A stretch of 64,000 bases of DNA from Candidatus Methanomethylicia archaeon (GCA_038845975.1 JAWBQF010000002.1:1-64000); one strand, 5' to 3'; shown: positions 1-64,000, numbered from the stretch's first letter. Made by a program: numbers and translations. The notes: a model not told the origin generated them from the letters alone.

Positions 1-376
1 TCTTTTAAGGAATGTTAGAGATGTAAGCATGTTGCAACATCACAAACCCATATGTAGAGAATTCTCCTCAATAATGGCTCGAATGCAACATAAACAATCT
101 TACTCTTAGAACCTACACTAATAATAGTATCATCAACCATAATCCTAACATCCCTCCTATCGAATTCAATAGAAGATTAAGATAAACCACGATAATATAG
201 AATAACTCCTAACAACAATGAAGCTTAGAATATCCAAAGCCATTCTAGAAGAACGAAAACATATGTAAGCACCATAACAACTAGAGTAAATGGAGTTCTC
301 TCCCTAACAAATTTAACTATATTAACACCATAAATAGGGGAGGGAACTCACAAATAAATCTAAAGTTAACAAAGCT
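1..376 (-). mobile_element. Decayed IS6-family element, family A (partial, runs off the window start)
   Basis: Aligns by eye with 63405-63773, 6995-7188 and the reverse complement of 44815-45170. Ends in AAGTTAACAAAGCT. The minus strand shows frameshifted transposase-like relics (RERTP-like N-terminus, MVDDTII-like first DDE Asp). Confidence 0.75.
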
Positions 377-382
377 GAAAGC

Positions 383-396
383 GCAAAGTTTAAATA
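383..396 (+). promoter_or_regulatory. Archaeal BRE-TATA promoter of the MEDS gene
   Basis: GCAAAG-TTTAAATA about 28 bp before the GTG at 417. Confidence 0.6.
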
Positions 397-416
397 TATA
401 TGCTAAAAATATTTTT

Positions 417-995
417 GTGAGTGGATCTTATTCTTTAAGAGATATGGTTAGATTTATTAGAGAATTGGCTCCTAAGAGGAATATTTTACTTTTTCATAGT
501 GACCTTGAAGCTAAGAAGGAGATTCTGCTTAGCTATTTATCATCCTCAATTAGTAAGGGGCATTTAGGAATTTATGTAGCTGGAGAGGAATCTTTAGAGC
601 AGATAGAAAATTATATTACTAAATATAGTAGGGAGTTGATTGATAGGGGATTACTTAAGATATTAAGCTGGGATCTACTCCACCATATACTTTATGATTG
701 GCGTAATATAGTGGAGACCTGGGGAAAATTCATGGAGGAATGCGTAGAGAGAAACTTAAAAAATCCTAGAATATGCAGCGAAATGGATATATTATACAAG
801 TATTTACAATCTAGGAGGTTAATAGAGTGGGAAAGACTTCTTCATGAAAGACTTGAAATTCCAAGCTTAGGTATATGCTCATACAATGTGGAGACATTAA
901 TAAATAGAAGGGAGTATGATATGCTTGATTTAATAAAAGTACATGAATACACTATAGTAACAAAAGCTGAAAGTGCATTTGTCATTCATATGTAG
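417..995 (+). CDS. Stand-alone MEDS (methanogen/methylotroph DcmR sensory) domain protein
   Basis: LLFHSD..K.EIL..YL...I.KG..GIY, RI..EM, WE..L, ICSY and L.KVH pattern typical of MEDS. Confidence 0.7.
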   Translation: MSGSYSLRDMVRFIRELAPKRNILLFHSDLEAKKEILLSYLSSSISKGHLGIYVAGEESLEQIENYITKYSRELIDRGLLKILSWDLLHHILYDWRNIVETWGKFMEECVERNLKNPRICSEMDILYKYLQSRRLIEWERLLHERLEIPSLGICSYNVETLINRREYDMLDLIKVHEYTIVTKAESAFVIHM

Positions 996-1450
996 GTGAG
1001 TAACATACAGTAACTTTACAATTTATTCCTATTCAGATATTTTGTTAGTAGTCAATTTATCATTGATATGAACTTAGCATTTTAATCTTATTATTCTTGG
1101 AGTCTAGATAGATTCATGATGTTCCATGCTGTTTAATATTTCCAGCACAGTAGCTATAGTACATATTCATCTATCACTTTCACATAATGGTCTTGATAAT
1201 ATGTATTCCTAAAGTTTTAAGGAGAAATATAGTGTTAAAATTGTTATTACTGAGCGTCTAGATGCTACATGCAGTTAAACTAATAGATTAAGACAATATC
1301 AAGTTGATAAGTGTAATATTCTGAGAGAATAAGTGAGGTGTTTAGAGGTTTACTATGTTAATCTATTGTTAGTAGTGGAGGACTTTAAACCTAGGTTAAT
1401 ATATTTATATATCTTAAATTCAAGCTACAGAATTATAACTAAATATGTTG

Positions 1451-2245
1451 CTAGGTGTAGGGTTCAAAATAGAGTTCACAGTATTGATTTCCAGAAGCAA
1501 TACATTTTTTCTCTAACACTATTATTCGTTTATCCAGTAGGTTACTGAGCATTCCTGCAATATCTCCTCTTACAAAATGACATGAAGGCTTTTCCCTACT
1601 TCCTCTTATAGGAGTAGCTTCAAAGGACTCATATATATGTATTATTCCAGTACATTTATTAAGGTCTAGATTAATAAGCTTAGCATTATATAATCCATAG
1701 CTTCTACCAAGGTCTAACATTAACTCAATAATTTCAGCTTTATGTATATTTAGTTTCTCTAAAATCGGTTTAAAAAACTTAAAACGAGACTCACCAATAT
1801 ATAAGCCTATATGGTAAAATAGAACCGCTCCACCCTCCCCAGCTATACTTCTAAATCTATCTATAGCAAAGAATAACTGATCATAGCTAAGAATAACTGA
1901 TGGAGTTCTTTGAGCCATTTTCGGGAAGCATATCTTATCATATATTAATCCACTTATAGATGAAATCCATGTGTTAGTATTGATTACATATGGTTGTGAC
2001 TTAATTAAATCGTTTAATTCAGATATGGTAATCTTAGAGTCAGTGATGTCTATAAAGAAAGTCATCTTAGCTATAACACTATCAGAAGCATCAGCTAATG
2101 CATAAATTACATTTATATTATTATCACTGAAAATCTTAGTAATACTATTTAAAATACCTAAAGCCTCTTTTGCCTCAATAACAATTTCAACCAATCGTCT
2201 ATTAGGTATAAAACAGGCAATAGGTATATTAATACTAATACTCAC
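1451..2245 (-). CDS. ACT + V4R (4-vinyl reductase) domain ligand-binding protein
   Basis: N-terminal ACT-like GIL..IT.IFS...INV. C-terminal ESFE..PSCHFVRG..AG..EKKC.ASG..YCE. Confidence 0.8.
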   Translation of the reverse strand: MSISINIPIACFIPNRRLVEIVIEAKEALGILNSITKIFSDNNINVIYALADASDSVIAKMTFFIDITDSKITISELNDLIKSQPYVINTNTWISSISGLIYDKICFPKMAQRTPSVILSYDQLFFAIDRFRSIAGEGGAVLFYHIGLYIGESRFKFFKPILEKLNIHKAEIIELMLDLGRSYGLYNAKLINLDLNKCTGIIHIYESFEATPIRGSREKPSCHFVRGDIAGMLSNLLDKRIIVLEKKCIASGNQYCELYFEPYT

Positions 2246-2550
2246 AAGTTGTTATATGATTATTCTATTTAAAGTTTTGCATCTAATAATGTAATAATCC
2301 AGTTATCGTACTCAATTTCTTAAATTGTTAATTTTGAACTTGTTGCAAAGCTATTTAAATATTTATTGTTTAATGATTCTCATTATATTTCAAGTAGGGA
2401 AATATTATTACTAATATCTGAAGCTTTAGAGGAAAAAGTATGGTTAGATGCTTCATTATTTAGAGAACTTGTCTTCATTCATGTAGAACTTGAAATACCT
2501 TACATGATAATATAGTTTCCGGATTGTATGTACTTGGAGTTGTATAGTTA

Positions 2551-3507
2551 TTAGCTGTGGGTTTTGAGGATTTTTATTTCCTTGATGAGTTCAGGCAATA
2601 CTTCATATAGATCTCCTACAATACCATAGTCACATGCATTAAATATCGGTGCATTCGGATCATTATTTACTGCAACCACTATTTTTGAATCCTTTATACC
2701 TGCTATATGCTGTATAGCTCCTGAAACACCTATGCCAATATATAGTTTAGGCTTTACCATATGTCCTGAAAGCCCAATCCACTCAGTAAACCATTTAAGA
2801 TCTGCTGCAACAGGTCTTGTACATCCAACTACACCGTTTAATACTTCTTTAAGCTCTTCGAGAAGCTTAAAATCCTCCCTTCTCCTAACTCCTCTACCAC
2901 CAACAATTACAACCTCAGCACTTTCAAAATCTACTCCCTTAGCCTCCTTACCCTTTACCTCAATAAGTTCAAGTCTTGGCTTAGGAATGGAAACATCTAG
3001 CTTAATAACTTCACCCTTCACAGCTAATGGCGACGCCTTCTCAAATACTCCTTTCCTTACCGACGCTACTTGCGGTTTAGAGTTTATGGATTCAATAGCT
3101 ATAGCTATACCTCCATATACAAGCCTCTTAAACAGTATTCTTCTAGATTGTTTTTCAACCTCTATATCAATGCATTCAGATACACATCCAGTATTCATTT
3201 TTGCTGAAAGCCGAGCAGCAATCTCCTTATCCTCCTTTAACCCACCGAGAAGAATTAGTTCAGGCTTTACATTTTCCAATATACTATGAAGAACGCTTGA
3301 CTGTACATCGGGTGTAGCATGCTTAAGTATTGGATTATCAACAATATACACTATGTCGGAATAAGCTGAGAGACTATTAGCTAGATCTGAAACATTTAAA
3401 CCCATAACTATGGATGCTATCTTTAAACCTAATGTATTAGCTATATTTCTAGATTTGCTTATAAGTTCAAGTATACATTCTCTACTGTTTGAATATGTAA
3501 CTATCAC
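2551..3507 (-). CDS. etfA: Electron transfer flavoprotein alpha subunit
   Basis: GGRG, GCTRPV, IGLSG..VKPKLYIGIGVSGAIQH.AG, N.DPNAPIF. Confidence 0.95.
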   Translation of the reverse strand: MIVTYSNSRECILELISKSRNIANTLGLKIASIVMGLNVSDLANSLSAYSDIVYIVDNPILKHATPDVQSSVLHSILENVKPELILLGGLKEDKEIAARLSAKMNTGCVSECIDIEVEKQSRRILFKRLVYGGIAIAIESINSKPQVASVRKGVFEKASPLAVKGEVIKLDVSIPKPRLELIEVKGKEAKGVDFESAEVVIVGGRGVRRREDFKLLEELKEVLNGVVGCTRPVAADLKWFTEWIGLSGHMVKPKLYIGIGVSGAIQHIAGIKDSKIVVAVNNDPNAPIFNACDYGIVGDLYEVLPELIKEIKILKTHS

Positions 3508-4289
3508 TTCAATACACCCTCCTTAACAAGGTTTTTCACAACTTCAGCTACACTCTGCTTAATAGGTAAATCCTTAAATACTATGCCTTTTCTTTTAAGC
3601 TCAGGTATGAAAACCTTTAAAACCTGGACTTGAGGATTTAAACCATTAATACCAACATCTTTAGCATTAAGAGTCTTAATAGGTTTCTTGAAGGCTTTCA
3701 TCATTGATGCTGTTGATGGATGTCTAGGCTCATTAATCTCCCTAGTAACAGTTATAAGTACTGGAAGCTGAGTCTTCACTACTTCATATCTATCCTCTAA
3801 ATCCCTTTCAACAGTAACATAACCATTACTTATAGCTATGCTTTTAGCATAGGTTATACATGGAATATTTAGAATTTCAGCTATACGTGGACCTACCTGA
3901 TAGGAATAGCCGTCAGTTGATGTTTCCCCACAGAGAATAATATCGAATAAGCCTAGCTTTAATAAAGCGTTAGCTAGAGCTTTTGAAGTTATATAGGTAT
4001 CCGAGGATTCAAGCAGGGGATCGGTAATAAGTACTGCATCATCAACACCCATAGCTAAAGCTTCCCTTAAACATGTTCTAGCTTCAGGAATCCCTAAAGT
4101 AAAAGCTGTAACAGTACCTCCACACCTCTCCTTTATACGAATAGCCTCCTCAACAGCTCTTCTATCTATATCACTCATTCTTCTAGGAGCACCGATAGTT
4201 ATCGGTGTCCGATTAGCATGATCCACCTTAAGATTAGAAACATCTATAGAGTATTTAATACATACAGCAACATTCACCATAGTAATCAA
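3504..4289 (-). CDS. etfB: Electron transfer flavoprotein beta subunit
   Basis: VCIK, AVEEA, ALAMG.D, G..STDG...QVGP, INEPR. Confidence 0.95.
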   Translation of the reverse strand: MITMVNVAVCIKYSIDVSNLKVDHANRTPITIGAPRRMSDIDRRAVEEAIRIKERCGGTVTAFTLGIPEARTCLREALAMGVDDAVLITDPLLESSDTYITSKALANALLKLGLFDIILCGETSTDGYSYQVGPRIAEILNIPCITYAKSIAISNGYVTVERDLEDRYEVVKTQLPVLITVTREINEPRHPSTASMMKAFKKPIKTLNAKDVGINGLNPQVQVLKVFIPELKRKGIVFKDLPIKQSVAEVVKNLVKEGVLK

Positions 4290-4584
4290 GTAAATAGGTT
4301 AAACCATCATATAAATTTTTCCAAGAAGACTTAAAATATTCAAGCTTCCATCCACATAGCTTATAAAACCCCATACTTATAGCTATATTACTAATTGAAG
4401 TCTACATCCTAAATTAGATAGACTTTCCATAACCAATTTATGGATAGCTAATAATAAACTTAAATTTCTCAAAGCCATTCCTAAACTATAAGGCAAATTA
4501 GAATACCTAACAGGTGTAACAGTCTAGAACAGTATGATAATTATTATACATTAAATATATAATATGTAGTAGAGGCTAGATAAT

Positions 4585-5498
4585 AGACTATTGTGTTTTG
4601 AGTTTTATGAATTGATTCTTTTTTGCTTTATTTTAATTTATGGATTGAAACGTTGTTGATGGAGCTTATTGAGTGTTGTATATTTCTTTAAGTCTTGAAT
4701 TCGTTAATGGTTATGATAGTGAGATTGAATACATGAATTATGGTAGGTTAGTAAGTCATTTAAAATTACAAATACATATATTATCTTCTGTTATTATATG
4801 CTTCTATTCTCACTTGTATACTTCTTGAAGGCTTTACTAGAGTATAGGCTTGTATAGTAGTTCAGCTAATTGATTATTTATGGATTAGGAAGCTATGTTT
4901 AGGCTTAGCTTATCTTCTATTAGACTTAAGGATTTGTAATACGTAACTGTTGATGCTATTAATGTAAGCGTTCATAATCTTAAATACTGAAGCATGTTAT
5001 GGTATTAAGAGAAAATGCATTAAGATATATTTCGTAGTGAGAATAATTGTCGCATGAACGTTATAACTGATGGTTCCATGATTCACAATCGCTTCTGAAG
5101 CTTATTATGGGGATTGTTAGCATAGAGGGATTGTTAAAGTAATCATGGATGAATTGTAGGACTTATAAAGTCTTATAGGATTCTTAAACTGAATAGCATT
5201 AATCCTTGATTAAGTCTAGATGTAATGTAAGACAAGATAAAGAATCAAATAGACGTAGAGCAGTAAGCTGCTAAGACTTAGACGGTAAGTACGGTTTAAG
5301 CTAGTAGACTATGATATGTTAAAGTATTGAAACAGCATTCTTATGTTTAAGCACATGTTCGGAGGATATCGCATAGTGGAGAAACTTATTAAACATAGCT
5401 GAGAAGTTAGCAATAAAATAGTTACTACAACAAATAATAAACCTAAGTACTGACATACATCGAAAAAGATGCATAAAATAGTTAAGTTGCAGAACAGT
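4585..5498 (+). pseudogene. Heavily decayed IS5-family (IS903/ISC1058-like) transposase fossil
   Basis: Broken reading frames give VTVDA..VSVHN, KRKCIKI.F, VKVIMD and ETAF..FK.MFGG, the order of DDE_Tnp_1 motifs. Boundaries are approximate. Confidence 0.5.
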
Positions 5499-5504
5499 AT
5501 TTTG

Positions 5505-6731
5505 TTATCCTTTTACGTATTCTGATCCTATTACATCTCTTGCTATAATATATCTCATAATGTTTTGGGCTCCTTCAGCACCTATAACGTATGAGAAGCA
5601 ACCAAGCCAACCTCTATATATTGGGCATTCCTTAGTGTATGCGTATGCACCATACCATTTTAATGTTTCTTCAAATATTTTAACAGCTGCTTCTGGAGCT
5701 TTCATTTTAGCTAGGGCGACTGGAATGTTTAGATCTGTAGGTCTACGTGTTGGGTCTTTTTCAAGGTATATTTTATCAGCAAGCCATGCAGCCTTATATA
5801 CGAAGTATTTAGCTGCTTCAAGCTCTGCGTATAGTTCAGCGAATTTAAAGCTTACCCCTTGAAATGATGATATATATCTACCGAACAGTTGTCTTTGCTT
5901 AAACCATTCTATAGCCTTATCAATACACCATCTAGCTGCACCTATACATGCAGCTGCTACAACAATCCTAGCTAGGTTAAATCCTTCCATAACATAGTAG
6001 AATCCTTTATTTTCATCTCCAAGCCTGTATTTATCCTCAACTTGAAAGTTGCTTAGTTTAAATCCACCTGTAGATAGAGCATGTCTACCAATATCTTCAT
6101 ATAGAGTTGGCTGGAAACCTTCAAGTAGCCTTCCATTTTTCTTACATAATACTGTAAATGCAGTTAAGGCTTTATGTCTAGCCTCCATAGAGCCTGTTCT
6201 AGCAACTAGAAACCATCCGCCACCCCATGGAAGCTTTAGGGATTCAGCTACACCACTTATAAATGCCTTCTCCCCATTAAGAACCCACATATCACCCTTC
6301 TTCTCAGCCTTAGTTCTAATACCTGCCACATCAGATCCTCCCTGAGATTCTGTTGATGCTATACCGTAGAATGCCTCCCCCCTTGAGACTTTAGGTAGAA
6401 TTTCTTTTTTAACATCTTCACTACCATATATTTGAAGAGCTAACGGCCATCCATTATTCAGTAGAGTGTATACAGCTATAGCAACAGCAGGATCAGCATA
6501 TGCAACCTCCTCAACAGCTATAGCTGTCATAACATATGTTCCACCTTGCCCACCATACTCTTCAGAAACAGGTATACAGAATAATCCAGCATCACCCATT
6601 CTCCTAATCAAATCTAATGGTATTTCCTTCTTCTCATCCGCTTCAATCCATTTAGGAGCAATATATTTCTGACAGAAATCACGAATATTATCTCTAAAAA
6701 CCTTTTCTTGCTCACTAAACTCAAAATCCAT
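5505..6731 (-). CDS. Acyl-CoA dehydrogenase
   Basis: TE..GGSD, LNGEKAFIS, R.LFG..I..FQGV.FK.A, EGAQNIMR. Confidence 0.95.
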   Translation of the reverse strand: MDFEFSEQEKVFRDNIRDFCQKYIAPKWIEADEKKEIPLDLIRRMGDAGLFCIPVSEEYGGQGGTYVMTAIAVEEVAYADPAVAIAVYTLLNNGWPLALQIYGSEDVKKEILPKVSRGEAFYGIASTESQGGSDVAGIRTKAEKKGDMWVLNGEKAFISGVAESLKLPWGGGWFLVARTGSMEARHKALTAFTVLCKKNGRLLEGFQPTLYEDIGRHALSTGGFKLSNFQVEDKYRLGDENKGFYYVMEGFNLARIVVAAACIGAARWCIDKAIEWFKQRQLFGRYISSFQGVSFKFAELYAELEAAKYFVYKAAWLADKIYLEKDPTRRPTDLNIPVALAKMKAPEAAVKIFEETLKWYGAYAYTKECPIYRGWLGCFSYVIGAEGAQNIMRYIIARDVIGSEYVKG

Positions 6732-6760
6732 AAAACCACCGAAACTAGATAAGTCACAAG

Positions 6761-6775
6761 TATTTAAATCTTTTC
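6761..6775 (-). promoter_or_regulatory. BRE-TATA promoter of the acyl-CoA dehydrogenase gene
   Basis: GAAAAGA-TTTAAATA on the minus strand upstream of the ATG at 6731, with a GGTGG RBS. Confidence 0.7.
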
Positions 6776-6786
6776 AAGCATTAAAC

Positions 6787-7188
6787 AGCTTTGTTAACTT
6801 AACATGTTGATTATTCTATTTTGTTTTGTGTTTCTATGAATTCTTAGCTTTATCTTCTTATTAATCCATATCTTGTTTAGCATGTATACTATTGACTTCA
6901 TAAGCATTAATACACGTTCACCATCACACTTATCCTCATACATGGTATACAATTACTCCTTCTCATATCAAACTTAATGGAAGCTTAAGGATTCCACGAC
7001 AATATGGATGCATAACTCCTACAACAATAAGCAAAATATCTGAAACCATACTAGACAAACATGAACAGAAATATATAGCAACATAAACAACTAAGATAAA
7101 CGGAGTTCCCTCCCTAACAACTTTAACCATAGATTCATCATAAATAGGGAAGAGAAAACTCTCAAATAAAGCTAAAGTTAACAAAGCC
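6787..7188 (-). mobile_element. Internally deleted IS6-family element, family A (402 bp)
   Basis: TIRs GCTTTGTTAACTT / AAGTTAACAAAGC. Perfect 8-bp flanking direct repeat CATTAAAC (6779-6786, 7189-7196). Both halves are homologous to 63108-63773. Confidence 0.88.
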
Positions 7189-7711
7189 CATTAAACTCTA
7201 CAAACTCAACCATTCCTTATATAACCTTTAGAAATTTAAATTCTCAAATTCTACATGATATTTAAGCATTAACAATTTAAAGGCTTTCATAGACTAGCCT
7301 AGTAATTCTTAATTATGCTCGCGATGTAAGATTATAGTTATAAAGTTAAAGCTACTATAGGATACATTTAAGTTTTGTAAGCTTAAATGTTGCTTCGTAA
7401 ACTTTAGACAATATATCATTTTATATTTCTCCTATAGGAAATTTGTTTTACTCATTCTTTAATCCATTAATCCTAGCAATATATAACATTAAAATTTATG
7501 TATTAAGATATTCTAGAAATGATATATGTATGGACCTGTCTTCAGTATTTTCTTAAAATTTATGGTATAAGTATGAGTGATATTCTACTCTATTAGAATC
7601 CGTAATAGTTGAAATACTTCAATTAAGCTTCTAGAGTTAATAAGATAGAAGAGTTGAAATATCTTACTGGAAGATTTATATATTGCTGTTTCCTAGGTGT
7701 TTCGATAGATT

Positions 7712-8230
7712 ATGGTTTTAATAGATTTAATGACATCTAAAGAATCTAAATGGAGTTCCTCCAAATCTATTTTGAGTATTATTGGTGATCAGAAACCGTA
7801 TAGCTGTTATCAGTGTGCTAAGTGTTCAAGCGGCTGTCTCTCAGCTGAACTTCTTGAATTGATGCCTCATCAAGTAGTTAGCATGGTTAAACTCGGATTT
7901 TTAGATGAAATTGCTTCATCAGATATTATATGGTCATGTGCATACTGCTTGAAATGTGTTGAAAGATGTCCTCAAGACGTTGCTCCAGCTGAAGCTATAC
8001 TTGCTCTAAGAAACATAGCTTTCAAGAAGGGAATTAAAACACCTGAGGGCTATAGATTAATACTTGAGAATGTATTTGAAACCGGATGGATACAGAGTAT
8101 TCAACCGGTTATTAGTAGGGATGGGGAAATATATGTAAGAGATGATTTAAAGCTTCCAAGAAAACCAGAAATATCAAACATGGATAGCTTTAGGGAAGCC
8201 TTAGCAAAAACCCTAGGTGAAGAAATATAG
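7712..8230 (+). CDS. hdrC: Heterodisulfide reductase subunit C-like
   Basis: CYQCAKCSSGC and WSCAYCLKCVERCPQ 4Fe-4S motifs. Confidence 0.92.
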   Translation: MVLIDLMTSKESKWSSSKSILSIIGDQKPYSCYQCAKCSSGCLSAELLELMPHQVVSMVKLGFLDEIASSDIIWSCAYCLKCVERCPQDVAPAEAILALRNIAFKKGIKTPEGYRLILENVFETGWIQSIQPVISRDGEIYVRDDLKLPRKPEISNMDSFREALAKTLGEEI

Positions 8231-8249
8231 GTTAGAGGAAGTGTTAATC

Positions 8250-9134
8250 ATGTCTTTAACCTTCGGATTATATCCAGGATGTATTATACTAACTGAACAG
8301 TATGCGTATGAAATTGCAGCTAGAAACGTTCTTCCTCTTCTAGATGTTAAACTTGTAGATTTAAATGATATAAGTTGTTGTGGCGAACCGCTAATGAGTA
8401 TGAATAAGCTTACCTGGCTCTATCTTGCAGCTAGGAATATAGCTATTGCTGAAAAAAGCAATGTAGATATAATGTGCTTATGTAATGCATGCTACTTATC
8501 ACTTAATAAAGCTAAAAAACTTCTTATGGAGAATTTAAATCTTCTCGAAAAGATAAACTTAATACTTAATGATGAGGGATTAAAATATACTGGAAAACCT
8601 AAAGTTAAACATTTAATTGAGATTCTACATGATGATGTTGGAATTAATAAAATTAGGGAGAAGATAAGATTTAAGCTAGTAGGTTTAAAACTAGCTTCAT
8701 ATACTGGATGCCATTTACTTAGACCTAGCAGTATCATTAAGGCTGACGATCCTGAAAATCCTTCAAAGCTTAATAGGCTTGTGGAAGCTTTAGGAGCATT
8801 ATCACCACGTTATCCTGAAGAATTAGAGTGTTGTGGAGCAGGATTATTAATTCCGAAGCCTGATGGAGGATTATCATATGCAAGCACTCAGCTAAAAGCT
8901 ATTGTTAACAGAGGTTTTGATGGTGTTGTAACAGTATGTCCTGCATGCCATAAAATGTTTGATAGTAAACAAGCAGTAATAAATCAAACTCTAGGCTTAA
9001 ACATAGAGTTACCAGTAATCTACTACATACAGATACTTGGATTAGCTATGGGTTTAAGCATGATGGATATTGGATTACATCTTAATCAAAGCCCATGTGA
9101 TAAACTAGTAGCTAAGGTGAAGGGGAATGGATGA
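8250..9134 (+). CDS. hdrB: Heterodisulfide reductase subunit B-like
   Basis: Two CCG domains (YPGC..CCG..CNAC; YTGCH..CCG..CPAC). Start taken at the ATG at 8250. Confidence 0.93.
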   Translation: MSLTFGLYPGCIILTEQYAYEIAARNVLPLLDVKLVDLNDISCCGEPLMSMNKLTWLYLAARNIAIAEKSNVDIMCLCNACYLSLNKAKKLLMENLNLLEKINLILNDEGLKYTGKPKVKHLIEILHDDVGINKIREKIRFKLVGLKLASYTGCHLLRPSSIIKADDPENPSKLNRLVEALGALSPRYPEELECCGAGLLIPKPDGGLSYASTQLKAIVNRGFDGVVTVCPACHKMFDSKQAVINQTLGLNIELPVIYYIQILGLAMGLSMMDIGLHLNQSPCDKLVAKVKGNG

Positions 9135-10407
9135 ATATGATGTTTTAGTAATTGGTGGAGGAGTAGCTGGACTTCAAGCATCCATAGATCTTACTAATGC
9201 TGGATTCAAAGTATATCTAGTTGAGAAAATGCATGCTCTCGGAGGACATACAGCTCAACTATATAAAATAGCTCCTCAACTCATAGATTCTAGTAAAGTT
9301 ATAGAGGATTTAAGTAGTAAAGCATTTAGAAATGTTAAGCTAGCATTATACTCCAATGTAGGATCAGTAGAGAAGTCTGGAGACTACTTTATAGTTGAAG
9401 TTGAGGAGGAGCCAAAATATGTTTCATGGAGTAAATGTAATGGATGTCTTAAATGTATTGAGAAATGCCCTATTAAAACATCCTATAACTCAATGAAGAT
9501 CGTAAACATACCCGCAATATATACAATACCAGGTAATAGCCTATCTGGAAAACCAGTTATAGATGGGAAGCGATGTCTATACTTTAAGGGTGAATCATGT
9601 AGAATATGTAGGGAAATATGTCCAGTTAACGCTATAGATTTTAGTCAGAAACCATTAACATCAACTTTTAAATGTAGATTTATAATTATTGCTACAGGAT
9701 TTAACATGTATAATCCATCTAAAATAGGAGAGTATAGCTATGATAAGCATCCAAACATAATTACAGGGCTTGAACTTGAATTAATATCTAATCCATTAGG
9801 ACCTACTAAAGGCAGTATAGTAAAGCCATCAAGTAGTAAACCTCCAAAATCAGTAGCTATAGTTTCATGTGTAGGTTCAAGAAGTGAGAAACATCTTAAA
9901 CATTGCTGTAGAATTGGATGTACTACAAGTTTAAAACATGCATATTACATCCTAGATAAGCTACCTGAAGCTGAAGTCTACATACTATACAATGACATGA
10001 GAGTTCCTGGAAGAAGCTATGAGGAATTCTATAGGTTTGCAAGAGATAAGGGAGTAACTCTAATTAGAGGAATACCGTCAGAAATCCGTGGAGCATCTGA
10101 TGAAGAGGTTTCAATGAAGATATATGATGAAGCATCATCAAAACTCTATAGACTCAATGTAGATCTTGTAATACTAGAAGTTGGTATGGAGACAAATATA
10201 AATGAAGTTAAGGCAATAAACATCCCAGTAGGAGAGGATAAATATCCGGAAAGCATTAAACCAATTCTAAACACAATTGAAACACCAATACCAAACATAT
10301 TTGTAATTGGATGTGCTCAAGCACCATTAAACATAGTAGAATCAATAACTCAAGCACAAGCAGCTACAAGCAAAATAATAGCGAAATATAGGGGATGCAT
10401 TGATTAA
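9127..10407 (+). CDS. hdrA: Compact heterodisulfide reductase subunit A-like flavoprotein
   Basis: GGGVAG FAD motif, inserted ferredoxin (CNGCLKC..CP, C..CRIC..ICP), CVGSR, CCRIGC, DMR. Confidence 0.88.
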   Translation: MDEYDVLVIGGGVAGLQASIDLTNAGFKVYLVEKMHALGGHTAQLYKIAPQLIDSSKVIEDLSSKAFRNVKLALYSNVGSVEKSGDYFIVEVEEEPKYVSWSKCNGCLKCIEKCPIKTSYNSMKIVNIPAIYTIPGNSLSGKPVIDGKRCLYFKGESCRICREICPVNAIDFSQKPLTSTFKCRFIIIATGFNMYNPSKIGEYSYDKHPNIITGLELELISNPLGPTKGSIVKPSSSKPPKSVAIVSCVGSRSEKHLKHCCRIGCTTSLKHAYYILDKLPEAEVYILYNDMRVPGRSYEEFYRFARDKGVTLIRGIPSEIRGASDEEVSMKIYDEASSKLYRLNVDLVILEVGMETNINEVKAINIPVGEDKYPESIKPILNTIETPIPNIFVIGCAQAPLNIVESITQAQAATSKIIAKYRGCID

Positions 10408-10516
10408 ACAAATTAAACTACAAAATTACTATTTCTAATAGAATGCGTATAGCTCTACATGTCTAACTAATAGTATTATTTATTACTACGTAAACTATTA
10501 ACGATTAAACTTTAAT

Positions 10517-10915
10517 ATGGGTTTAAATCAACTTTATGATGTAATATGGAGAGCTGTAAGAAGTGAAAACTATTTTAAAAACATTGTAGATTACATATTA
10601 TCATCTGGGATAGGTAGAGATAAAGTCTTAAACCTTACAGGTCAGTGGAGTAGTTTTAGCGAGAAACCAATATATTTAAGATTTAGCATACTTGTTAAAC
10701 TTATCTGCTTAGTCATAGTGGAGAATATGAAGTTAGTAGAGGAACTTAACGAATTTGATTCAGCTTTAAAGCTACTTGAAAAGCTTAGAGAAGACTTAAT
10801 AATGGAGGTTAACGAATATAAGGTTAGAAACTCATTAATTAATGAAACGCTAAATATTATAGAGGGAGTGATTGATAAATTGAAGATGCTAAGGAAAGCT
10901 AAAAGTACATTTTGA
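10517..10915 (+). CDS. Hypothetical helical protein
   Basis: 132-aa ORF with host-like codon usage and no recognised motif. Confidence 0.6.
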   Translation: MGLNQLYDVIWRAVRSENYFKNIVDYILSSGIGRDKVLNLTGQWSSFSEKPIYLRFSILVKLICLVIVENMKLVEELNEFDSALKLLEKLREDLIMEVNEYKVRNSLINETLNIIEGVIDKLKMLRKAKSTF

Positions 10916-11303
10916 GAAGCCTATTACTAGAGTTAGAGTTTACAATGATCCGCCCTACCTCAGCTCTAAAGACTCATAAATAGTTTCCGCTAACACTAGA
11001 TATATTGAGGCTACACATCATATCCTACTAGACGCTACCTAATATCTAGAAGTATCCATTCAGCTATACAATTCACTATGTATCAAATATGTTTTAGAAG
11101 CATTTAACTTTAATGGATTATGCCTTAACATTTCTATTAACGTATCACTACACTTATTAATACTGAATATATTCCTATAATCATTGTATTTATGAATAAG
11201 TATTAATAACTTCTGGAATTTACATTGCAAGCATAGAAACTATTTAGTTAGCTACAACATGCTATGACCATTAAGTTTTTAAGGGGGAATATAGTAGTCT
11301 AGT

Positions 11304-11693
11304 GTGATTAAGAAGGAAGTTATAGCAACAAATAAAGCTCCAATTCCGGTTGGACCATATTCCCAAGCTATAAGGGCAGGAAGCTTTATTTTTGTCGCTG
11401 GGCAGGGACCTATTGACCCAAGAACAAGACAGATTATAGGCAATACTATTGAGGAACAAACAGAAGTAACACTTAACAACATTAAGGCAATATTAGAGGA
11501 GGCAGGATCCTCAATGGAAAATGTTATTAAAGTAACCGTATACTTAAGCAATATAGAGGATTTTGACGCTATGAATAGGGTTTACAGTAAATTCTTTAGA
11601 GAGAACCCGCCTGCACGTACAACCATACAGGCTAAGCTATGGAAAAATATACTAATAGAAATAGATGCTATAGCTGTAATTCCGGATAAATAA
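11304..11693 (+). CDS. ridA: RidA/YjgF-family enamine/imine deaminase
   Basis: AP.PVGPYSQA, F.AMN.VY..FF, PPART, IEIDAIA. Confidence 0.93.
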   Translation: MIKKEVIATNKAPIPVGPYSQAIRAGSFIFVAGQGPIDPRTRQIIGNTIEEQTEVTLNNIKAILEEAGSSMENVIKVTVYLSNIEDFDAMNRVYSKFFRENPPARTTIQAKLWKNILIEIDAIAVIPDK

Positions 11694-11776
11694 ATCTACA
11701 TTTTAAACTATTCTATATTTTACATGTGTAAACAACATAATTTTAAAGTAAGAGTTATTAGGAATAAATCTATTTA

Positions 11777-12688
11777 GTGTTTGTGGGATTGGAAAGCATC
11801 TTTAAGGAGGCAGTTGAAGTAAAAGCCGAAGACTTCGCTTCCCTCATAGATAATGTAATAGACATTGTAAAGAAGGAAGAGATAGATTACGCCGAAATTA
11901 GAAATGGACTTGTAACTCTTGAACCTAGGGGGAAGTCCATAGTTATTGGAGATATTCATGGAGATTCATATACTCTAAGGGAAATACTTGAAACATCAAA
12001 GCTTACAACATACTTGAAGAATGAGGGAAAGCTTATATGTTTAGGAGACTATGGAGATAGAGGATTTGACTCCTTAACTGTTTACTATATACTCTTGAAG
12101 CTTAAAGAGTTAAACTCTAGGAAAATTATTCTATTAATAGGTAATCATGAAGGAGCATTTAAAATTCCAGTTCATCCCCATGACATCATAGAGCAGATTT
12201 ATTTAAGATTCGGTGAGGAATATAGTGAAATATATGAGAAGCTTATAACATTATGGAGTTATTTGCCATATACTGTAATTATTCCTGGAAAATATATACT
12301 CCTACATGGTGGAGTACCTGCAGAGCTTAATAGCATAGATGAAATACCTGAAGCAAGAGAGAAATATCCTTTAAATAGTATGTTTGAGGAAATTCTTTGG
12401 AGTGATCCAATAGATGAAGTTGGAGTTTACCCATCACCTAGAGGAGCAGGTAAGCTTTTCGGTCCAGACATAACTAGAAAAGCTTTAAACATTGTTAATG
12501 CTAAAACACTTATAAGAAGCCATGAACCCTGTATTGAAGGTGTAGAACCAAAACAGGAAAACCTAACACTAACCGTATTCTCATGTAAGGGTATATATTA
12601 CAATAGAAATGCAGCATACCTAATAGTAAATCTTGAAGAGGAAGCTAAAAACAGCTATGAACTAGCTATGAAAGCAGTTAAACTATAG
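11777..12688 (+). CDS. PPP-family Ser/Thr protein phosphatase (metallophosphoesterase)
   Basis: GDIHG, GDYGDRG, GNHE, HGG, LWSDP, SPRGAG, RSHE. Confidence 0.9.
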   Translation: MFVGLESIFKEAVEVKAEDFASLIDNVIDIVKKEEIDYAEIRNGLVTLEPRGKSIVIGDIHGDSYTLREILETSKLTTYLKNEGKLICLGDYGDRGFDSLTVYYILLKLKELNSRKIILLIGNHEGAFKIPVHPHDIIEQIYLRFGEEYSEIYEKLITLWSYLPYTVIIPGKYILLHGGVPAELNSIDEIPEAREKYPLNSMFEEILWSDPIDEVGVYPSPRGAGKLFGPDITRKALNIVNAKTLIRSHEPCIEGVEPKQENLTLTVFSCKGIYYNRNAAYLIVNLEEEAKNSYELAMKAVKL

Positions 12689-12697
12689 ATAGTAATA

Positions 12698-13012
12698 CTA
12701 CTTGAAGAGATCATCAATATTTTGAATTACATATTCGCTCTTAATCTTACCACCATCAAACTTAACACCCTCCAGCTTTAAAAGCTTCTCCTTGATTTTA
12801 ATCCCCATACTATAGCCTCCAATTTCACCATTACTTTTAACAACTCTATGGCAGGGAATTATAGGAGCGTTTTCGTTATCCCTCATGATTTTACCAATAA
12901 GCTTAGGACTTACATTAAAAGCTCTTGCTAAAGCTCCATAGGTTATAACCTTCCCAGCTGGAACCATTAATAGAATAGCATATACAGCCTCCTTTAAACT
13001 ACTATACTTCAT
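12698..13012 (-). CDS. ogt: O6-methylguanine-DNA methyltransferase (catalytic domain only)
   Basis: TYG.LA HTH, PCHRVV active site, GGYS.G...K..LL..EG. Confidence 0.88.
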   Translation of the reverse strand: MKYSSLKEAVYAILLMVPAGKVITYGALARAFNVSPKLIGKIMRDNENAPIIPCHRVVKSNGEIGGYSMGIKIKEKLLKLEGVKFDGGKIKSEYVIQNIDDLFK

Positions 13013-14301
13013 AAGTTACCACTACTCCTATCTCTTCTTAACGATATTCTTGCTGTAAGAATTCTCTCGGTTGTAAACAATCTTGCCGCTACATAAAGGA
13101 TTACTAATGTAAAAACTGTTATGTAGATTATTCCAGCATAGGCTATTGAATAGTCACCTATAAGTCCACTTCTAGTAGCTATCATTGGATAGCTAAACGG
13201 TATAGCATACATTAATATTTTAACTGTAAGCGGTAACGCATTCATATCTGAAAACATAGCTATTATACCCGGTATAATAATTAACGGTATCATATAACCT
13301 ACGAGTGTCTGAGCACTTCTTACATCTTCAGCAAACACAGCTATTATAATTGCTAAAGCTAGGGAAGCTACAAGAGTTATAAATATTAGTAAGCCTATAA
13401 CTACGTGGAAGCTTAATGACGGAAATAAAATAGGAATATTTAATTGTTCTGGAGCATACTCCATAAATGAACTCATATAGTATCTAAAACCAATCATGTA
13501 GCTTATAGACCCTAAAGCAGCTATAATCGACGATCCTATAAGCTTACTACCTAGAATTGTTAATCTACCTACTGGAAGAGTTAAGAGAGTTTCTAGTGTT
13601 TTCTGCTCCTTCTCAATAGCTATGGAGGTTGCAGCAATCTGCACAGCGAATATTAGTATAATAAGTATTGCTACTGGAAGCATTGTTGATTGTGAGATAA
13701 GTAGTCCTAGAACTACTTGCGGATTAATATCTAAAACCTCACCTCTAAATACTGTACTATAAGATACTACTATAGGCTTCATTACGGTTTCAGGATTCCT
13801 ATTTGAAACTAGCTCACTTATAATTCGGTATGAAACCGTTTTTTCAATTATATCTATAATACTACCTAATACTCCACTAACTCCAGTACTTGCTATATTG
13901 ATTTCCCTTATAATTGAGAAGACATGAATGAAACCATTCTGACCTAAGGTAATATTTAATGTAAATCCTTTAGGTATAATTATTAATACTGAGGTGTTAA
14001 GCTCCATAGACCTGGCTAATACATTACTAATTGATATAGTATTAATCTCTACCAGGTTTATATTTGGAGTATTCTTTAAAGTTTCAATAATAAGGTTTGA
14101 GAATTTACCATCATCTAAATCTACAATAGCTATTGTAGATTTAGGATAGAGCTCTATTGAAGACTCCATCGATATCCTTATAGCTAAACCTATAACTGGA
14201 AACATGATTAATGGTATAAGTATCATACCTATAAGTATCTTAGGGTCTCTTAGAAGATCTTTAACCTCCTTAATTATTAGATTTAAACTTTTACTAACCA
14301 T
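13009..14301 (-). CDS. ABC-2 type exporter permease (NatB-like)
   Basis: KE.KD.LRD, EKE.KTLE.LL.LP, multiple TM helices. Confidence 0.88.
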   Translation of the reverse strand: MVSKSLNLIIKEVKDLLRDPKILIGMILIPLIMFPVIGLAIRISMESSIELYPKSTIAIVDLDDGKFSNLIIETLKNTPNINLVEINTISISNVLARSMELNTSVLIIIPKGFTLNITLGQNGFIHVFSIIREINIASTGVSGVLGSIIDIIEKTVSYRIISELVSNRNPETVMKPIVVSYSTVFRGEVLDINPQVVLGLLISQSTMLPVAILIILIFAVQIAATSIAIEKEQKTLETLLTLPVGRLTILGSKLIGSSIIAALGSISYMIGFRYYMSSFMEYAPEQLNIPILFPSLSFHVVIGLLIFITLVASLALAIIIAVFAEDVRSAQTLVGYMIPLIIIPGIIAMFSDMNALPLTVKILMYAIPFSYPMIATRSGLIGDYSIAYAGIIYITVFTLVILYVAARLFTTERILTARISLRRDRSSGNL

Positions 14302-15025
14302 TCATAGTCGCCCTTAAGAATACTTCTTCAAGATTTTCAACATTGTATTTATTTTTAAGCCTTTCAGGATTATCAATTTCTAAAATTCTACCTTTATCTA
14401 TTAAAGCAACTCTATCACAGAGAAACTCTATCTCAAGCATGTTATGGCTTGAAACAATAACTGTTACACCATATCTAGAAGCATAATCTCTTATTATCTT
14501 CCTTACATAGCTTGCATGTATAACATCTAGACCGCTTGTAGGTTCGTCAAGTATTGCAAGTTTAGGCTTAACCATTAATGCTCTAGCTAACAGAAGCCTT
14601 CTAAGCATACCTTTACTATATGTTTTCACCTTGTCTTTAAGTCTATTTCCAAGACCAGATATTTCAATAGCATTTTTAATCATATCCTCAATGCTTAACC
14701 CATTTTTCACATAGAAGCCAGCCATAAATCTAAGATATTCTAAACCTGAAAGATAACGATAACCGCCAGCTTCCTCAGGTAGATAACTTATAAGTTCTCG
14801 AACTCTACTAGATTCACTTACAACATCATATCCAAATACTCTTACAATCCCTGATGTAGGTTTAATTAATGTTGATAGAATTCTAAGCGTTGTTGTTTTG
14901 CCTGCACCGTTAGGACCAATAAGCCCAAAAACCTCACCATGATAAACATTAAAGCTTACCCTATCTAAAGCTACAGTTTTACCGTAAATCTTAGCAAGAT
15001 CCCTAACATCAACAGCAAATTTCAT
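14294..15025 (-). CDS. ABC exporter ATP-binding protein (NatA-like)
   Basis: GPNGAGKTT, YSKGM, LDEPTSGLD. Confidence 0.92.
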   Translation of the reverse strand: MKFAVDVRDLAKIYGKTVALDRVSFNVYHGEVFGLIGPNGAGKTTTLRILSTLIKPTSGIVRVFGYDVVSESSRVRELISYLPEEAGGYRYLSGLEYLRFMAGFYVKNGLSIEDMIKNAIEISGLGNRLKDKVKTYSKGMLRRLLLARALMVKPKLAILDEPTSGLDVIHASYVRKIIRDYASRYGVTVIVSSHNMLEIEFLCDRVALIDKGRILEIDNPERLKNKYNVENLEEVFLRATMNG

Positions 15026-15094
15026 AACCTACAATAACTAGCATGACTTATATATCTATCTGGAAATGAATGAAATTCACATTGATTATAGCTG

Positions 15095-16249
15095 CTAAGC
15101 TTCCTTAACTATACTTATATCTGCAAAGGCTTCTCCACTTAGCTTTTCAACTAATTTAAGAACTTCACTTCCAATTATAGTTTTACCTTTAAGCTCTAAG
15201 CTAGCTTCTCTAAGTCTTCTATTCCTATATATTAGCCTTATAATCCATTCTTTATCTTTTGGACTTACAACAACATAGTATACTCCATCACCAATTACTG
15301 ATTTTAACTCATCTATACATCTAGATGCTTCAACCCTTTTAACTTCAAGAAGCTCTGAATTTAATACTATTCTAGCTAGTTGAAGTGGATCAGTTAAACG
15401 TTTACCTTCTATCTCCTCCACTATGGGCTCTACGATCTTTAATGGTTCAGCTTTCTCTAGAGGCTTCATAGCTGCTTTACTAAGTGTTTCAATAAGTCTT
15501 GTAGCTGCTAGTAGCAGTTCACCTTGAATATTTCTTCCAGGAACACCGATAACTATGTTTTCAGGGATGTTTAAAGCCTTTGAAATTAGCTTCTCCCAGG
15601 TCTCCTCAGTTCTTGGTTTAGGTGTATGTTTTTCAGAGTCGTACTTGTAGAGTATTACTTGAACTATGTTTATATCCTTAATTGCTGTCTTTAAATCTTT
15701 AATCTTACTAAGATCCTCCTCATTCAGCTCCATCAATACCACTACATTCTTCAATATTCTCAATATAACTTTAGGAGTAAATGGATAAAAGTCTACAGTA
15801 GAATTTACAATTACATAATCATAATCCTTAACTAGAAGTAAATCCTTTAAAAACGCTTCAAGTCTCTCTCTAATCTCCTCCATTCCAATAAGTTTAAAAA
15901 GTCTAGAGGGAGACTCCACCATACCATATAGGCTACTTCCTCTTCTTGCCGGTAATAGGCTTATAGTAATATCTTTAGGTAGTTTTAATTTCGGATTTAA
16001 AACATGTAATTCATGAATAGCCTCCTTAAGCTTTACAGTACCGGTTAAGATGCTGAATAGTGTCCTCATACTTTCAGTTTCCAATACTAATAGGGACTCA
16101 GTTAATACTCGTCTCTCAATATCTAGATCTACAGCAAGAACTTTACCTTTACGAGCTATAGCGCAAACTAGATACGTACAGAGTTTATCTCTATCCTTAA
16201 ACTTCCTTGGAGATACGGTTACTAGAATATAAGGCATAAATTTTACCAC
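15095..16249 (-). CDS. ParA/MinD-fold protein with degenerate P-loop and extra C-terminal domain
   Basis: KGKVLAVDLD and YDYVIV motifs of MinD/ParA. The Walker A position reads SPRKFKDRDK. Confidence 0.6.
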   Translation of the reverse strand: MVKFMPYILVTVSPRKFKDRDKLCTYLVCAIARKGKVLAVDLDIERRVLTESLLVLETESMRTLFSILTGTVKLKEAIHELHVLNPKLKLPKDITISLLPARRGSSLYGMVESPSRLFKLIGMEEIRERLEAFLKDLLLVKDYDYVIVNSTVDFYPFTPKVILRILKNVVVLMELNEEDLSKIKDLKTAIKDINIVQVILYKYDSEKHTPKPRTEETWEKLISKALNIPENIVIGVPGRNIQGELLLAATRLIETLSKAAMKPLEKAEPLKIVEPIVEEIEGKRLTDPLQLARIVLNSELLEVKRVEASRCIDELKSVIGDGVYYVVVSPKDKEWIIRLIYRNRRLREASLELKGKTIIGSEVLKLVEKLSGEAFADISIVKEA

Positions 16250-16480
16250 TAATTTAAACTATATATAATAGAGTCTACCAATATATAAGTCTTAAGTGAA
16301 TAATTAGCATAAATTAGCTAGGATATAGTATAATGTTCCAGTAGGTTTTAAATAAGTTTTTATGAAGTAAACAATCTTTAAACTGATAGCTAACATTAAT
16401 CATTATAGGTCTTGTATAGTTTGAAGCTTCTATATTTTAACCTTTAAGATTTCTAAAGATAGTTAATTCTTAATCAATTA

Positions 16481-16494
16481 GAAAAGTTTATAAT
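16481..16494 (+). promoter_or_regulatory. BRE-TATA promoter of mttB paralog 1
   Basis: GAAAAG-TTTATAAT upstream of the GTG at 16524, with a GGTG RBS. Confidence 0.65.
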
Positions 16495-16523
16495 TACATA
16501 GTTTATCACGTACTGGTGTTAAT

Positions 16524-17978
16524 GTGAAACGGGGTGTTAAAGGAGGTATTATTAAGCTACTAAGTAGAGGAGAAATACTAGATATTCATTTATCAGCTAT
16601 TGAAGTATTAGAGGAGAAAGGGGTTAAGAGTAAATCAAAGAAAATACTTGAAATATTTAGAAATTGTGGAGCTGAGGTTGATTTTGATACTGGTTATGTA
16701 AGGATTCCTCAACATCTAGTAGAGGGGGCATTACGTAAATCACCAAGTAAAGTTATTCTCCATGGTAGAAGTGAGCAATACAGTATTCTACTAGAGAATG
16801 CTAGAGTATATTTTGGATTTGGGGGTACTCCAACACCATACATTAGAGATTTAGAAACTGGAGGTATTAGAAGACCTACAAAGAAGGATTTTGCTGAAGC
16901 TACAAGACTTGGAGATGCATTACCAAACATGGATTTCATAATGTCGATAGCTGGAGTATTTGATGTGCCTCCTGAATCAGAATATTTACATGAGTTTGAA
17001 GCTATGTTTAACAATACCGTTAAGCCAATAGTTTACTCGGCTCCAAGCGCATATTTAGCTAGGAGAGTAATGGAGATGGCTGCAATAGTTCTTGGAGGAT
17101 TCTACGAGTTGAGGAGAAAACCCATACTTGCACTATATAGTGAAACAGTTTCCCCATTAACTTTCGCTCAGGAAAACGAAGCTATGATAGAGTTTGCAAA
17201 TGAAAACATACCAATAGTTTTAGGTCCAGTACCAATGGCTGGAGCCACAGCGCCAATAACAGTAGGGGGAGCTACAGTTGTAGCTGTAGCTGAGGCTCTA
17301 GCTGCAATAACACTAATACAATCTGTAAAGCCGGGAGTACCAGTTATATATTCTGGCTGTGCAGCATTAATGGATCAGAGAACAGGTAGATTTTCGTATG
17401 GAGCGCCTGAGTTTGCATTAGGAAACATCGTACTTGCCCAAATGGCTCAATATTATGGTCTCCCATGTTTTGGATGGGGTGGATGTAGTGATAGTAAAGT
17501 TCCTGATGCTCAGGCAGGAGCTGAAGTAATGATGAATACTTTAGTTTCTGCTTTTTCAGGGATTAATCTTATTCATGACTTCGGTTATCTTGCAGGTGGA
17601 AGCATTGGATCAATGGAGATGGCTGTAATAGGGGATGAAGTTGCTGGAATAGTTAAGAGAATACTGAAAGGTGTAAGAATAGATGATGAAAGTCTAGCTG
17701 TAGACTTAATAAAAAACATCGGTCCTGAAGGACAGTTTATGTCTCAAAAACATACATTAAAATTCCTACGGAGAGAAGTATATACGCCAACACTATTCGA
17801 TAGAAAGCCTGAAAGCCTATGGCTAAGTGAAGGAGGAAGAGATATTGCAGTTATTGCAAGAGAAAAAGCTAAGAAAATACTTAAGGAACACGTTGTAGAA
17901 CCTCTACCAGAAGATATAAGAAAAAGTTTAAGTGACTTCGTGAAGAAATGCGAGAAAGAACTTATTAACAATAAATAA
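16524..17978 (+). CDS. mttB: Pyrrolysine-free MttB-superfamily corrinoid methyltransferase (paralog 1)
   Basis: IH...EVLE..G, GATAP.T..G, YGLP...GGCSDSK.PDAQAG.E, GP.G.F...HT. No in-frame TAG. Confidence 0.92.
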   Translation: MKRGVKGGIIKLLSRGEILDIHLSAIEVLEEKGVKSKSKKILEIFRNCGAEVDFDTGYVRIPQHLVEGALRKSPSKVILHGRSEQYSILLENARVYFGFGGTPTPYIRDLETGGIRRPTKKDFAEATRLGDALPNMDFIMSIAGVFDVPPESEYLHEFEAMFNNTVKPIVYSAPSAYLARRVMEMAAIVLGGFYELRRKPILALYSETVSPLTFAQENEAMIEFANENIPIVLGPVPMAGATAPITVGGATVVAVAEALAAITLIQSVKPGVPVIYSGCAALMDQRTGRFSYGAPEFALGNIVLAQMAQYYGLPCFGWGGCSDSKVPDAQAGAEVMMNTLVSAFSGINLIHDFGYLAGGSIGSMEMAVIGDEVAGIVKRILKGVRIDDESLAVDLIKNIGPEGQFMSQKHTLKFLRREVYTPTLFDRKPESLWLSEGGRDIAVIAREKAKKILKEHVVEPLPEDIRKSLSDFVKKCEKELINNK

Positions 17979-18170
17979 TAATGATTTTAACTAAAACATT
18001 TTTATATTAGAGTCATTTATAGCATTCCAACACATAGTGTTAGAAATCATAATTCAATACTGGACTTGTAGGTATTGCTAGATTTAGATTTTCTTAACAT
18101 AGCGTACTGTTAGACTTCATTATTGGATAAAAATAAATTTATATTAGCGTTTTAAACTAGGCTTGGTGAA

Positions 18171-19136
18171 ATGATGATACCCTACATAACCTATGTTGGA
18201 TCTTTCCCGCTCGACTACTCTAGAGAAAACTTTGAAAGAGTTGTTATGGATGTAGTATCTATTGGTGTAAACTATCCAGCACTTCCAAAGCTTAAGGAGT
18301 TCGTTAGAATGTTTATGGATCCATTGATTGAGGTGGATGTTGTAAGAACGGTTTCAGGAGGATATATTGTAAACGATACTAGTAAATTCTCTATTGCTAA
18401 ACCATATGTTCAAGAATATGTTTGGGCAATGGATTTAATTAAAAGGATGTTTAAGGATAAGCTTTACGGAGTAAGAGCAGCTGTTACAGGTCCATTTACG
18501 CTTGCATCCCAAATATATAGAAGTGAGAAGACAAGTTTAACTAATAGTATGTTGGCAGATAGGGACTTTATTGGAGAGCTTGTAGACTACGTTGCTTCAG
18601 CAGTAAAGTTCGTTGAGGACCTAGGAGTAACACTCATAGAATTAACAGAGCCTATACTTTCAGTAATTGTTGGAGGAACATTAATAATGTTTAAATATAC
18701 TAGTACTGAAATAATTGATATTTTAAGTAGGGTATTTAAAGCAAAATGTTTAAAAGCTATACATGTATGTGGACCAATATCACCAAAACTAGCAGATATA
18801 CTTCTAAATAGTGAAGTTAAAATTCTCGACCATGAACATAGTGATATTCCTAGAAATTTTGAAGTATATTCAAGAGAACTACTGGAGAAACATGATAAGT
18901 TCATTGCTGTAGGGGTTGTATCATCAAAGAATCCTAAAATTGAAGATATTAACAATGTAAAGAGTCTTATAGATAAATCCATAGCTACCTATGGCGATAG
19001 AGTATTTGCCTTTAAGCCTGATTGCGGATTTGCAGGGTTGAAGGGTTTTTTTAAGAGTAATGAAGAAGCATATAGAGTATCTATTGAAAAACTTAAATTA
19101 ATAGTTCAGGCACTAAATGAATCTAGAATACTCTAA
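18171..19136 (+). CDS. Cobalamin-independent methionine synthase catalytic-domain (MetE core/MesA-like) methyltransferase
   Basis: VGSFP, TGPFTLA, EP, Zn ligands HVC and PDCG, GVVS. Confidence 0.8.
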   Translation: MMIPYITYVGSFPLDYSRENFERVVMDVVSIGVNYPALPKLKEFVRMFMDPLIEVDVVRTVSGGYIVNDTSKFSIAKPYVQEYVWAMDLIKRMFKDKLYGVRAAVTGPFTLASQIYRSEKTSLTNSMLADRDFIGELVDYVASAVKFVEDLGVTLIELTEPILSVIVGGTLIMFKYTSTEIIDILSRVFKAKCLKAIHVCGPISPKLADILLNSEVKILDHEHSDIPRNFEVYSRELLEKHDKFIAVGVVSSKNPKIEDINNVKSLIDKSIATYGDRVFAFKPDCGFAGLKGFFKSNEEAYRVSIEKLKLIVQALNESRIL

Positions 19137-19834
19137 ATTCCAAGATATACCTTTCTAATATACTCTGATTTTAACATTTCATCTCCGGTACCTTCAAGTA
19201 CAATTCTACCTTGCTCCATTAAGTATCCTCGATCAGACATTTTAAGAGCGCTTTCTACATGCTGTTCAACTATAAGTATACTTACTCCTTCATCTTTAAT
19301 TCTTTCAACTACTTTAAAAAGCTGAGATACTAGCTTAGGCATTAAGCCAAGAGACATTTCATCAATCATTAATAGTGAAGGCTTTAACATTAATGCACGG
19401 GCTACTGCTAGCATTTGCTGTTCGCCACCACTTAGAGTCCCAGCAAGCTGATTCCTACGCTCCTTCAGTCTTGGGAAAAGCTGGAAAACAAATTCTAATG
19501 TATCTCTAATCTCACTTCCACTCTTCAAGTAAGCCCCCATCAATAGGTTTTCATAAACAGTTAACTTCTCAAATAGCTGTCTACCCTCGGGAACAAGACC
19601 TATACCTAGCTTAGCTATTTGATGTGGTGAAAGCTTATCAATTCTAGTATTGTTAAACGTAATTGAACCATCTACAGGTTTAAGTAGGCCGGATATTGTT
19701 TTAAGCGTTGTTGTTTTACCTGCACCGTTAGGACCAATAAGTGCAACGCTTTCCCCCTTCTTTACGGTTAGGGAGACACTTCTCAAAGCCTGAAACTTAC
19801 CGTAAAATACATTAATATTATTAACTTCAAGCAT
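19133..19834 (-). CDS. livF: Branched-chain amino acid ABC ATPase LivF-like
   Basis: GPNGAGKTT, VPEGR, FPRLKER, LSGGEQQM. Confidence 0.92.
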   Translation of the reverse strand: MLEVNNINVFYGKFQALRSVSLTVKKGESVALIGPNGAGKTTTLKTISGLLKPVDGSITFNNTRIDKLSPHQIAKLGIGLVPEGRQLFEKLTVYENLLMGAYLKSGSEIRDTLEFVFQLFPRLKERRNQLAGTLSGGEQQMLAVARALMLKPSLLMIDEMSLGLMPKLVSQLFKVVERIKDEGVSILIVEQHVESALKMSDRGYLMEQGRIVLEGTGDEMLKSEYIRKVYLGI

Positions 19835-19842
19835 ATAATCAC

Positions 19843-20589
19843 CTAGAACACGTATTTTTCACCTAGATAAGCTTCTATAACAGCTTCATTATTGGCTATT
19901 TCCTTAGGAGCTCCTTCAGCTATCTTCTGCCCATAATGTAGTACAATGAGTCTCTGAGCTACATTCATTATAAACCTCATGTTATGATCTACTACAAGCA
20001 CTGTAACACCAGTACTATTAAGCTTTCTTATTAGGTCAATCATTATTGAAAGCTCTGAAGGATTTAATCCAGTAGCAGGCTCATCAAGTAAAATAAGCTT
20101 TGGATCTGTTAGTAGAGATCGAGCTAGCTCTACACGTTTCATTTCAACAACGTTTAGGCTTCCAGCAACTATATCCTTCTTTTCAATGGGGAAACCTACA
20201 AACTTAAGGGTTTCCAAAGCTTTTTCTCTAGCCTCCTTAAAACTTGAAAGATTCTTCCTACCAAACATTGCTCCACTCATAACGTTTTCAAGTACAGTCA
20301 TATTAACGAATAAACGAGTTATTTGAAATGTTCTAGCAATACCCTTCTTACATATAAATTCTGGTTTAAGACCAGTAATATCACTACCTTCAAAAAGTAT
20401 CCTACCACTATCAGGCTTATAGATTCCATTAATTACATTGAGGAGAGTTGTCTTACCGGCTCCGTTAGGACCAACTAAACCTAGAATTTCACCATTATAT
20501 AAGTCAAAGCTAACATCATTAACGGCAACAAGTCCACGAAACTTCTTAGTAACGTTTGCAATCTTTAATATAGAATCGTTTCCACTCAT
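19843..20589 (-). CDS. livG: Branched-chain amino acid ABC ATPase LivG-like
   Basis: GL.AV.DVS, GIARTFQ, LDEP..GL, V.EAYLG. Confidence 0.92.
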   Translation of the reverse strand: MSGNDSILKIANVTKKFRGLVAVNDVSFDLYNGEILGLVGPNGAGKTTLLNVINGIYKPDSGRILFEGSDITGLKPEFICKKGIARTFQITRLFVNMTVLENVMSGAMFGRKNLSSFKEAREKALETLKFVGFPIEKKDIVAGSLNVVEMKRVELARSLLTDPKLILLDEPATGLNPSELSIMIDLIRKLNSTGVTVLVVDHNMRFIMNVAQRLIVLHYGQKIAEGAPKEIANNEAVIEAYLGEKYVF

Positions 20590-20641
20590 AATTTTCAGTT
20601 TAATTAAAGTAGATACTTATAAGGTTTTCTCAGTAATTATG

Positions 20642-20700
20642 AGCTTTGTTAACTTTAAATATGAGAAGCACATGTAGCTGATGGCCTAAGTTCACAAGTC
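20642..20700. mobile_element. ~59-bp miniature element with IS6-type ends (mini family B)
   Basis: AGCTTTGTTAACTTT...TAAGTTCACAAGTC. Homologous to 39911-39970, 53131-53188 and 35102-35156. Confidence 0.75.
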
Positions 20701-20877
20701 ACTCCTAACAATAATAAAACTTAAAATATCTGAAGCCATTCTAAATGAACAAAAATATATAAGCACCATAAAGCTAGAGTAAACGGAGTTCTCTCTAAAT
20801 AAATCTAACAGCTTTAAACATAAACTCACCATAAATAAGGGAGGGAAAACAAGATAAAGTTAAAGTTCACAAAATCC
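20701..20877 (-). mobile_element. Right-end remnant of an IS6 family A element
   Basis: Aligns with 205-376 and 7015-7188. Ends TAAAGTTCACAAAATCC. Confidence 0.72.
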
Positions 20878-21043
20878 AGTAATGCTTATTTAACTTATAC
20901 TATTCATATGAATATTTCATTATCTTAATATAGCAGGGATTAGGAAATAATCTGAATTTATCGAGTTTAAGATGTAACAAATATGTCGAATGAAATCTTA
21001 CAGTTTACGTAATATTTATAGTTATAAAGTATATACTATTTAG

Positions 21044-21616
21044 GTGAATGTTGTGATTGAAGTAATTAAAGATATTGCTGAATATGCTTTTAAAAGTGGA
21101 GCTGAAGTTGTTAAAGTAGCTTCAGCTAGAGATATTGTTGTTGAGGAACGGGTTGTATTTAAATGTACTAGTTGTGAGAACTATGGTAGAAATAGATCGT
21201 GCCCTCCATTTTCACCTGGAGTTGAAACCTTTAAAAGAATACTTAGCGAGTATACTTATGTATTAGTTATGGTTTTCAAATCATCAATAAATTCCTCCAG
21301 TATAGATGTTGATAGAGCTCGAATTCTATGGGATAGTGATAAGAAAAGGGTTTTTAACGCTTTAATCGCTATTGAGAGGTACTCGTTTAATAGGGGTTTT
21401 CCACTAGCATACGTACTTAGGGCAGGAGCATGTAATATATGTCCTAAATGTGACGTTAATAATTCATGTAAACATCAGGAGCTTCTCCGATATCCTATAT
21501 GTTCTGTAGGTATAAATATCACTAAAACACTTAGAAATCTGGATTTAAATATAGAATTCCCATCTATGAAGCCAGAAGGTAAGCCATGTCTTGCAGCAAT
21601 ATTACTAATAGATTAA
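21044..21616 (+). CDS. DUF2284-like Cys-rich metal-binding protein
   Basis: C..C.NYG...SCPP, GAC..C..C....C, GI.I..T. Confidence 0.78.
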   Translation: MNVVIEVIKDIAEYAFKSGAEVVKVASARDIVVEERVVFKCTSCENYGRNRSCPPFSPGVETFKRILSEYTYVLVMVFKSSINSSSIDVDRARILWDSDKKRVFNALIAIERYSFNRGFPLAYVLRAGACNICPKCDVNNSCKHQELLRYPICSVGINITKTLRNLDLNIEFPSMKPEGKPCLAAILLID

Positions 21617-23409
21617 AGCCTTAAAATATTCATTAAAGCATAGGGTAACTCGTTAAAACCTTCTATGAGTATATGTATTCCATGTCCAACCTTAGCCATA
21701 CTTTCAGCTAATTCAACACTTTCCAATCTTCCACCGCCTATTCCAATCTGTAAGACATGTAGCTTTGAGTATTTTGCAGCTACATCTAGAGGATCCCTGC
21801 CAGCAGTAACCCATCCATCAGTAACAATAATACCTAAACGGTCAGAAACATCTTCTCTTAGTTGTTCAATCTGTTCAAGACCCTTTCTAAGGCCATCTTC
21901 AATATTTGTTAAGCCACCATACTTAAAGTGGAGAATCTTTGAGACAATGTTTTCAATACTTGTCTCCTCATCAATACTCTTTAAAACCTTAGCTTCATCC
22001 TTAAATGCTACTATAGAGTAATAATCCTTTTCAAGCTTGTATGCTAAAGCAGCTACTGCTAGAGCAGCCATAATGATTCTATATCCATGCATTGAATTAC
22101 TTGCATCCAGTATTAGTGCAACAGCTAGTTTTCTCGGGATTTTATTAATGATGGCTATATCTCTATAATCCATAAATGGCTTACCATAATAGTTTTCAAT
22201 CGTTTGCTCTAAATCAAAGTTTTCACTAAATACTGGGCTACTAGGATACTCAATACGCTTTCTATATCTCCTCATTCCCTTCTCACTTATTTCCGCAGCT
22301 AAAGAAACTATAGCGCGACATACATAGCTTTCAATAGCTATTTTTTCATCTTCATCAACATCATCAGAAACATAATGCTTAATAACTAGCCATCTTGAAT
22401 TCGGCTTAAATCCTTGAGTTTCTCTACTTTTCAATATTTCACCTTCTTTAATTAGGGTTGACATAGACTTATAGATTGATTCTTCACGTTTAATCATTAA
22501 CTGGGTATTATTAAGATCTAAATCAATATTTTGATTATCTTTAGGTTTTAACGGTTTTAAAGGATTAAATTCATTTTTCTTAATGGAGGATAATACAATT
22601 TCAGTAATTATATCTTTCTTCGACCTGTTTGATTTAAGCTGAATATCTATTTTATTATGGAGAGCCATTATAGCAGCTTCAGTAAGCTTTTGGATGTCTA
22701 GATTTGATATATTCTTAGTAAGCATAATAATATCTATAGCTCCCCTTATAGAAGCTCCTCTCCTCAAATCCTTGTGTTCACGTGTCTTCCTAGTTATTTC
22801 TACAGCAATTTTAACTAGAGAATCATTACTAACTCCAGTTTCCCTCTTAACGATTTCAACCTCTTCATCGAAGCTTTGATAGTTTAAACCTACCCATACA
22901 AATCTATCCCTTAGGGCTTCACTAATTCTACTTGTACCTACAAATTCCTCAGGGTTTTGAGTAGCAATAACTATGAATCCCGGCTTCGCTTGAATTTCGC
23001 CTAGTCTTGGAATAATTATTTTACCCTCATCCATTGCAGGAAGTAAAACATTCTGTGTACCTTCAGGCATACGGTTTAACTCATTTATAAACAGTATACC
23101 GCCATTAAGCATTGCTTGAGTTAATGGTCCTGGAATAAATGCATCCCATACATAGCCTTTCGATAATACTATCGGAGGATCAAACCATCCAGTAAGCTTG
23201 GTTTCAGTATATCTTTCATCACCATCAACACGGTAAATAGATCTATTTAAGTAGCTAGCAACAGCTAATGCTAGCTTTGTTTTACCAACCCCAACAGGAC
23301 CTTCGAGAAGTACATGTTTATTAGAGGTAATAGCATTCAGAATCATTGCTAGCTCTACATCACGTCCAATAACTCCATATTTACTTTTAATTTCATTAAC
23401 GATATTCAT
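21613..23409 (-). CDS. MoxR-type AAA+ ATPase fused to a vWA domain
   Basis: GPVGVGKT, FINELNR, ATQNP, ALRDRF. C-terminal MIDAS DASNSM..T..TDG. Confidence 0.88.
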   Translation of the reverse strand: MNIVNEIKSKYGVIGRDVELAMILNAITSNKHVLLEGPVGVGKTKLALAVASYLNRSIYRVDGDERYTETKLTGWFDPPIVLSKGYVWDAFIPGPLTQAMLNGGILFINELNRMPEGTQNVLLPAMDEGKIIIPRLGEIQAKPGFIVIATQNPEEFVGTSRISEALRDRFVWVGLNYQSFDEEVEIVKRETGVSNDSLVKIAVEITRKTREHKDLRRGASIRGAIDIIMLTKNISNLDIQKLTEAAIMALHNKIDIQLKSNRSKKDIITEIVLSSIKKNEFNPLKPLKPKDNQNIDLDLNNTQLMIKREESIYKSMSTLIKEGEILKSRETQGFKPNSRWLVIKHYVSDDVDEDEKIAIESYVCRAIVSLAAEISEKGMRRYRKRIEYPSSPVFSENFDLEQTIENYYGKPFMDYRDIAIINKIPRKLAVALILDASNSMHGYRIIMAALAVAALAYKLEKDYYSIVAFKDEAKVLKSIDEETSIENIVSKILHFKYGGLTNIEDGLRKGLEQIEQLREDVSDRLGIIVTDGWVTAGRDPLDVAAKYSKLHVLQIGIGGGRLESVELAESMAKVGHGIHILIEGFNELPYALMNILRL

Positions 23410-23418
23410 AAACTATAC

Positions 23419-24885
23419 CTAAGTCTTAGATTTTAAATAGTTTTTAATTAAATTCTCAATAGATGCTTTAATATCGTTTGGTATAGGCTCTACATAATGT
23501 TCTCTAAGTATTTTCTCCATTTTCCTCTTTACGTTTTGAAGTAGTGTTCTCCTATGTTTTGACCATGTAGTCCATGAAGACTTATCCATAATTTCAGACA
23601 TTACATATTCTAGAGGTAGATTCCTTATTGTATGTTTTAAACTTAGAAAGCTACCACCATAGCTAACAGCTTTAATAGTATCTACTGCAAGCGTTTCATC
23701 ATCTACACGTACACCTCTCATAAACCTCTTTAGAATCGATATCAGCTCATCACATATTACTATTAGCTCTAAGCTTCCTGACTTGGCTGATTCGAGAAAT
23801 CCTAAATCATGTATGAGGCTATGTCCACTTAGTGAGGATATTACTAAGCTCATAGATGCTTCAGCAATAGCCTGCTCATCAAGAATCTTAGAGTCACTCA
23901 TACCGCCTGTACCCCATGATGGAAGCTGGTAGAAATCAGCTATCTGAGCAAGCATAACCTGCATTAGTAGTGTTTCAGCAGTTTCATAGGATACAACTCC
24001 ATACCGCATATTTAAAATTAATGGTACAGTTCCGAAAACAAATGGGGTACCCGGATTTATTAGCTGGGCAAGTACGAGACCTGCAAGGCTTTCAGCACAT
24101 CCCTGAGCTATATTACCTGCAAGAGTTACCGGCGCATTAGCACCGCTTATAGGTATTGGCGCATAAATTATCGGCAGCCCTACACTACACCACTCTATAA
24201 GAGATTCAACATATTCTCTACCTACAAATAGTGGTGATTGAGGCTCATCATATAGGGAGACAATAGGTCTCCTCCTAAGCTCTTCAATACCTCCAGATAT
24301 CAATTCTGCAATCTTAATTATGGTTTTTGTTAGTTCTCCATCACCATAGCAGAATACTTGAACATGCTTACAAGTATTGGAGAGTACAATGTATGGTTCG
24401 TAGAGTGGAATTAGAGCTGGGGGGATATCGGAGGCTGATGTTAAGCCCATAACGAAGTCTATGTTTTTCAAGGCATCACATAGCTTAGCAACATTAGCCA
24501 TATCAGATAGTCTTCCAGCTCTACGCTCCCCAGTTTCGAAATCGATTATTGATGGAGCGCCACTACATGGACCGAAAAATACCTTCCTACTGTCAACTAT
24601 AAAATCTTCCTCGGAATTACGTCCACAAAATCTAATGCTTTTAGGTGTTTTCTTAATGGATTCCATAACCAGGCTTTCAGGGAATTTTACAACTTGCTTT
24701 TTAAAATCAACAGTAGCACCAGCATCATAAAGGATTTTTAAGGCGTTTTCATGCTGAATCTGTACTCCAATTTCACTCATTATTTTCAATATGGCATTAT
24801 GAATGCTTAATACTTGATCTTTATTAAGGATTTTAATTTGCCCCCCTTCAAATCCAGTCCTCATGAAGAAACCGTTTAGCAACAA
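23419..24885 (-). CDS. mttB: Pyl-free MttB-superfamily methyltransferase (paralog 2)
   Basis: APVTLAG, LPSWGTGGMSDSK.LD.QA..E. Confidence 0.9.
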   Translation of the reverse strand: MLLNGFFMRTGFEGGQIKILNKDQVLSIHNAILKIMSEIGVQIQHENALKILYDAGATVDFKKQVVKFPESLVMESIKKTPKSIRFCGRNSEEDFIVDSRKVFFGPCSGAPSIIDFETGERRAGRLSDMANVAKLCDALKNIDFVMGLTSASDIPPALIPLYEPYIVLSNTCKHVQVFCYGDGELTKTIIKIAELISGGIEELRRRPIVSLYDEPQSPLFVGREYVESLIEWCSVGLPIIYAPIPISGANAPVTLAGNIAQGCAESLAGLVLAQLINPGTPFVFGTVPLILNMRYGVVSYETAETLLMQVMLAQIADFYQLPSWGTGGMSDSKILDEQAIAEASMSLVISSLSGHSLIHDLGFLESAKSGSLELIVICDELISILKRFMRGVRVDDETLAVDTIKAVSYGGSFLSLKHTIRNLPLEYVMSEIMDKSSWTTWSKHRRTLLQNVKRKMEKILREHYVEPIPNDIKASIENLIKNYLKSKT

Positions 24886-24901
24886 CTTAAATACTTTACT
24901 A

Positions 24902-25351
24902 TTAAGAACTGTATGCTTTAAATTCTTCTAGTTTTCTTCTTTCATCGCTTTTCTTACGTGATAGCCTACTAAGTAATTCACTAGTATCAGGAGATATGGA
25001 TGCTATTTTAAATGATGCTTTAACATATAGTTCCTCTAATACCTTGTTTAACTGTATAGCTTTATCGAGATTGTCTATTTCCCCACTATTAATTATACTA
25101 TTAATTTTAGCTATGTAACTGCTTAGATTTAATCCTGAAATTGGCTCAAGAACCATTTCCACAATAGTTTCCCTCCTCCTCTTATTAATCAGCTCAATAT
25201 TTCTTAAATAGCTCTCACTAAGTGAAAGTAGGAAGAAACTTAATTCTTTATTTTCTACTTTCTGTGATATTTCTCTATAGAATAGAGCTACTTGGTTTTC
25301 AAGATTGAGAATACAGCTTATAAGGGAGCTAAACGTATATTTCTCTTCCAC
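24902..25351 (-). CDS. Ferritin/rubrerythrin-like four-helix protein
   Basis: LE...A.FY and repeated helix-pair pattern. Confidence 0.55.
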   Translation of the reverse strand: MEEKYTFSSLISCILNLENQVALFYREISQKVENKELSFFLLSLSESYLRNIELINKRRRETIVEMVLEPISGLNLSSYIAKINSIINSGEIDNLDKAIQLNKVLEELYVKASFKIASISPDTSELLSRLSRKKSDERRKLEEFKAYSS

Positions 25352-25354
25352 ATT

Positions 25355-26833
25355 CTACCATCTCGCTATTACTATCTTCTTATCTGTAAAGAAATCTACA
25401 CAGTCAATTTGACCATGGAGAACGCCGAAGAAGGATTCTCTCCAGCCTCCAAATGGAAAGAAGGCCATAGGTGCAGCAATACCTACATTTATACCTATGT
25501 TGCCACATTTAACTCTACGTCTAAATTCACGAGCCTCCCTACCGCTTGAAGTAAATATGCATGCAGCATTTCCATAGCTTGTCTTCGTATTAATCATTTC
25601 TATAGCTTCATCAAGATTATCTGCTCTAATAATGTTTGCTACAGGTCCAAATATTTCATCTCTTGCAATAATCATATCTGGAGTTACATCATCAAATACT
25701 GTTGGACCTATAAAGTATCCTTTAGGATACTCTGGTACATATGCATTTCTACCATCAAGTATGAGTTTAGCACCTTCACTAACTCCCTTCTCAATATAGT
25801 TAATTACCCGGTTTTTAGCATTTATAGAGACTATTGGTCCCATCTCTACAGATTCATCTAATCCATAGCCTAGCTTTAGTTTTGAAGCTGCTTCAACAAA
25901 TTTTCTTTTTAAAGACTCGTAAACCCCACCTATAGCAACTAGATTTGAACCTGAAAGACAGCGTTGACCTGTATTACCGAAGAATGATGTAAGTAAAGCT
26001 GGAATAGCTTTATTCAAGTCTGCATCAGGCATAACAACTATATAGTTTTTAGCACCTGCCTGAATAATAGCTCTCTTACCGTACTCGCCAGCAAGCTTAT
26101 AAACATATTTCCCAGTTGGTGTTGAACCTACAAATGCAACTCCTTGAACATCTGGATGCTTTATTAATGCTTCACTAACCTCCCTACTTCCATAAACAAG
26201 GTTTACTATACCTGGAGGTAATTCCAACTCATCTAGAACCTTAAAACACCACATCATAGGTAGTGGAGTTATCTCGCTAGGCTTAACAACTAGGGTACAT
26301 CCAAGTACTAGTGCTTGAGGTATAAACCAGAATGGAGCGAGAGCTGGAAAATTGAATGGCCCAATAACTGTAAAAACACCTAATGGCTCCCTAACAAGTG
26401 TTTCATCAATTCCTGAAGCTACCTGATCAATATGTTCACCCTTAGCTAATGTATAGGCTATAGCACATGCAGTTTCAATGTTTTCAATAAGTCTTCTAGA
26501 TTCTCCTCTTGCTTCATCTATTATTTTACCATGATTCTGAGTTGTAATTCTTGAAATCTCCTCAAAATGCTCCTCCATTCTCTGTTTAAGTCTATAAATG
26601 TATTGAACTCTTGTAGTTATTGGAGTTTCCCTCCATTTCTCGAAGGCTTCAGCAGCTGCTTTAATAGCTTCATTAACTTCATCCATAGTTGCAAACGGGG
26701 CTTCAGCAATAACTTCATCCTTAGCTGGATTCATAACTAGCTGAGTATAGCTGGATTTTGAATCAATCCAGCTACCATTAATGTAGAGCTTTAACCTACC
26801 ATAGTAGCTTTGAACTTCAGGTAGAATAGTCAT
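25355..26833 (-). CDS. mmsA: CoA-acylating (methyl)malonate-semialdehyde dehydrogenase-like ALDH
   Basis: PFNFP, FVGST, GAKN...VMPDA, GQRC, YGN.ACIFT, AP.AFFPFGGW. Confidence 0.85.
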   Translation of the reverse strand: MTILPEVQSYYGRLKLYINGSWIDSKSSYTQLVMNPAKDEVIAEAPFATMDEVNEAIKAAAEAFEKWRETPITTRVQYIYRLKQRMEEHFEEISRITTQNHGKIIDEARGESRRLIENIETACAIAYTLAKGEHIDQVASGIDETLVREPLGVFTVIGPFNFPALAPFWFIPQALVLGCTLVVKPSEITPLPMMWCFKVLDELELPPGIVNLVYGSREVSEALIKHPDVQGVAFVGSTPTGKYVYKLAGEYGKRAIIQAGAKNYIVVMPDADLNKAIPALLTSFFGNTGQRCLSGSNLVAIGGVYESLKRKFVEAASKLKLGYGLDESVEMGPIVSINAKNRVINYIEKGVSEGAKLILDGRNAYVPEYPKGYFIGPTVFDDVTPDMIIARDEIFGPVANIIRADNLDEAIEMINTKTSYGNAACIFTSSGREAREFRRRVKCGNIGINVGIAAPMAFFPFGGWRESFFGVLHGQIDCVDFFTDKKIVIARW

Positions 26834-28144
26834 TTACATCCTCCTCTCAGCCTCAGCTATACAGTCTTCAAGAATATTTAATGCTTTATCCAGCTCCTCA
26901 TATGTAATTACTAGTGGAGGCTGAATTCTAATCACACAGCTCTTCACGCCCCCAGATCCAAACAGTACACCTTTCTCTCTAGCTAAATCCCTAACTAGTC
27001 TAGTTTCCTCAATAGCGGGTTTCTTACTAACTCTATCCCTTACAAGCTCAACACCAATCATTAAACCTAAACCTCTAACATCACCTATTAGCTTATGTCT
27101 ATCCATCATCTCCCTCAATCTCTTTAATACATAAGCACCCTTCTCAGCTGATTTCTCAGCTAGATTTTCTCTTAACATGTAATCTATATTTGCTAAAGCT
27201 GCAGCTGCTGAAACTGGGTTCCCTCCAAACGTTGATAGGTGATCACCAGGCTCAAATGAGTCGGCTATATCAGCTCTGGCAATACATGCACTTATAGGGA
27301 ATCCGTCAGCAATACCCTTAGCTAGCGTCATTATATCTGGGGAGACACCGTAATACTCAATAGCAAACATTTTACCAGTTCTACAGAAGCCTGTTTGAAC
27401 CTCATCTATAATAAGTAATATATTGTATTTATCAAGAATTTCCTTAACGATTTTAAAATATTCTGGTGGACACGGAATAATACCTCCCTCACCAAGTACA
27501 GGTTCAGCAATAAATGCAGCAACACCCTTACTTGATGAATACTCAATAACATCCTCAATAATTCTCCCACACTGTAAGCTACATTCAGGATAGTTTAGCT
27601 TTAGGAAGCATCTATAGCAGTATGGTGGTGGAGTGAAGAATACTCCGCTAAGATATGGACCCATATCCCACTTCCTCCTACCAGACTGCCCTGTAATACT
27701 TAGAGTACCAATAGTTCTACCGTGAAACGAGCACATTAAGGCAATAAACTCATATTTCTTCGTAAACTTCCTAGCAAGCTTTAAACAACATTCAACAGCT
27801 TCAGCACCACTATTACCGAAGAATGATTTTTGAAGTGGTTTAGGAGCTATGGAAGCAAGCTTTTCAGCAAGCTTAATAACGGGAGTAACATAGTATACAT
27901 AGGAGCATACATGAATAAGCCTTTTAGCTTGATTAACTGCAGCATTTACAACTTCAGGGTTACAGTGACCAGTATTAACTACACTAATACCTGAAAAGCA
28001 ATCTACATATTTTCTACCATCAATATCTCTTAAAACAGCTCCATAACCCTCGTCGACAACAATAGGTTCCATTCTTGGAACAATCTTAGTAATAAGATAC
28101 TTATTTGCAAGCTCAATAATATTAGAGCTACTAACCATACACAT
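26834..28144 (-). CDS. Class III PLP aminotransferase (omega-amino acid/GabT-like)
   Basis: NSGAEA, FHGRT, DEVQTGF, AKG, TFGGNP. Confidence 0.92.
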   Translation of the reverse strand: MCMVSSSNIIELANKYLITKIVPRMEPIVVDEGYGAVLRDIDGRKYVDCFSGISVVNTGHCNPEVVNAAVNQAKRLIHVCSYVYYVTPVIKLAEKLASIAPKPLQKSFFGNSGAEAVECCLKLARKFTKKYEFIALMCSFHGRTIGTLSITGQSGRRKWDMGPYLSGVFFTPPPYCYRCFLKLNYPECSLQCGRIIEDVIEYSSSKGVAAFIAEPVLGEGGIIPCPPEYFKIVKEILDKYNILLIIDEVQTGFCRTGKMFAIEYYGVSPDIMTLAKGIADGFPISACIARADIADSFEPGDHLSTFGGNPVSAAAALANIDYMLRENLAEKSAEKGAYVLKRLREMMDRHKLIGDVRGLGLMIGVELVRDRVSKKPAIEETRLVRDLAREKGVLFGSGGVKSCVIRIQPPLVITYEELDKALNILEDCIAEAERRM

Positions 28145-28815
28145 AAACTCACCAAACTACTCTAACAAACAAATATTTAAACTTTTATTAGTGATTTAAT
28201 TGAAAAATTGTACAAATAAATATATATTTCAATTAATTTTTAGATATTATCCAAGATAACTAATTAGTTTACTTCCATCCTAAACATACTGTATTACTTT
28301 CTCCACTAAATTACTAAACTTGCAAGCTTGATTCAAAATGGATTTTAGCCCTATTTAATGTAGGTTCTTTGTATAGGTAATGCTACTTACATTAAAATCA
28401 GATTAGCTATTTAGATTTATTATTTCCATCCTTAAGTATTTCATCTACAAGATCTATGAAACATAAAGATGGAAAATTAGAGGATATGTGATTCTCCTAT
28501 TATTACATATGAATGTTCTTTAAGGATAGAGGAGATAAATATTAGGAACCAAGGTATTTAGTGAAGATCATAGAAGACGGAATATACATATAATCTAGCA
28601 GCTACTGCTTGCTTACAACCATTACCACAGTAGCAATGGATAAAATAAGATGGAATTAGCCTTTAATGAGCCTAACAACTTCAATATTCACATAGGAAGC
28701 TTATAAATTATTAGGGTTAAGATTAAATAAGTTAGCATAAGCTTGGAGGCTGTTATAAGTCATCAAGCAACAGCATCAATGATTCTCTTAGGAATATTTC
28801 TAGCAGTAATATATA

Positions 28816-29990
28816 TTGGTTCTGCTATGTTTGTTTGGTGATGTTATGGTTAGGGTTTTAGCTGTGGCTATTCTTTTAATGCTTTCGCTAAATATTGCTG
28901 TACCAGTTATTATGGCTGAGGAAAATGTTTTTTATTGTGTTGCCTTTATTGGTCCTAGTGTAGTTGATGATGTTAAGGTTTATTTAGTAGGTGGGGATGA
29001 AGTCTATGTTAGGATTGTTTTGAGAATCTAGGTGAAACATATGAATCAAAATGTATTGAAGCTGGAATTCATAAAGATAATAAAATAATGGAGTCAAAAG
29101 ATAATAAAATAATCATATCAATATATAGTGATGGAGTATCGGGATTAATAAGGGTGTATCATCATTCATAGCATTAAAAAATAAGGAGAAAGCAATAAAA
29201 ATACATAGAGAAGCATCAAGAAAACTAATAGAATCAGGAATAATAGAGAAAATGAAAACTCACAGATATTGAAGCAACAGGAACCATATTCAATTAATCA
29301 AGGGCTACAACAGGGAATAGTAATGCAAAACAATGGGGATTATAAATATGGAAGGTTTGGCTATATTCAAGGTAAAGAAGGAAGCATACCTTGGAAAATA
29401 TACATGGATATACTTGGACAGATAAAAATGGAGAATAATCAAATAATAGAGAACTATAATGAATTAAAGAAAGAACAAGAGAAGTTTATCAGAATTGATT
29501 TCTTAACAACTGAGCAATGGCCTTATCCTGAAGGGGAACCTATGATATGGCAATATAATCCATTCCAAATACATATACGAACAAGCCATGAATATCTTGA
29601 TCCATATGATCCTTCTCCAAGTGGATCTGGAAACTCCTATAGCATTACTATATTGCTATGGCTTGGTGGATGGCAGTTTATTACTATTTCATGGGCTCAA
29701 GTAATAGCTGAAACCTTCAGAGCAACATAGAGACTAGATTGGAATAAATATGGTCCTAGGAAAAGTTATCCAGACTATCTAGCATGGAATGAAATTCTGG
29801 TTCTCTAAATAATAATAGACCTAGAGATGTTGGTGTACGTTTTAAGTTTAAACATATGGGAACTACATTAACAACATATACTTTCAGAGTTTGGGGAAGC
29901 GTTATCATACATCAATATGAGGGAGGATACTTAATATCTCACTGGATAGATTTTCAGGAAAAAGCATTTAGCATAACAATAATACCTTAG
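28816..29990 (+). pseudogene. Fragmented gene for a secreted or surface protein
   Basis: Signal-peptide-like ORF at 28816-29031 followed by same-strand coding-like fragments (29269-29730 and beyond), broken by stops and frameshifts. Confidence 0.45.
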
Positions 29991-30622
29991 TGAGTGTTAT
30001 GATTCATTCTAGAATTCTTAAAATTATTCTTGTTTTTTCAATTTTAATTAATATTATTCTTACCTTTCAGCTGGCTATTATTTATCGGGATATGGCTGCG
30101 AAGTTTAGGCATGATATTATTGAACCTCTTTGTACGGAAACTTTAGAGGTGAAGGGAAGGATTCATGGACTTCTAATCGATATTAGGAATGGTAATGATG
30201 TTGATGCTACATATAAGTTGGGTACTTTAAAGAAGAATGTTGAAAATCTTAGATACTTATACAGCTCTATTAGCTACTGGACTGGAAAGGATATGAAGCT
30301 ATGGTGGAGCATATCTGATTGTTTCCACTATATGCTGGATGTAATAGATAAAATTAAAAGTAAACTCGTTGAGGGTAAAGTATCAGATAGAGAAATTAAA
30401 TTCTTAGAGAGAATCGCTAATATTGTAGCTGAATTATATGATTCCACATATAACTATGTATTAGGTCCCCCGGAGGATTCCATATTTATAGGACGAAATA
30501 AGATAGTAAATTGCTCTTATGTAGAGGTGGTAAACTATACTCCACCTAAAATAAGTGAGGCTGCAGAGAAGTTTCAAGAAATACTGAAGGAGGGCCTGGA
30601 ATTATTTAGTTCCTCCAATTAA
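29990..30622 (+). CDS. Hypothetical protein with N-terminal membrane anchor
   Basis: Hydrophobic ILKIILVFSILINIILTF followed by a helical domain. Confidence 0.7.
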   Translation: MSVMIHSRILKIILVFSILINIILTFQLAIIYRDMAAKFRHDIIEPLCTETLEVKGRIHGLLIDIRNGNDVDATYKLGTLKKNVENLRYLYSSISYWTGKDMKLWWSISDCFHYMLDVIDKIKSKLVEGKVSDREIKFLERIANIVAELYDSTYNYVLGPPEDSIFIGRNKIVNCSYVEVVNYTPPKISEAAEKFQEILKEGLELFSSSN

Positions 30623-31058
30623 AACCATCATTAAGGTTTAAGCTTTCCAGTCCTTCTATTAGACATCATATCAAGCTCTCCTAAGCTTCAAACCCTTCCA
30701 TATAGCTATCTAGATCTTGCTAACTCTCTTTATTTGGCATTGATTCTGTACTTAGTCAGATAACAGTTTATATAATTGATTTGTAATAAAAATTGTTTGA
30801 AATACCTCTAGACAAATATGAACGGAAATATATGAGTACTAACCGGATTTGACAGATTCTCTCCTTAGTAGTCTTAACTATACGAGTAATATAAGTAATG
30901 GAGATATAAGTAAGTTCAATTTACAGAGCTGCTGGGATGAGATGGTTTAACATATTGTACTTACCTTTTAGGTTGATGGATCTGCTGGCTAGTGTCATGG
31001 ATTCAATGTGTAAAGTGGATTTATCGCCAGCTAAATTCCTAGTAGTATTTGGTTCTGA

Positions 31059-31538
31059 TTAAGTAATTGGGGGCAGCTCTACTCTTGGATCTTCCTTAAT
31101 CATTTTTACAACAACTTGAGTCGAGGTCCTCTCAATCTCCTTCATATTCATTAATGTATTTAATATTCTCATGTAGTCCTCCCGATCATTTGCTCGAACC
31201 ATTACTACAAAGTCGATTTCTCCGAGTACAAAGTATACAGCCCATACCCCGGGTATTTCAGCAATTTTCCTACCTACCTTCTCATGATATCCAGGTCCAT
31301 ATTTAGCTCTAACAAGAATTACTGCAATATACTCTTTACCAAGCTTAGCTGCATCTATTTTTGCATAGTAGCCCTCAATAATTTTTCTCTCTTCAAGCTT
31401 TTTTATCCTATAGTGGACTGTGGATTTGGGAATTTTTATTTTTCTAGCTATTTCTTCAAGTGGTGTTCTGCAATCTTCTTGGAGAATATTTAGTATCGCG
31501 TAGTCTATTTCATCGATTTTTACTTTCTCAGCGGTCAT
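31059..31538 (-). CDS. Lrp/AsnC-family transcriptional regulator
   Basis: D.ID..IL..LQ.D.R, STV..RI.KLE HTH plus RAM domain. Confidence 0.93.
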   Translation of the reverse strand: MTAEKVKIDEIDYAILNILQEDCRTPLEEIARKIKIPKSTVHYRIKKLEERKIIEGYYAKIDAAKLGKEYIAVILVRAKYGPGYHEKVGRKIAEIPGVWAVYFVLGEIDFVVMVRANDREDYMRILNTLMNMKEIERTSTQVVVKMIKEDPRVELPPIT

Positions 31539-31592
31539 GAATGCTAGATAATGTTTAATTCTTAAAAGGTTTCATTTAGTAGCTTATACTTA

Positions 31593-32984
31593 TTAAGGTG
31601 ATTGGTTAAATTTAATTCCTAAATCTTCAATTTCCCTCTTAACTTTACTATAGATTTCAAGGTATTTACTTGATGGTTTAATCGTTTCTATATCGTAGCA
31701 TTCCTGAAATCTTAATCCTAGTGGTGGGTTAGCTATTTTATCAATGTATTTCGGTATTATTTTCTTTACTATATCGTTAACATCTCTAAGCCTCATTCCA
31801 GCAGTAGCGTAAGCTACTTCAGCAGCAAATTTAGGCTCCATAGGCGTCATTCTATCCTCATACTTACCCTTAGCTATCCCTGCAGCTTCAATTGAAGCTC
31901 CTGATGCAACAACTGAGGATATTTGAGCAGCAATTTCGTATAGGCATGTATCTGTACATGGCCCAGAAGCTGTATAGCTTATGTATAGTGATGGAAAATG
32001 AGTATTCCTACTTATTGCCTGCGCTGAAACAGATCTGGCCCATATGAGTTCAGGATTACTGCTTGAAGAATACTTAATATGGATTGGAAACATTACATAC
32101 CATAATGCATTGTATACTAGGGAGGTCATAATGTGATAGGCAGCAGTAACGATGGCTGTTCCTTCAGCACCACCACAGTAACCACCAAGTAATGGTCCAC
32201 AGTCAACACCTAAAACCATACCTAGAGTATTTGCTACACAAGCCCTATTTAAAAGATCAAAGTTTGTTTTAAGCTCTGCAATTGCACCTATCATAACACC
32301 ATCGGATTTTCTTAATCCGAAGTCTGGATGGAGAGCTGAAATAAGTGAAACAGCTGTTGAAGCTGTTGCTATAGAATTCATTATTGGTAAGCCCGGTCTC
32401 CCAGCTCTTCTTAATGCTTCTCTTGCAAGAACTACTGTCCTCATAGATCCAAGAACTTCTAAAGGGGAGCCCGGTCTTATCCTCATTCCATTAACTCTGG
32501 TTAAAGCAGGAGTTGTTAAAGAGTTTATATATGGTATTCTACCATATCCCTCAACAAGCTTTAGAAATACATCATCAGACGATACTGCTACACCAGCTGC
32601 ACCGAGGAAACACCATGGTGGATTAGGATCTTCAGGCTTTCTTGAAGTTAAAGCTTTACGATCTACTCCCTCTCCAAGTATTACTTGTGATGGAGATATT
32701 CTTATCTTCTCTTTAACCTCACTCTCATCAAAGAATATTATTCGCTGAGTATCAATACAGTATGCACCTACCTCACAGAAAAACTCGAAGGCAGCTTTAA
32801 AAACACTATCAGCAAGACCTGGATCACTAGGTACAGGTATATCCGGATCATAGCTTACACCATACTTCCTAATAACATCTTTAAGCTTTAATGTGAATAT
32901 CTTTAAGTCGAAATCCTTCTCAGAACATATTTTCCCTACTGTAGCTCTCTCAATAACATCTAGAAGTGAAACCATGAAGTTCAC
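31593..32984 (-). CDS. mtmB: Pyrrolysine-free monomethylamine methyltransferase MtmB homolog
   Basis: RA..G....E.DFD, YC.DT.R, GSPLE, AGRPG, ELK, GGY.GG.EG, GPCT...LYE, G..FQECYD. Uninterrupted 463-aa ORF. Confidence 0.88.
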   Translation of the reverse strand: MNFMVSLLDVIERATVGKICSEKDFDLKIFTLKLKDVIRKYGVSYDPDIPVPSDPGLADSVFKAAFEFFCEVGAYCIDTQRIIFFDESEVKEKIRISPSQVILGEGVDRKALTSRKPEDPNPPWCFLGAAGVAVSSDDVFLKLVEGYGRIPYINSLTTPALTRVNGMRIRPGSPLEVLGSMRTVVLAREALRRAGRPGLPIMNSIATASTAVSLISALHPDFGLRKSDGVMIGAIAELKTNFDLLNRACVANTLGMVLGVDCGPLLGGYCGGAEGTAIVTAAYHIMTSLVYNALWYVMFPIHIKYSSSSNPELIWARSVSAQAISRNTHFPSLYISYTASGPCTDTCLYEIAAQISSVVASGASIEAAGIAKGKYEDRMTPMEPKFAAEVAYATAGMRLRDVNDIVKKIIPKYIDKIANPPLGLRFQECYDIETIKPSSKYLEIYSKVKREIEDLGIKFNQSP

Positions 32985-33625
32985 CGTCTCTCCTTAAGTG
33001 TTAATGCTACCTGTACAGCTTCAGAAGCTGTTTCAGCCCATCCATCAGCTCCAATCTCCTCAGCCCATTCTCTTGTTACAGGTCCCCCACCAACCATAAC
33101 AATATATTTATCCCTTTTTCCAAGAGCCTTTAAGTATTCAATAACATCTCTCTGCCCAATAATGGTTGAAGTCATGAGTGCAGAGATAGCAATAATATCT
33201 GCCTTAACCTCCTCAGCTTTTTCAATAAATCTTAATGGAGGAACATCTACTCCTAAATCATAAACATCAAATCCATAAGCTTTAAGAAGAGCAGCAACAA
33301 TATTCTTACCTATCTCATGTATATCCCCCTGAGCAGTTCCTATAACAACAACGCCTCTTCTAGAAACTACTCCTTTGGGAATAGCAGGTAGTAAAATATC
33401 TAATCCAGCCTTAATAGCATCAGCAGCCATAATAAGCTCAGCTAGATAAATTTCTAACCTATCAAATTTATCACCAATAATCCTAGCTCCTACAGCTAAA
33501 CCCTTCTCAATAGCTTCTAGAGGATCTAAACCTTTAGCAATAACTTCATTAGCATACTTAACAACAGCATCAACATCATAGGATACAACAGCATCACGTA
33601 GTTTAGCGTATAGATCTTCACTCAT
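32981..33625 (-). CDS. Methyltransferase cognate corrinoid protein (MtmC/MttC-like)
   Basis: GDIHEIGKN (DxHxxG), SALMT, VGGGP, IGADG. Start taken at the ATG at 33625. Confidence 0.93.
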   Translation of the reverse strand: MSEDLYAKLRDAVVSYDVDAVVKYANEVIAKGLDPLEAIEKGLAVGARIIGDKFDRLEIYLAELIMAADAIKAGLDILLPAIPKGVVSRRGVVVIGTAQGDIHEIGKNIVAALLKAYGFDVYDLGVDVPPLRFIEKAEEVKADIIAISALMTSTIIGQRDVIEYLKALGKRDKYIVMVGGGPVTREWAEEIGADGWAETASEAVQVALTLKERR

Positions 33626-33763
33626 ATAATCACAGCAATTAAAGTTAAAAATCAAATATTTAAACTTTTTCCAAAAATGAAATCATAAATAGGAAATAGT
33701 TTAAATAAAAATGTTTAAAACATTGATTTATTTAAAATTCAAGTATAGAAATTAAGTAAATAG

Positions 33764-35059
33764 TTAGATTATGAATATTTCTTTATCGATATTTCTATTT
33801 ACTATGCTTAAGTCGCTTACTTTAAACTTTTCACCACCATATAGTTCAGCATACTCTCTATTTAAGCATGTTGCTGCTGTTATTCTTCCTAATGCATCGG
33901 CTTTCGATAATCCATTACCACTCGTACCACCAACAACAGTTATATTGCTTTCCTTATGAACTATCGGTAATCCATCAATTGAGATATCATAATATCCTGC
34001 ATGTGAATTTGACGGATAGACATTTATAAACTGTGGAAAATACTTTACTAGTACTTGGTAGATTCCATATTTATAGAAGTTTTCCTCTGCTGGTGGATCA
34101 TCCTCCACTACTCCATAAGCTCTACCTAAATGATCTGAGCAACCTATCCAATACGCTAACTCGCCAATATCTGGCTTCATCCATAGCCATGATTCTCCTC
34201 TCACATATATGAATAAGAATGGAGCTGCATTAAGCTTATTAAAGCCCTTAGCAAACATTACCTGTTTTAACGGTTCAGTGTTTGCTTTAACTATGAATAC
34301 TTGCCTCTTCTTAGGTTTAAAATGACAATCAATACCTATTGAATCAAGGATTTGGGGTGCCCATGCACTTGCAGCTACAACAATTTCATTAGCCTCAATA
34401 AATCCCTTATCTGTTAAAGCCCCCTTAGCTATAACTTCCTGCCAGATGTGTGGTTCATTAGGTATGTTAAACTCTATTCTTGGACCAGTAATTATTCTAC
34501 TAGTAAAAGTATTATAGAGTATTTTACCATTCATTCTTATAAATTCCATCTCATAAAATTTAACCATGTTCTCCTGACGCCAATACCCAGCATTTGGGAA
34601 CATTAAGCCAACATCAATATTTCTAAGATTCATAGATTTAGCCTCTTCATCCAATACATTAACATTTACATTAAGATTCCTAGCTAAATCCTCTTTTGAG
34701 TATATTCGGTATTTAACGCCCATAGAATCCATTTTATTAAGAGCTGGTTTAGCAGTCTCGTAAAGCCCATTATCCATCATGAAGAGATAGCCAACCCACT
34801 TCATTCCAAGATCAATTTTAAGATCTTCCTGAATATGTCTATAAAACATTATTGAACTTCTACCAAGAGAGAGATTTGTTTTAGAAGTCCAAACATCAAG
34901 TCTAAATCCACCAGGAGCCTTCCCGGTTTCACCTTGACCCGGGGAAGACTTCTTCTCAACTACAATAACATTAAGTTTAGGGTCTAACATCTTTAAATGG
35001 TAAGCTGTAGAAAGCCCAACAATACCAGCACCAATAATTAAAACATCATATTTAACCAT
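33764..35059 (-). CDS. FAD-dependent oxidoreductase (DAO/sarcosine oxidase beta/proline dehydrogenase-like)
   Basis: GAGIVG, AGYYD...DG.P, G.SG.G..KA.A.G. Confidence 0.85.
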   Translation of the reverse strand: MVKYDVLIIGAGIVGLSTAYHLKMLDPKLNVIVVEKKSSPGQGETGKAPGGFRLDVWTSKTNLSLGRSSIMFYRHIQEDLKIDLGMKWVGYLFMMDNGLYETAKPALNKMDSMGVKYRIYSKEDLARNLNVNVNVLDEEAKSMNLRNIDVGLMFPNAGYWRQENMVKFYEMEFIRMNGKILYNTFTSRIITGPRIEFNIPNEPHIWQEVIAKGALTDKGFIEANEIVVAASAWAPQILDSIGIDCHFKPKKRQVFIVKANTEPLKQVMFAKGFNKLNAAPFLFIYVRGESWLWMKPDIGELAYWIGCSDHLGRAYGVVEDDPPAEENFYKYGIYQVLVKYFPQFINVYPSNSHAGYYDISIDGLPIVHKESNITVVGGTSGNGLSKADALGRITAATCLNREYAELYGGEKFKVSDLSIVNRNIDKEIFII

Positions 35060-35101
35060 ATCAGCCTAAAATTTAAGAAGATTTAAATCTTTCTACAAAA
35101 T

Positions 35102-35156
35102 GACTTTATGATCTTTAGATTTTAAAGCATATATTTAATGATTAAGTTCACAATAC
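35102..35156. mobile_element. Mini element, family B
   Basis: GACTTTATGATCTTTAGAT...TAAGTTCACAATAC, flanked by TACAAAAT / AACAAAAT (7/8 direct repeat). Confidence 0.65.
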
Positions 35157-35308
35157 AACAAAATGATAAGTAACTTAAATAACAAATTAAATTTATTCAT
35201 TATTATAACAGTACTTCTTCATGAAGTTCAGCTTTAAGAGAATTACTTCAAATATTTAATTGTTTCATATGTTTAAGAATGAGTCTACTGATAAAATACT
35301 TACTTAAT

Positions 35309-35854
35309 CTACTTAGGTATTAAACTAATAACTTTATCCAGAACTATTTTAAACCAAACTGTATATTTATTAGGGTTTTGCTTTATATCCTCTTTTAAAT
35401 CATTTATACTTATCCATTTCCAATCTTCAACCTCATTACGATTTGGATTGATTTCACCATCATATTTCCCAATGAAAACATGGTCAAGCTCATACTCAGT
35501 AAACTCATTGTTAAGATCTGCTTTATATATGAAGTAGAAAACTCTCTTTAAATCACAGTCAAAACCCATTTCCTCCTTTAACCTTCTATGAACAGCTTGC
35601 TCTAATGATTCTCCAGGCTTAGGGTGACTACAGCAGGCATTCGACCATAACCCTCCGGAGTGATATTTATTTCTCGCTCTTTTTTGAAGTAGCATTTCCC
35701 CTCTTGAATTAAATATGAAAATAGAGAATGCCCTATGCAGTTTTCCTTCTTTATGGGCTTTTATCTTCTCTTCAACTCCTATCTCATTATCATCCTCATC
35801 AACAAGAACTACCTCTTCATTCATCAATTTCACCATTAACATCAGGTACCTCAT
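35309..35854 (-). CDS. idi: Type 1 (NUDIX-fold) isopentenyl-diphosphate delta-isomerase
   Basis: AH..G.LHRAFS, LLQKR, WSN.CCSHP, RL.EEMG, EYELDH, WF. Confidence 0.93.
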   Translation of the reverse strand: MRYLMLMVKLMNEEVVLVDEDDNEIGVEEKIKAHKEGKLHRAFSIFIFNSRGEMLLQKRARNKYHSGGLWSNACCSHPKPGESLEQAVHRRLKEEMGFDCDLKRVFYFIYKADLNNEFTEYELDHVFIGKYDGEINPNRNEVEDWKWISINDLKEDIKQNPNKYTVWFKIVLDKVISLIPK

Positions 35855-36230
35855 TTAGTGAAACGTAAGTATATTTAAAAATTACTATCTAATACTTAGA
35901 TATAACAGCTTAACCTATATGCTTAGCTTATTAAACTACTAATACTCTTTACTAAGATTTCGCGGTTAGTATTCGTGGGTTATTTTAGGTTTCCATTATT
36001 ACTTATTGAATTATCTTCTTGATTTATACGTGTTGAATGTTTTTTATGTATGGATTTATATTGTCTCTAAATATTCTCTATGAAGTTATGATCTAGGCAT
36101 TGATACTTCATTCTTAGAGTTGTATTGATTTCTAATCTATTTACTTTAGTAATGATTCATGTATTTACGAATATACTTACTTTTAGCCTACAGTATATGG
36201 TTTTTCAATGGATGGTAATTTATAGAAGTA

Positions 36231-36845
36231 TTATAGCCTTGTGTATACCTCTATTCCTAGTTTTTTAGAGGCTTCTAATGCTTTCTCCTCTATATATGGT
36301 GTTATTATTAATAGCCTATCTGGTTTTCTACCTGTCTTTTCATAATATATTTCAGCCTTCCTCTTAAACTGGATTATATCTGATGACCTTATATGTGATG
36401 ATATTTCAATCAATATTATTCTTTCATCCTTTATAGCAATATCAACCTCAATATCGCTTGGATATCCGTATACTCTACCTGAATCATCATAGCCTCTCCA
36501 TCTTTCAACTCTAAATCCAAACTCTCTCTCCACTAAGCCTCTTAAACCCTCTCTAAATGCTTCCTCAATCATAATTCCCCATCTAGCTCCTAGAGCGGAG
36601 ATACGTTTATCAATAAGTTCAAAACCCCTTAACATATCCTCCCTAAGCTTTACAAGATCTTTTCTAAGCTTTACAAGATCTTTTCTAAGCTTTACAAGTT
36701 CTACTTCATGTTTATCAAGCCTCTTAAGTATTTCCTCTAACCCTACTAGACCTGCCACTGCATACCTGAACTCCTCATCCTCTTTTAGTAGCTTTAGTAT
36801 ACTAGCTTTTAACTCCTCAATCTCCACTACATATACACCATTCAT
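36231..36845 (-). CDS. Coiled-coil + PD-(D/E)XK-like archaeal protein (DUF3782/DUF1626-like)
   Basis: LL.ED.EFRYAVAGL.G, GARWG, EVDI..ILIEI.SH. Confidence 0.8.
   Translation of the reverse strand: MNGVYVVEIEELKASILKLLKEDEEFRYAVAGLVGLEEILKRLDKHEVELVKLRKDLVKLRKDLVKLREDMLRGFELIDKRISALGARWGIMIEEAFREGLRGLVEREFGFRVERWRGYDDSGRVYGYPSDIEVDIAIKDERIILIEISSHIRSSDIIQFKRKAEIYYEKTGRKPDRLLIITPYIEEKALEASKKLGIEVYTRL
36643..36698. repeat. 21-bp tandem repeat (2.7 copies) encoding heptad LVKLRKD
   Basis: CTAAGCTTTACAAGATCTTTT at 36643 and 36664, partial copy at 36685. Confidence 0.95.
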
Positions 36846-36888
36846 AATTATATGACTATACTAATTAAAGATTTCGATTATTACATGA

Positions 36889-36946
36889 GATACTGTTAAG
36901 TTAAGTTTAATCTCTACAAGTTACTATATGCTAACTTAATAGTATC
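36889..36946. mobile_element. 58-bp miniature element with GATACTGT-type ends (matches the IS at 56667)
   Basis: GATACTGTTAAGTTA ... TAACTTAATAGTATC inverted repeat (14/15). Confidence 0.65.
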
Positions 36947-37002
36947 GAACTTGCTAGGAAAAGCTTATATTATCTCAGTAGTTTAGTTTATGGTGTTAAT
37001 TA

Positions 37003-37959
37003 TTGATTTTGCTAAACGATAGGGATGTTGAAAGAATTTTAAGCATGAGGGAATGTATAGAGGTTGTTGAGGAGGCCTTTAAGAGTTTAGGGTTAGGTAA
37101 TGCTATAATGCCTTTGAGAACCATGATTCCTATCGAGGAATTTAATGGAGTAATTTTAATTATGCCATCATATATAAAGGGCTTAAACGCTTTAGCAACG
37201 AAAATAGTTACATTCTATCCAGATAATGTTAAGTTTAAACTACCTGTTATTAATGCACATGTAATTGTAAATAATCCTAAAACAGGAATTGTTGAGGCTG
37301 TTATTGAGGCAAACTATTTAACGGCTATGAGGACAGGAGCAGTAAGCGGAGTTGCAACTAAATATCTTGCAAGAGAAAATGCTAAAACATTAGCTATTAT
37401 AGGATGTGGAGTACAAGCAAGAACACAGCTATGGGCTGTAATTACAGTTAGAAATATTAAAGAGGTTAAAGCCTACGATATAGACGAGAGGAGAAAGGAG
37501 GAGTTTGTAAGAGAGATGAAGGAAAGATTTCAGCTTGAAATTACATCTACAGAAAACGCTAAAGAAGCGGTGGAGGAGGCAGATATAATAGTAACTGCAA
37601 CGACATCAAGTACTCCTGTTATAAATTATGAATGGATTAAACCTGGAACCCATATAAACGCTATAGGTGCCTTTAGGCCAGATATGAGGGAAATAGATAG
37701 TAAAACAATTCTAAATGCAAAGGTAGTAGTAGATTTAAGAGAAGCAGCTCTAAAAGAAGCTGGAGATATAATAATTCCAATTCAGGAAGGATTGATAAGT
37801 AGAGAACATATATATGCTGAGCTTAGTGAACTGATTCTCAATAGGAAACCAGGCAGAAAATCAGAAAGCGAAATTACACTATTTAAAAGTGTAGGATTAG
37901 CAATACAGGATTCATCAGTTGCAACATATATACTAAACAAGATTAGAAAACAGCTATAA
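37003..37959 (+). CDS. Ornithine cyclodeaminase/mu-crystallin family (archaeal alanine dehydrogenase-like)
   Basis: MP, K.V, N...LP, TA.RTGA, G.G.QA, HIN.IGA, FKSVGLAIQD. Confidence 0.92.
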   Translation: MILLNDRDVERILSMRECIEVVEEAFKSLGLGNAIMPLRTMIPIEEFNGVILIMPSYIKGLNALATKIVTFYPDNVKFKLPVINAHVIVNNPKTGIVEAVIEANYLTAMRTGAVSGVATKYLARENAKTLAIIGCGVQARTQLWAVITVRNIKEVKAYDIDERRKEEFVREMKERFQLEITSTENAKEAVEEADIIVTATTSSTPVINYEWIKPGTHINAIGAFRPDMREIDSKTILNAKVVVDLREAALKEAGDIIIPIQEGLISREHIYAELSELILNRKPGRKSESEITLFKSVGLAIQDSSVATYILNKIRKQL

Positions 37960-38276
37960 CATAGATTTAAAGAGATGTAATAAACTCATTAAATATTTGT
38001 TTCATTTAGTCAATAACATGGTAATCAGCATTGAATAAGTATAGATTTTTAAAGTGGATATAAGGCGGATGAATATGTAACTACATATTTAAACTTATTT
38101 AGATAAAAGCTCCATTACCCAAAACCTAAATTAACTTCTAATACGTAGAGGAAGAAATTAAAATCTGTGAATTACACAATGGTAATACCATTAGTGAAAA
38201 ACTAAATACATAAAAATATTGATGAAGTATACTCTACGTGATATTTAGTATTAGCTAATTTACTGTAAGGATTTAT

Positions 38277-38507
38277 TTATTCTTTCTTTTTCTTCTTGAT
38301 TTTTACTGTAGTTTCAGCTACATCTTCCGTTATAGCATATAGCATATCAACTAGAATTGGAGCTATAGTGGAGAATACCTTATATCTCTCCTCCCTATTA
38401 AGCTCTGAAAACTGCTGATCTACCTCCTCCCAGATAGCTCTAAACATAGAAACCATATCCCCAACTACACTTCTTAAACCCTCAACTTCTCCACTAGAAA
38501 ATGACAT
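38277..38507 (-). CDS. Small hypothetical protein with Lys-rich tail
   Basis: 76-aa ORF with upstream GAGG RBS and GAAAAG-TATAAAG promoter. Confidence 0.6.
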   Translation of the reverse strand: MSFSSGEVEGLRSVVGDMVSMFRAIWEEVDQQFSELNREERYKVFSTIAPILVDMLYAITEDVAETTVKIKKKKKE

Positions 38508-38568
38508 TACTATATAACCTCGTAGTTAAAGAGATATACTTGGCTTTATACTTTTCGATAAACATATA

Positions 38569-39603
38569 GGTTCTGTCGGATAAGAAGTGGGCTAGTAATT
38601 TAATGTTATGAATATTCCAGCCAGTTAATAGATTGGATAGTTAAGTATTTAGGAGGTTGATGAGCTTAAAGTTAAGGTATTCTTGTTTGGCTGATATCGA
38701 ACTCATTGCAAAACCTTAGGTATATCATTCACTATATACTGAAACGGCTTGACTTTAAAATCTTAAGATCAGGAGGACTTCACTCCCTTTTTAATTTATT
38801 TGGTTGTTGCTATCGGATAAGGGTATGGATTGAAATAATTAATCTTTTCTAGTTTTTGCTCTTCTCTTACTGTATTCATTGAGCTGTTGGTTATTTAGCC
38901 CATCTCTTGCTCTTTGTTTCCTCGGCTCAGAAAGTCATAGTAGAACTTAAGCTCTTAGAAGCTCTTAGATGATTTAAAGCTAGGCTTTTCTCTCTCAGCT
39001 TTCTAAGAGTATTTTAAGTTGATGTTGTGGGAGAATATGCCTGTTCTATGCTTCAAGTAAGCGAAGATCCTTCCACGAAGCTTCCCTCCATTTGTTTGAT
39101 TCTCTTGTTCCAATCCTAGCTGCTCAACCCCTTCCTTAAGCCAACACTCCCTATCCCTTATTATCCTTGGCTTGTTTAGACATTTATTAAGCACTTCTTG
39201 AAGGAAAATTCTAGTTACTAAAGAACTCCTAGCAGGATAAGCCCTTATCTCTACAAGCTCCTAGTATCCACGTCTATGGAAGCATAAACCCAAACCCCCA
39301 CCCTTAAGCTTAATGCAAGCCTCATTTATAGCTATGGTTAAATGCTTCTTTAATTTCCCCACTCCTTAGCTTCCAAAATAGCTCTAAACCCCAGCACCAC
39401 TCGTTTAGATTACTGGCAAATCCCACCAAAGCTCAAGAAGCCTAGAAGCTTTCTACAAGAGCTCAATATAAGCCAATCAAAAGCCTTCAGCTCAATTGGC
39501 TTTTTATTCCTTTAAAGATATTTAAGCTCCCAGTCCAACCTATTAACTGGGCTGGAACCTCTATATATTAATTACCCAGCCCAACTTTTATCCGGACAGA
39601 ACC
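38569..39603 (-). mobile_element. IS6-family element, family C, with frameshifted transposase
   Basis: ~30-bp imperfect TIRs beginning GGTTCTGTC. Minus-strand relics AINE..IKLKG..VWVYASIDVDT and KPRII.DR..WL...V..LGL. Confidence 0.85.
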
Positions 39604-39910
39604 AAAACATTAAACCCTACAGTTATGGATGATGATACGTCTCTACCATCAATAATGATTGATGCGAAACAAGTATAGAATAAAACTTGAATTAGCAAGC
39701 CGATAATAGCGATTAGACAAACATATATCATATAAATTAGTGAAGCATAAAATGTAATGATATCGCTGAGATACGGTAATATTATCACCATAAACATTAT
39801 GATGCTGATAAATCCTGCTAATAAGCCTTGAACAATACTTAAACCTAAACATTTACTAAAATATCTCTTTACTCCTACAATCCAATCATATATATTTTTG
39901 ATACTATTAA
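39604..39910 (-). pseudogene. Membrane-protein gene fragment between two mobile elements
   Basis: Hydrophobic ORF 39588-39935 whose start lies in a mini element and whose stop lies in the IS TIR. Confidence 0.45.
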
Positions 39911-39970
39911 GGCTTTGTAAATTTAGGCTATTCATTGCATATACTTCTCATATCTAAAGTTCACAGAGCT
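39911..39970. mobile_element. 60-bp mini element, family B
   Basis: GGCTTTGTAAATTT ... AAAGTTCACAGAGCT. Its reverse complement matches 20642-20700. Confidence 0.75.
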
Positions 39971-40363
39971 ACCGCTAATATGGGGAGATTTAAGCTTATC
40001 ACTATTGTTGTTAGGAGTAATAAACCATTTGAAGCTTTACTTAACATCTATTATTTTAGATTCAAGCTTAAAATTTACCTATTTATACTAATCAAATTCG
40101 CTAAGACATCTTAGGGCAGTAGAATTAACATCCTATAAAATCAACTATTAAACGGCTAAATACTTGCATATATGCCTGAACCATCTTTCAGACAAGAAAT
40201 ACTCTAAGAGGACCAATAAGCTTCTAAATAGAGGGATGAGGAGATCTAAATTATAAATAAGGTATAGAAAGATTTAAATCCTTAACAACCACAAAACTTC
40301 AGAATGGGTTATAGTTGTATAGGATGGACTCTTATCAAGTCTATAAATGTTGAATTCTTTAAA

Positions 40364-40552
40364 CTATTCTCCCCAGTCTTCCTCTTCAACTTCTGCAGGC
40401 TTAATTGAAACTTCACTATTGTTTATTGATTTTATTTCATATGATGAACCGCAATCCGGACATGTAATAATTTCACCTACTATAGCATCTATAGGCACTC
40501 TTATTTCACCATCACATATTGGGCATAAAGTCTTCATTGCATCACCTACCAT
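40364..40552 (-). CDS. lysW: Amino-group carrier protein LysW/ArgW
   Basis: CPICD...CPDCG zinc ribbon and C-terminal EEDWGE. Confidence 0.93.
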   Translation of the reverse strand: MVGDAMKTLCPICDGEIRVPIDAIVGEIITCPDCGSSYEIKSINNSEVSIKPAEVEEEDWGE

Positions 40553-41043
40553 GAGATGATTAATGCCTTTATTTAATTTTTCGTTTTAAAAATTACTTTA
40601 AGTCAGTTTTTATGTTGCAATTATAACTATATGTTAAGCCTATTATATTCTAGTCCTCATCAAACTTAAATTTCAACCCGCAATATTTTACATCTCTGAT
40701 AATAACAATAAAATAATTTCATCCATAGCCATATTTGAGGATGAAGTCTGTTTTTACCACTCAATTTTTACTACACATTTTTGTACTTGCTAAATGTAAA
40801 GTAAAAATTAAAAGTTAGCTATACTATTTGGTTCTTATGTGAAGAATTGTTAAATACATAAGATTTATTTTTAGATATTATCTTGATAACCTCTGAAACT
40901 TCTTGAAATGATATTTATCCACCATGAAGGAGATTTGTAGCTTTTAGATTTACATCTTATGTTAGGGTATAGATTTAATTAAATCTATACCTTAAGATAT
41001 AAATGCATTACAAACAGTATAGTTTAATGTTATGGTGTAGAAT

Positions 41044-42141
41044 ATGCTTGTAAGCATATTCATTCCTATATATAGGGGTTCAAGAATACTAGATAAGGTA
41101 TTAAAGAGGTTAGTTAATCAGGATGTTGATAAGGAGATATTTGTAGTTATAGATAAGCCTTCGGAAAACTCTCTACATATTATTAAGGAGTTTGAAGATA
41201 GGGTTTACTTCATTATAAATATGAAGAGAATTGGTAAGGTTAATGCTTTAAATGAAGCTGTTAGAAGATCTAGAGGGGAAATACTTCTCTTCCTCGATGG
41301 AGATGTAGAAATACCTGAAGATCCTTACTTTCTTAGAATGATAATTAATGAGATGGAGGATGCCGATATACTGGATTTAAGAAAGGAAATTGTTAGAAGT
41401 TCATTCCTCTCAAGAATGATGTATTATGAATATATTGTAATGAATATCTATTCATGGCTATCTTCAAAGTTTACTGGAAAAACTCCAGCTATTAATGGTG
41501 CTGCATTCGCAATTAGAAGAAATGTTTTCAACTCTCTAAATGGCTTTAGAAGAGTTATAAGTGAGGATCTTGATATAGCTATAAGAGCATTTCTGAAAGG
41601 CTACAGGTTCAAGTATGCTGAGAAAGTTAAAGTATATAATCATGTCTACTTAAACTGGAAACTCTGGATTAGACAAAGGAAAAGATGGGCTATTGGATGG
41701 TTACTGTGGTTTAAGGAGTGGTGTATTGATTTAGCTAAGACATATCTTAAATATCCTAAATTACTTTTTCCATTAATAATCTTAATCCTTCCTACTTTCA
41801 TAGCTCTTCTAGGACTACTAGTACCAAATCAACTAGTACATGAACTACTTATAGCAATTATATTACTCTTCATAACCAAATACAGTAGTATACCTCCAAC
41901 AATACTATTAATGATCCCCAATATCAAGTTTATAAATGAATCCTCAATTTTACTTCTAAACCTATTATCAACGTCACTACTATACTTCATCCTATCAAGA
42001 AAACTTAAATTCAAGTTTAAGGTTTATGAGTTTATTGCTTACAGTCTTCTATATCTACCAGTATACATAGTAATCATAACGATATGTTTCATTCAAATAT
42101 TCATTCTTAGAGAAAAAGCTAGATTAAACTGGAAGGTTTAA
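41044..42141 (+). CDS. GT2 membrane glycosyltransferase
   Basis: GK.NALN, FLDGD, SEDLD, QRKRW, C-terminal TM helices. Confidence 0.9.
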   Translation: MLVSIFIPIYRGSRILDKVLKRLVNQDVDKEIFVVIDKPSENSLHIIKEFEDRVYFIINMKRIGKVNALNEAVRRSRGEILLFLDGDVEIPEDPYFLRMIINEMEDADILDLRKEIVRSSFLSRMMYYEYIVMNIYSWLSSKFTGKTPAINGAAFAIRRNVFNSLNGFRRVISEDLDIAIRAFLKGYRFKYAEKVKVYNHVYLNWKLWIRQRKRWAIGWLLWFKEWCIDLAKTYLKYPKLLFPLIILILPTFIALLGLLVPNQLVHELLIAIILLFITKYSSIPPTILLMIPNIKFINESSILLLNLLSTSLLYFILSRKLKFKFKVYEFIAYSLLYLPVYIVIITICFIQIFILREKARLNWKV

Positions 42142-42180
42142 CTATATGATTTTAGAATATTAATGGCTTAAGATTTAGAT

Positions 42181-43150
42181 TTAAAGCAGTTCAACCTCAA
42201 AGTCAATATTAAGTCTTCTAGCTTTCTCATAGACTAAAACTGCAGTAACTAGATCTTGAATTGCTAGGCCTGTAGAGTTGAAAACAGTTATTTCATCATT
42301 ACTAATTCTTCCATTTTTCTCCCTCCCAGCTATTATTTCTCCTAATTCAGCATAAATATTAGCTCTTGTAATTAATCCTTTAGATGATGAGACATTAACC
42401 TCATCTGAATGGCAGGCTTGCTCAAAATCATCAACAGCTATTTTTGCCATTTTAAAATTAATGGATCTAACTCTTCTTTTAACGATGCTCCTATCGCATT
42501 AATACGTATACCATCACTAACCCATTCATTTTTAACTATAGGTTGAGTTACAAGTGTAGTTGTAACAAGAATATCACAACCTACCACAACATCTCTAACC
42601 TCTTCCCTGACTAAAATGCTTAGGTTAAGGTAATTCCTTCCCTAAACTTTTCACACTCCTTTAGTGTTTTGCACAAACTCTAATCTCCTATATACTGAAT
42701 ACTTCATTTAAAGCTAGAAGCTGGGTTCTTGCTTGGGATCCAGCACCAATAATACCAATTATTTTAGAATTTATTCTTGCAAGATATTTTGCAGTAATTC
42801 CTCCAGCAGCATCTGTACGTATACTGGTAATCTATGTTCCATCCATTATTGCTAAAGGCTTACCAGTTTCAGGATCGATTAGTATTATTATCTCCATAAC
42901 AGTCGGTAATCCATGTTTTCAGGATTTCGAGGATGAACATTAACGATTTTTACACATCCAAATCCAAGATCAGATATGTAGTAGGGCATTGCTCTAAAAT
43001 CATCTTCTGGAAAAGTTACATAGAGTTTCGGAGGCGTTTGAACTCTTCCAAGACCCTTAGCTTTAAAGCAAATTCAACAGCATTCATTACTTCCTTCATT
43101 GAGGTAAATCCTTCAACATCTCTTCTGGGAATTAATAAAACCTTTACTTT
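42181..43150 (-). pseudogene. Pseudogene of a second cyclodeaminase/alanine dehydrogenase
   Basis: Fragments HGLPTV, IT.IRT.AAG, IIGAG.QA.TQL, INAIGA and F.STGLAIQD separated by frameshifts and stops. Confidence 0.85.
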
Positions 43151-43203
43151 AACTACTGAACAACTATCTACTTTAAGTTATTAATATTACGCTGATAGAA
43201 TAA

Positions 43204-43255
43204 TCTATATGGATCTTTAGATATGAAAAACACATGTAGTTGATGGTTAAGTATG
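43204..43255. mobile_element. Eroded mini element, family B
   Basis: CTTTAGATATGAAAAACACATGTAGTTGATGGTTAAGT matches the family core. Confidence 0.55.
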
Positions 43256-43303
43256 GTTAAATGTTTAAGTATATGAAAGCTTAAACCTCTATTGGGAATC
43301 ATT

Positions 43304-44761
43304 CTACTGTAATTGTAGCCTTTTCCTCCTTTCTTCCTCTATTAGCTTCCTAATTTCGTTCTCTACGCCTTTATCTAGAGGTTCAGGCTGATGCTCCTTT
43401 AGTATTTTATTCACAGTTTCCCTTGCTTTCTCTCTTAAGCTTTTCTTTTCGTTAAGCCATCTACTTGTTGGTTTTCTATCTACAATCTTAGGCGGTCTAT
43501 ACTTACTGAGGTTTTTCAAGGTATGTTTACTTTTTAAGTAATGCCCTTCAGGTCCAGTTTCTTTAATTGCTTCAAACGCTAGCTCCTCCTCATTTACATC
43601 TATAGCTTTCAGGAATCTATCTACATAGGATACTATTTCACTATCTATAATTGCCTTTTCAAGGCTTACTATATCTACTCCAGGGCCCATCATTCCTCCC
43701 CCGGCATTCATTATTAGGTTACAGCCTGCAAGAGCAGTAGTAAGAAGAGACATACCTGCTTCAAATCCTGCCTGCATATCAACATCCTTAGATTCAGTTA
43801 CTCCAGCAGTACCTCTAGATGGAAATCCGTAAAATCTAGCTATTTGAATAGATGCAGCATTAAGAAGCATACCCTCAGGACAGCTGTAAACCATGGTTCC
43901 ATATCTCTGATCAAAGATTGCTGGTGCAGTACCATAAATAACTGGTGGTCTCCTACCCTTCTCAGATGCTGAATATGCAATAACAAAACTGCTTAGGATT
44001 TCTGCGTTTTGCTGTGCTAGAAATCCTGCTAGAGTTATTGGAGCTGTTGATCCGGACTGGGGGGCAGAGGCAATAAGTATTGGAAGACCAAGCTTTGCAA
44101 ATGCTAGAACTTGATGAAGTTGACTCTTAATATGACTTAATGGGCTTAACGGATTCTCCCATGCAATAACTATTGGCTTCTTCCTCAATTCATTAATTCC
44201 ACCAGTAAGAATTGAAGCTATCTTAACTATAACGTTTACATCCTCTTCACTAAGCATTGAGGTTGGCGCAATAGGTTTTACTGTATTTTTAAGCTTTACA
44301 AAATAGGTTTCTAGAAGCTGCATACTTGCAGGCACATCTACTGGAAAGCCTGGTCCAGCTATGAAATCTATAGAATCTAATGCATCGTAAAGCCTTACGA
44401 GAACCTCAATATCCTTCAGAGTTAAACCTCTTATATCCCCATTTAAATCCATTATCTTCAATGGTGCACCACCATCCAAATAGTTAACTACACCATCTTC
44501 AACAGCTATGCTTAACCCTCTACCATAATATGTAAATCTTGATGGAAGATTTCTTAAGGCCTCTTTTAGTAAATCTTCAGGAATTCTTACAGTCATCGAT
44601 GAATAATCTACTTCAGCTCCAATTTCATCAAGTTTTTTTAAAGCCTCTTCATGATTAACCTTAACCCCTATTTCTTCAAGTATCTTAAGTGTTACTACAT
44701 GAATCCTATAGATTTGATCTCTAGATAATACCTCAAGACACTTACTAATTCTACTAGGCAT
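43304..44761 (-). CDS. mttB: Pyl-free MttB-superfamily methyltransferase (paralog 3)
   Basis: SPL, G.TAPITLAG, YGFP.RGTAGVTESK..D.QAG.E. Confidence 0.9.
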   Translation of the reverse strand: MPSRISKCLEVLSRDQIYRIHVVTLKILEEIGVKVNHEEALKKLDEIGAEVDYSSMTVRIPEDLLKEALRNLPSRFTYYGRGLSIAVEDGVVNYLDGGAPLKIMDLNGDIRGLTLKDIEVLVRLYDALDSIDFIAGPGFPVDVPASMQLLETYFVKLKNTVKPIAPTSMLSEEDVNVIVKIASILTGGINELRKKPIVIAWENPLSPLSHIKSQLHQVLAFAKLGLPILIASAPQSGSTAPITLAGFLAQQNAEILSSFVIAYSASEKGRRPPVIYGTAPAIFDQRYGTMVYSCPEGMLLNAASIQIARFYGFPSRGTAGVTESKDVDMQAGFEAGMSLLTTALAGCNLIMNAGGGMMGPGVDIVSLEKAIIDSEIVSYVDRFLKAIDVNEEELAFEAIKETGPEGHYLKSKHTLKNLSKYRPPKIVDRKPTSRWLNEKKSLREKARETVNKILKEHQPEPLDKGVENEIRKLIEEERRKRLQLQ

Positions 44762-44814
44762 ATAGCCACCAAGAGCTAAACAATGCCATTCTATATTAAC
44801 TTTTATGCTATACA

Positions 44815-45486
44815 GGTGTTAACTTTAACTTTATTTTGGAAGATTCTCCCTTATTTACGGTGAACTTATGGCTAAAGTTATTAGGTTTGTAGGAGATAAC
44901 TTGATTTACTTTAGCTTTATGGTGCTTATATATTTCTTTATCCAAGATGGTTTCGGATATTCTAAGCTTTATTATTATAGGAGTTATATATCTACATTAT
45001 GATTTATCTTAAGTTATTTGAGTTTGATAGGAGATGTTAAGATTGATGATTAATGATGCTATTATTGTAGATTCTATGAAGGAAATTGTTTATGTTGCTG
45101 AGCCATTATTGGAAGGATTTTATACATATGATTATGACGTTGTAAATATACTTAATCATTAACTTAAAGGATTAGAGTTATCTATGTTCTAATATAATTG
45201 TATTAGGTGATGAAGTTCATTATTATAAAGCACCATGTAAATACGAATTTAAACATTATATAGTTCAAGGTTAGAATTAATGGAGATAATAATACAATTA
45301 AGGATGGAACTAAGTTATTCAATAATTACATACCATGTATGAAGAATAAATTTAATAATGAATATGTATCCATCTTATGAAATCAATAGTATAACTAAAC
45401 GCGGATTACAATAAGATAAAGCTAAGAATTCATGGAAGATACAATACCAAAATAGAAATGAGAAACATGCTTAAATCAACAAAGCC
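44815..45486 (+). mobile_element. Near full-length decayed IS6 family A element (inverted relative to the other copies)
   Basis: Reverse complement aligns along 63108-63773. Right end TTAAATCAACAAAGCC; left end eroded. Confidence 0.8.
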
Positions 45487-45639
45487 ACTAACAGCTACAA
45501 AATCTTATTAAAGAGCATATTATTTAATAGAGGGATGATGTAGTACTTGCTATGTTGTAGATTCATTCGTGGAAATAAATCTACGTTAAAGTAATTATTG
45601 TTTCTATATAAGATTTATTAGGTAGCCTATAATAGTAGA

Positions 45640-47076
45640 GTGGCGAGTTTGATGAGTCCTCCTTATGAAATATTTACAAATAGCCAACTATACAAACTAC
45701 ATTTAGCCTCTATAGAGATTTTAGAGAGAATTGGAGTTCAAATACCGTCTGAAGAAGCATTAAAATTGTGTGTAGATGCTGGAGCTGAAGTTGATTTTAA
45801 AAATAAGATTGTCAAGATACCTCAATATATAGTTGAAGAATGCATAAGGAAGACCCCACATAAAGTTACACTGTATAGTAGGGATTTAAAGCTGAAACTA
45901 GTCTTAGAAGAGGGAAATGTATACTTTGGAACTGTTGGGTTTGCTACAAGAATAATTGATATTAACACAGGACAGTACCGCTCACTTAATAGAGAGGATT
46001 TAGCTAAGCTGACAAGAGTTGCTGATGCATTGGAAAATATAGATTTCCAGCTTGTAATGGGTCAACCTATAGATGTACCGCTAGAAATAGCTGAACTATA
46101 TCAGTGGCTTATAGCCTTTGAAAACACTCGTAAACATATCGTATGTCAGGCACTTAACAAGAGAAATGCTGAAATAGCTGTAGAAATGGGGTCAATAATA
46201 ACTGGAGGTAGGGAGGAATTAAGAAGAAATCCAATTATGACTTTTATAATCTGTCTAAATAGTCCACTCATATTTGGGGATGGATTAACTGAAGCCTTAA
46301 TTGTAGCTTCCAGATATGGGGTACCTGTATGGGTTGAATCCGGACCATTAGCTGGAGCAAACTCACCAGTAACTCTAGCTGGAACAGTAGCTCTTAACAA
46401 TGCTGAAGTTCTTGCTGGGTTAGTTATTTCTAAGCTGGTTAATTCACAATCTCCATTCATATATGGAAGCTGGAGTAGATCAATAGACATGAGAACTGGA
46501 GGTGTTGTACTCGGAGGACCTGAATTTGCTTTAATGCGTATCTGTACAGCACAGCTAGCAAGATACTATCAAATCCCATCAGGTGGTGGAGGAATACTTT
46601 GTGACTCAAAAACCAGTGATGCGCAGGCAGGATATGAGAAAATGCTAACAGCAATTCTTCCAGCTATAGCTAGGCTAAACTTAGTATGCGGAATGGGGCT
46701 AGTCGGATCAGAGAATATTGCAAGCTTTGAACAGTTAGTTATAGATAATGAAGTTGCAGGAATGGTTAAAAGAGTATTAAACGGTATTAAGCTTGATGAT
46801 GATACGTTAGCTATAGATATAATTAAGGAGGTAGGTCATGAGGGAAGCTTCCTATCCAAGAAGCATACCTTAAAATTTGCTAAAATAGAACACTATATCC
46901 CTAAGATCTCAGATAGAAGTAGTCCAGATACTTGGATTCGAGCAGGTATGAAAAATACATCTCAAAGAGCAAGAGAACAAGCCTTAAAAATACTAAGTGA
47001 ATACAGTCCAATAAGCCTTCCAAAAGAAGTCTCAGAAAAGCTCCAAAGCTTAATATTAAAGCTAAAAACCAAATAA
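45640..47076 (+). CDS. mttB: Pyl-free MttB-superfamily methyltransferase (paralog 4)
   Basis: NSPL, SPVTLAG, SIDMRTG, IPSGGGGILCDSK..DAQAGYE. Confidence 0.92.
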   Translation: MASLMSPPYEIFTNSQLYKLHLASIEILERIGVQIPSEEALKLCVDAGAEVDFKNKIVKIPQYIVEECIRKTPHKVTLYSRDLKLKLVLEEGNVYFGTVGFATRIIDINTGQYRSLNREDLAKLTRVADALENIDFQLVMGQPIDVPLEIAELYQWLIAFENTRKHIVCQALNKRNAEIAVEMGSIITGGREELRRNPIMTFIICLNSPLIFGDGLTEALIVASRYGVPVWVESGPLAGANSPVTLAGTVALNNAEVLAGLVISKLVNSQSPFIYGSWSRSIDMRTGGVVLGGPEFALMRICTAQLARYYQIPSGGGGILCDSKTSDAQAGYEKMLTAILPAIARLNLVCGMGLVGSENIASFEQLVIDNEVAGMVKRVLNGIKLDDDTLAIDIIKEVGHEGSFLSKKHTLKFAKIEHYIPKISDRSSPDTWIRAGMKNTSQRAREQALKILSEYSPISLPKEVSEKLQSLILKLKTK

Positions 47077-47154
47077 TTTTTACTACATCTTATCTTGTTA
47101 ATTTTATACATAAAACGTAGTTAATGATTTAAGTTATGGTAGGCTTAAATATAT

Positions 47155-48120
47155 TTAAACAGATTGTTTAGCAATTAGTATTCTTACGAGACCCCATAAT
47201 CCATTTCTAAGAAATTTTAGAAATATAAGAATTACAATTACAAGTATTAACTGTTGATTTGCACCTCCAAAAACTCTAATAACCTCTATTAATGGATAGA
47301 TTATAAAGGTACCTATAATAGGGCCGAAAAACGTGCCTAATCCACCCACAATTGTTGCAGCCATCACTGTAACCATCATAGTTGCAAAATCAGCAATTGC
47401 TGGGCTAACATAGCCCAGTAGATGTGAGTAGAAGGCTCCTGCTAATCCTATCCAGAAGCTACTAATTGTAAATAGTGATATTTTTAACCATGTAACATTT
47501 ACTCCAAGTGAAGCAAGCGCTATCTCATCATTACCCATAGCAGTAAGTAGAAGACCATATCTTGAATTAATAAGCTTGAAAGTTGATAATATACATATAA
47601 TTAGAATCAGTAGGCTTACATAGTAATAGTAGATTGGAGATGTAAATGATGATACTGGAAGAAGGAAAGATGTTGGAAAGCCTTTAAGTCCGCCTGTTAT
47701 ATAATATTCAGCAATCAATATTCTCTGAACAATTCCTGAGAAACCCCATGTTGCAAGAGCTAGATATATACCTTTAAGTCTTAGACAAATCCATCCTAGA
47801 ATAAAACCCATAGCAGCCGCATTAGCTGAACCGAAGAACATACCAATTAATGGTGGAAGTTGAGCCCAATTAACAAGCATTACTGAACTATAAGCACCAA
47901 CAGCAAGCAAACCTGTATGAGCAAAGGATAATAGGTTACCGTATCCAAGCAGTATATCCCAGTTAATTACAAGTACTGCGAAAAAGTTACACATAATTGC
48001 AACCCATATAAAGTATGGTCGGTCAACTAGTAGAAGTGGGTATAGAGTTAACATTATGAAGAATACTAGTATAACTTGATTTCTCCGATTTTTTACTATC
48101 TCCATTAATGAGGATTGCAT
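47155..48120 (-). CDS. livM: Liv-type ABC permease LivM-like
   Basis: LSFAH, G.YLALAT, TGG..G, GGLGT..GP..G. Confidence 0.88.
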   Translation of the reverse strand: MQSSLMEIVKNRRNQVILVFFIMLTLYPLLLVDRPYFIWVAIMCNFFAVLVINWDILLGYGNLLSFAHTGLLAVGAYSSVMLVNWAQLPPLIGMFFGSANAAAMGFILGWICLRLKGIYLALATWGFSGIVQRILIAEYYITGGLKGFPTSFLLPVSSFTSPIYYYYVSLLILIICILSTFKLINSRYGLLLTAMGNDEIALASLGVNVTWLKISLFTISSFWIGLAGAFYSHLLGYVSPAIADFATMMVTVMAATIVGGLGTFFGPIIGTFIIYPLIEVIRVFGGANQQLILVIVILIFLKFLRNGLWGLVRILIAKQSV

Positions 48121-48121
48121 A

Positions 48122-48826
48122 CTACATTCCCAAATATTTCTCCTTAACACTTTTACTGTTAAGCAATTCATCACCAGTTCCCGTTAAAACTATTCTTCCA
48201 GTTTCAATTACATATGCTCTACTACTCATCTTCAATGCATGATGAATATGCTGCTCAGTTAGGAGAATTGTAACTCCCTCCTCATTTATTTTTCTTAACA
48301 CATCAAAAATCTGGATTACAATTTTAGGTGCAAGCCCTATAGATGGTTCATCAAGCATTAAAAGCTCAGGTCTTGACATTAATGCCCTACCTATGTTTAA
48401 CATTTGCTGCTCACCACCACTAAGAGTACCTGCCTTCTGGCTTCTTCTCTCCTTTAATCTCGGAAATAATTGATAAACCCACTCTAAACTATCCCTCCTC
48501 CTATTCCATGCTCTACGTATCTGAGCACCTACAAGTAGACATTCCTCAACTGTCATATATGGAAATATAGCTCTAGACTCAGGCACTAAAGCTAAACCTA
48601 AATCTACAATTTTAGCTGGTGGAAGCTTACTAATTTTAACATCTTTAAAGATAATATCTCCCCTAAATGGATGAAGTAGACCAATTATAGTATTTAGAGT
48701 TGTTGTCTTACCAGCTCCATTAGAGCCTATAAGTGACACAAACTCACCCTTACTAACTGTTAGTGAGAGACTACATAGAGCTCTGAAACCACCATAGTAA
48801 ACATCAATATCATTTACATTAAGCAT
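48122..48826 (-). CDS. livF: Liv-type ABC ATPase LivF-like
   Basis: GSNGAGKTT, FPRLKER, LSGGEQQM, DEPS.GLAP. Confidence 0.92.
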   Translation of the reverse strand: MLNVNDIDVYYGGFRALCSLSLTVSKGEFVSLIGSNGAGKTTTLNTIIGLLHPFRGDIIFKDVKISKLPPAKIVDLGLALVPESRAIFPYMTVEECLLVGAQIRRAWNRRRDSLEWVYQLFPRLKERRSQKAGTLSGGEQQMLNIGRALMSRPELLMLDEPSIGLAPKIVIQIFDVLRKINEEGVTILLTEQHIHHALKMSSRAYVIETGRIVLTGTGDELLNSKSVKEKYLGM

Positions 48827-48836
48827 AGAAAACCAC

Positions 48837-49538
48837 CTATAAAATGTATTTTTCACCTAAATATGCCTTAATAACTTTTTCATCATTGGCAACTTCAATA
48901 GGCTTACCTTCAGCTATCTTTAGGCCTTCATGTAGAACATAGATGTAGTCAGCTGCCTTCATTATCGCTCTCATTACATGTTCAACCCATAGAATCGTTA
49001 AACCCTTCCCTCTTAGCTCCTTAATAACTTGTATAGTATTCTCTATTTCAACAGGATTTAAACCGGCCATAACTTCATCCAGCATAAGAATCTTAGGATT
49101 AGTAGCTAAAGCTCTAGCTAATTCAAGCATTCTCATTTGATGAGCTGTAAGATCTCTAGCTAAAACATCTCTCTTATCAAATAAACCCGTAACTCTTAAG
49201 CATTCAATAGCATAGGATTTATCTACTGTAGCTACCATAACGTTTTGAAGAACTGTAAGGCTAGGAAATGGGCGTGGTATTTGAAACGTTCTAGCAATAC
49301 CTAATTTACAGATTTGATAGTTTTTCAAGCCAGTAATATCCCTGCCATCGAAAAATATTCTTCCAGATGTAGGAGAATAAAAGCCAGCTATACAGTTTAT
49401 TAATGTAGTTTTACCTGATCCATTAGGTCCTATTAAGCCTACAATAAGTCCTTCATCAATATCTAAATCAACACCCTTTAAGGCCTCAAGACCTCCGAAA
49501 CGCTTCACAATCTTTTCACATCTCAGGAGAAGAGGCAA
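48837..49538 (-). CDS. livG: Liv-type ABC ATPase LivG-like
   Basis: FGGL.A, GPNGSGKTT, GIARTFQ, EHVM, AYLG. Confidence 0.92.
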   Translation of the reverse strand: MPLLLRCEKIVKRFGGLEALKGVDLDIDEGLIVGLIGPNGSGKTTLINCIAGFYSPTSGRIFFDGRDITGLKNYQICKLGIARTFQIPRPFPSLTVLQNVMVATVDKSYAIECLRVTGLFDKRDVLARDLTAHQMRMLELARALATNPKILMLDEVMAGLNPVEIENTIQVIKELRGKGLTILWVEHVMRAIMKAADYIYVLHEGLKIAEGKPIEVANDEKVIKAYLGEKYIL

Positions 49539-49547
49539 TTAAACCAC

Positions 49548-50426
49548 CTAAACCTTCTCACCAAATAAACCGGTAGGTCTAACTATAAGTGTGAAGAGAA
49601 GAATAAGATACATAGCTACATCAGCATATGACGGGGAAAAATAAGATGATATTAAGCTATGAGCTAAACCAACTATTAACGCACCTATAAATGCACCCTT
49701 TATAGATCCTAATCCACCTAACGTTATTATAACAAAGCTAAGTACGAGAGGAATAAAACCTACATTTGGCCAGATACCATAAACTGTTGAAAGTAAACCT
49801 CCTGAAAGACCTGCTAAAGCAGCTCCGGAACCATAAGCAAGTAAACGAGCTTTAGCATCATCAACTCCACTTATTACAGCACCACTAATATTCTGTGACA
49901 CAGCTCTCCAAGCCCTACCAGTTCTTGTCTTTGTTATAAAGTAGTGTAGACCAGCAAGGCTTATAACGGTAATCATCATGATCACCACTCTATTTAGGCT
50001 AAGTGTAAACGTCAGAAGCTGTATATTTCCAGTAATGAATGATGGTGCAGAATGATGGAAGGGACCAACAATCTCCTTAGCTAGGTTCTGTAAAAGAATA
50101 GATAGGGATAAAGTAGCTAGCATGGCATATTCAAATGGTCTCTCAATAGCTTTTGTGAATGAATCTTCAATAAATACCTTCTCAATAGCAACTCCAACCA
50201 AGAAACCAGCAATAATAGAGAAGGGTAAAGCAAGAAATGAATGTATATTTAGAAAACTGGATACGAGATAAATAGCATATCCACCAATCATGTAGAATTC
50301 TCCATGAGTAAAATTTGAAAGTTTCATAATGCTGAAAATAAGAGTTAAACCAATACTAATTAGGGCATAAATTAATCCTAAAACTAGACCATTTAAAATA
50401 GATTCTAAAAAAAGGGTTGGAATCAT
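49548..50426 (-). CDS. livH: Liv-type ABC permease LivH-like
   Basis: G..YAL..IGLTLIF, NF.HG, LGGLGS..GA, RP.GLFG. Confidence 0.9.
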   Translation of the reverse strand: MIPTLFLESILNGLVLGLIYALISIGLTLIFSIMKLSNFTHGEFYMIGGYAIYLVSSFLNIHSFLALPFSIIAGFLVGVAIEKVFIEDSFTKAIERPFEYAMLATLSLSILLQNLAKEIVGPFHHSAPSFITGNIQLLTFTLSLNRVVIMMITVISLAGLHYFITKTRTGRAWRAVSQNISGAVISGVDDAKARLLAYGSGAALAGLSGGLLSTVYGIWPNVGFIPLVLSFVIITLGGLGSIKGAFIGALIVGLAHSLISSYFSPSYADVAMYLILLFTLIVRPTGLFGEKV

Positions 50427-50442
50427 TTTAGACTCCTCTGAA

Positions 50443-51687
50443 CTAGCCTGGTGATGGATAGATCTGTTTTGCCTTATAAGGTTCCTGGCCAACTTCTGTA
50501 AATTCAAAGACATATTGTATCATTCCTATCCATTGATGCCAGAGAGGTTGTTTAGGTGTTGGATCGTTAATGAATTTAACTTTTCCTGTTGTTCCTTCTA
50601 TTTCTATGTTTTCAATGTATTTAGCTAGAGTATCTGGATTTGTGGAGCCTGTTGCCTCAATAGCTTTACATAGAATTGTTAAACTATCCCAGTACCAGAA
50701 TAATGCGATAAATGGGTCTTTACCATACTTTTCCTTATATAATTTTAGAAAGTTTTCACCTATCTTTGTTAGCTTCATATGTGGCGAATAATATGATGGA
50801 AACATAACACCTACCCCTCCCTTACCCATAGCCTCCCAGAACGTTTTAGGATCATATGTAGGCCAATCGAAACCACAGAACATTTTAACTCCCATCTCAG
50901 GGAATCCAAGCTCAACATACTGCTTTGCTATAACATATACATGTGGAACATTAACCATAGGTATAAATACTTCAGGCTTAGGACTCATAGCCTTTATCTT
51001 ACTTAACTCTGGAGTATAGTCGGCTTTACCTAGTGCACATGTAGTAAACGTTACTTCTACATCTGGATATACGTCTTTCTTCCAGTATAGTATTGCATCC
51101 TTATAATTGAATCCTACAGGGGACTCCTCAATAAGCATTGCTATACGTTTCCAACCCATAGCCTTAAAGAATTCTAATGCATGTCTTGCAGTTAGCGAGC
51201 TGAAAACACCATTTCTAAATACATATTTATAGTGGTTTGCCGTTATTTCATCAGTCCAACTAAATGTACAGAACATTATTGTTGGGAATTTTTCTGTTGC
51301 TTCAGCAACTGGGAGTGCAACTAGACTCTCCCATGGACCTATTAATCCAGCTATTTTATCTTGAGTAACCATTCTTTGAAGATGTGAAATAGCAACACCA
51401 GGATCTAGTGTTTGATCAGCAACAACAAGCTCCAACTCCCTACCAGCAACCCCACCCTGCTTATTCATCCACTCAACAAAAAGCTGAGCAGTATTAAGAA
51501 TTTCTTTCCCAGAAATGTAGTCTGCTGGTGGTGATAGTGGTGTTATTACACCAATCTTTATTTTCTCCCTAGGTTTAGGTATAAGCGTAAAGTAAGCAAT
51601 AACAGCAATAGCAGCAACCACAATTACAGCTACTATAACAATAGCAAGAGTCTTAGATATAGCAGTCTTTGATACTATGTTGTTCAT
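50443..51687 (-). CDS. Liv/Peripla_BP_6 substrate-binding protein 1 (membrane anchored)
   Basis: N-terminal TM, IKIGVITPLS, GGVAGRELELVV.D, YVFR. Confidence 0.9.
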   Translation of the reverse strand: MNNIVSKTAISKTLAIVIVAVIVVAAIAVIAYFTLIPKPREKIKIGVITPLSPPADYISGKEILNTAQLFVEWMNKQGGVAGRELELVVADQTLDPGVAISHLQRMVTQDKIAGLIGPWESLVALPVAEATEKFPTIMFCTFSWTDEITANHYKYVFRNGVFSSLTARHALEFFKAMGWKRIAMLIEESPVGFNYKDAILYWKKDVYPDVEVTFTTCALGKADYTPELSKIKAMSPKPEVFIPMVNVPHVYVIAKQYVELGFPEMGVKMFCGFDWPTYDPKTFWEAMGKGGVGVMFPSYYSPHMKLTKIGENFLKLYKEKYGKDPFIALFWYWDSLTILCKAIEATGSTNPDTLAKYIENIEIEGTTGKVKFINDPTPKQPLWHQWIGMIQYVFEFTEVGQEPYKAKQIYPSPG

Positions 51688-51743
51688 ACCCGTCCCAGCT
51701 TCTCCTAAGGACTTGGATATTTAAATGTTTCTACTAAAAACTT

Positions 51744-51954
51744 GGTACCTGTAACTTTAGAAATTTATTACTCCCATCACTTTAATATATTTCCATAATT
51801 CTACAGCATTTATTATGATTACTTATATTTAAAAAGCTAATAAACCATTTCAACTTAAACATAATATACTTCAAACATTATTGATTCCACATAGCCCTAT
51901 ATTCATCACAATCTTACCAATACATTTAAAAAATATTTAAAGTTAACAGAGTGC
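51744..51954. mobile_element. ~210-bp AT-rich MITE-like element, family D
   Basis: Ends GGTACCTGTAACTTTAG / TTTAAAGTTAACAGAGTGC. Interior homologous to 57334-57567. Confidence 0.6.
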
Positions 51955-51998
51955 AGGCTTCGCTGTAGCAAAGTTTAATAGTTAACTGGTTCCTATTA

Positions 51999-53012
51999 AT
52001 GGGATGTAGTGTGATTAAAAGGATTATTGTAACTATTGATAGTCATACAGAAGGTGAGCCTACCAGAATCATTATTGGTGGGTTACCTAATATACCTGGG
52101 AAGACAATGGTAGAGAAGAAAAATTATTTTGAGAAGAATCTTGATTTTATTCGTACAGCTCTTATGCTTGAGCCTAGAGGACATAGGGATATGTTTGGGG
52201 CAATAATTACACCTCCTGTAAGCGATGAGGCGGATTTTGGAGTTTTATGGATAGATTGTAGTGAAGTAGCTGATATGTGCGGTCATGGAAGTTTAGGTGT
52301 TACAGCTGTAGCTGTTGAAACCGGAATGGTTAAGGTAACTGAACCCATTACTACAGTTATCTTTGATACTCCTGCTGGGCTAGTAACTGGATATGCATAT
52401 ATAGAGAATAATACTATTAAGTCAGTCTCAGTTCAGGGTGTACCGTCATTCCTCTATAAGGAGGAAGTAATCAACATTGAAGAAGTGGGAAAAATACCTG
52501 TTGAAATAGCATTTGGTGGGAACTTTTTCGCTATTGTAAACGCTAAGGATTTAGGGGTTAGAGTTAGTAAAGATAACATTCCAAAGCTAGTAGAGTATGG
52601 ATTAGCAATTAAGAATAAAATTAATAAGGAAGTGGAGATTCAACATCCTACAATACCTCATATAAAGTACGTTATAGGTACTAGAATTGTTGATGAGCCA
52701 ACACATCCTCAAGCTCATGTAAAGAATGTTGTGATATTTGGGGATGGACAAGTGGACCGATCACCCTGTGGAACAGGTACATGTGCACATACAGCACTCC
52801 TTTATACAAAAGAAGAAATAAAACTTAATGAAGAAATAATACATGAAAGCATAATAGGCACATTGTTTAAGGCAAAAGCAGTAAAGGAAGTATCGGTAGA
52901 AAAATATAAGGCAATAATTCCTGAATTCTCAGGAAGAGTATATATAACTGGAATACATACATTCATAATAGACCCCAATGACCCGATGAAATATGGATTT
53001 AAAGTATACTAA
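51999..53012 (+). CDS. Proline racemase / hydroxyproline epimerase family (Cys/Cys active site)
   Basis: HT.GEP.R, EPRGH..M.GA, MCGHG, DRSPCGTGT. Confidence 0.92.
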   Translation: MGCSVIKRIIVTIDSHTEGEPTRIIIGGLPNIPGKTMVEKKNYFEKNLDFIRTALMLEPRGHRDMFGAIITPPVSDEADFGVLWIDCSEVADMCGHGSLGVTAVAVETGMVKVTEPITTVIFDTPAGLVTGYAYIENNTIKSVSVQGVPSFLYKEEVINIEEVGKIPVEIAFGGNFFAIVNAKDLGVRVSKDNIPKLVEYGLAIKNKINKEVEIQHPTIPHIKYVIGTRIVDEPTHPQAHVKNVVIFGDGQVDRSPCGTGTCAHTALLYTKEEIKLNEEIIHESIIGTLFKAKAVKEVSVEKYKAIIPEFSGRVYITGIHTFIIDPNDPMKYGFKVY

Positions 53013-53130
53013 AAACCATTAATATTTTTAACTTTAATATGAAGTTATTTGCATGTTTACTTGAGTCTATAGAGAACTTCAAATTTTATTAGTTGTATAG
53101 AGGTTATTTTAGGCTTGTTATACATTTAGC

Positions 53131-53188
53131 TGCTTGTTAACTTAAGCCATCAGCTACATATACTTCCACATTTAAATTTCATAGAGTC
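53131..53188. mobile_element. 58-bp mini element, family B
   Basis: Reverse complement matches 20642-20700. Flanks CATTTAGC / TATTTAAC (6/8). Confidence 0.7.
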
Positions 53189-53688
53189 TATTTAACGATA
53201 AGTGCTAAAGACTTCAGATATAGCTATAAACTACATTTAGAACCATCTTTATGGATAATCTGTAAAGAAAGACTCTATGTGCTGATATATATTACCTTTA
53301 CATTCATACCCAACATACGGATTGGTGAGAATTAGATCTAAATAGCTCAATATTCATTATGATACATTAAACTTCTTTTTGAACCCTCTTCAGGACATCT
53401 TAATAGTATCATTCTCAATATCTCTTCCATCATCATAACCTACTTAGAGCTGTATCCTAATTAATGAAAATGTAAAATTACTATTAGAATTCTCTTATAT
53501 TTCCAAACATTCTTTGTCTTTCTTATGAATGTATGGGAATGTTCTCCTATAACTTAAATGAAGAACCCTAAGTTTCATGAAGTAATTTAACAAGGAAATA
53601 TTATTGAAGACTTATACTAACAGCAATAATTACCTTCTAGATAAAGCAAAACATGTTATGAAGTTTGTATTTTATGTTTAAACTATGC

Positions 53689-55146
53689 TTAGGAACTCTT
53701 AACCATCTCCCTCTCAGCTTCTTTAACTATCTCTTCAAGTTTTCTTTTAATATCTAGCGGTAATGGTGTAGGTTCATGTTCAGCTAGGATCTTTCTAACA
53801 GCCTCCCTAGCTCTCTCACCTATATCTTTCCTACCTTTCCTCATCCATGCTTCAAGTTTACTTTTATCAAATATTTGAGCAGTATAAAGCTCTCTTAAAT
53901 GCTTTAAAGTATGTTTCTGTGAGAAGAAATGTCCATGAGGTCCAACACTCTTGATAATGTCAATAGCTAGTGTTTCATCATTAACAGTAACTCCCTTAAT
54001 TATGTTTAGAACGTTTTCAATAATTTCATCACATATTACAGCCATTTCAAGAGAACCAGCACTTCCACTTGCAAGATATCCGCAGTCATGTATTAATGTT
54101 ACTCCTACAAGCGCACTTATTAATAATAGCATTGTAGCTTCACAACCAGCTTGAGCATCTGGAACTTTTGAGTCAATAGCTCCGCCAAGCCCGAAGCATG
54201 GTAGATTATAGAATTCAGCTAATTGACCGTTTAAAACCCCAAATGTAAGAGCATTCTCTGGAGATGCATATGTTGCAGTTCCTGTTTTCTGATCCATAAC
54301 TACGCCCCAAGCTGCATATATTACTGGTGAATTAGGCTTAACAAGTTGAATAAGTGTTATTGATGCAAGTGCTTCAGCATTTGATACTGCTACGGCACCA
54401 GCTGGCGTTATAGGTCCTGTAGCACCTAGAATTGTTGCTGGACCCAGTGTAACAGGTATTCCTGCTCTTGCACATTCTATCATATTCTCATTTTCAAGGG
54501 TAAACTTTAATGGAGATACTGTTTCAGAGTAAATACTAAGTATTGGATTCCTTCTTAATTCATCTTCTCCACCAACAATTTCAGAAGCCATTCTGATAAC
54601 GTATCTTGTACATTTAGCAAATGGAGCTGAGTAAATAATTGGCTTTTCAGTATTGTTAAATAATGCTTCGAATTCATGTATGTATTCGACCTCGTAGGGT
54701 ACATCAAATGCTCCAGCAATATTCATTATAAATGACATATTTCGAAGAGCATTACCTAACTTAGCCATCTCCATAACATCTGTTTTACTAGGTCTTCTGA
54801 ATTCTCCTGTTCTCCAATCTCTTACGTATGGTACAGGAGTTCCCCCCATGCCGAAGTAAACTCTACCATTTTCAATAAGAATACTATACTTAGGATTTCT
54901 ACCATGAAGAATAAATTGCTTCTTAGATTTCTTAATGCATTCTTCAATTAGGTAACTTGGTATTCTAATTCTTTTCCCCTTAAAGTCAACATTAGCTCCA
55001 GCATCATTAAAAATCTTTAAAATCAATTCAGATTCTGAATGCATACCAGTATTCTCTAAAATTTCAAGCGATGCATTATGAATACTTGTAAGCTCATTCT
55101 TATTGAGAAATTTTAAAACTTGACATTTAGGACCTCTAATAACCAT
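53689..55146 (-). CDS. mttB: Pyl-free MttB-superfamily methyltransferase (paralog 5)
   Basis: ENGRVYFG.GGTP, LPCFGLGGAIDSKVPDAQAG.E. Confidence 0.92.
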   Translation of the reverse strand: MVIRGPKCQVLKFLNKNELTSIHNASLEILENTGMHSESELILKIFNDAGANVDFKGKRIRIPSYLIEECIKKSKKQFILHGRNPKYSILIENGRVYFGMGGTPVPYVRDWRTGEFRRPSKTDVMEMAKLGNALRNMSFIMNIAGAFDVPYEVEYIHEFEALFNNTEKPIIYSAPFAKCTRYVIRMASEIVGGEDELRRNPILSIYSETVSPLKFTLENENMIECARAGIPVTLGPATILGATGPITPAGAVAVSNAEALASITLIQLVKPNSPVIYAAWGVVMDQKTGTATYASPENALTFGVLNGQLAEFYNLPCFGLGGAIDSKVPDAQAGCEATMLLLISALVGVTLIHDCGYLASGSAGSLEMAVICDEIIENVLNIIKGVTVNDETLAIDIIKSVGPHGHFFSQKHTLKHLRELYTAQIFDKSKLEAWMRKGRKDIGERAREAVRKILAEHEPTPLPLDIKRKLEEIVKEAEREMVKSS

Positions 55147-55386
55147 TTAAACACCGATTGAGATAAATATCACAGTATATAAAGGTTATCATAATAAACA
55201 TTCTATAAAATTCATATAGCATTTATAGAATCCTAACTAAAATACTTGGAAAATTGAAACTATAAGGTACGAAGACAAATATTTAAACCATTAATAACAT
55301 GTTTAATCTGTTTACTAGTAGCTTAACTACAATCGGTAGTGAGACAGTAATTAATTTAATAGGAATCTTCAAAAAAAGGTAGTTGG

Positions 55387-56610
55387 TTAGCTAATTGGTG
55401 GATATATTTGCTTTGCAGCCATTGGGTCTTGATTTATCTCTGTGAATTCAAAGGTGAATTGAGTCATTCCTATCCATTGATGCCAGAGAGGTTGTTTAGG
55501 TGTTGGATCGTTAATAAGCTTAATGGTTCCTGTTGTTCCTTCTATTTCTATGTTTTCAATGTATTTAGCTAGAGTATCTGGATTTGTGGAGCCTGTTGCC
55601 TCAATAGCTTTACATAGAATTCTTAAGCAGTCCCAGTACCAATATAATGCGATAAATGGGTCTTTACCATACTTTTCCTTATATAACTTTCTAAACTCTT
55701 CCCCTGTTTTCGTTAGTTTCATATATGGTGAATAATAGGTTGGATACATTGAGCCTACACCACCTTTACCTACAGCCTCCCAGAATGATTTCGGATCCCA
55801 TGTTGGACAATCATTTCCAAAATAAATTTTAATGCCTAAATCTAGAAATCCAAGCTCTACAGCTTGTTTTGCTGCGACGAATGCATGTGGCACATTTAAA
55901 TGTATAACTAGAACATCTGGTTTAGGATCTAAAGCCTTAATTCTACTTAGCTCAGGTGTATAATCTGCTTTACCCATTGCTGCCGGTATAAATGTAAACT
56001 TTACTTCTGGAAATATTTTCTTAGCCCACTCTACTAAAGCATCCCTCTGACCAAAACCATATGGTGATTCCTCAACTAATACAGCAATATTCTTCCATTC
56101 TTTCCATTTGAAGAATTCAAGAGCCTGTCCAGCAATAAGTGAATTGTATACTCCAATTCTAAATACATATTTATAGTGGTTTGCCGTTATCTCATCAGCC
56201 CAACTGTATGTTACAAACATTATTGTTGGGAATTTTTCTGTTGCTTCAGCAACTGGGAGTGCAACTAGACTCTCCCATGGACCTATTAATCCAGCTATTT
56301 TATCTTGAGTAACCATTCTTTGAAGATGTGAAATAGCAACACCAGGATCTAGTGTTTGATCAGCAACAACAAGCTCCAACTCCCTACCAGCAACCCCACC
56401 CTGCTTATTCATCCACTCAACAAAAAGCTGAGCAGTTTCAAGTATAAGCTTTCCGGAAACATAGTCTGCTGGTGGTGATAGTGGTGTTATTACACCAATC
56501 TTTATTTTCTCCCTAGGTTTAGGTATAAGCGTAAAGTAAGCAATAACAGCAATAGCAGCAACCACAATTACAGCTACTATTATAGCACCAATAATTTTTG
56601 TACTAACCAT
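55387..56610 (-). CDS. Liv/Peripla_BP_6 substrate-binding protein 2 (paralog of 50443-51687)
   Basis: Shares long nucleotide-identical blocks with SBP1. Confidence 0.9.
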   Translation of the reverse strand: MVSTKIIGAIIVAVIVVAAIAVIAYFTLIPKPREKIKIGVITPLSPPADYVSGKLILETAQLFVEWMNKQGGVAGRELELVVADQTLDPGVAISHLQRMVTQDKIAGLIGPWESLVALPVAEATEKFPTIMFVTYSWADEITANHYKYVFRIGVYNSLIAGQALEFFKWKEWKNIAVLVEESPYGFGQRDALVEWAKKIFPEVKFTFIPAAMGKADYTPELSRIKALDPKPDVLVIHLNVPHAFVAAKQAVELGFLDLGIKIYFGNDCPTWDPKSFWEAVGKGGVGSMYPTYYSPYMKLTKTGEEFRKLYKEKYGKDPFIALYWYWDCLRILCKAIEATGSTNPDTLAKYIENIEIEGTTGTIKLINDPTPKQPLWHQWIGMTQFTFEFTEINQDPMAAKQIYPPIS

Positions 56611-56666
56611 TCAAATCCCCATATTTAGGGGAAAGTACGTATATAAATTTTGCTACAGCTAATTGA

Positions 56667-57324
56667 GATACTGTCAAGTTATTTTGGGGGTTTGGGAAGC
56701 TGTTTTTGGAGGTCTATTAGGTGGTTTCTTAAAGCCTTTGAGGATAGTGGTTTGTTAGGATTGATAGGTTTTCGGATGTGGGTTAGGGCTGTTCTGCTAT
56801 ATGGTTGGCTTGAGCTATAGGGGATAATCTACGTTTTGGGGTTTGTGTGTAGCTACGAGGCTGTAGGGCTTGGGTTGGAAGCTGGAACGCGTAACGGTTA
56901 ACGTTGGAGTTAGGTGTATGGTAGTAGTTGGTGGGGTAGGATTAGGGCTTATGGAATGATGATGTGTATGGGCTGCTATAGATGTTTATACGTGTAACGT
57001 ATGGGCTTCATGGCGGAGAAGTATCCTCCATGAAGCCTTCATGAGGAGGGTTTTGGAGGCATGTATGAATAGCCATTATCCTCGTGGCCCCTATATCCTG
57101 AAGCCCTTCAGGCCTTAAATGGATTCATAGAACCTTCGGCGAGGGAAACGTATTGAACGATGGTTTAGAACAATGAAAGCTAGGACTAGAGCTTCTTTAA
57201 CAACTTCCAGTAAAGCCTATCTTCAAGATAAACTCTCCATAAGGCTCTTCATCCCATGTACAACTTCATAAGACCACATCAAACCCTAAAGAGACCACCA
57301 GCAAGCCAACAACTTGACAGTATC
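56667..57324 (+). mobile_element. IS6-family element, family E (658 bp), transposase decayed
   Basis: Perfect 14-bp TIR GATACTGTCAAGTT and perfect 9-bp direct repeat GCTAATTGA. Higher GC than the flanks. Relics GLSYR, GLKWIHRTFGE, IERWFRTMKART..FNNFP. Confidence 0.92.
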
Positions 57325-57333
57325 GCTAATTGA

Positions 57334-57567
57334 TGTCTTATCAACTCTAGAATCTTTATTATTTCATCATTAATATATTTCTATAATTTTTATTATCTAA
57401 ATTCCTAATAACATTTATTATGATTGCTTAAATATCTTAAAAAGAAAATAAATCACTCCAACTTACCTAACGCATATCTATTATTAACATTATTGAGCTT
57501 ATGTTATTTTATATCCATTACAACTTATCAACAAACTAAATATAAACATCTAAAGTTGACAGGGTAT
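57334..57567. mobile_element. ~235-bp MITE-like element, family D
   Basis: Ends TGTCTTATCAACTCTAG / CTAAAGTTGACAGGGTAT. Interior similar to 51744-51954. Confidence 0.6.
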
Positions 57568-57608
57568 ATTCTTCTAAACGTAAACTTTAAATATTCAGCC
57601 TTATAGTT

Positions 57609-58277
57609 TTGGTGGTGTTGTTAATGTCTACAAATCTTGTTAACGAGTTAAGGGAAGCAGTTTTAAGCTATGATCTAGATACGTTGATTAATGCTGTTAA
57701 GAAAAGCTTGGAGAAGGGAGTAAGTGCTATTGACGTTATTAATGCTTTAACTGTTGTTTTAAGGGAAGTGGGAGATAAGTTTCAAGCTGGTAGTCTATTT
57801 CTTGCTGAGCTTGTAGCAATAGCTGAGAACGTTAAGACAGCTATTTCTGAAGTTCTTGAGCCTGAACTTAAGAAGATAGGTGGTGAAAGAAAGTCTTTAG
57901 GTAAGGTTGTTATTGGAACTGTTCATGGAGATATTCATGATATAGGTAAGAATATTGTTGCATCAATGCTTTTCGCAGCTGGATTTGAAGTCTACGACTT
58001 AGGTAAGGATGTACCCGTAGAGGAGTTTGTAGGAAAGGCTAGAGAGGTTAATGCAGATATTATTGCTATGTCTGCTCTTCTAAGTACAACTCTACCAGTA
58101 CAGAGAGAAGTTATTGAGAGGTTAAGTAGAGAGGGATTGAAAGAAAAGATAAAAGTTATGGTTGGAGGGGCTCCAGTAACTAAGGAGTGGGCTGAAGAGA
58201 TTGGAGCTGATGGGTATGGTGAGGATGCAATAGAAGCTGTAAGGGTAGCTAAAACGTTATCAGGTGTAAGGGAGTAG
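57609..58277 (+). CDS. Methyltransferase cognate corrinoid protein (MttC-like)
   Basis: GDIHDIGKN, SALLS, VGGAP, IGADGY. Confidence 0.94.
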   Translation: MVVLLMSTNLVNELREAVLSYDLDTLINAVKKSLEKGVSAIDVINALTVVLREVGDKFQAGSLFLAELVAIAENVKTAISEVLEPELKKIGGERKSLGKVVIGTVHGDIHDIGKNIVASMLFAAGFEVYDLGKDVPVEEFVGKAREVNADIIAMSALLSTTLPVQREVIERLSREGLKEKIKVMVGGAPVTKEWAEEIGADGYGEDAIEAVRVAKTLSGVRE

Positions 58278-58285
58278 GGGGAAAA

Positions 58286-59713
58286 TTGACTAGAGGATTA
58301 ACTGGTAGACAGTTAAAGTTTTTATCAGAAGAGGAAATTAGAAAAATACATGAAATATCTCTTAGAATACTTGAGGAAGTAGGTGTTAAATCAACTTCAA
58401 AAAGAATACTTGAAGTACTTAGTCGTTCAGGTATAGATGTAAATGTTGATAAGGGAATTGCTAGGATTTCGAGAAGCCATGTTGAGGAAGCTTTAAAGAA
58501 AGCCCCTAAAAGAATTGTTATATATGGACGTAGCCAGGAGAATGCAGTAATTCTTGAAAATGGACGTGTTTATTTCGGTCTTGGAGGTACGCCAACACCC
58601 TACATACTTGATGTAGAGAGTGGAGAATTTCGCAGACCAGGTGTAAGAGATGTAGCTGAAGCTACAAGACTTGGAGATTCATTATCTAATATAGACTTTA
58701 TAATGACAATAGCTGGAGCATTTGATGTACCGTATGAAGTGGAGTACCTATACGAGTGGAAAACCATACTAAGCAATACTAGTAAGCCTATAGTTTACCC
58801 AGCGCCTGGAATCATAAATGCTGAAAAAGTAGTTAGAATGGGTATAGCTATAGCTGGAAATGAGGATGAATTTAGAAGGAAGCCAATATTTGGAGTTTAT
58901 GTTGAAATGCCCTCACCACTTACATTACATGATGCAAACGAAAACATTATAGTTCTAGCTGAAAAAGAGGTCCCAATAGTAATTGGGCAAATGCCACAAC
59001 TTGGAGCTACAGCTCCAGTAACTTTTGCAGGTGCAGCTGCCTTAAGCAATGCTGAAAATCTAGCTGCCCTAACACTTACACAAATAATTAATCCTGGAGC
59101 TCCATTCATATATGGGGGATACGTAACATTAATGGATCAGAAAACGGGTAGATGTGCTTACGGTGCTCCTGAGTTTGCTATGGGTAATATTGTTGATTCA
59201 GCTCTTGCAACATACTATGGTCTTCCATGCTTTGGATGGGGTGGATGTAGTGATAGTAAGGAGCCTGATGTTCAGGCAGGAGTTGAAGTCATGATGAATT
59301 CTCTAGTAGCTGCACTTTCAGGAGTTAATCTTATTCATGATTTCGGCTATCTTGCAGGTGGAAGTGTTGGATCTATGGAAATGGCTGTAATAGGAAATGA
59401 AGTTGCTGGAATGATTAAGAGAATATTAATGGGAATAAAGGTGGATGATGAGGATCTAGCATTTAACGTAGTGAAAGATATTGGTCCAAGTGGACACTTT
59501 CTAAGCCATCCACATACATTAAAGCATCTTAGGAGCGAAATTTACATGCCTGAAATATTTAATAGGGATAGTGAAGCTAAATGGATTCGATCCGGAAAGC
59601 CTAGTGTTAGAAACAGTATTAAAAGAAGAGTTAGAGAGATATTGAAGACACATAATCCAGAACCTCTACCTGAAGATATTCAGAGAAAAATAGAGGAAAT
59701 AATAAGAAATTAA
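58286..59713 (+). CDS. mttB: Pyl-free MttB-superfamily methyltransferase (paralog 6)
   Basis: YGLPCFGWGGCSDSK.PD.QAG.E. Closest to paralogs 1 and 5. Confidence 0.92.
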   Translation: MTRGLTGRQLKFLSEEEIRKIHEISLRILEEVGVKSTSKRILEVLSRSGIDVNVDKGIARISRSHVEEALKKAPKRIVIYGRSQENAVILENGRVYFGLGGTPTPYILDVESGEFRRPGVRDVAEATRLGDSLSNIDFIMTIAGAFDVPYEVEYLYEWKTILSNTSKPIVYPAPGIINAEKVVRMGIAIAGNEDEFRRKPIFGVYVEMPSPLTLHDANENIIVLAEKEVPIVIGQMPQLGATAPVTFAGAAALSNAENLAALTLTQIINPGAPFIYGGYVTLMDQKTGRCAYGAPEFAMGNIVDSALATYYGLPCFGWGGCSDSKEPDVQAGVEVMMNSLVAALSGVNLIHDFGYLAGGSVGSMEMAVIGNEVAGMIKRILMGIKVDDEDLAFNVVKDIGPSGHFLSHPHTLKHLRSEIYMPEIFNRDSEAKWIRSGKPSVRNSIKRRVREILKTHNPEPLPEDIQRKIEEIIRN

Positions 59714-59714
59714 T

Positions 59715-61013
59715 TTATTTTTTTAATGTATAAGTTATTGAGGCGTAGGGAAGAGCTAATATTGCTGAGCTTTTACCGTGAATTTTCAACGCATCATTTA
59801 ATGCGTCCTCAACATTTATGAAGTGCTTCATTTTAAACGTTTTCAATTCACTACTTGAAAGATTATTGCTTACAACAGATACATTGAAGTGTCTAGTCAT
59901 CCATAGAAACTGGTAGCCAATACATGATTCAAAAGATGGAATTACATCTCTTTCAGTTAAATCCAAAACCTCCTCGGCATCCTCGTATTTAGTAAAGAAT
60001 TTCTTAAATTCATCAACTTCTGTTCCCTCATATATGCCCTTATAGCATGATGAAGCTAGAATTATTGATCCTCCATCCTTAACCAAATCTTCAACAGCAG
60101 CAAGCATACGTGAACCTGACTGATATAAGCTTACTTCATGACTAAACACACCTGGACTTGCAACTACAATATCAACTTTCCCCTCAATGGGCTCGCTTGA
60201 ACTTAAAACATTCTTAGCAAAAGCTTGAGCCTCATAAAATGTTTTAATAACATCTCCAACATAAACCCCAAGAATATTGCCTTTATGGTCTTGAATGACG
60301 TTAACTATTAAGTCTACGCCTACTCGTTGAGCATAATCATCTATATCCTGACGTACAATATTCCCCTCAATCAATCCAAACATGGCACCTCTTCTAGCCT
60401 TCCTTACATTCCTAACGAATAGTTTATGGTTTTCATGAATACTTTGCCTACTCGATATTCCGGGCATAACAGTCTTCCCACCGCCACTCCACCCTACAAG
60501 CATACATGGCCCAATAGTTCCAGCTATAATTTTAACATCAGCTTCAGCAAACATTTTATTAACCTGAATGGTTGTTCCAAGACTTGTAGCTCCAAGCTCA
60601 GTTAAGCTTGACTTATCGTATGGATCATTATTAATTACTTTAACCCTATCAACAACTTCTTCACCAAGTATTTTAATAATACTATCCCTACTTTCAGGAC
60701 TATGCATTCCAGTAGCTATTAATATAGTAATATCTCTACTCCATACACCTAAATTTTCAAGTTCTCTAATAACTGTTGAAGCTATTAAGCTACTTGGCGT
60801 AGGTCGAGTACTATCAGGAACAGCAATAGCAATCCTAGTACCAGACTTAACTATTCCGCTAAGCTGGTTCCGTACACCATTTATAATAATCCTTCTAACT
60901 TCATCATTACTTAATGCATAGCCAAATCTAGGCTTAACCTCCCTAATAGAGACATCTCTTAACTCTACACTAACTTCACATCCACCATATGGGAGGGTTA
61001 ATATATTTCTCAC
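59715..61013 (-). CDS. LarA-family (nickel-pincer racemase/epimerase-like, DUF2088) protein
   Basis: LPYG, PDSTRP.P, ATGMH, SGG.K..MPG, NH, LYQ, GG.IIL. Confidence 0.85.
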   Translation of the reverse strand: MRNILTLPYGGCEVSVELRDVSIREVKPRFGYALSNDEVRRIIINGVRNQLSGIVKSGTRIAIAVPDSTRPTPSSLIASTVIRELENLGVWSRDITILIATGMHSPESRDSIIKILGEEVVDRVKVINNDPYDKSSLTELGATSLGTTIQVNKMFAEADVKIIAGTIGPCMLVGWSGGGKTVMPGISSRQSIHENHKLFVRNVRKARRGAMFGLIEGNIVRQDIDDYAQRVGVDLIVNVIQDHKGNILGVYVGDVIKTFYEAQAFAKNVLSSSEPIEGKVDIVVASPGVFSHEVSLYQSGSRMLAAVEDLVKDGGSIILASSCYKGIYEGTEVDEFKKFFTKYEDAEEVLDLTERDVIPSFESCIGYQFLWMTRHFNVSVVSNNLSSSELKTFKMKHFINVEDALNDALKIHGKSSAILALPYASITYTLKK

Positions 61014-61659
61014 ATGTAGTGCTTTAAAGGGGAAATATAAACTTTACCCTAACATTAAAGTATCTTGCTAACTTCAGAAGTTTAATTGAGGTACTCTCAC
61101 TTTATTGAGTATAATTAGTAGTTATGGATTATTTAAGAAGTAAGATAATAGAGGTATTTAGTTTATAATTAGATATTAGGGAATAAGATAGTAGCTATGA
61201 TAGTCTAAACACTGAATATCAACAGTTTATTTATGAATTCATCTGAAAAACTTTTAAATATTGTTAAGACTTAATTTAGGTTAATAATTTAACCATACAA
61301 TTAATCATGGAGTTTTCAAATAGACTCGATGTTTAAATTATTGTTAAAAGTCAATATCCCTTATTAATATTGAATCACAGCATGGCTCTTAAAGCCTTTT
61401 AGAGAACTAGGATTACCATAATTAGAATTTCAGTGAGAATCATATATTCATTGTTTAAGTAAAGAACTAGGTTATTATTCAACTCATACAACATCAAATT
61501 CAATAAGCATATCCTAGATGATGAAGGAGCACTTGATTCTAGAATTTGCTTACTAAATTATACTACAATCACCTAAGAGGTGAGTTTAAGTTGCCTGAAC
61601 AAAATGAAATTTATATTAAGGCATCCACTAAATATAGAAGCAATTATGATAAGCTCCGA

Positions 61660-61960
61660 AATGACCAAGTTTATCAAGTATTTGTTTGATGAAGCTAATA
61701 GTTATTTAGCAAAAAGAGACTCCATTTAATCATCTGAGAAGTTATATAGGGTAGCTGAGAGAGAAGAACAATGGACAGTTATGCTTCTTGAAAAAGATGT
61801 TGGAAGACTTGTAGATAAAATTAGTATAGATGTTGAGCTTGGATAGGTACAGCAAATTATCTACATATATGTAGAGCATGCAAAATAAAACTTGATGTAG
61901 AAGATATCAAAAGAAGGGGCTGATAATGAAAAGACTTGTAGAACTAATAGAGAGATACTG
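61660..61960 (+). pseudogene. PaREP1-family pseudogene
   Basis: Relics EA.SYL...D...SSEKLY..AE, WTV.LLEK.V..L, A.YLH, LDVEDIK with stops and frameshifts. Confidence 0.6.
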
Positions 61961-62248
61961 AAATTCAATACTAGTCTTCTTATTATTTACATAGTGAATT
62001 TAATTTAGCTCATGTTACGGCTTAACCTATATTATTTGATAGGAATTAACATGCTTAGTAGTACCATAATAAGCTACGGGTAGAACCGTAAAAATGTTAA
62101 CATCTTATTGTCTTAAAATACTTATATGAGCATAGCAGCTTAGTAATAGAGTCTTCTGTAGTACTTTGAATAATTGATAAATACATAAATTATCTATTAA
62201 AACTGTGTTACAACTTGATGAAGCTATGTAAAACATTATATGCCTAAA

Positions 62249-62305
62249 GGCTCTGTAAACTTTAGATATGAAAGTATAGGATGATAGCTCGATTTCGTAG
62301 AGTTA
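62249..62305. mobile_element. Mini element, family B
   Basis: GGCTCTGTAAACTTTAGATATGAAAGTATA left end. Confidence 0.6.
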
Positions 62306-62404
62306 CTTAATTCAGAATTGGAGCTCTATTCTTTTGCTAAGTTCCATTGTAAATTGAGGATAGATAGAGTTAAAAGTAGGCTTTACTACTAACTACAGGG
62401 TGGT

Positions 62405-62851
62405 ATTACGGCTTCAGTTAAGAAAATCAATGAAAAAACACAACAGTTAGTATCAGAGTATAATGCATTACAGCTTTTAATAGATAGATTACAGAAGCAG
62501 ATGGAAATTATAAATGCATCCATGTCTGATGTTCAGTCAGCACTGTCAGCTCTAGATGAGCTTAAAAAGCACTCTGAAGAAAATGAGATACTTGCTAATA
62601 TTGGTGCGGGAGTTCTTCTTAAAGTAAAATATATTCCAGGAACTAAGATTATAGTGCCTCTAAATCCAAGTACATATATAGAGACAACAATTGATGAAGC
62701 TAAAAACATTCTTGAAAGAAAAATGGAGAGACTTAACTCAGCACAAGTTGAAGTTAGAAAACAGTTAAGTCAAGCAGCTTCAAGACTAAGTGAAATAGAG
62801 CCAAAACTACGTACAATTCTTCAAGAGGAAACTACAGGAAGAGGAGGTTGA
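62405..62851 (+). CDS. pfdA: Prefoldin alpha subunit
   Basis: Coiled coil - EIL..IGAG...K...I.V.L....YIE....EA - coiled coil. The frame is open back to an ATT at 62405. Confidence 0.82.
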   Translation: MTASVKKINEKTQQLVSEYNALQLLIDRLQKQMEIINASMSDVQSALSALDELKKHSEENEILANIGAGVLLKVKYIPGTKIIVPLNPSTYIETTIDEAKNILERKMERLNSAQVEVRKQLSQAASRLSEIEPKLRTILQEETTGRGG

Positions 62852-63054
62852 AGTACACTACTATACACTTGCAAATAATATAGCTACAATCATAATTACA
62901 GTCTCTTTCTCTAATAGTAATCCATTTTAAGGTGAAAAACAATCCAGCTATGGAAACAGATCTTAATAAATGTTCGTCACACAAATGGGAAAGTATGATG
63001 AAGCTATAAAAACATTCTAGAATCAATGTTTAATTTATAAACTAATAGATTTTG

Positions 63055-63100
63055 TCTTGTTAACTTAGCTATTAATTACATAATCTAAAGTTCACGGAAC
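63055..63100. mobile_element. Shortened mini element, family B, abutting the IS6 at 63108
   Basis: GTCTTGTTAACTTAGC...TCTAAAGTTCACGGAAC. Confidence 0.55.
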
Positions 63101-63107
63101 AATAAAT

Positions 63108-63773
63108 GGCTTTGTTAACTTAAGCATGTTTATTACCTCTATTTTTAGTATTGTATTTTCTATTAATTCTTAGCTTTACCTTCTTATCAATCCATATTCG
63201 TTTAGTAGTATACTATTAAGTATTAATACATGTTCATTATCGCATTTATCCTTCATACACAGTATGTAATTATTGAATATCTAGTTCTATCCTTAATGTA
63301 TAATCCCCTATTAATTCTATTAAGCTATACTATGTTTAATTAAGCATGATGCTTGTAGTAATGAGTATAATTTAATACAATTACATTAACCGTAGATAGC
63401 TTTAATCTTCTAGGAATGTTAGTGATGTAAGCATATTTACAGCATTACGGAGACATGTATAGAATGTAATTATCGAATCCTCCTTAATAATGGCTTAAAA
63501 TCAACATAACAATCTTCCTCATAAACCTACAATTATAATAGTATCATCAACCATAACAATCCTAACATATTTCTATCGAATTCAAAAAAGACTTAAACCT
63601 AATATAGATACATAACTTCTATTAACAGTAAAAACTTAGAATATCTAAAGCCATCCTAGACGAATGAAAATATGTAAGCACCATAAAAACTAAATTAAAT
63701 GTGGTTCTCTCCTTTTTCCGTTTGATACTATAAATAAGAGAGAACCTTAAATAAAGCTAAGGTTAACAAAGCC
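63108..63773 (-). mobile_element. Full-length decayed IS6 family A element (666 bp)
   Basis: TIRs GGCTTTGTTAAC / GTTAACAAAGCC. Flanks CAATAAAT / TGATAAAT. Minus-strand relic YVRIVMVDDTIIIVG. Confidence 0.85.
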
Positions 63774-63817
63774 TGATAAATTTTGGAAAGACTTATATAT
63801 TTCGAAAATATAACACA

Positions 63818-64000
63818 GTGATAAAGGTGTCTACAGCAAATATTAAGTATGAAGATAAGGTTGAAATACTTAGTCATCCATGCCTCTCAGATAAGGCGCA
63901 TTTTAAGTATTCACGTGTCCACTTGCCTTTAGCTGTTAAGTGTAATATTCAATGTAATTATTGTAGAAGAGGAATTAATAAGAGTATTATTAGACCTGGA
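63818..64000 (+). CDS. NifB-like radical SAM protein (5' part, truncated by window end)
   Basis: Manual translation HPCLSDKAHFKYSRVHLPLAVKCNIQCNYCRRGINKSIIRPG (HPC, RxHLP, CxxxCxxC, RPG). Confidence 0.85.
   Translation, partial: MIKVSTANIKYEDKVEILSHPCLSDKAHFKYSRVHLPLAVKCNIQCNYCRRGINKSIIRPG

Follow-up and report, generated by a model that had tools for sequence, protein, structure and literature searches.

Insertion sequences of the IS6 family lie at a fixed distance upstream of core promoters in a Candidatus Methanomethylicia archaeon

Introduction

Why do insertion sequences in front of unrelated genes of one archaeon end at nearly the same number of bases from the TATA box? The question was raised by a 64,000-nt stretch of a Candidatus Methanomethylicia genome (hereafter the window), in which a first-pass annotation had listed ten element ends 18–20 nt from TATA boxes. 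We scored these ends with a promoter weight matrix trained on 736 upstream sites of ordinary genes, and extended the analysis to the whole 2.77-Mb archaeal MAG, to metagenome copies and to other archaeal families. Below, +n is the distance in nucleotides from the end of an element, counted outwards, to the first T of the TATA box.

Results

Copies and promoters within the window

The objective matrix found all ten promoters at the distances listed in the first-pass annotation. The two target duplications it had reported, an 8-bp CATTAAAC around 6787-7188 and a 9-bp GCTAATTGA around 56667-57325, were verified in the sequence, and the two exceptions it had named, at 53131 and 62249, do lack a good promoter match at the fixed distance. 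The features are as follows, with strand where one was assigned and matrix scores with their positions.

8..375: partial family-A IS6-like copy (BLAST), truncated by the contig start, right end at 375; its flank scores 13.4 at +14 (TATA-like match) and 7.3 at +18 to +20
6761..6775, minus strand: BRE/TATA promoter (acd, 11.9 at +19) of an acyl-CoA dehydrogenase-like gene (5505-6731, minus); first T 6768, 19 nt from element end 6787; TATA-to-ATG 37
6787..7188: family-A internal-deletion derivative, 402 bp, inverted repeats (IRs) AGCTTTGTTAACTT / GGCTTTGTTAACTT (sequence, BLAST); CATTAAAC at 6779-6786 and 7189-7196, matching 8/8; no promoter found by the matrix on the far side (-18.2)
20642..20876: composite element, part mini-element (~57 bp) and part family-A fragment; promoter of an ABC ATPase gene (livG; 19843-20589, minus), first T 20623, 12.6 at +19
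36889..36946: 58-bp mini-element of two GATACTGT-type inverted repeats between divergent promoters; first T 36869 (DUF3782, minus gene 36231-36845; 9.2 at +20) and 36964 (cyclodeaminase, plus gene from ~37003; 13.9 at +18)
38569..39603: decayed family-B IS6-like copy (IR GGTTCTGTC...) with extra internal DNA; promoter of a small minus-strand ORF (38277-38507), first T 38550, 7.7 at +19
44812..45487: decayed family-A copy; 7.5 at +18 counted from 44817, the TATA distance of the MttB-like gene (43304-44761, minus) being uncertain because the left end of the copy is eroded
51744..51954: non-coding derivative of 211 bp with ends GGTACCTGTAACTT / GCACTCTGTTAACTT, flanked by divergent promoters; first T 51725 (SBP1, 12.3 at +19) and 51974 (racemase, 10.1 at +20)
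53131..53190: ~60-bp mini-element, first exception; 2.3 at +19 and -13.1 on the opposite side
56667..57325: decayed GATACTGT-type IS6 copy, 659 bp, with the 9-bp duplication GCTAATTGA; promoter of a binding-protein gene (SBP2; 55387-56610, minus), first T 56647, 13.2 at +20
57335..57567: 233-bp non-coding derivative abutting the preceding copy; promoter of a corrinoid-protein gene (from ~57609), first T 57586, 14.2 at +19
62249..62300 (right boundary approximate): mini-element end (GGCTCTGTAAACTTTAG...), second exception, lacking a TATA at the fixed distance
63108..63773: decayed family-A copy, 666 bp; on its right side the promoter of a plus-strand gene (nifB-like; 63818-64729), first T 63792, 14.0 at +19

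The elements are of IS6 type

As the first-pass annotation had it, the elements are IS6-family insertion sequences and deletion derivatives of these. They measure ~0.7 kb (650–750 bp in 56 of 213 BLAST loci), carry 14–17 bp terminal inverted repeats and one DDE transposase of ~228 aa, and are flanked by target duplications of 8–9 bp. The family-A repeat, GGCTTTGTTAACTT, is short and opens with GG as in IS6, and the elements conform to the IS6 format (0.7–0.9 kb, short GG-starting IRs, one element-filling ORF). The 8-bp target duplication of the IS6 family was also found: it is kept, with a match of at least 7/8, in 33 of 79 paired family-A copies and is perfect (8/8) in 20 of 41 metagenome copies, while 9-bp duplications flank GATACTGT-type copies and the polymorphic insertion L203 described below.

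The transposases match IS6 profiles at some distance. Residues 8-199 of P0002, an intact family-A relative, align end to end with positions 2-197 of the 202 in NCBIfam NF033587 (E=5.7e-14), at 52.3 bits and thus below the 125-bit cut-off; a Pfam search of family-A transposases gave no match for P0002 and only E=0.19 for P0006. A GATACTGT-type copy of this genome reaches 41.3 bits on Pfam PF13610, above the 27-bit cut-off, and a 97-aa fragment of the same type 55.8 bits on NF033587. Family-A and GATACTGT-type transposases are only 34% identical over 74 aa. Taken together, the profile results suggest that the elements are distant IS6 members. All copies in this genome are dead, with stop codons of all three kinds present, and dead copies account for ~185 kb of repeated DNA.

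The spacing holds genome-wide

The first-pass annotation had called for end-to-TATA distances to be compared genome-wide with random intergenic positions. We collected 325 outward flanks of family-A ends (IR with at most two mismatches) from the 2.77-Mb archaeal MAG; these are non-redundant, falling into 313 clusters. The first T of a BRE/TATA match lay at +19 in 104 of the 325 flanks; 14 and 10 flanks had it at +18 and +20, respectively, and about one flank at each other position. At 20,000 random intergenic positions, the chance rate was 0.31% for +19 and 0.80% for +18 to +20. The same peak appeared when the flanks were aligned independently of any matrix: information was confined to +13 to +24, with the consensus G-W-A-A-A-R-T-T-T-A-W-A, and the plain hexamer TTTAWA started at +19 in 57/325 flanks, the background over positions 40-145 being 1.26 +/- 1.08 (maximum 4).

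This motif is the real promoter motif of the organism. A matrix derived from the flanks and applied to 2080 element-distant genes peaked at -29/-28 (83 and 67 hits) and at -35 to -40 from the start codons, and was strand-specific (795 versus 224 hits). Moreover, of 123 ends that bear a promoter, 102 point at a called gene start, with a TATA-to-ATG distance of 28–31 or 36–39, the gene starts being predictions of a simple gene caller. Copies thus sit at a constant distance upstream of genuine BRE/TATA promoters, as had been claimed from the window, and the transposition machinery almost certainly picks its target by reference to the archaeal core promoter.

Other lineages and other organisms show the same geometry

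The three IS6 lineages of this genome have a common geometry: in addition to family A, 16 of 50 ends of the GATACTGT-type lineage lie at +19/+20, and 9 of 22 ends of the GGTTCTGTCC-type lineage (family B) at +18 to +20. A set of 93 unique metagenome flanks without a match to this genome has the promoter at +19 in 36 cases, at +20 in five and at +18 in two. In genomes of another archaeal family, with a GC content of ~50% (IR GGGACTGTCAACTT), 15/38 flanks have a run of six A/T beginning at +20 (elsewhere in the flanks: mean 0.82, maximum 3). G383, a complete genome of a further archaeal family, holds identical, active copies with perfect duplications, and here the A/T peak is at +21 in 25/62 flanks (background mean 5.8, maximum 11); matrix hits of at least 4 were found at +19 in 6/62, against 0.14. 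The A/T block of G383 occurs independently on the two sides (on both sides in seven copies, 7.1 expected), and a symmetric DNA-shape preference may be at work in this genome. The duplication pattern of G383 is palindromic, S-W-W-N-N-W-W-S.

The sole intact copy found, L203, is 798 bp long with a 228-aa ORF at 3001-3687 and is polymorphic. A contig of run X1, from another sample, joins 2892 to 3700, skipping exactly 807 bp (the 798-bp element plus 9 bp), whereas contigs of run X2 pass from the flanks into the element; the empty allele thus lacks exactly the element and one duplication and keeps the TATA-like motif. The filled allele consists of the 9-bp duplication TACTGAGCT, a 10-nt spacer and then TTTATATA at +20. 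L203, a proven recent insertion, cuts a 567-aa ORF into 387 and 189 aa, and the motif that it adjoins is intragenic, antisense and TATA-like and is not a known gene promoter.

Insertion on the BRE side, ten bases from the TATA box

Of 33 copies with a duplication of at least 7/8, the promoter lies on one side in 26, on both in one and on neither in six. Metagenome copies with perfect duplications have it at the left end in seven cases, at the right end in eight and at neither in five; either element end can thus face the promoter, and insertion is always on the BRE side. As regards the replicative, cointegrate-forming transposition of the IS6 family, duplication-less family-A copies include eight with promoters on both sides and 14 with none; recombination or intramolecular events would fit these, and decay explains them equally well.

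In the few copies available, the gap between element end and TATA box is 18 nt where the duplication measures 8 bp and 19 nt where it measures 9 bp. The best-scoring position is +20 in all five GATACTGT-type copies with 9-bp duplications, although the score there is at least 6 in only two, and +19 in one GATACTGT-type copy with an 8-bp duplication; L203 also obeys the 10-nt spacer. What stays constant, judging from these few copies, seems to be a spacer of 10 bp that separates the TATA box from the duplicated target. The staggered cut appears to be positioned so that the duplicated 8–9 bp lie on the upstream side, 10 bp from the first T and 3–4 bp from the BRE. The earlier proposal that position relative to the promoter is conserved and the duplicated sequence variable held up: no conserved sequence was found at the insertion point or in the duplication, +1 to +12 of the family-A flanks being almost devoid of information apart from a weak local cut bias (C at +1, 0.35 versus 0.16; T over G at +3).

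What does the transposase read?

We lean towards a landmark that consists of the promoter occupied by TBP and TFB, the transposase contacting these proteins or the DNA bent by them; bare BRE/TATA DNA seems less likely. The insertions lie at a fixed distance from the BRE/TATA element, the predicted TBP/TFB site, and across +12 to +26 not one column differed at p<0.001 between 104 targeted sites and 780 ordinary promoters, a likeness partly built in because both sets were chosen with one matrix threshold. Circumstantial support comes from the common landmark of lineages whose different inverted repeats imply different DNA-binding specificities. Equally circumstantial is the layout of the elements themselves: of 117 transposase-upstream ends, 93 have the first T of the transposase's own promoter 19 nt from the tip, as against 0/116 downstream ends, and 24 of 37 metagenome copies show that spacing, so that the element itself already carries the arrangement 'active site, TBP/TFB site at 18 nt'.

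Alternatively, the transposase or transpososome could read the sequence or bendability of BRE/TATA directly at a fixed distance and need no host protein, promoters being targeted as the best instances of the motif. We regard this as less likely but as a serious rival, and several observations speak for it. Occupancy climbs steeply with matrix score, from ~1% to 15–19%, and at scores of at least 12 motifs outside a promoter position are occupied as often (17/124 and 7/45) as promoter-positioned ones (15/144 and 12/62). At scores of 8–12, however, occupancy is 2–5 times higher in true promoter position than at intergenic motifs of equal score elsewhere (13/240 versus 8/827, p=1e-4; 21/213 versus 14/333, p=0.011). 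L203 used an intragenic antisense motif, but TBP and TFB can also bind such cryptic motifs, so that this copy is neutral between the two readings; bare-sequence recognition would explain it, and the occupancy of high-scoring non-promoter motifs, equally well. The weak extra preferences at +1 and +3 also favour direct contact, as do the independence of the G383 A/T block on each side and the S-W-W-N-N-W-W-S duplication, which is typical of direct target contacts. On the other side, the motif of ~12 bp has no column departing at p<0.001 from the joint TBP and TFB consensus of ordinary promoters, and transposases only 34% identical, with differing IRs, would all need one specificity. Furthermore, the flanks from +1 to +12 are unlike the elements' own inverted repeats, and the end-binding domain therefore does not read the target.

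Selection and hybrid promoters do not account for the spacing

Random insertion followed by selection, with survivors only at harmless spots just upstream of the BRE, including the midpoints of divergent pairs ~100 bp apart, was also considered. Three of the pairs in the window do lie in divergent intergenic regions only ~100 bp long before insertion, none of 5571 intragenic motif hits in this genome is occupied (0/5571), and all copies here are old and dead. Yet the peak is one base wide (104 at +19 versus 14 and 10 at its neighbours and ~1 elsewhere), the far sides of the elements are roomy, with a median of ~250 bp to the next gene, and the identical, active, perfectly duplicated copies of G383 also peak. 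L203 is polymorphic, breaks a gene and still keeps the spacing; selection alone therefore cannot explain it. With single-base precision genome-wide, in three lineages, in relatives, in other families and in L203, the earlier view that selection does not explain the spacing is borne out: selection as sole cause is contradicted and, as an account of the data, highly improbable. As all copies in this genome are dead, survivorship may have enriched the set for those next to promoters, although the spacing itself cannot arise in this way. The fixed spacing is a property of the insertion step and not of later selection.

It is just as improbable that copies were retained because the end of the element contributes an upstream promoter element functional at this spacing alone, akin to the -35/-10 hybrids of IS26 and IS257. 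Hybrid promoters are reported to be a general property of bacterial IS6 members (PMC7986276), and the spacing is the same in every lineage. However, BRE and TATA are wholly host DNA and match ordinary promoters, either end faces the promoter although the ends differ beyond the first 14–17 nt, more than 100 unrelated genes would each need positive selection, and L203 gains nothing and breaks a gene.

Finally, although TATA-like strings are common in a genome of 33% GC, we rejected an artefact of TATA boxes picked by eye or of misplaced ends that made the motif element-borne, the chance of which is negligible, as matrix-free base frequencies and a plain hexamer count peak equally sharply, target duplications abut the inverted repeats, the empty allele of L203 retains the motif, and the lineage of the 50% GC genomes also peaks.

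Discussion

Targeted transposition is known from other elements. Tn7 uses TnsD, a dedicated target selector, at the single chromosomal site attTn7, and the known targeting of IS26 is a conservative reaction at another IS26 copy. As with Tn7 and TnsD, a DNA-bound protein or distorted DNA would set a one-sided insertion point at a fixed distance; unlike Tn7, the archaeal elements use hundreds of sites with a common host transcription signal.

A review of IS6/IS26 (PMC7986276), which covers IS26, IS257 and IS6100, lists archaeal clades with elements of 700–750 bp. Our elements resemble the bacterial members in size, single DDE transposase, short IRs, 8-bp duplications and the left-end position of the transposase promoter, whereas the promoter link described for the bacterial members is -35/-10 hybrid formation (PMC7986276). 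The passages of the review that we consulted do not relate target choice to promoters, and its main text nowhere uses the word TATA (PMC7986276); nor did we find a prior description of promoter-targeted archaeal IS6 insertion in the literature searched. Insertion sequences of the IS1111/IS110 group, guided by an RNA (PMC11187229, PMC11208160), are likewise small and of high positional specificity. They base-pair with a specific target, whereas the duplicated target of the archaeal elements is variable and the landmark 10 bp away.

Promoter targeting by IS6 seems to have a eukaryotic counterpart in the promoter-guided insertion of yeast retrotransposons. Ty3 of budding yeast is directed to RNA polymerase III start sites by TFIIIB, which comprises TBP and Brf1 (PMC8632968, PMC6673722). 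Archaeal TBP and TFB have their eukaryotic relatives in this complex, namely TBP and a factor related to TFIIB. In both systems a core-promoter landmark sets a narrow position and leaves the gene intact. They differ in that Ty3 is an LTR retroelement with an integrase and goes into the start site, downstream of where TFIIIB binds, whereas archaeal IS6 are DDE transposons that insert upstream of the BRE; the protein contact is structurally shown for Ty3 and inferred here. In compact genomes, TRE5-A of Dictyostelium and Ty1 of yeast insert upstream of tRNA genes (PMC6101501, PMC5006619). They share with archaeal IS6 a 'safe harbour' upstream of genes in a gene-dense genome, read there as convergent avoidance of damage. 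TRE5-A and Ty1 are eukaryotic retrotransposons confined to polymerase III genes and windows of tens of base pairs; the archaeal elements, by comparison, are DNA transposons that use promoters of protein-coding genes with single-base precision.

For the archaeon, insertion at this position would leave the core promoter and the gene intact and displace only upstream regulator sites. Copies would therefore be tolerated and accumulate, which would have given rise to the large set of dead copies in this genome.

IS6-like elements of the genome

The assembly containing the window (G000) comprises 2.77 Mb in 76 contigs at about 33% GC, the window being the first 64 kb of contig C2. Self-BLAST assigned 405 of its 477 repeat regions to a single IS6-like supercluster, which makes up some 6.7% of the assembly (about 185 kb), and revealed no other abundant insertion sequence, so that another IS family could not serve as a negative control in this genome. 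The main element, family A, is about 700 bp long, carries the inverted repeat GGCTTTGTTAACTT and 8-bp target duplications, and occupies 213 merged BLAST loci. All 52 full-length copies are pseudogenes with stops of all three kinds and a longest open frame of 145 aa; the same decay was seen in all IS6-like copies examined in G000. The peptide remnants contain the DDE pattern, and P0002, an intact metagenomic relative of 228 aa, aligns end to end with the NCBIfam IS6 model at a score below the model cut-off. By structure, these elements are distant members of the IS6 family. Two other decayed IS6 lineages were distinguished by their repeats, GATACTGT and GGTTCTGTCC; the transposases of family A and of the GATACTGT-type are only 34% identical over 74 residues. 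A class-level search of 62 genomes did not find the family-A transposase outside its own genome.

Inspection of the window sequence showed that the intergenic repeats reported by the first-pass annotation are real. Mini-elements of 55-60 bp, hardly more than two inverted repeats, are found at many sites genome-wide and keep the +19-type spacing described below at some of them. The window contains:

20642-20698, mini-element
36889-36946, mini-element with this spacing, between two divergent promoters
53131-53190, mini-element

The window also holds repeat families D2, D5, D8 and I1-I4, putative MttB-like or corrinoid proteins (names from the first-pass annotation):

16524-17978, 23419-24885, 43304-44761, 53689-55146 and 58286-59713, paralogues of about 480 aa
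32981-33655 and 57609-58277, paralogues of about 220 aa

A genome search showed that the archaeal host encodes TBP and two TFB paralogues. Proteins labelled as Methanomethylicia or Verstraetearchaeota share 64-66% identity with its TFB; a 16S gene was not found in the assembly. P0031, a TFB 95% identical to that of G000, and P0005, a family-A transposase fragment, lie on the same public contig of 2,446,706 bp, so that an almost closed genome may exist for a close relative.

Element ends lie at a fixed distance from host promoters

Matching the family-A repeat pattern with at most two mismatches gave 326 matches and 325 usable, non-redundant flanks. We aligned these outward from the element tips (+n being the n-th base outward) and read the base frequencies without choosing TATA boxes. 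The frequencies were flat except from +13 to +24, which read G-W-A-A-A-R-T-T-T-A-W-A (A at +16 and T at +21 each reached 0.62, against a background of 0.34). A matrix built from these columns was then scanned over the upstream regions of 2080 genes, each > 400 bp from any element end. It was strand-specific (795 forward versus 224 reverse matches) and showed sharp peaks that put the first T at -29/-28 or -35 to -40 relative to the start codon. Since these peaks lie at ordinary gene starts, the flank motif is the BRE/TATA promoter of this organism, i.e. the archaeal core promoter bound by the initiation factors TFB and TBP. Judging from the distances, the -28/-29 class of promoters fits leaderless transcripts and the -35 to -40 class short leaders.

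A second matrix, derived from 736 ordinary-gene sites and scanned back over the 325 flanks, gave 104 flanks with the first T of the TATA box at +19, compared with 14 at +18, 10 at +20 and about one at each remaining position; only 0.31% of random intergenic positions score at +19 by chance. Likewise, the plain hexamer TTTAWA started at +19 in 57 flanks, compared with 1.26 ± 1.08 at other positions. The first-pass annotation had claimed that IS6 ends lie ~19 bp upstream of TATA boxes and had read this as candidate promoter targeting. All ten of its spacings were reproduced, with matrix scores of 7.7-14.2, and the two exceptions that it listed are genuine, having no good match at the fixed distance. 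Its observation is confirmed and generalizes, and its promoter-targeting reading is supported. The other two lineages conform as well, with 16 of 50 GATACTGT-type ends at +19/+20 and 9 of 22 GGTTCTGTCC-type ends at +18 to +20.

Geometry of insertion

A promoter is present at +18 to +20 for 123 ends, of which 102 point at the start of a called gene; the distances between TATA box and ATG form clusters at 28-31 and 36-39 in these, just as they do in ordinary genes. TATA boxes oriented toward the element do not form a class of their own: 14 of 20 reverse matches coincide with forward ones and the other six are forward-like. Insertion therefore occurs on the BRE side. Of 79 paired family-A copies, 33 retain the target duplication; the promoter lies on exactly one side in 26 of these, on both in one and on neither in six, some of which have weaker matches at +19. 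On the far sides of the elements, a median of about 250 bp of non-coding DNA precedes the next gene, so that their position was not forced by lack of room.

In the five GATACTGT-type copies with 9-bp duplications the best-scoring position was always +20, but the score there was ≥ 6 in only two; the single copy of this type with an 8-bp duplication scored best at +19. As duplication length and best position shift together, the invariant appears, from these few copies, to be the 10-bp spacer between duplication and TATA box. Mimicry of the transposase-bound inverted repeat by host promoters was ruled out, as flank positions +1 to +12 are unlike the repeat; the terminal 30 nt of the element, read outward, score at most 1.3 with the promoter matrix.

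The spacing recurs in other organisms

A metagenome scan with a transposase alignment yielded 80 loci. After removal of duplicates and of 13 flanks matching G000, 93 flanks remained, which carry different repeat variants (CGTCTTGTAAACTT, CGCTTTGTAAACTT and GGCTCTGTAAACTT). The first T was at +19 in 36, at +20 in five and at +18 in two, and at any other position in no more than three. In copies with perfect duplications the promoter lay at the transposase-upstream end in seven, at the downstream end in eight and at neither in five, i.e. insertion has no orientation bias.

Of 401 genomes searched across the phylum, 77 had IS6 matches, and three groups were followed further. Elements with the repeat GGGACTGTCAACTT occur in three genomes of another family, with about 50% GC; a run of six A/T bases starts at +20 in 15 of their 38 flanks, whereas positions further out average 0.82 and reach at most 3. 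The complete 2.8-Mb genome G383, from a further family, contains 41 copies of a 667-bp element, many of them identical and with perfect duplications. Here, the six-A/T run peaked at +21 in 25 of 62 flanks (mean 5.8, maximum 11), matrix matches of ≥ 4 occurred at +19 in six of 62 (versus 0.14), and the A/T blocks on the two sides of the element were statistically independent. The 8-bp duplications of this active element (loci L270-L299) have a palindromic S-W-W-N-N-W-W-S composition, and 94% of the 62 flanks have A or T at +11.

Other genomes contributed less. G368 has only 3-5 copies, too few to be informative. In G251, only two of about ten left ends score well at +18/+19, and these were kept out of the counts, the element's right boundary being uncertain. 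An IS6 copy of this genome is adjoined by a ~104-bp repeat (L268:851-955 and about 20 other places, > 20 copies), which may be a separate miniature element. The same-genus genome G001 (62% complete) gave 28 repeat-pattern matches versus 11 for a control pattern, and only three ends scoring ≥ 6 at +18 to +20, too few for a replicate; it has no DNA match to the acd region and so offers no empty site for comparison. A scan of genome contigs for the 14-base repeat returned chance matches only, in unrelated organisms, and the element was present in none of the loci examined.

A recent insertion separates targeting from selection

The only intact copy found lies at metagenome locus L203. Its duplication is TACTGAGCT, followed by a spacer of 10 nt and by TTTATATA at +20. 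Sequencing runs with a related element are labelled hot-spring metagenomes. At this locus, a contig from run X1 joins position 2892 to 3700, skipping 807 bp that correspond exactly to the 798-bp element and one 9-bp duplication, and contigs from run X2 enter the element from both flanks. It follows that the insertion is polymorphic and that the motif predates it. The flanking frames (387 and 189 aa) form a single open frame of 567 aa once the element is removed. The copy thus disrupts a gene; the landmark it used is an intragenic, opposite-strand motif. A recent and harmful insertion that keeps to this spacing shows the rule to operate at the insertion step. In old populations, selection probably still adds to the proportion of copies next to promoters; in G000, all 5571 intragenic motif matches are unoccupied.

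What reads the promoter

We regard promoter-anchored targeting by these IS6 elements as nearly certain. As to the landmark, we incline slightly towards the promoter as occupied by TBP/TFB, and a tether to these factors would be a plausible mechanism. Four observations lean this way. No BRE/TATA column differed between targeted sites and ordinary promoters at P < 0.001, in an equal-threshold comparison that is partly circular. The landmark is common to lineages with different ends and distant transposases. Motifs of middling score were occupied 2-5 times more often when in true promoter position. Finally, family A has its own inward BRE/TATA-like match, with the first T 19 nt from the tip, at 93 of 117 transposase-upstream ends and at none of 116 downstream ends; among metagenome loci L182-L261, 24 of 37 copies have such a match 19 nt from the tip. 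The element itself thus already provides a layout in which a tip-bound transposase would be 18 nt from TBP/TFB. In the window, the copy at 63108-63773 (minus-strand reading) exemplifies this 19-nt spacing, the same as that from tip to outside host promoter.

The alternative, that the transposase reads the promoter DNA directly, seems less likely to us. Speaking against a host-factor mechanism, the strongest motifs are occupied equally wherever placed, L203 used an intragenic motif, and certain bases are weakly preferred at +1 and +3. If TBP/TFB occupancy is the landmark, archaeal IS6 transposases would dock on the TFB-TBP-promoter complex, or on DNA bent by it, and integrate at its upstream edge. 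Such docking, which would be a prokaryotic counterpart of Ty3/TFIIIB targeting with homologous factors, we consider slightly less likely than not.

Discussion

To our knowledge, target-site choice is understood for only a few prokaryotic transposons. As far as our searches of openly readable full texts show, the promoter-anchored rule is a form of landmark-guided transposition that is new for archaea and for the IS6 family; in those texts, no archaeal insertion sequence or IS6 element is described as choosing its target by distance from a promoter. In its accessible text, a review of the IS6 family covers archaeal clades and -35/-10 hybrid promoters and contains no promoter-distance targeting, the word TATA being absent from the main text (PMC7986276). 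Similarly, the accessible portion of a Pyrococcus furiosus re-annotation discusses IS6 copies and antisense start sites, not promoter-distance targeting (PMC6640164). The yeast LTR retrotransposon Ty3 uses TFIIIB, composed of TBP and a TFIIB relative, and other retrotransposons insert upstream of tRNA genes in compact genomes; the IS6 elements described here behave alike. Should the TBP/TFB complex be the landmark, an archaeal DNA transposon and a yeast LTR retrotransposon would have reached the same solution via homologous transcription factors.

If the transposase does dock in this way, the trait would be widespread among the IS6 lineages of archaea. The geometry would be modelled on the left end of the element itself, whose tip is 18-19 nt from the TATA box of the transposase, and insertion sites would form a natural footprint of initiation-factor occupancy, cryptic intragenic promoters included. 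The rule itself predicts promoters of uncultured archaea from element ends alone and offers a possible route to gene-sparing, promoter-proximal insertion tools for archaea. It also accounts for the tolerance of about 200 copies in a compact genome, and it implies that these elements systematically separate genes from their upstream regulator sites.
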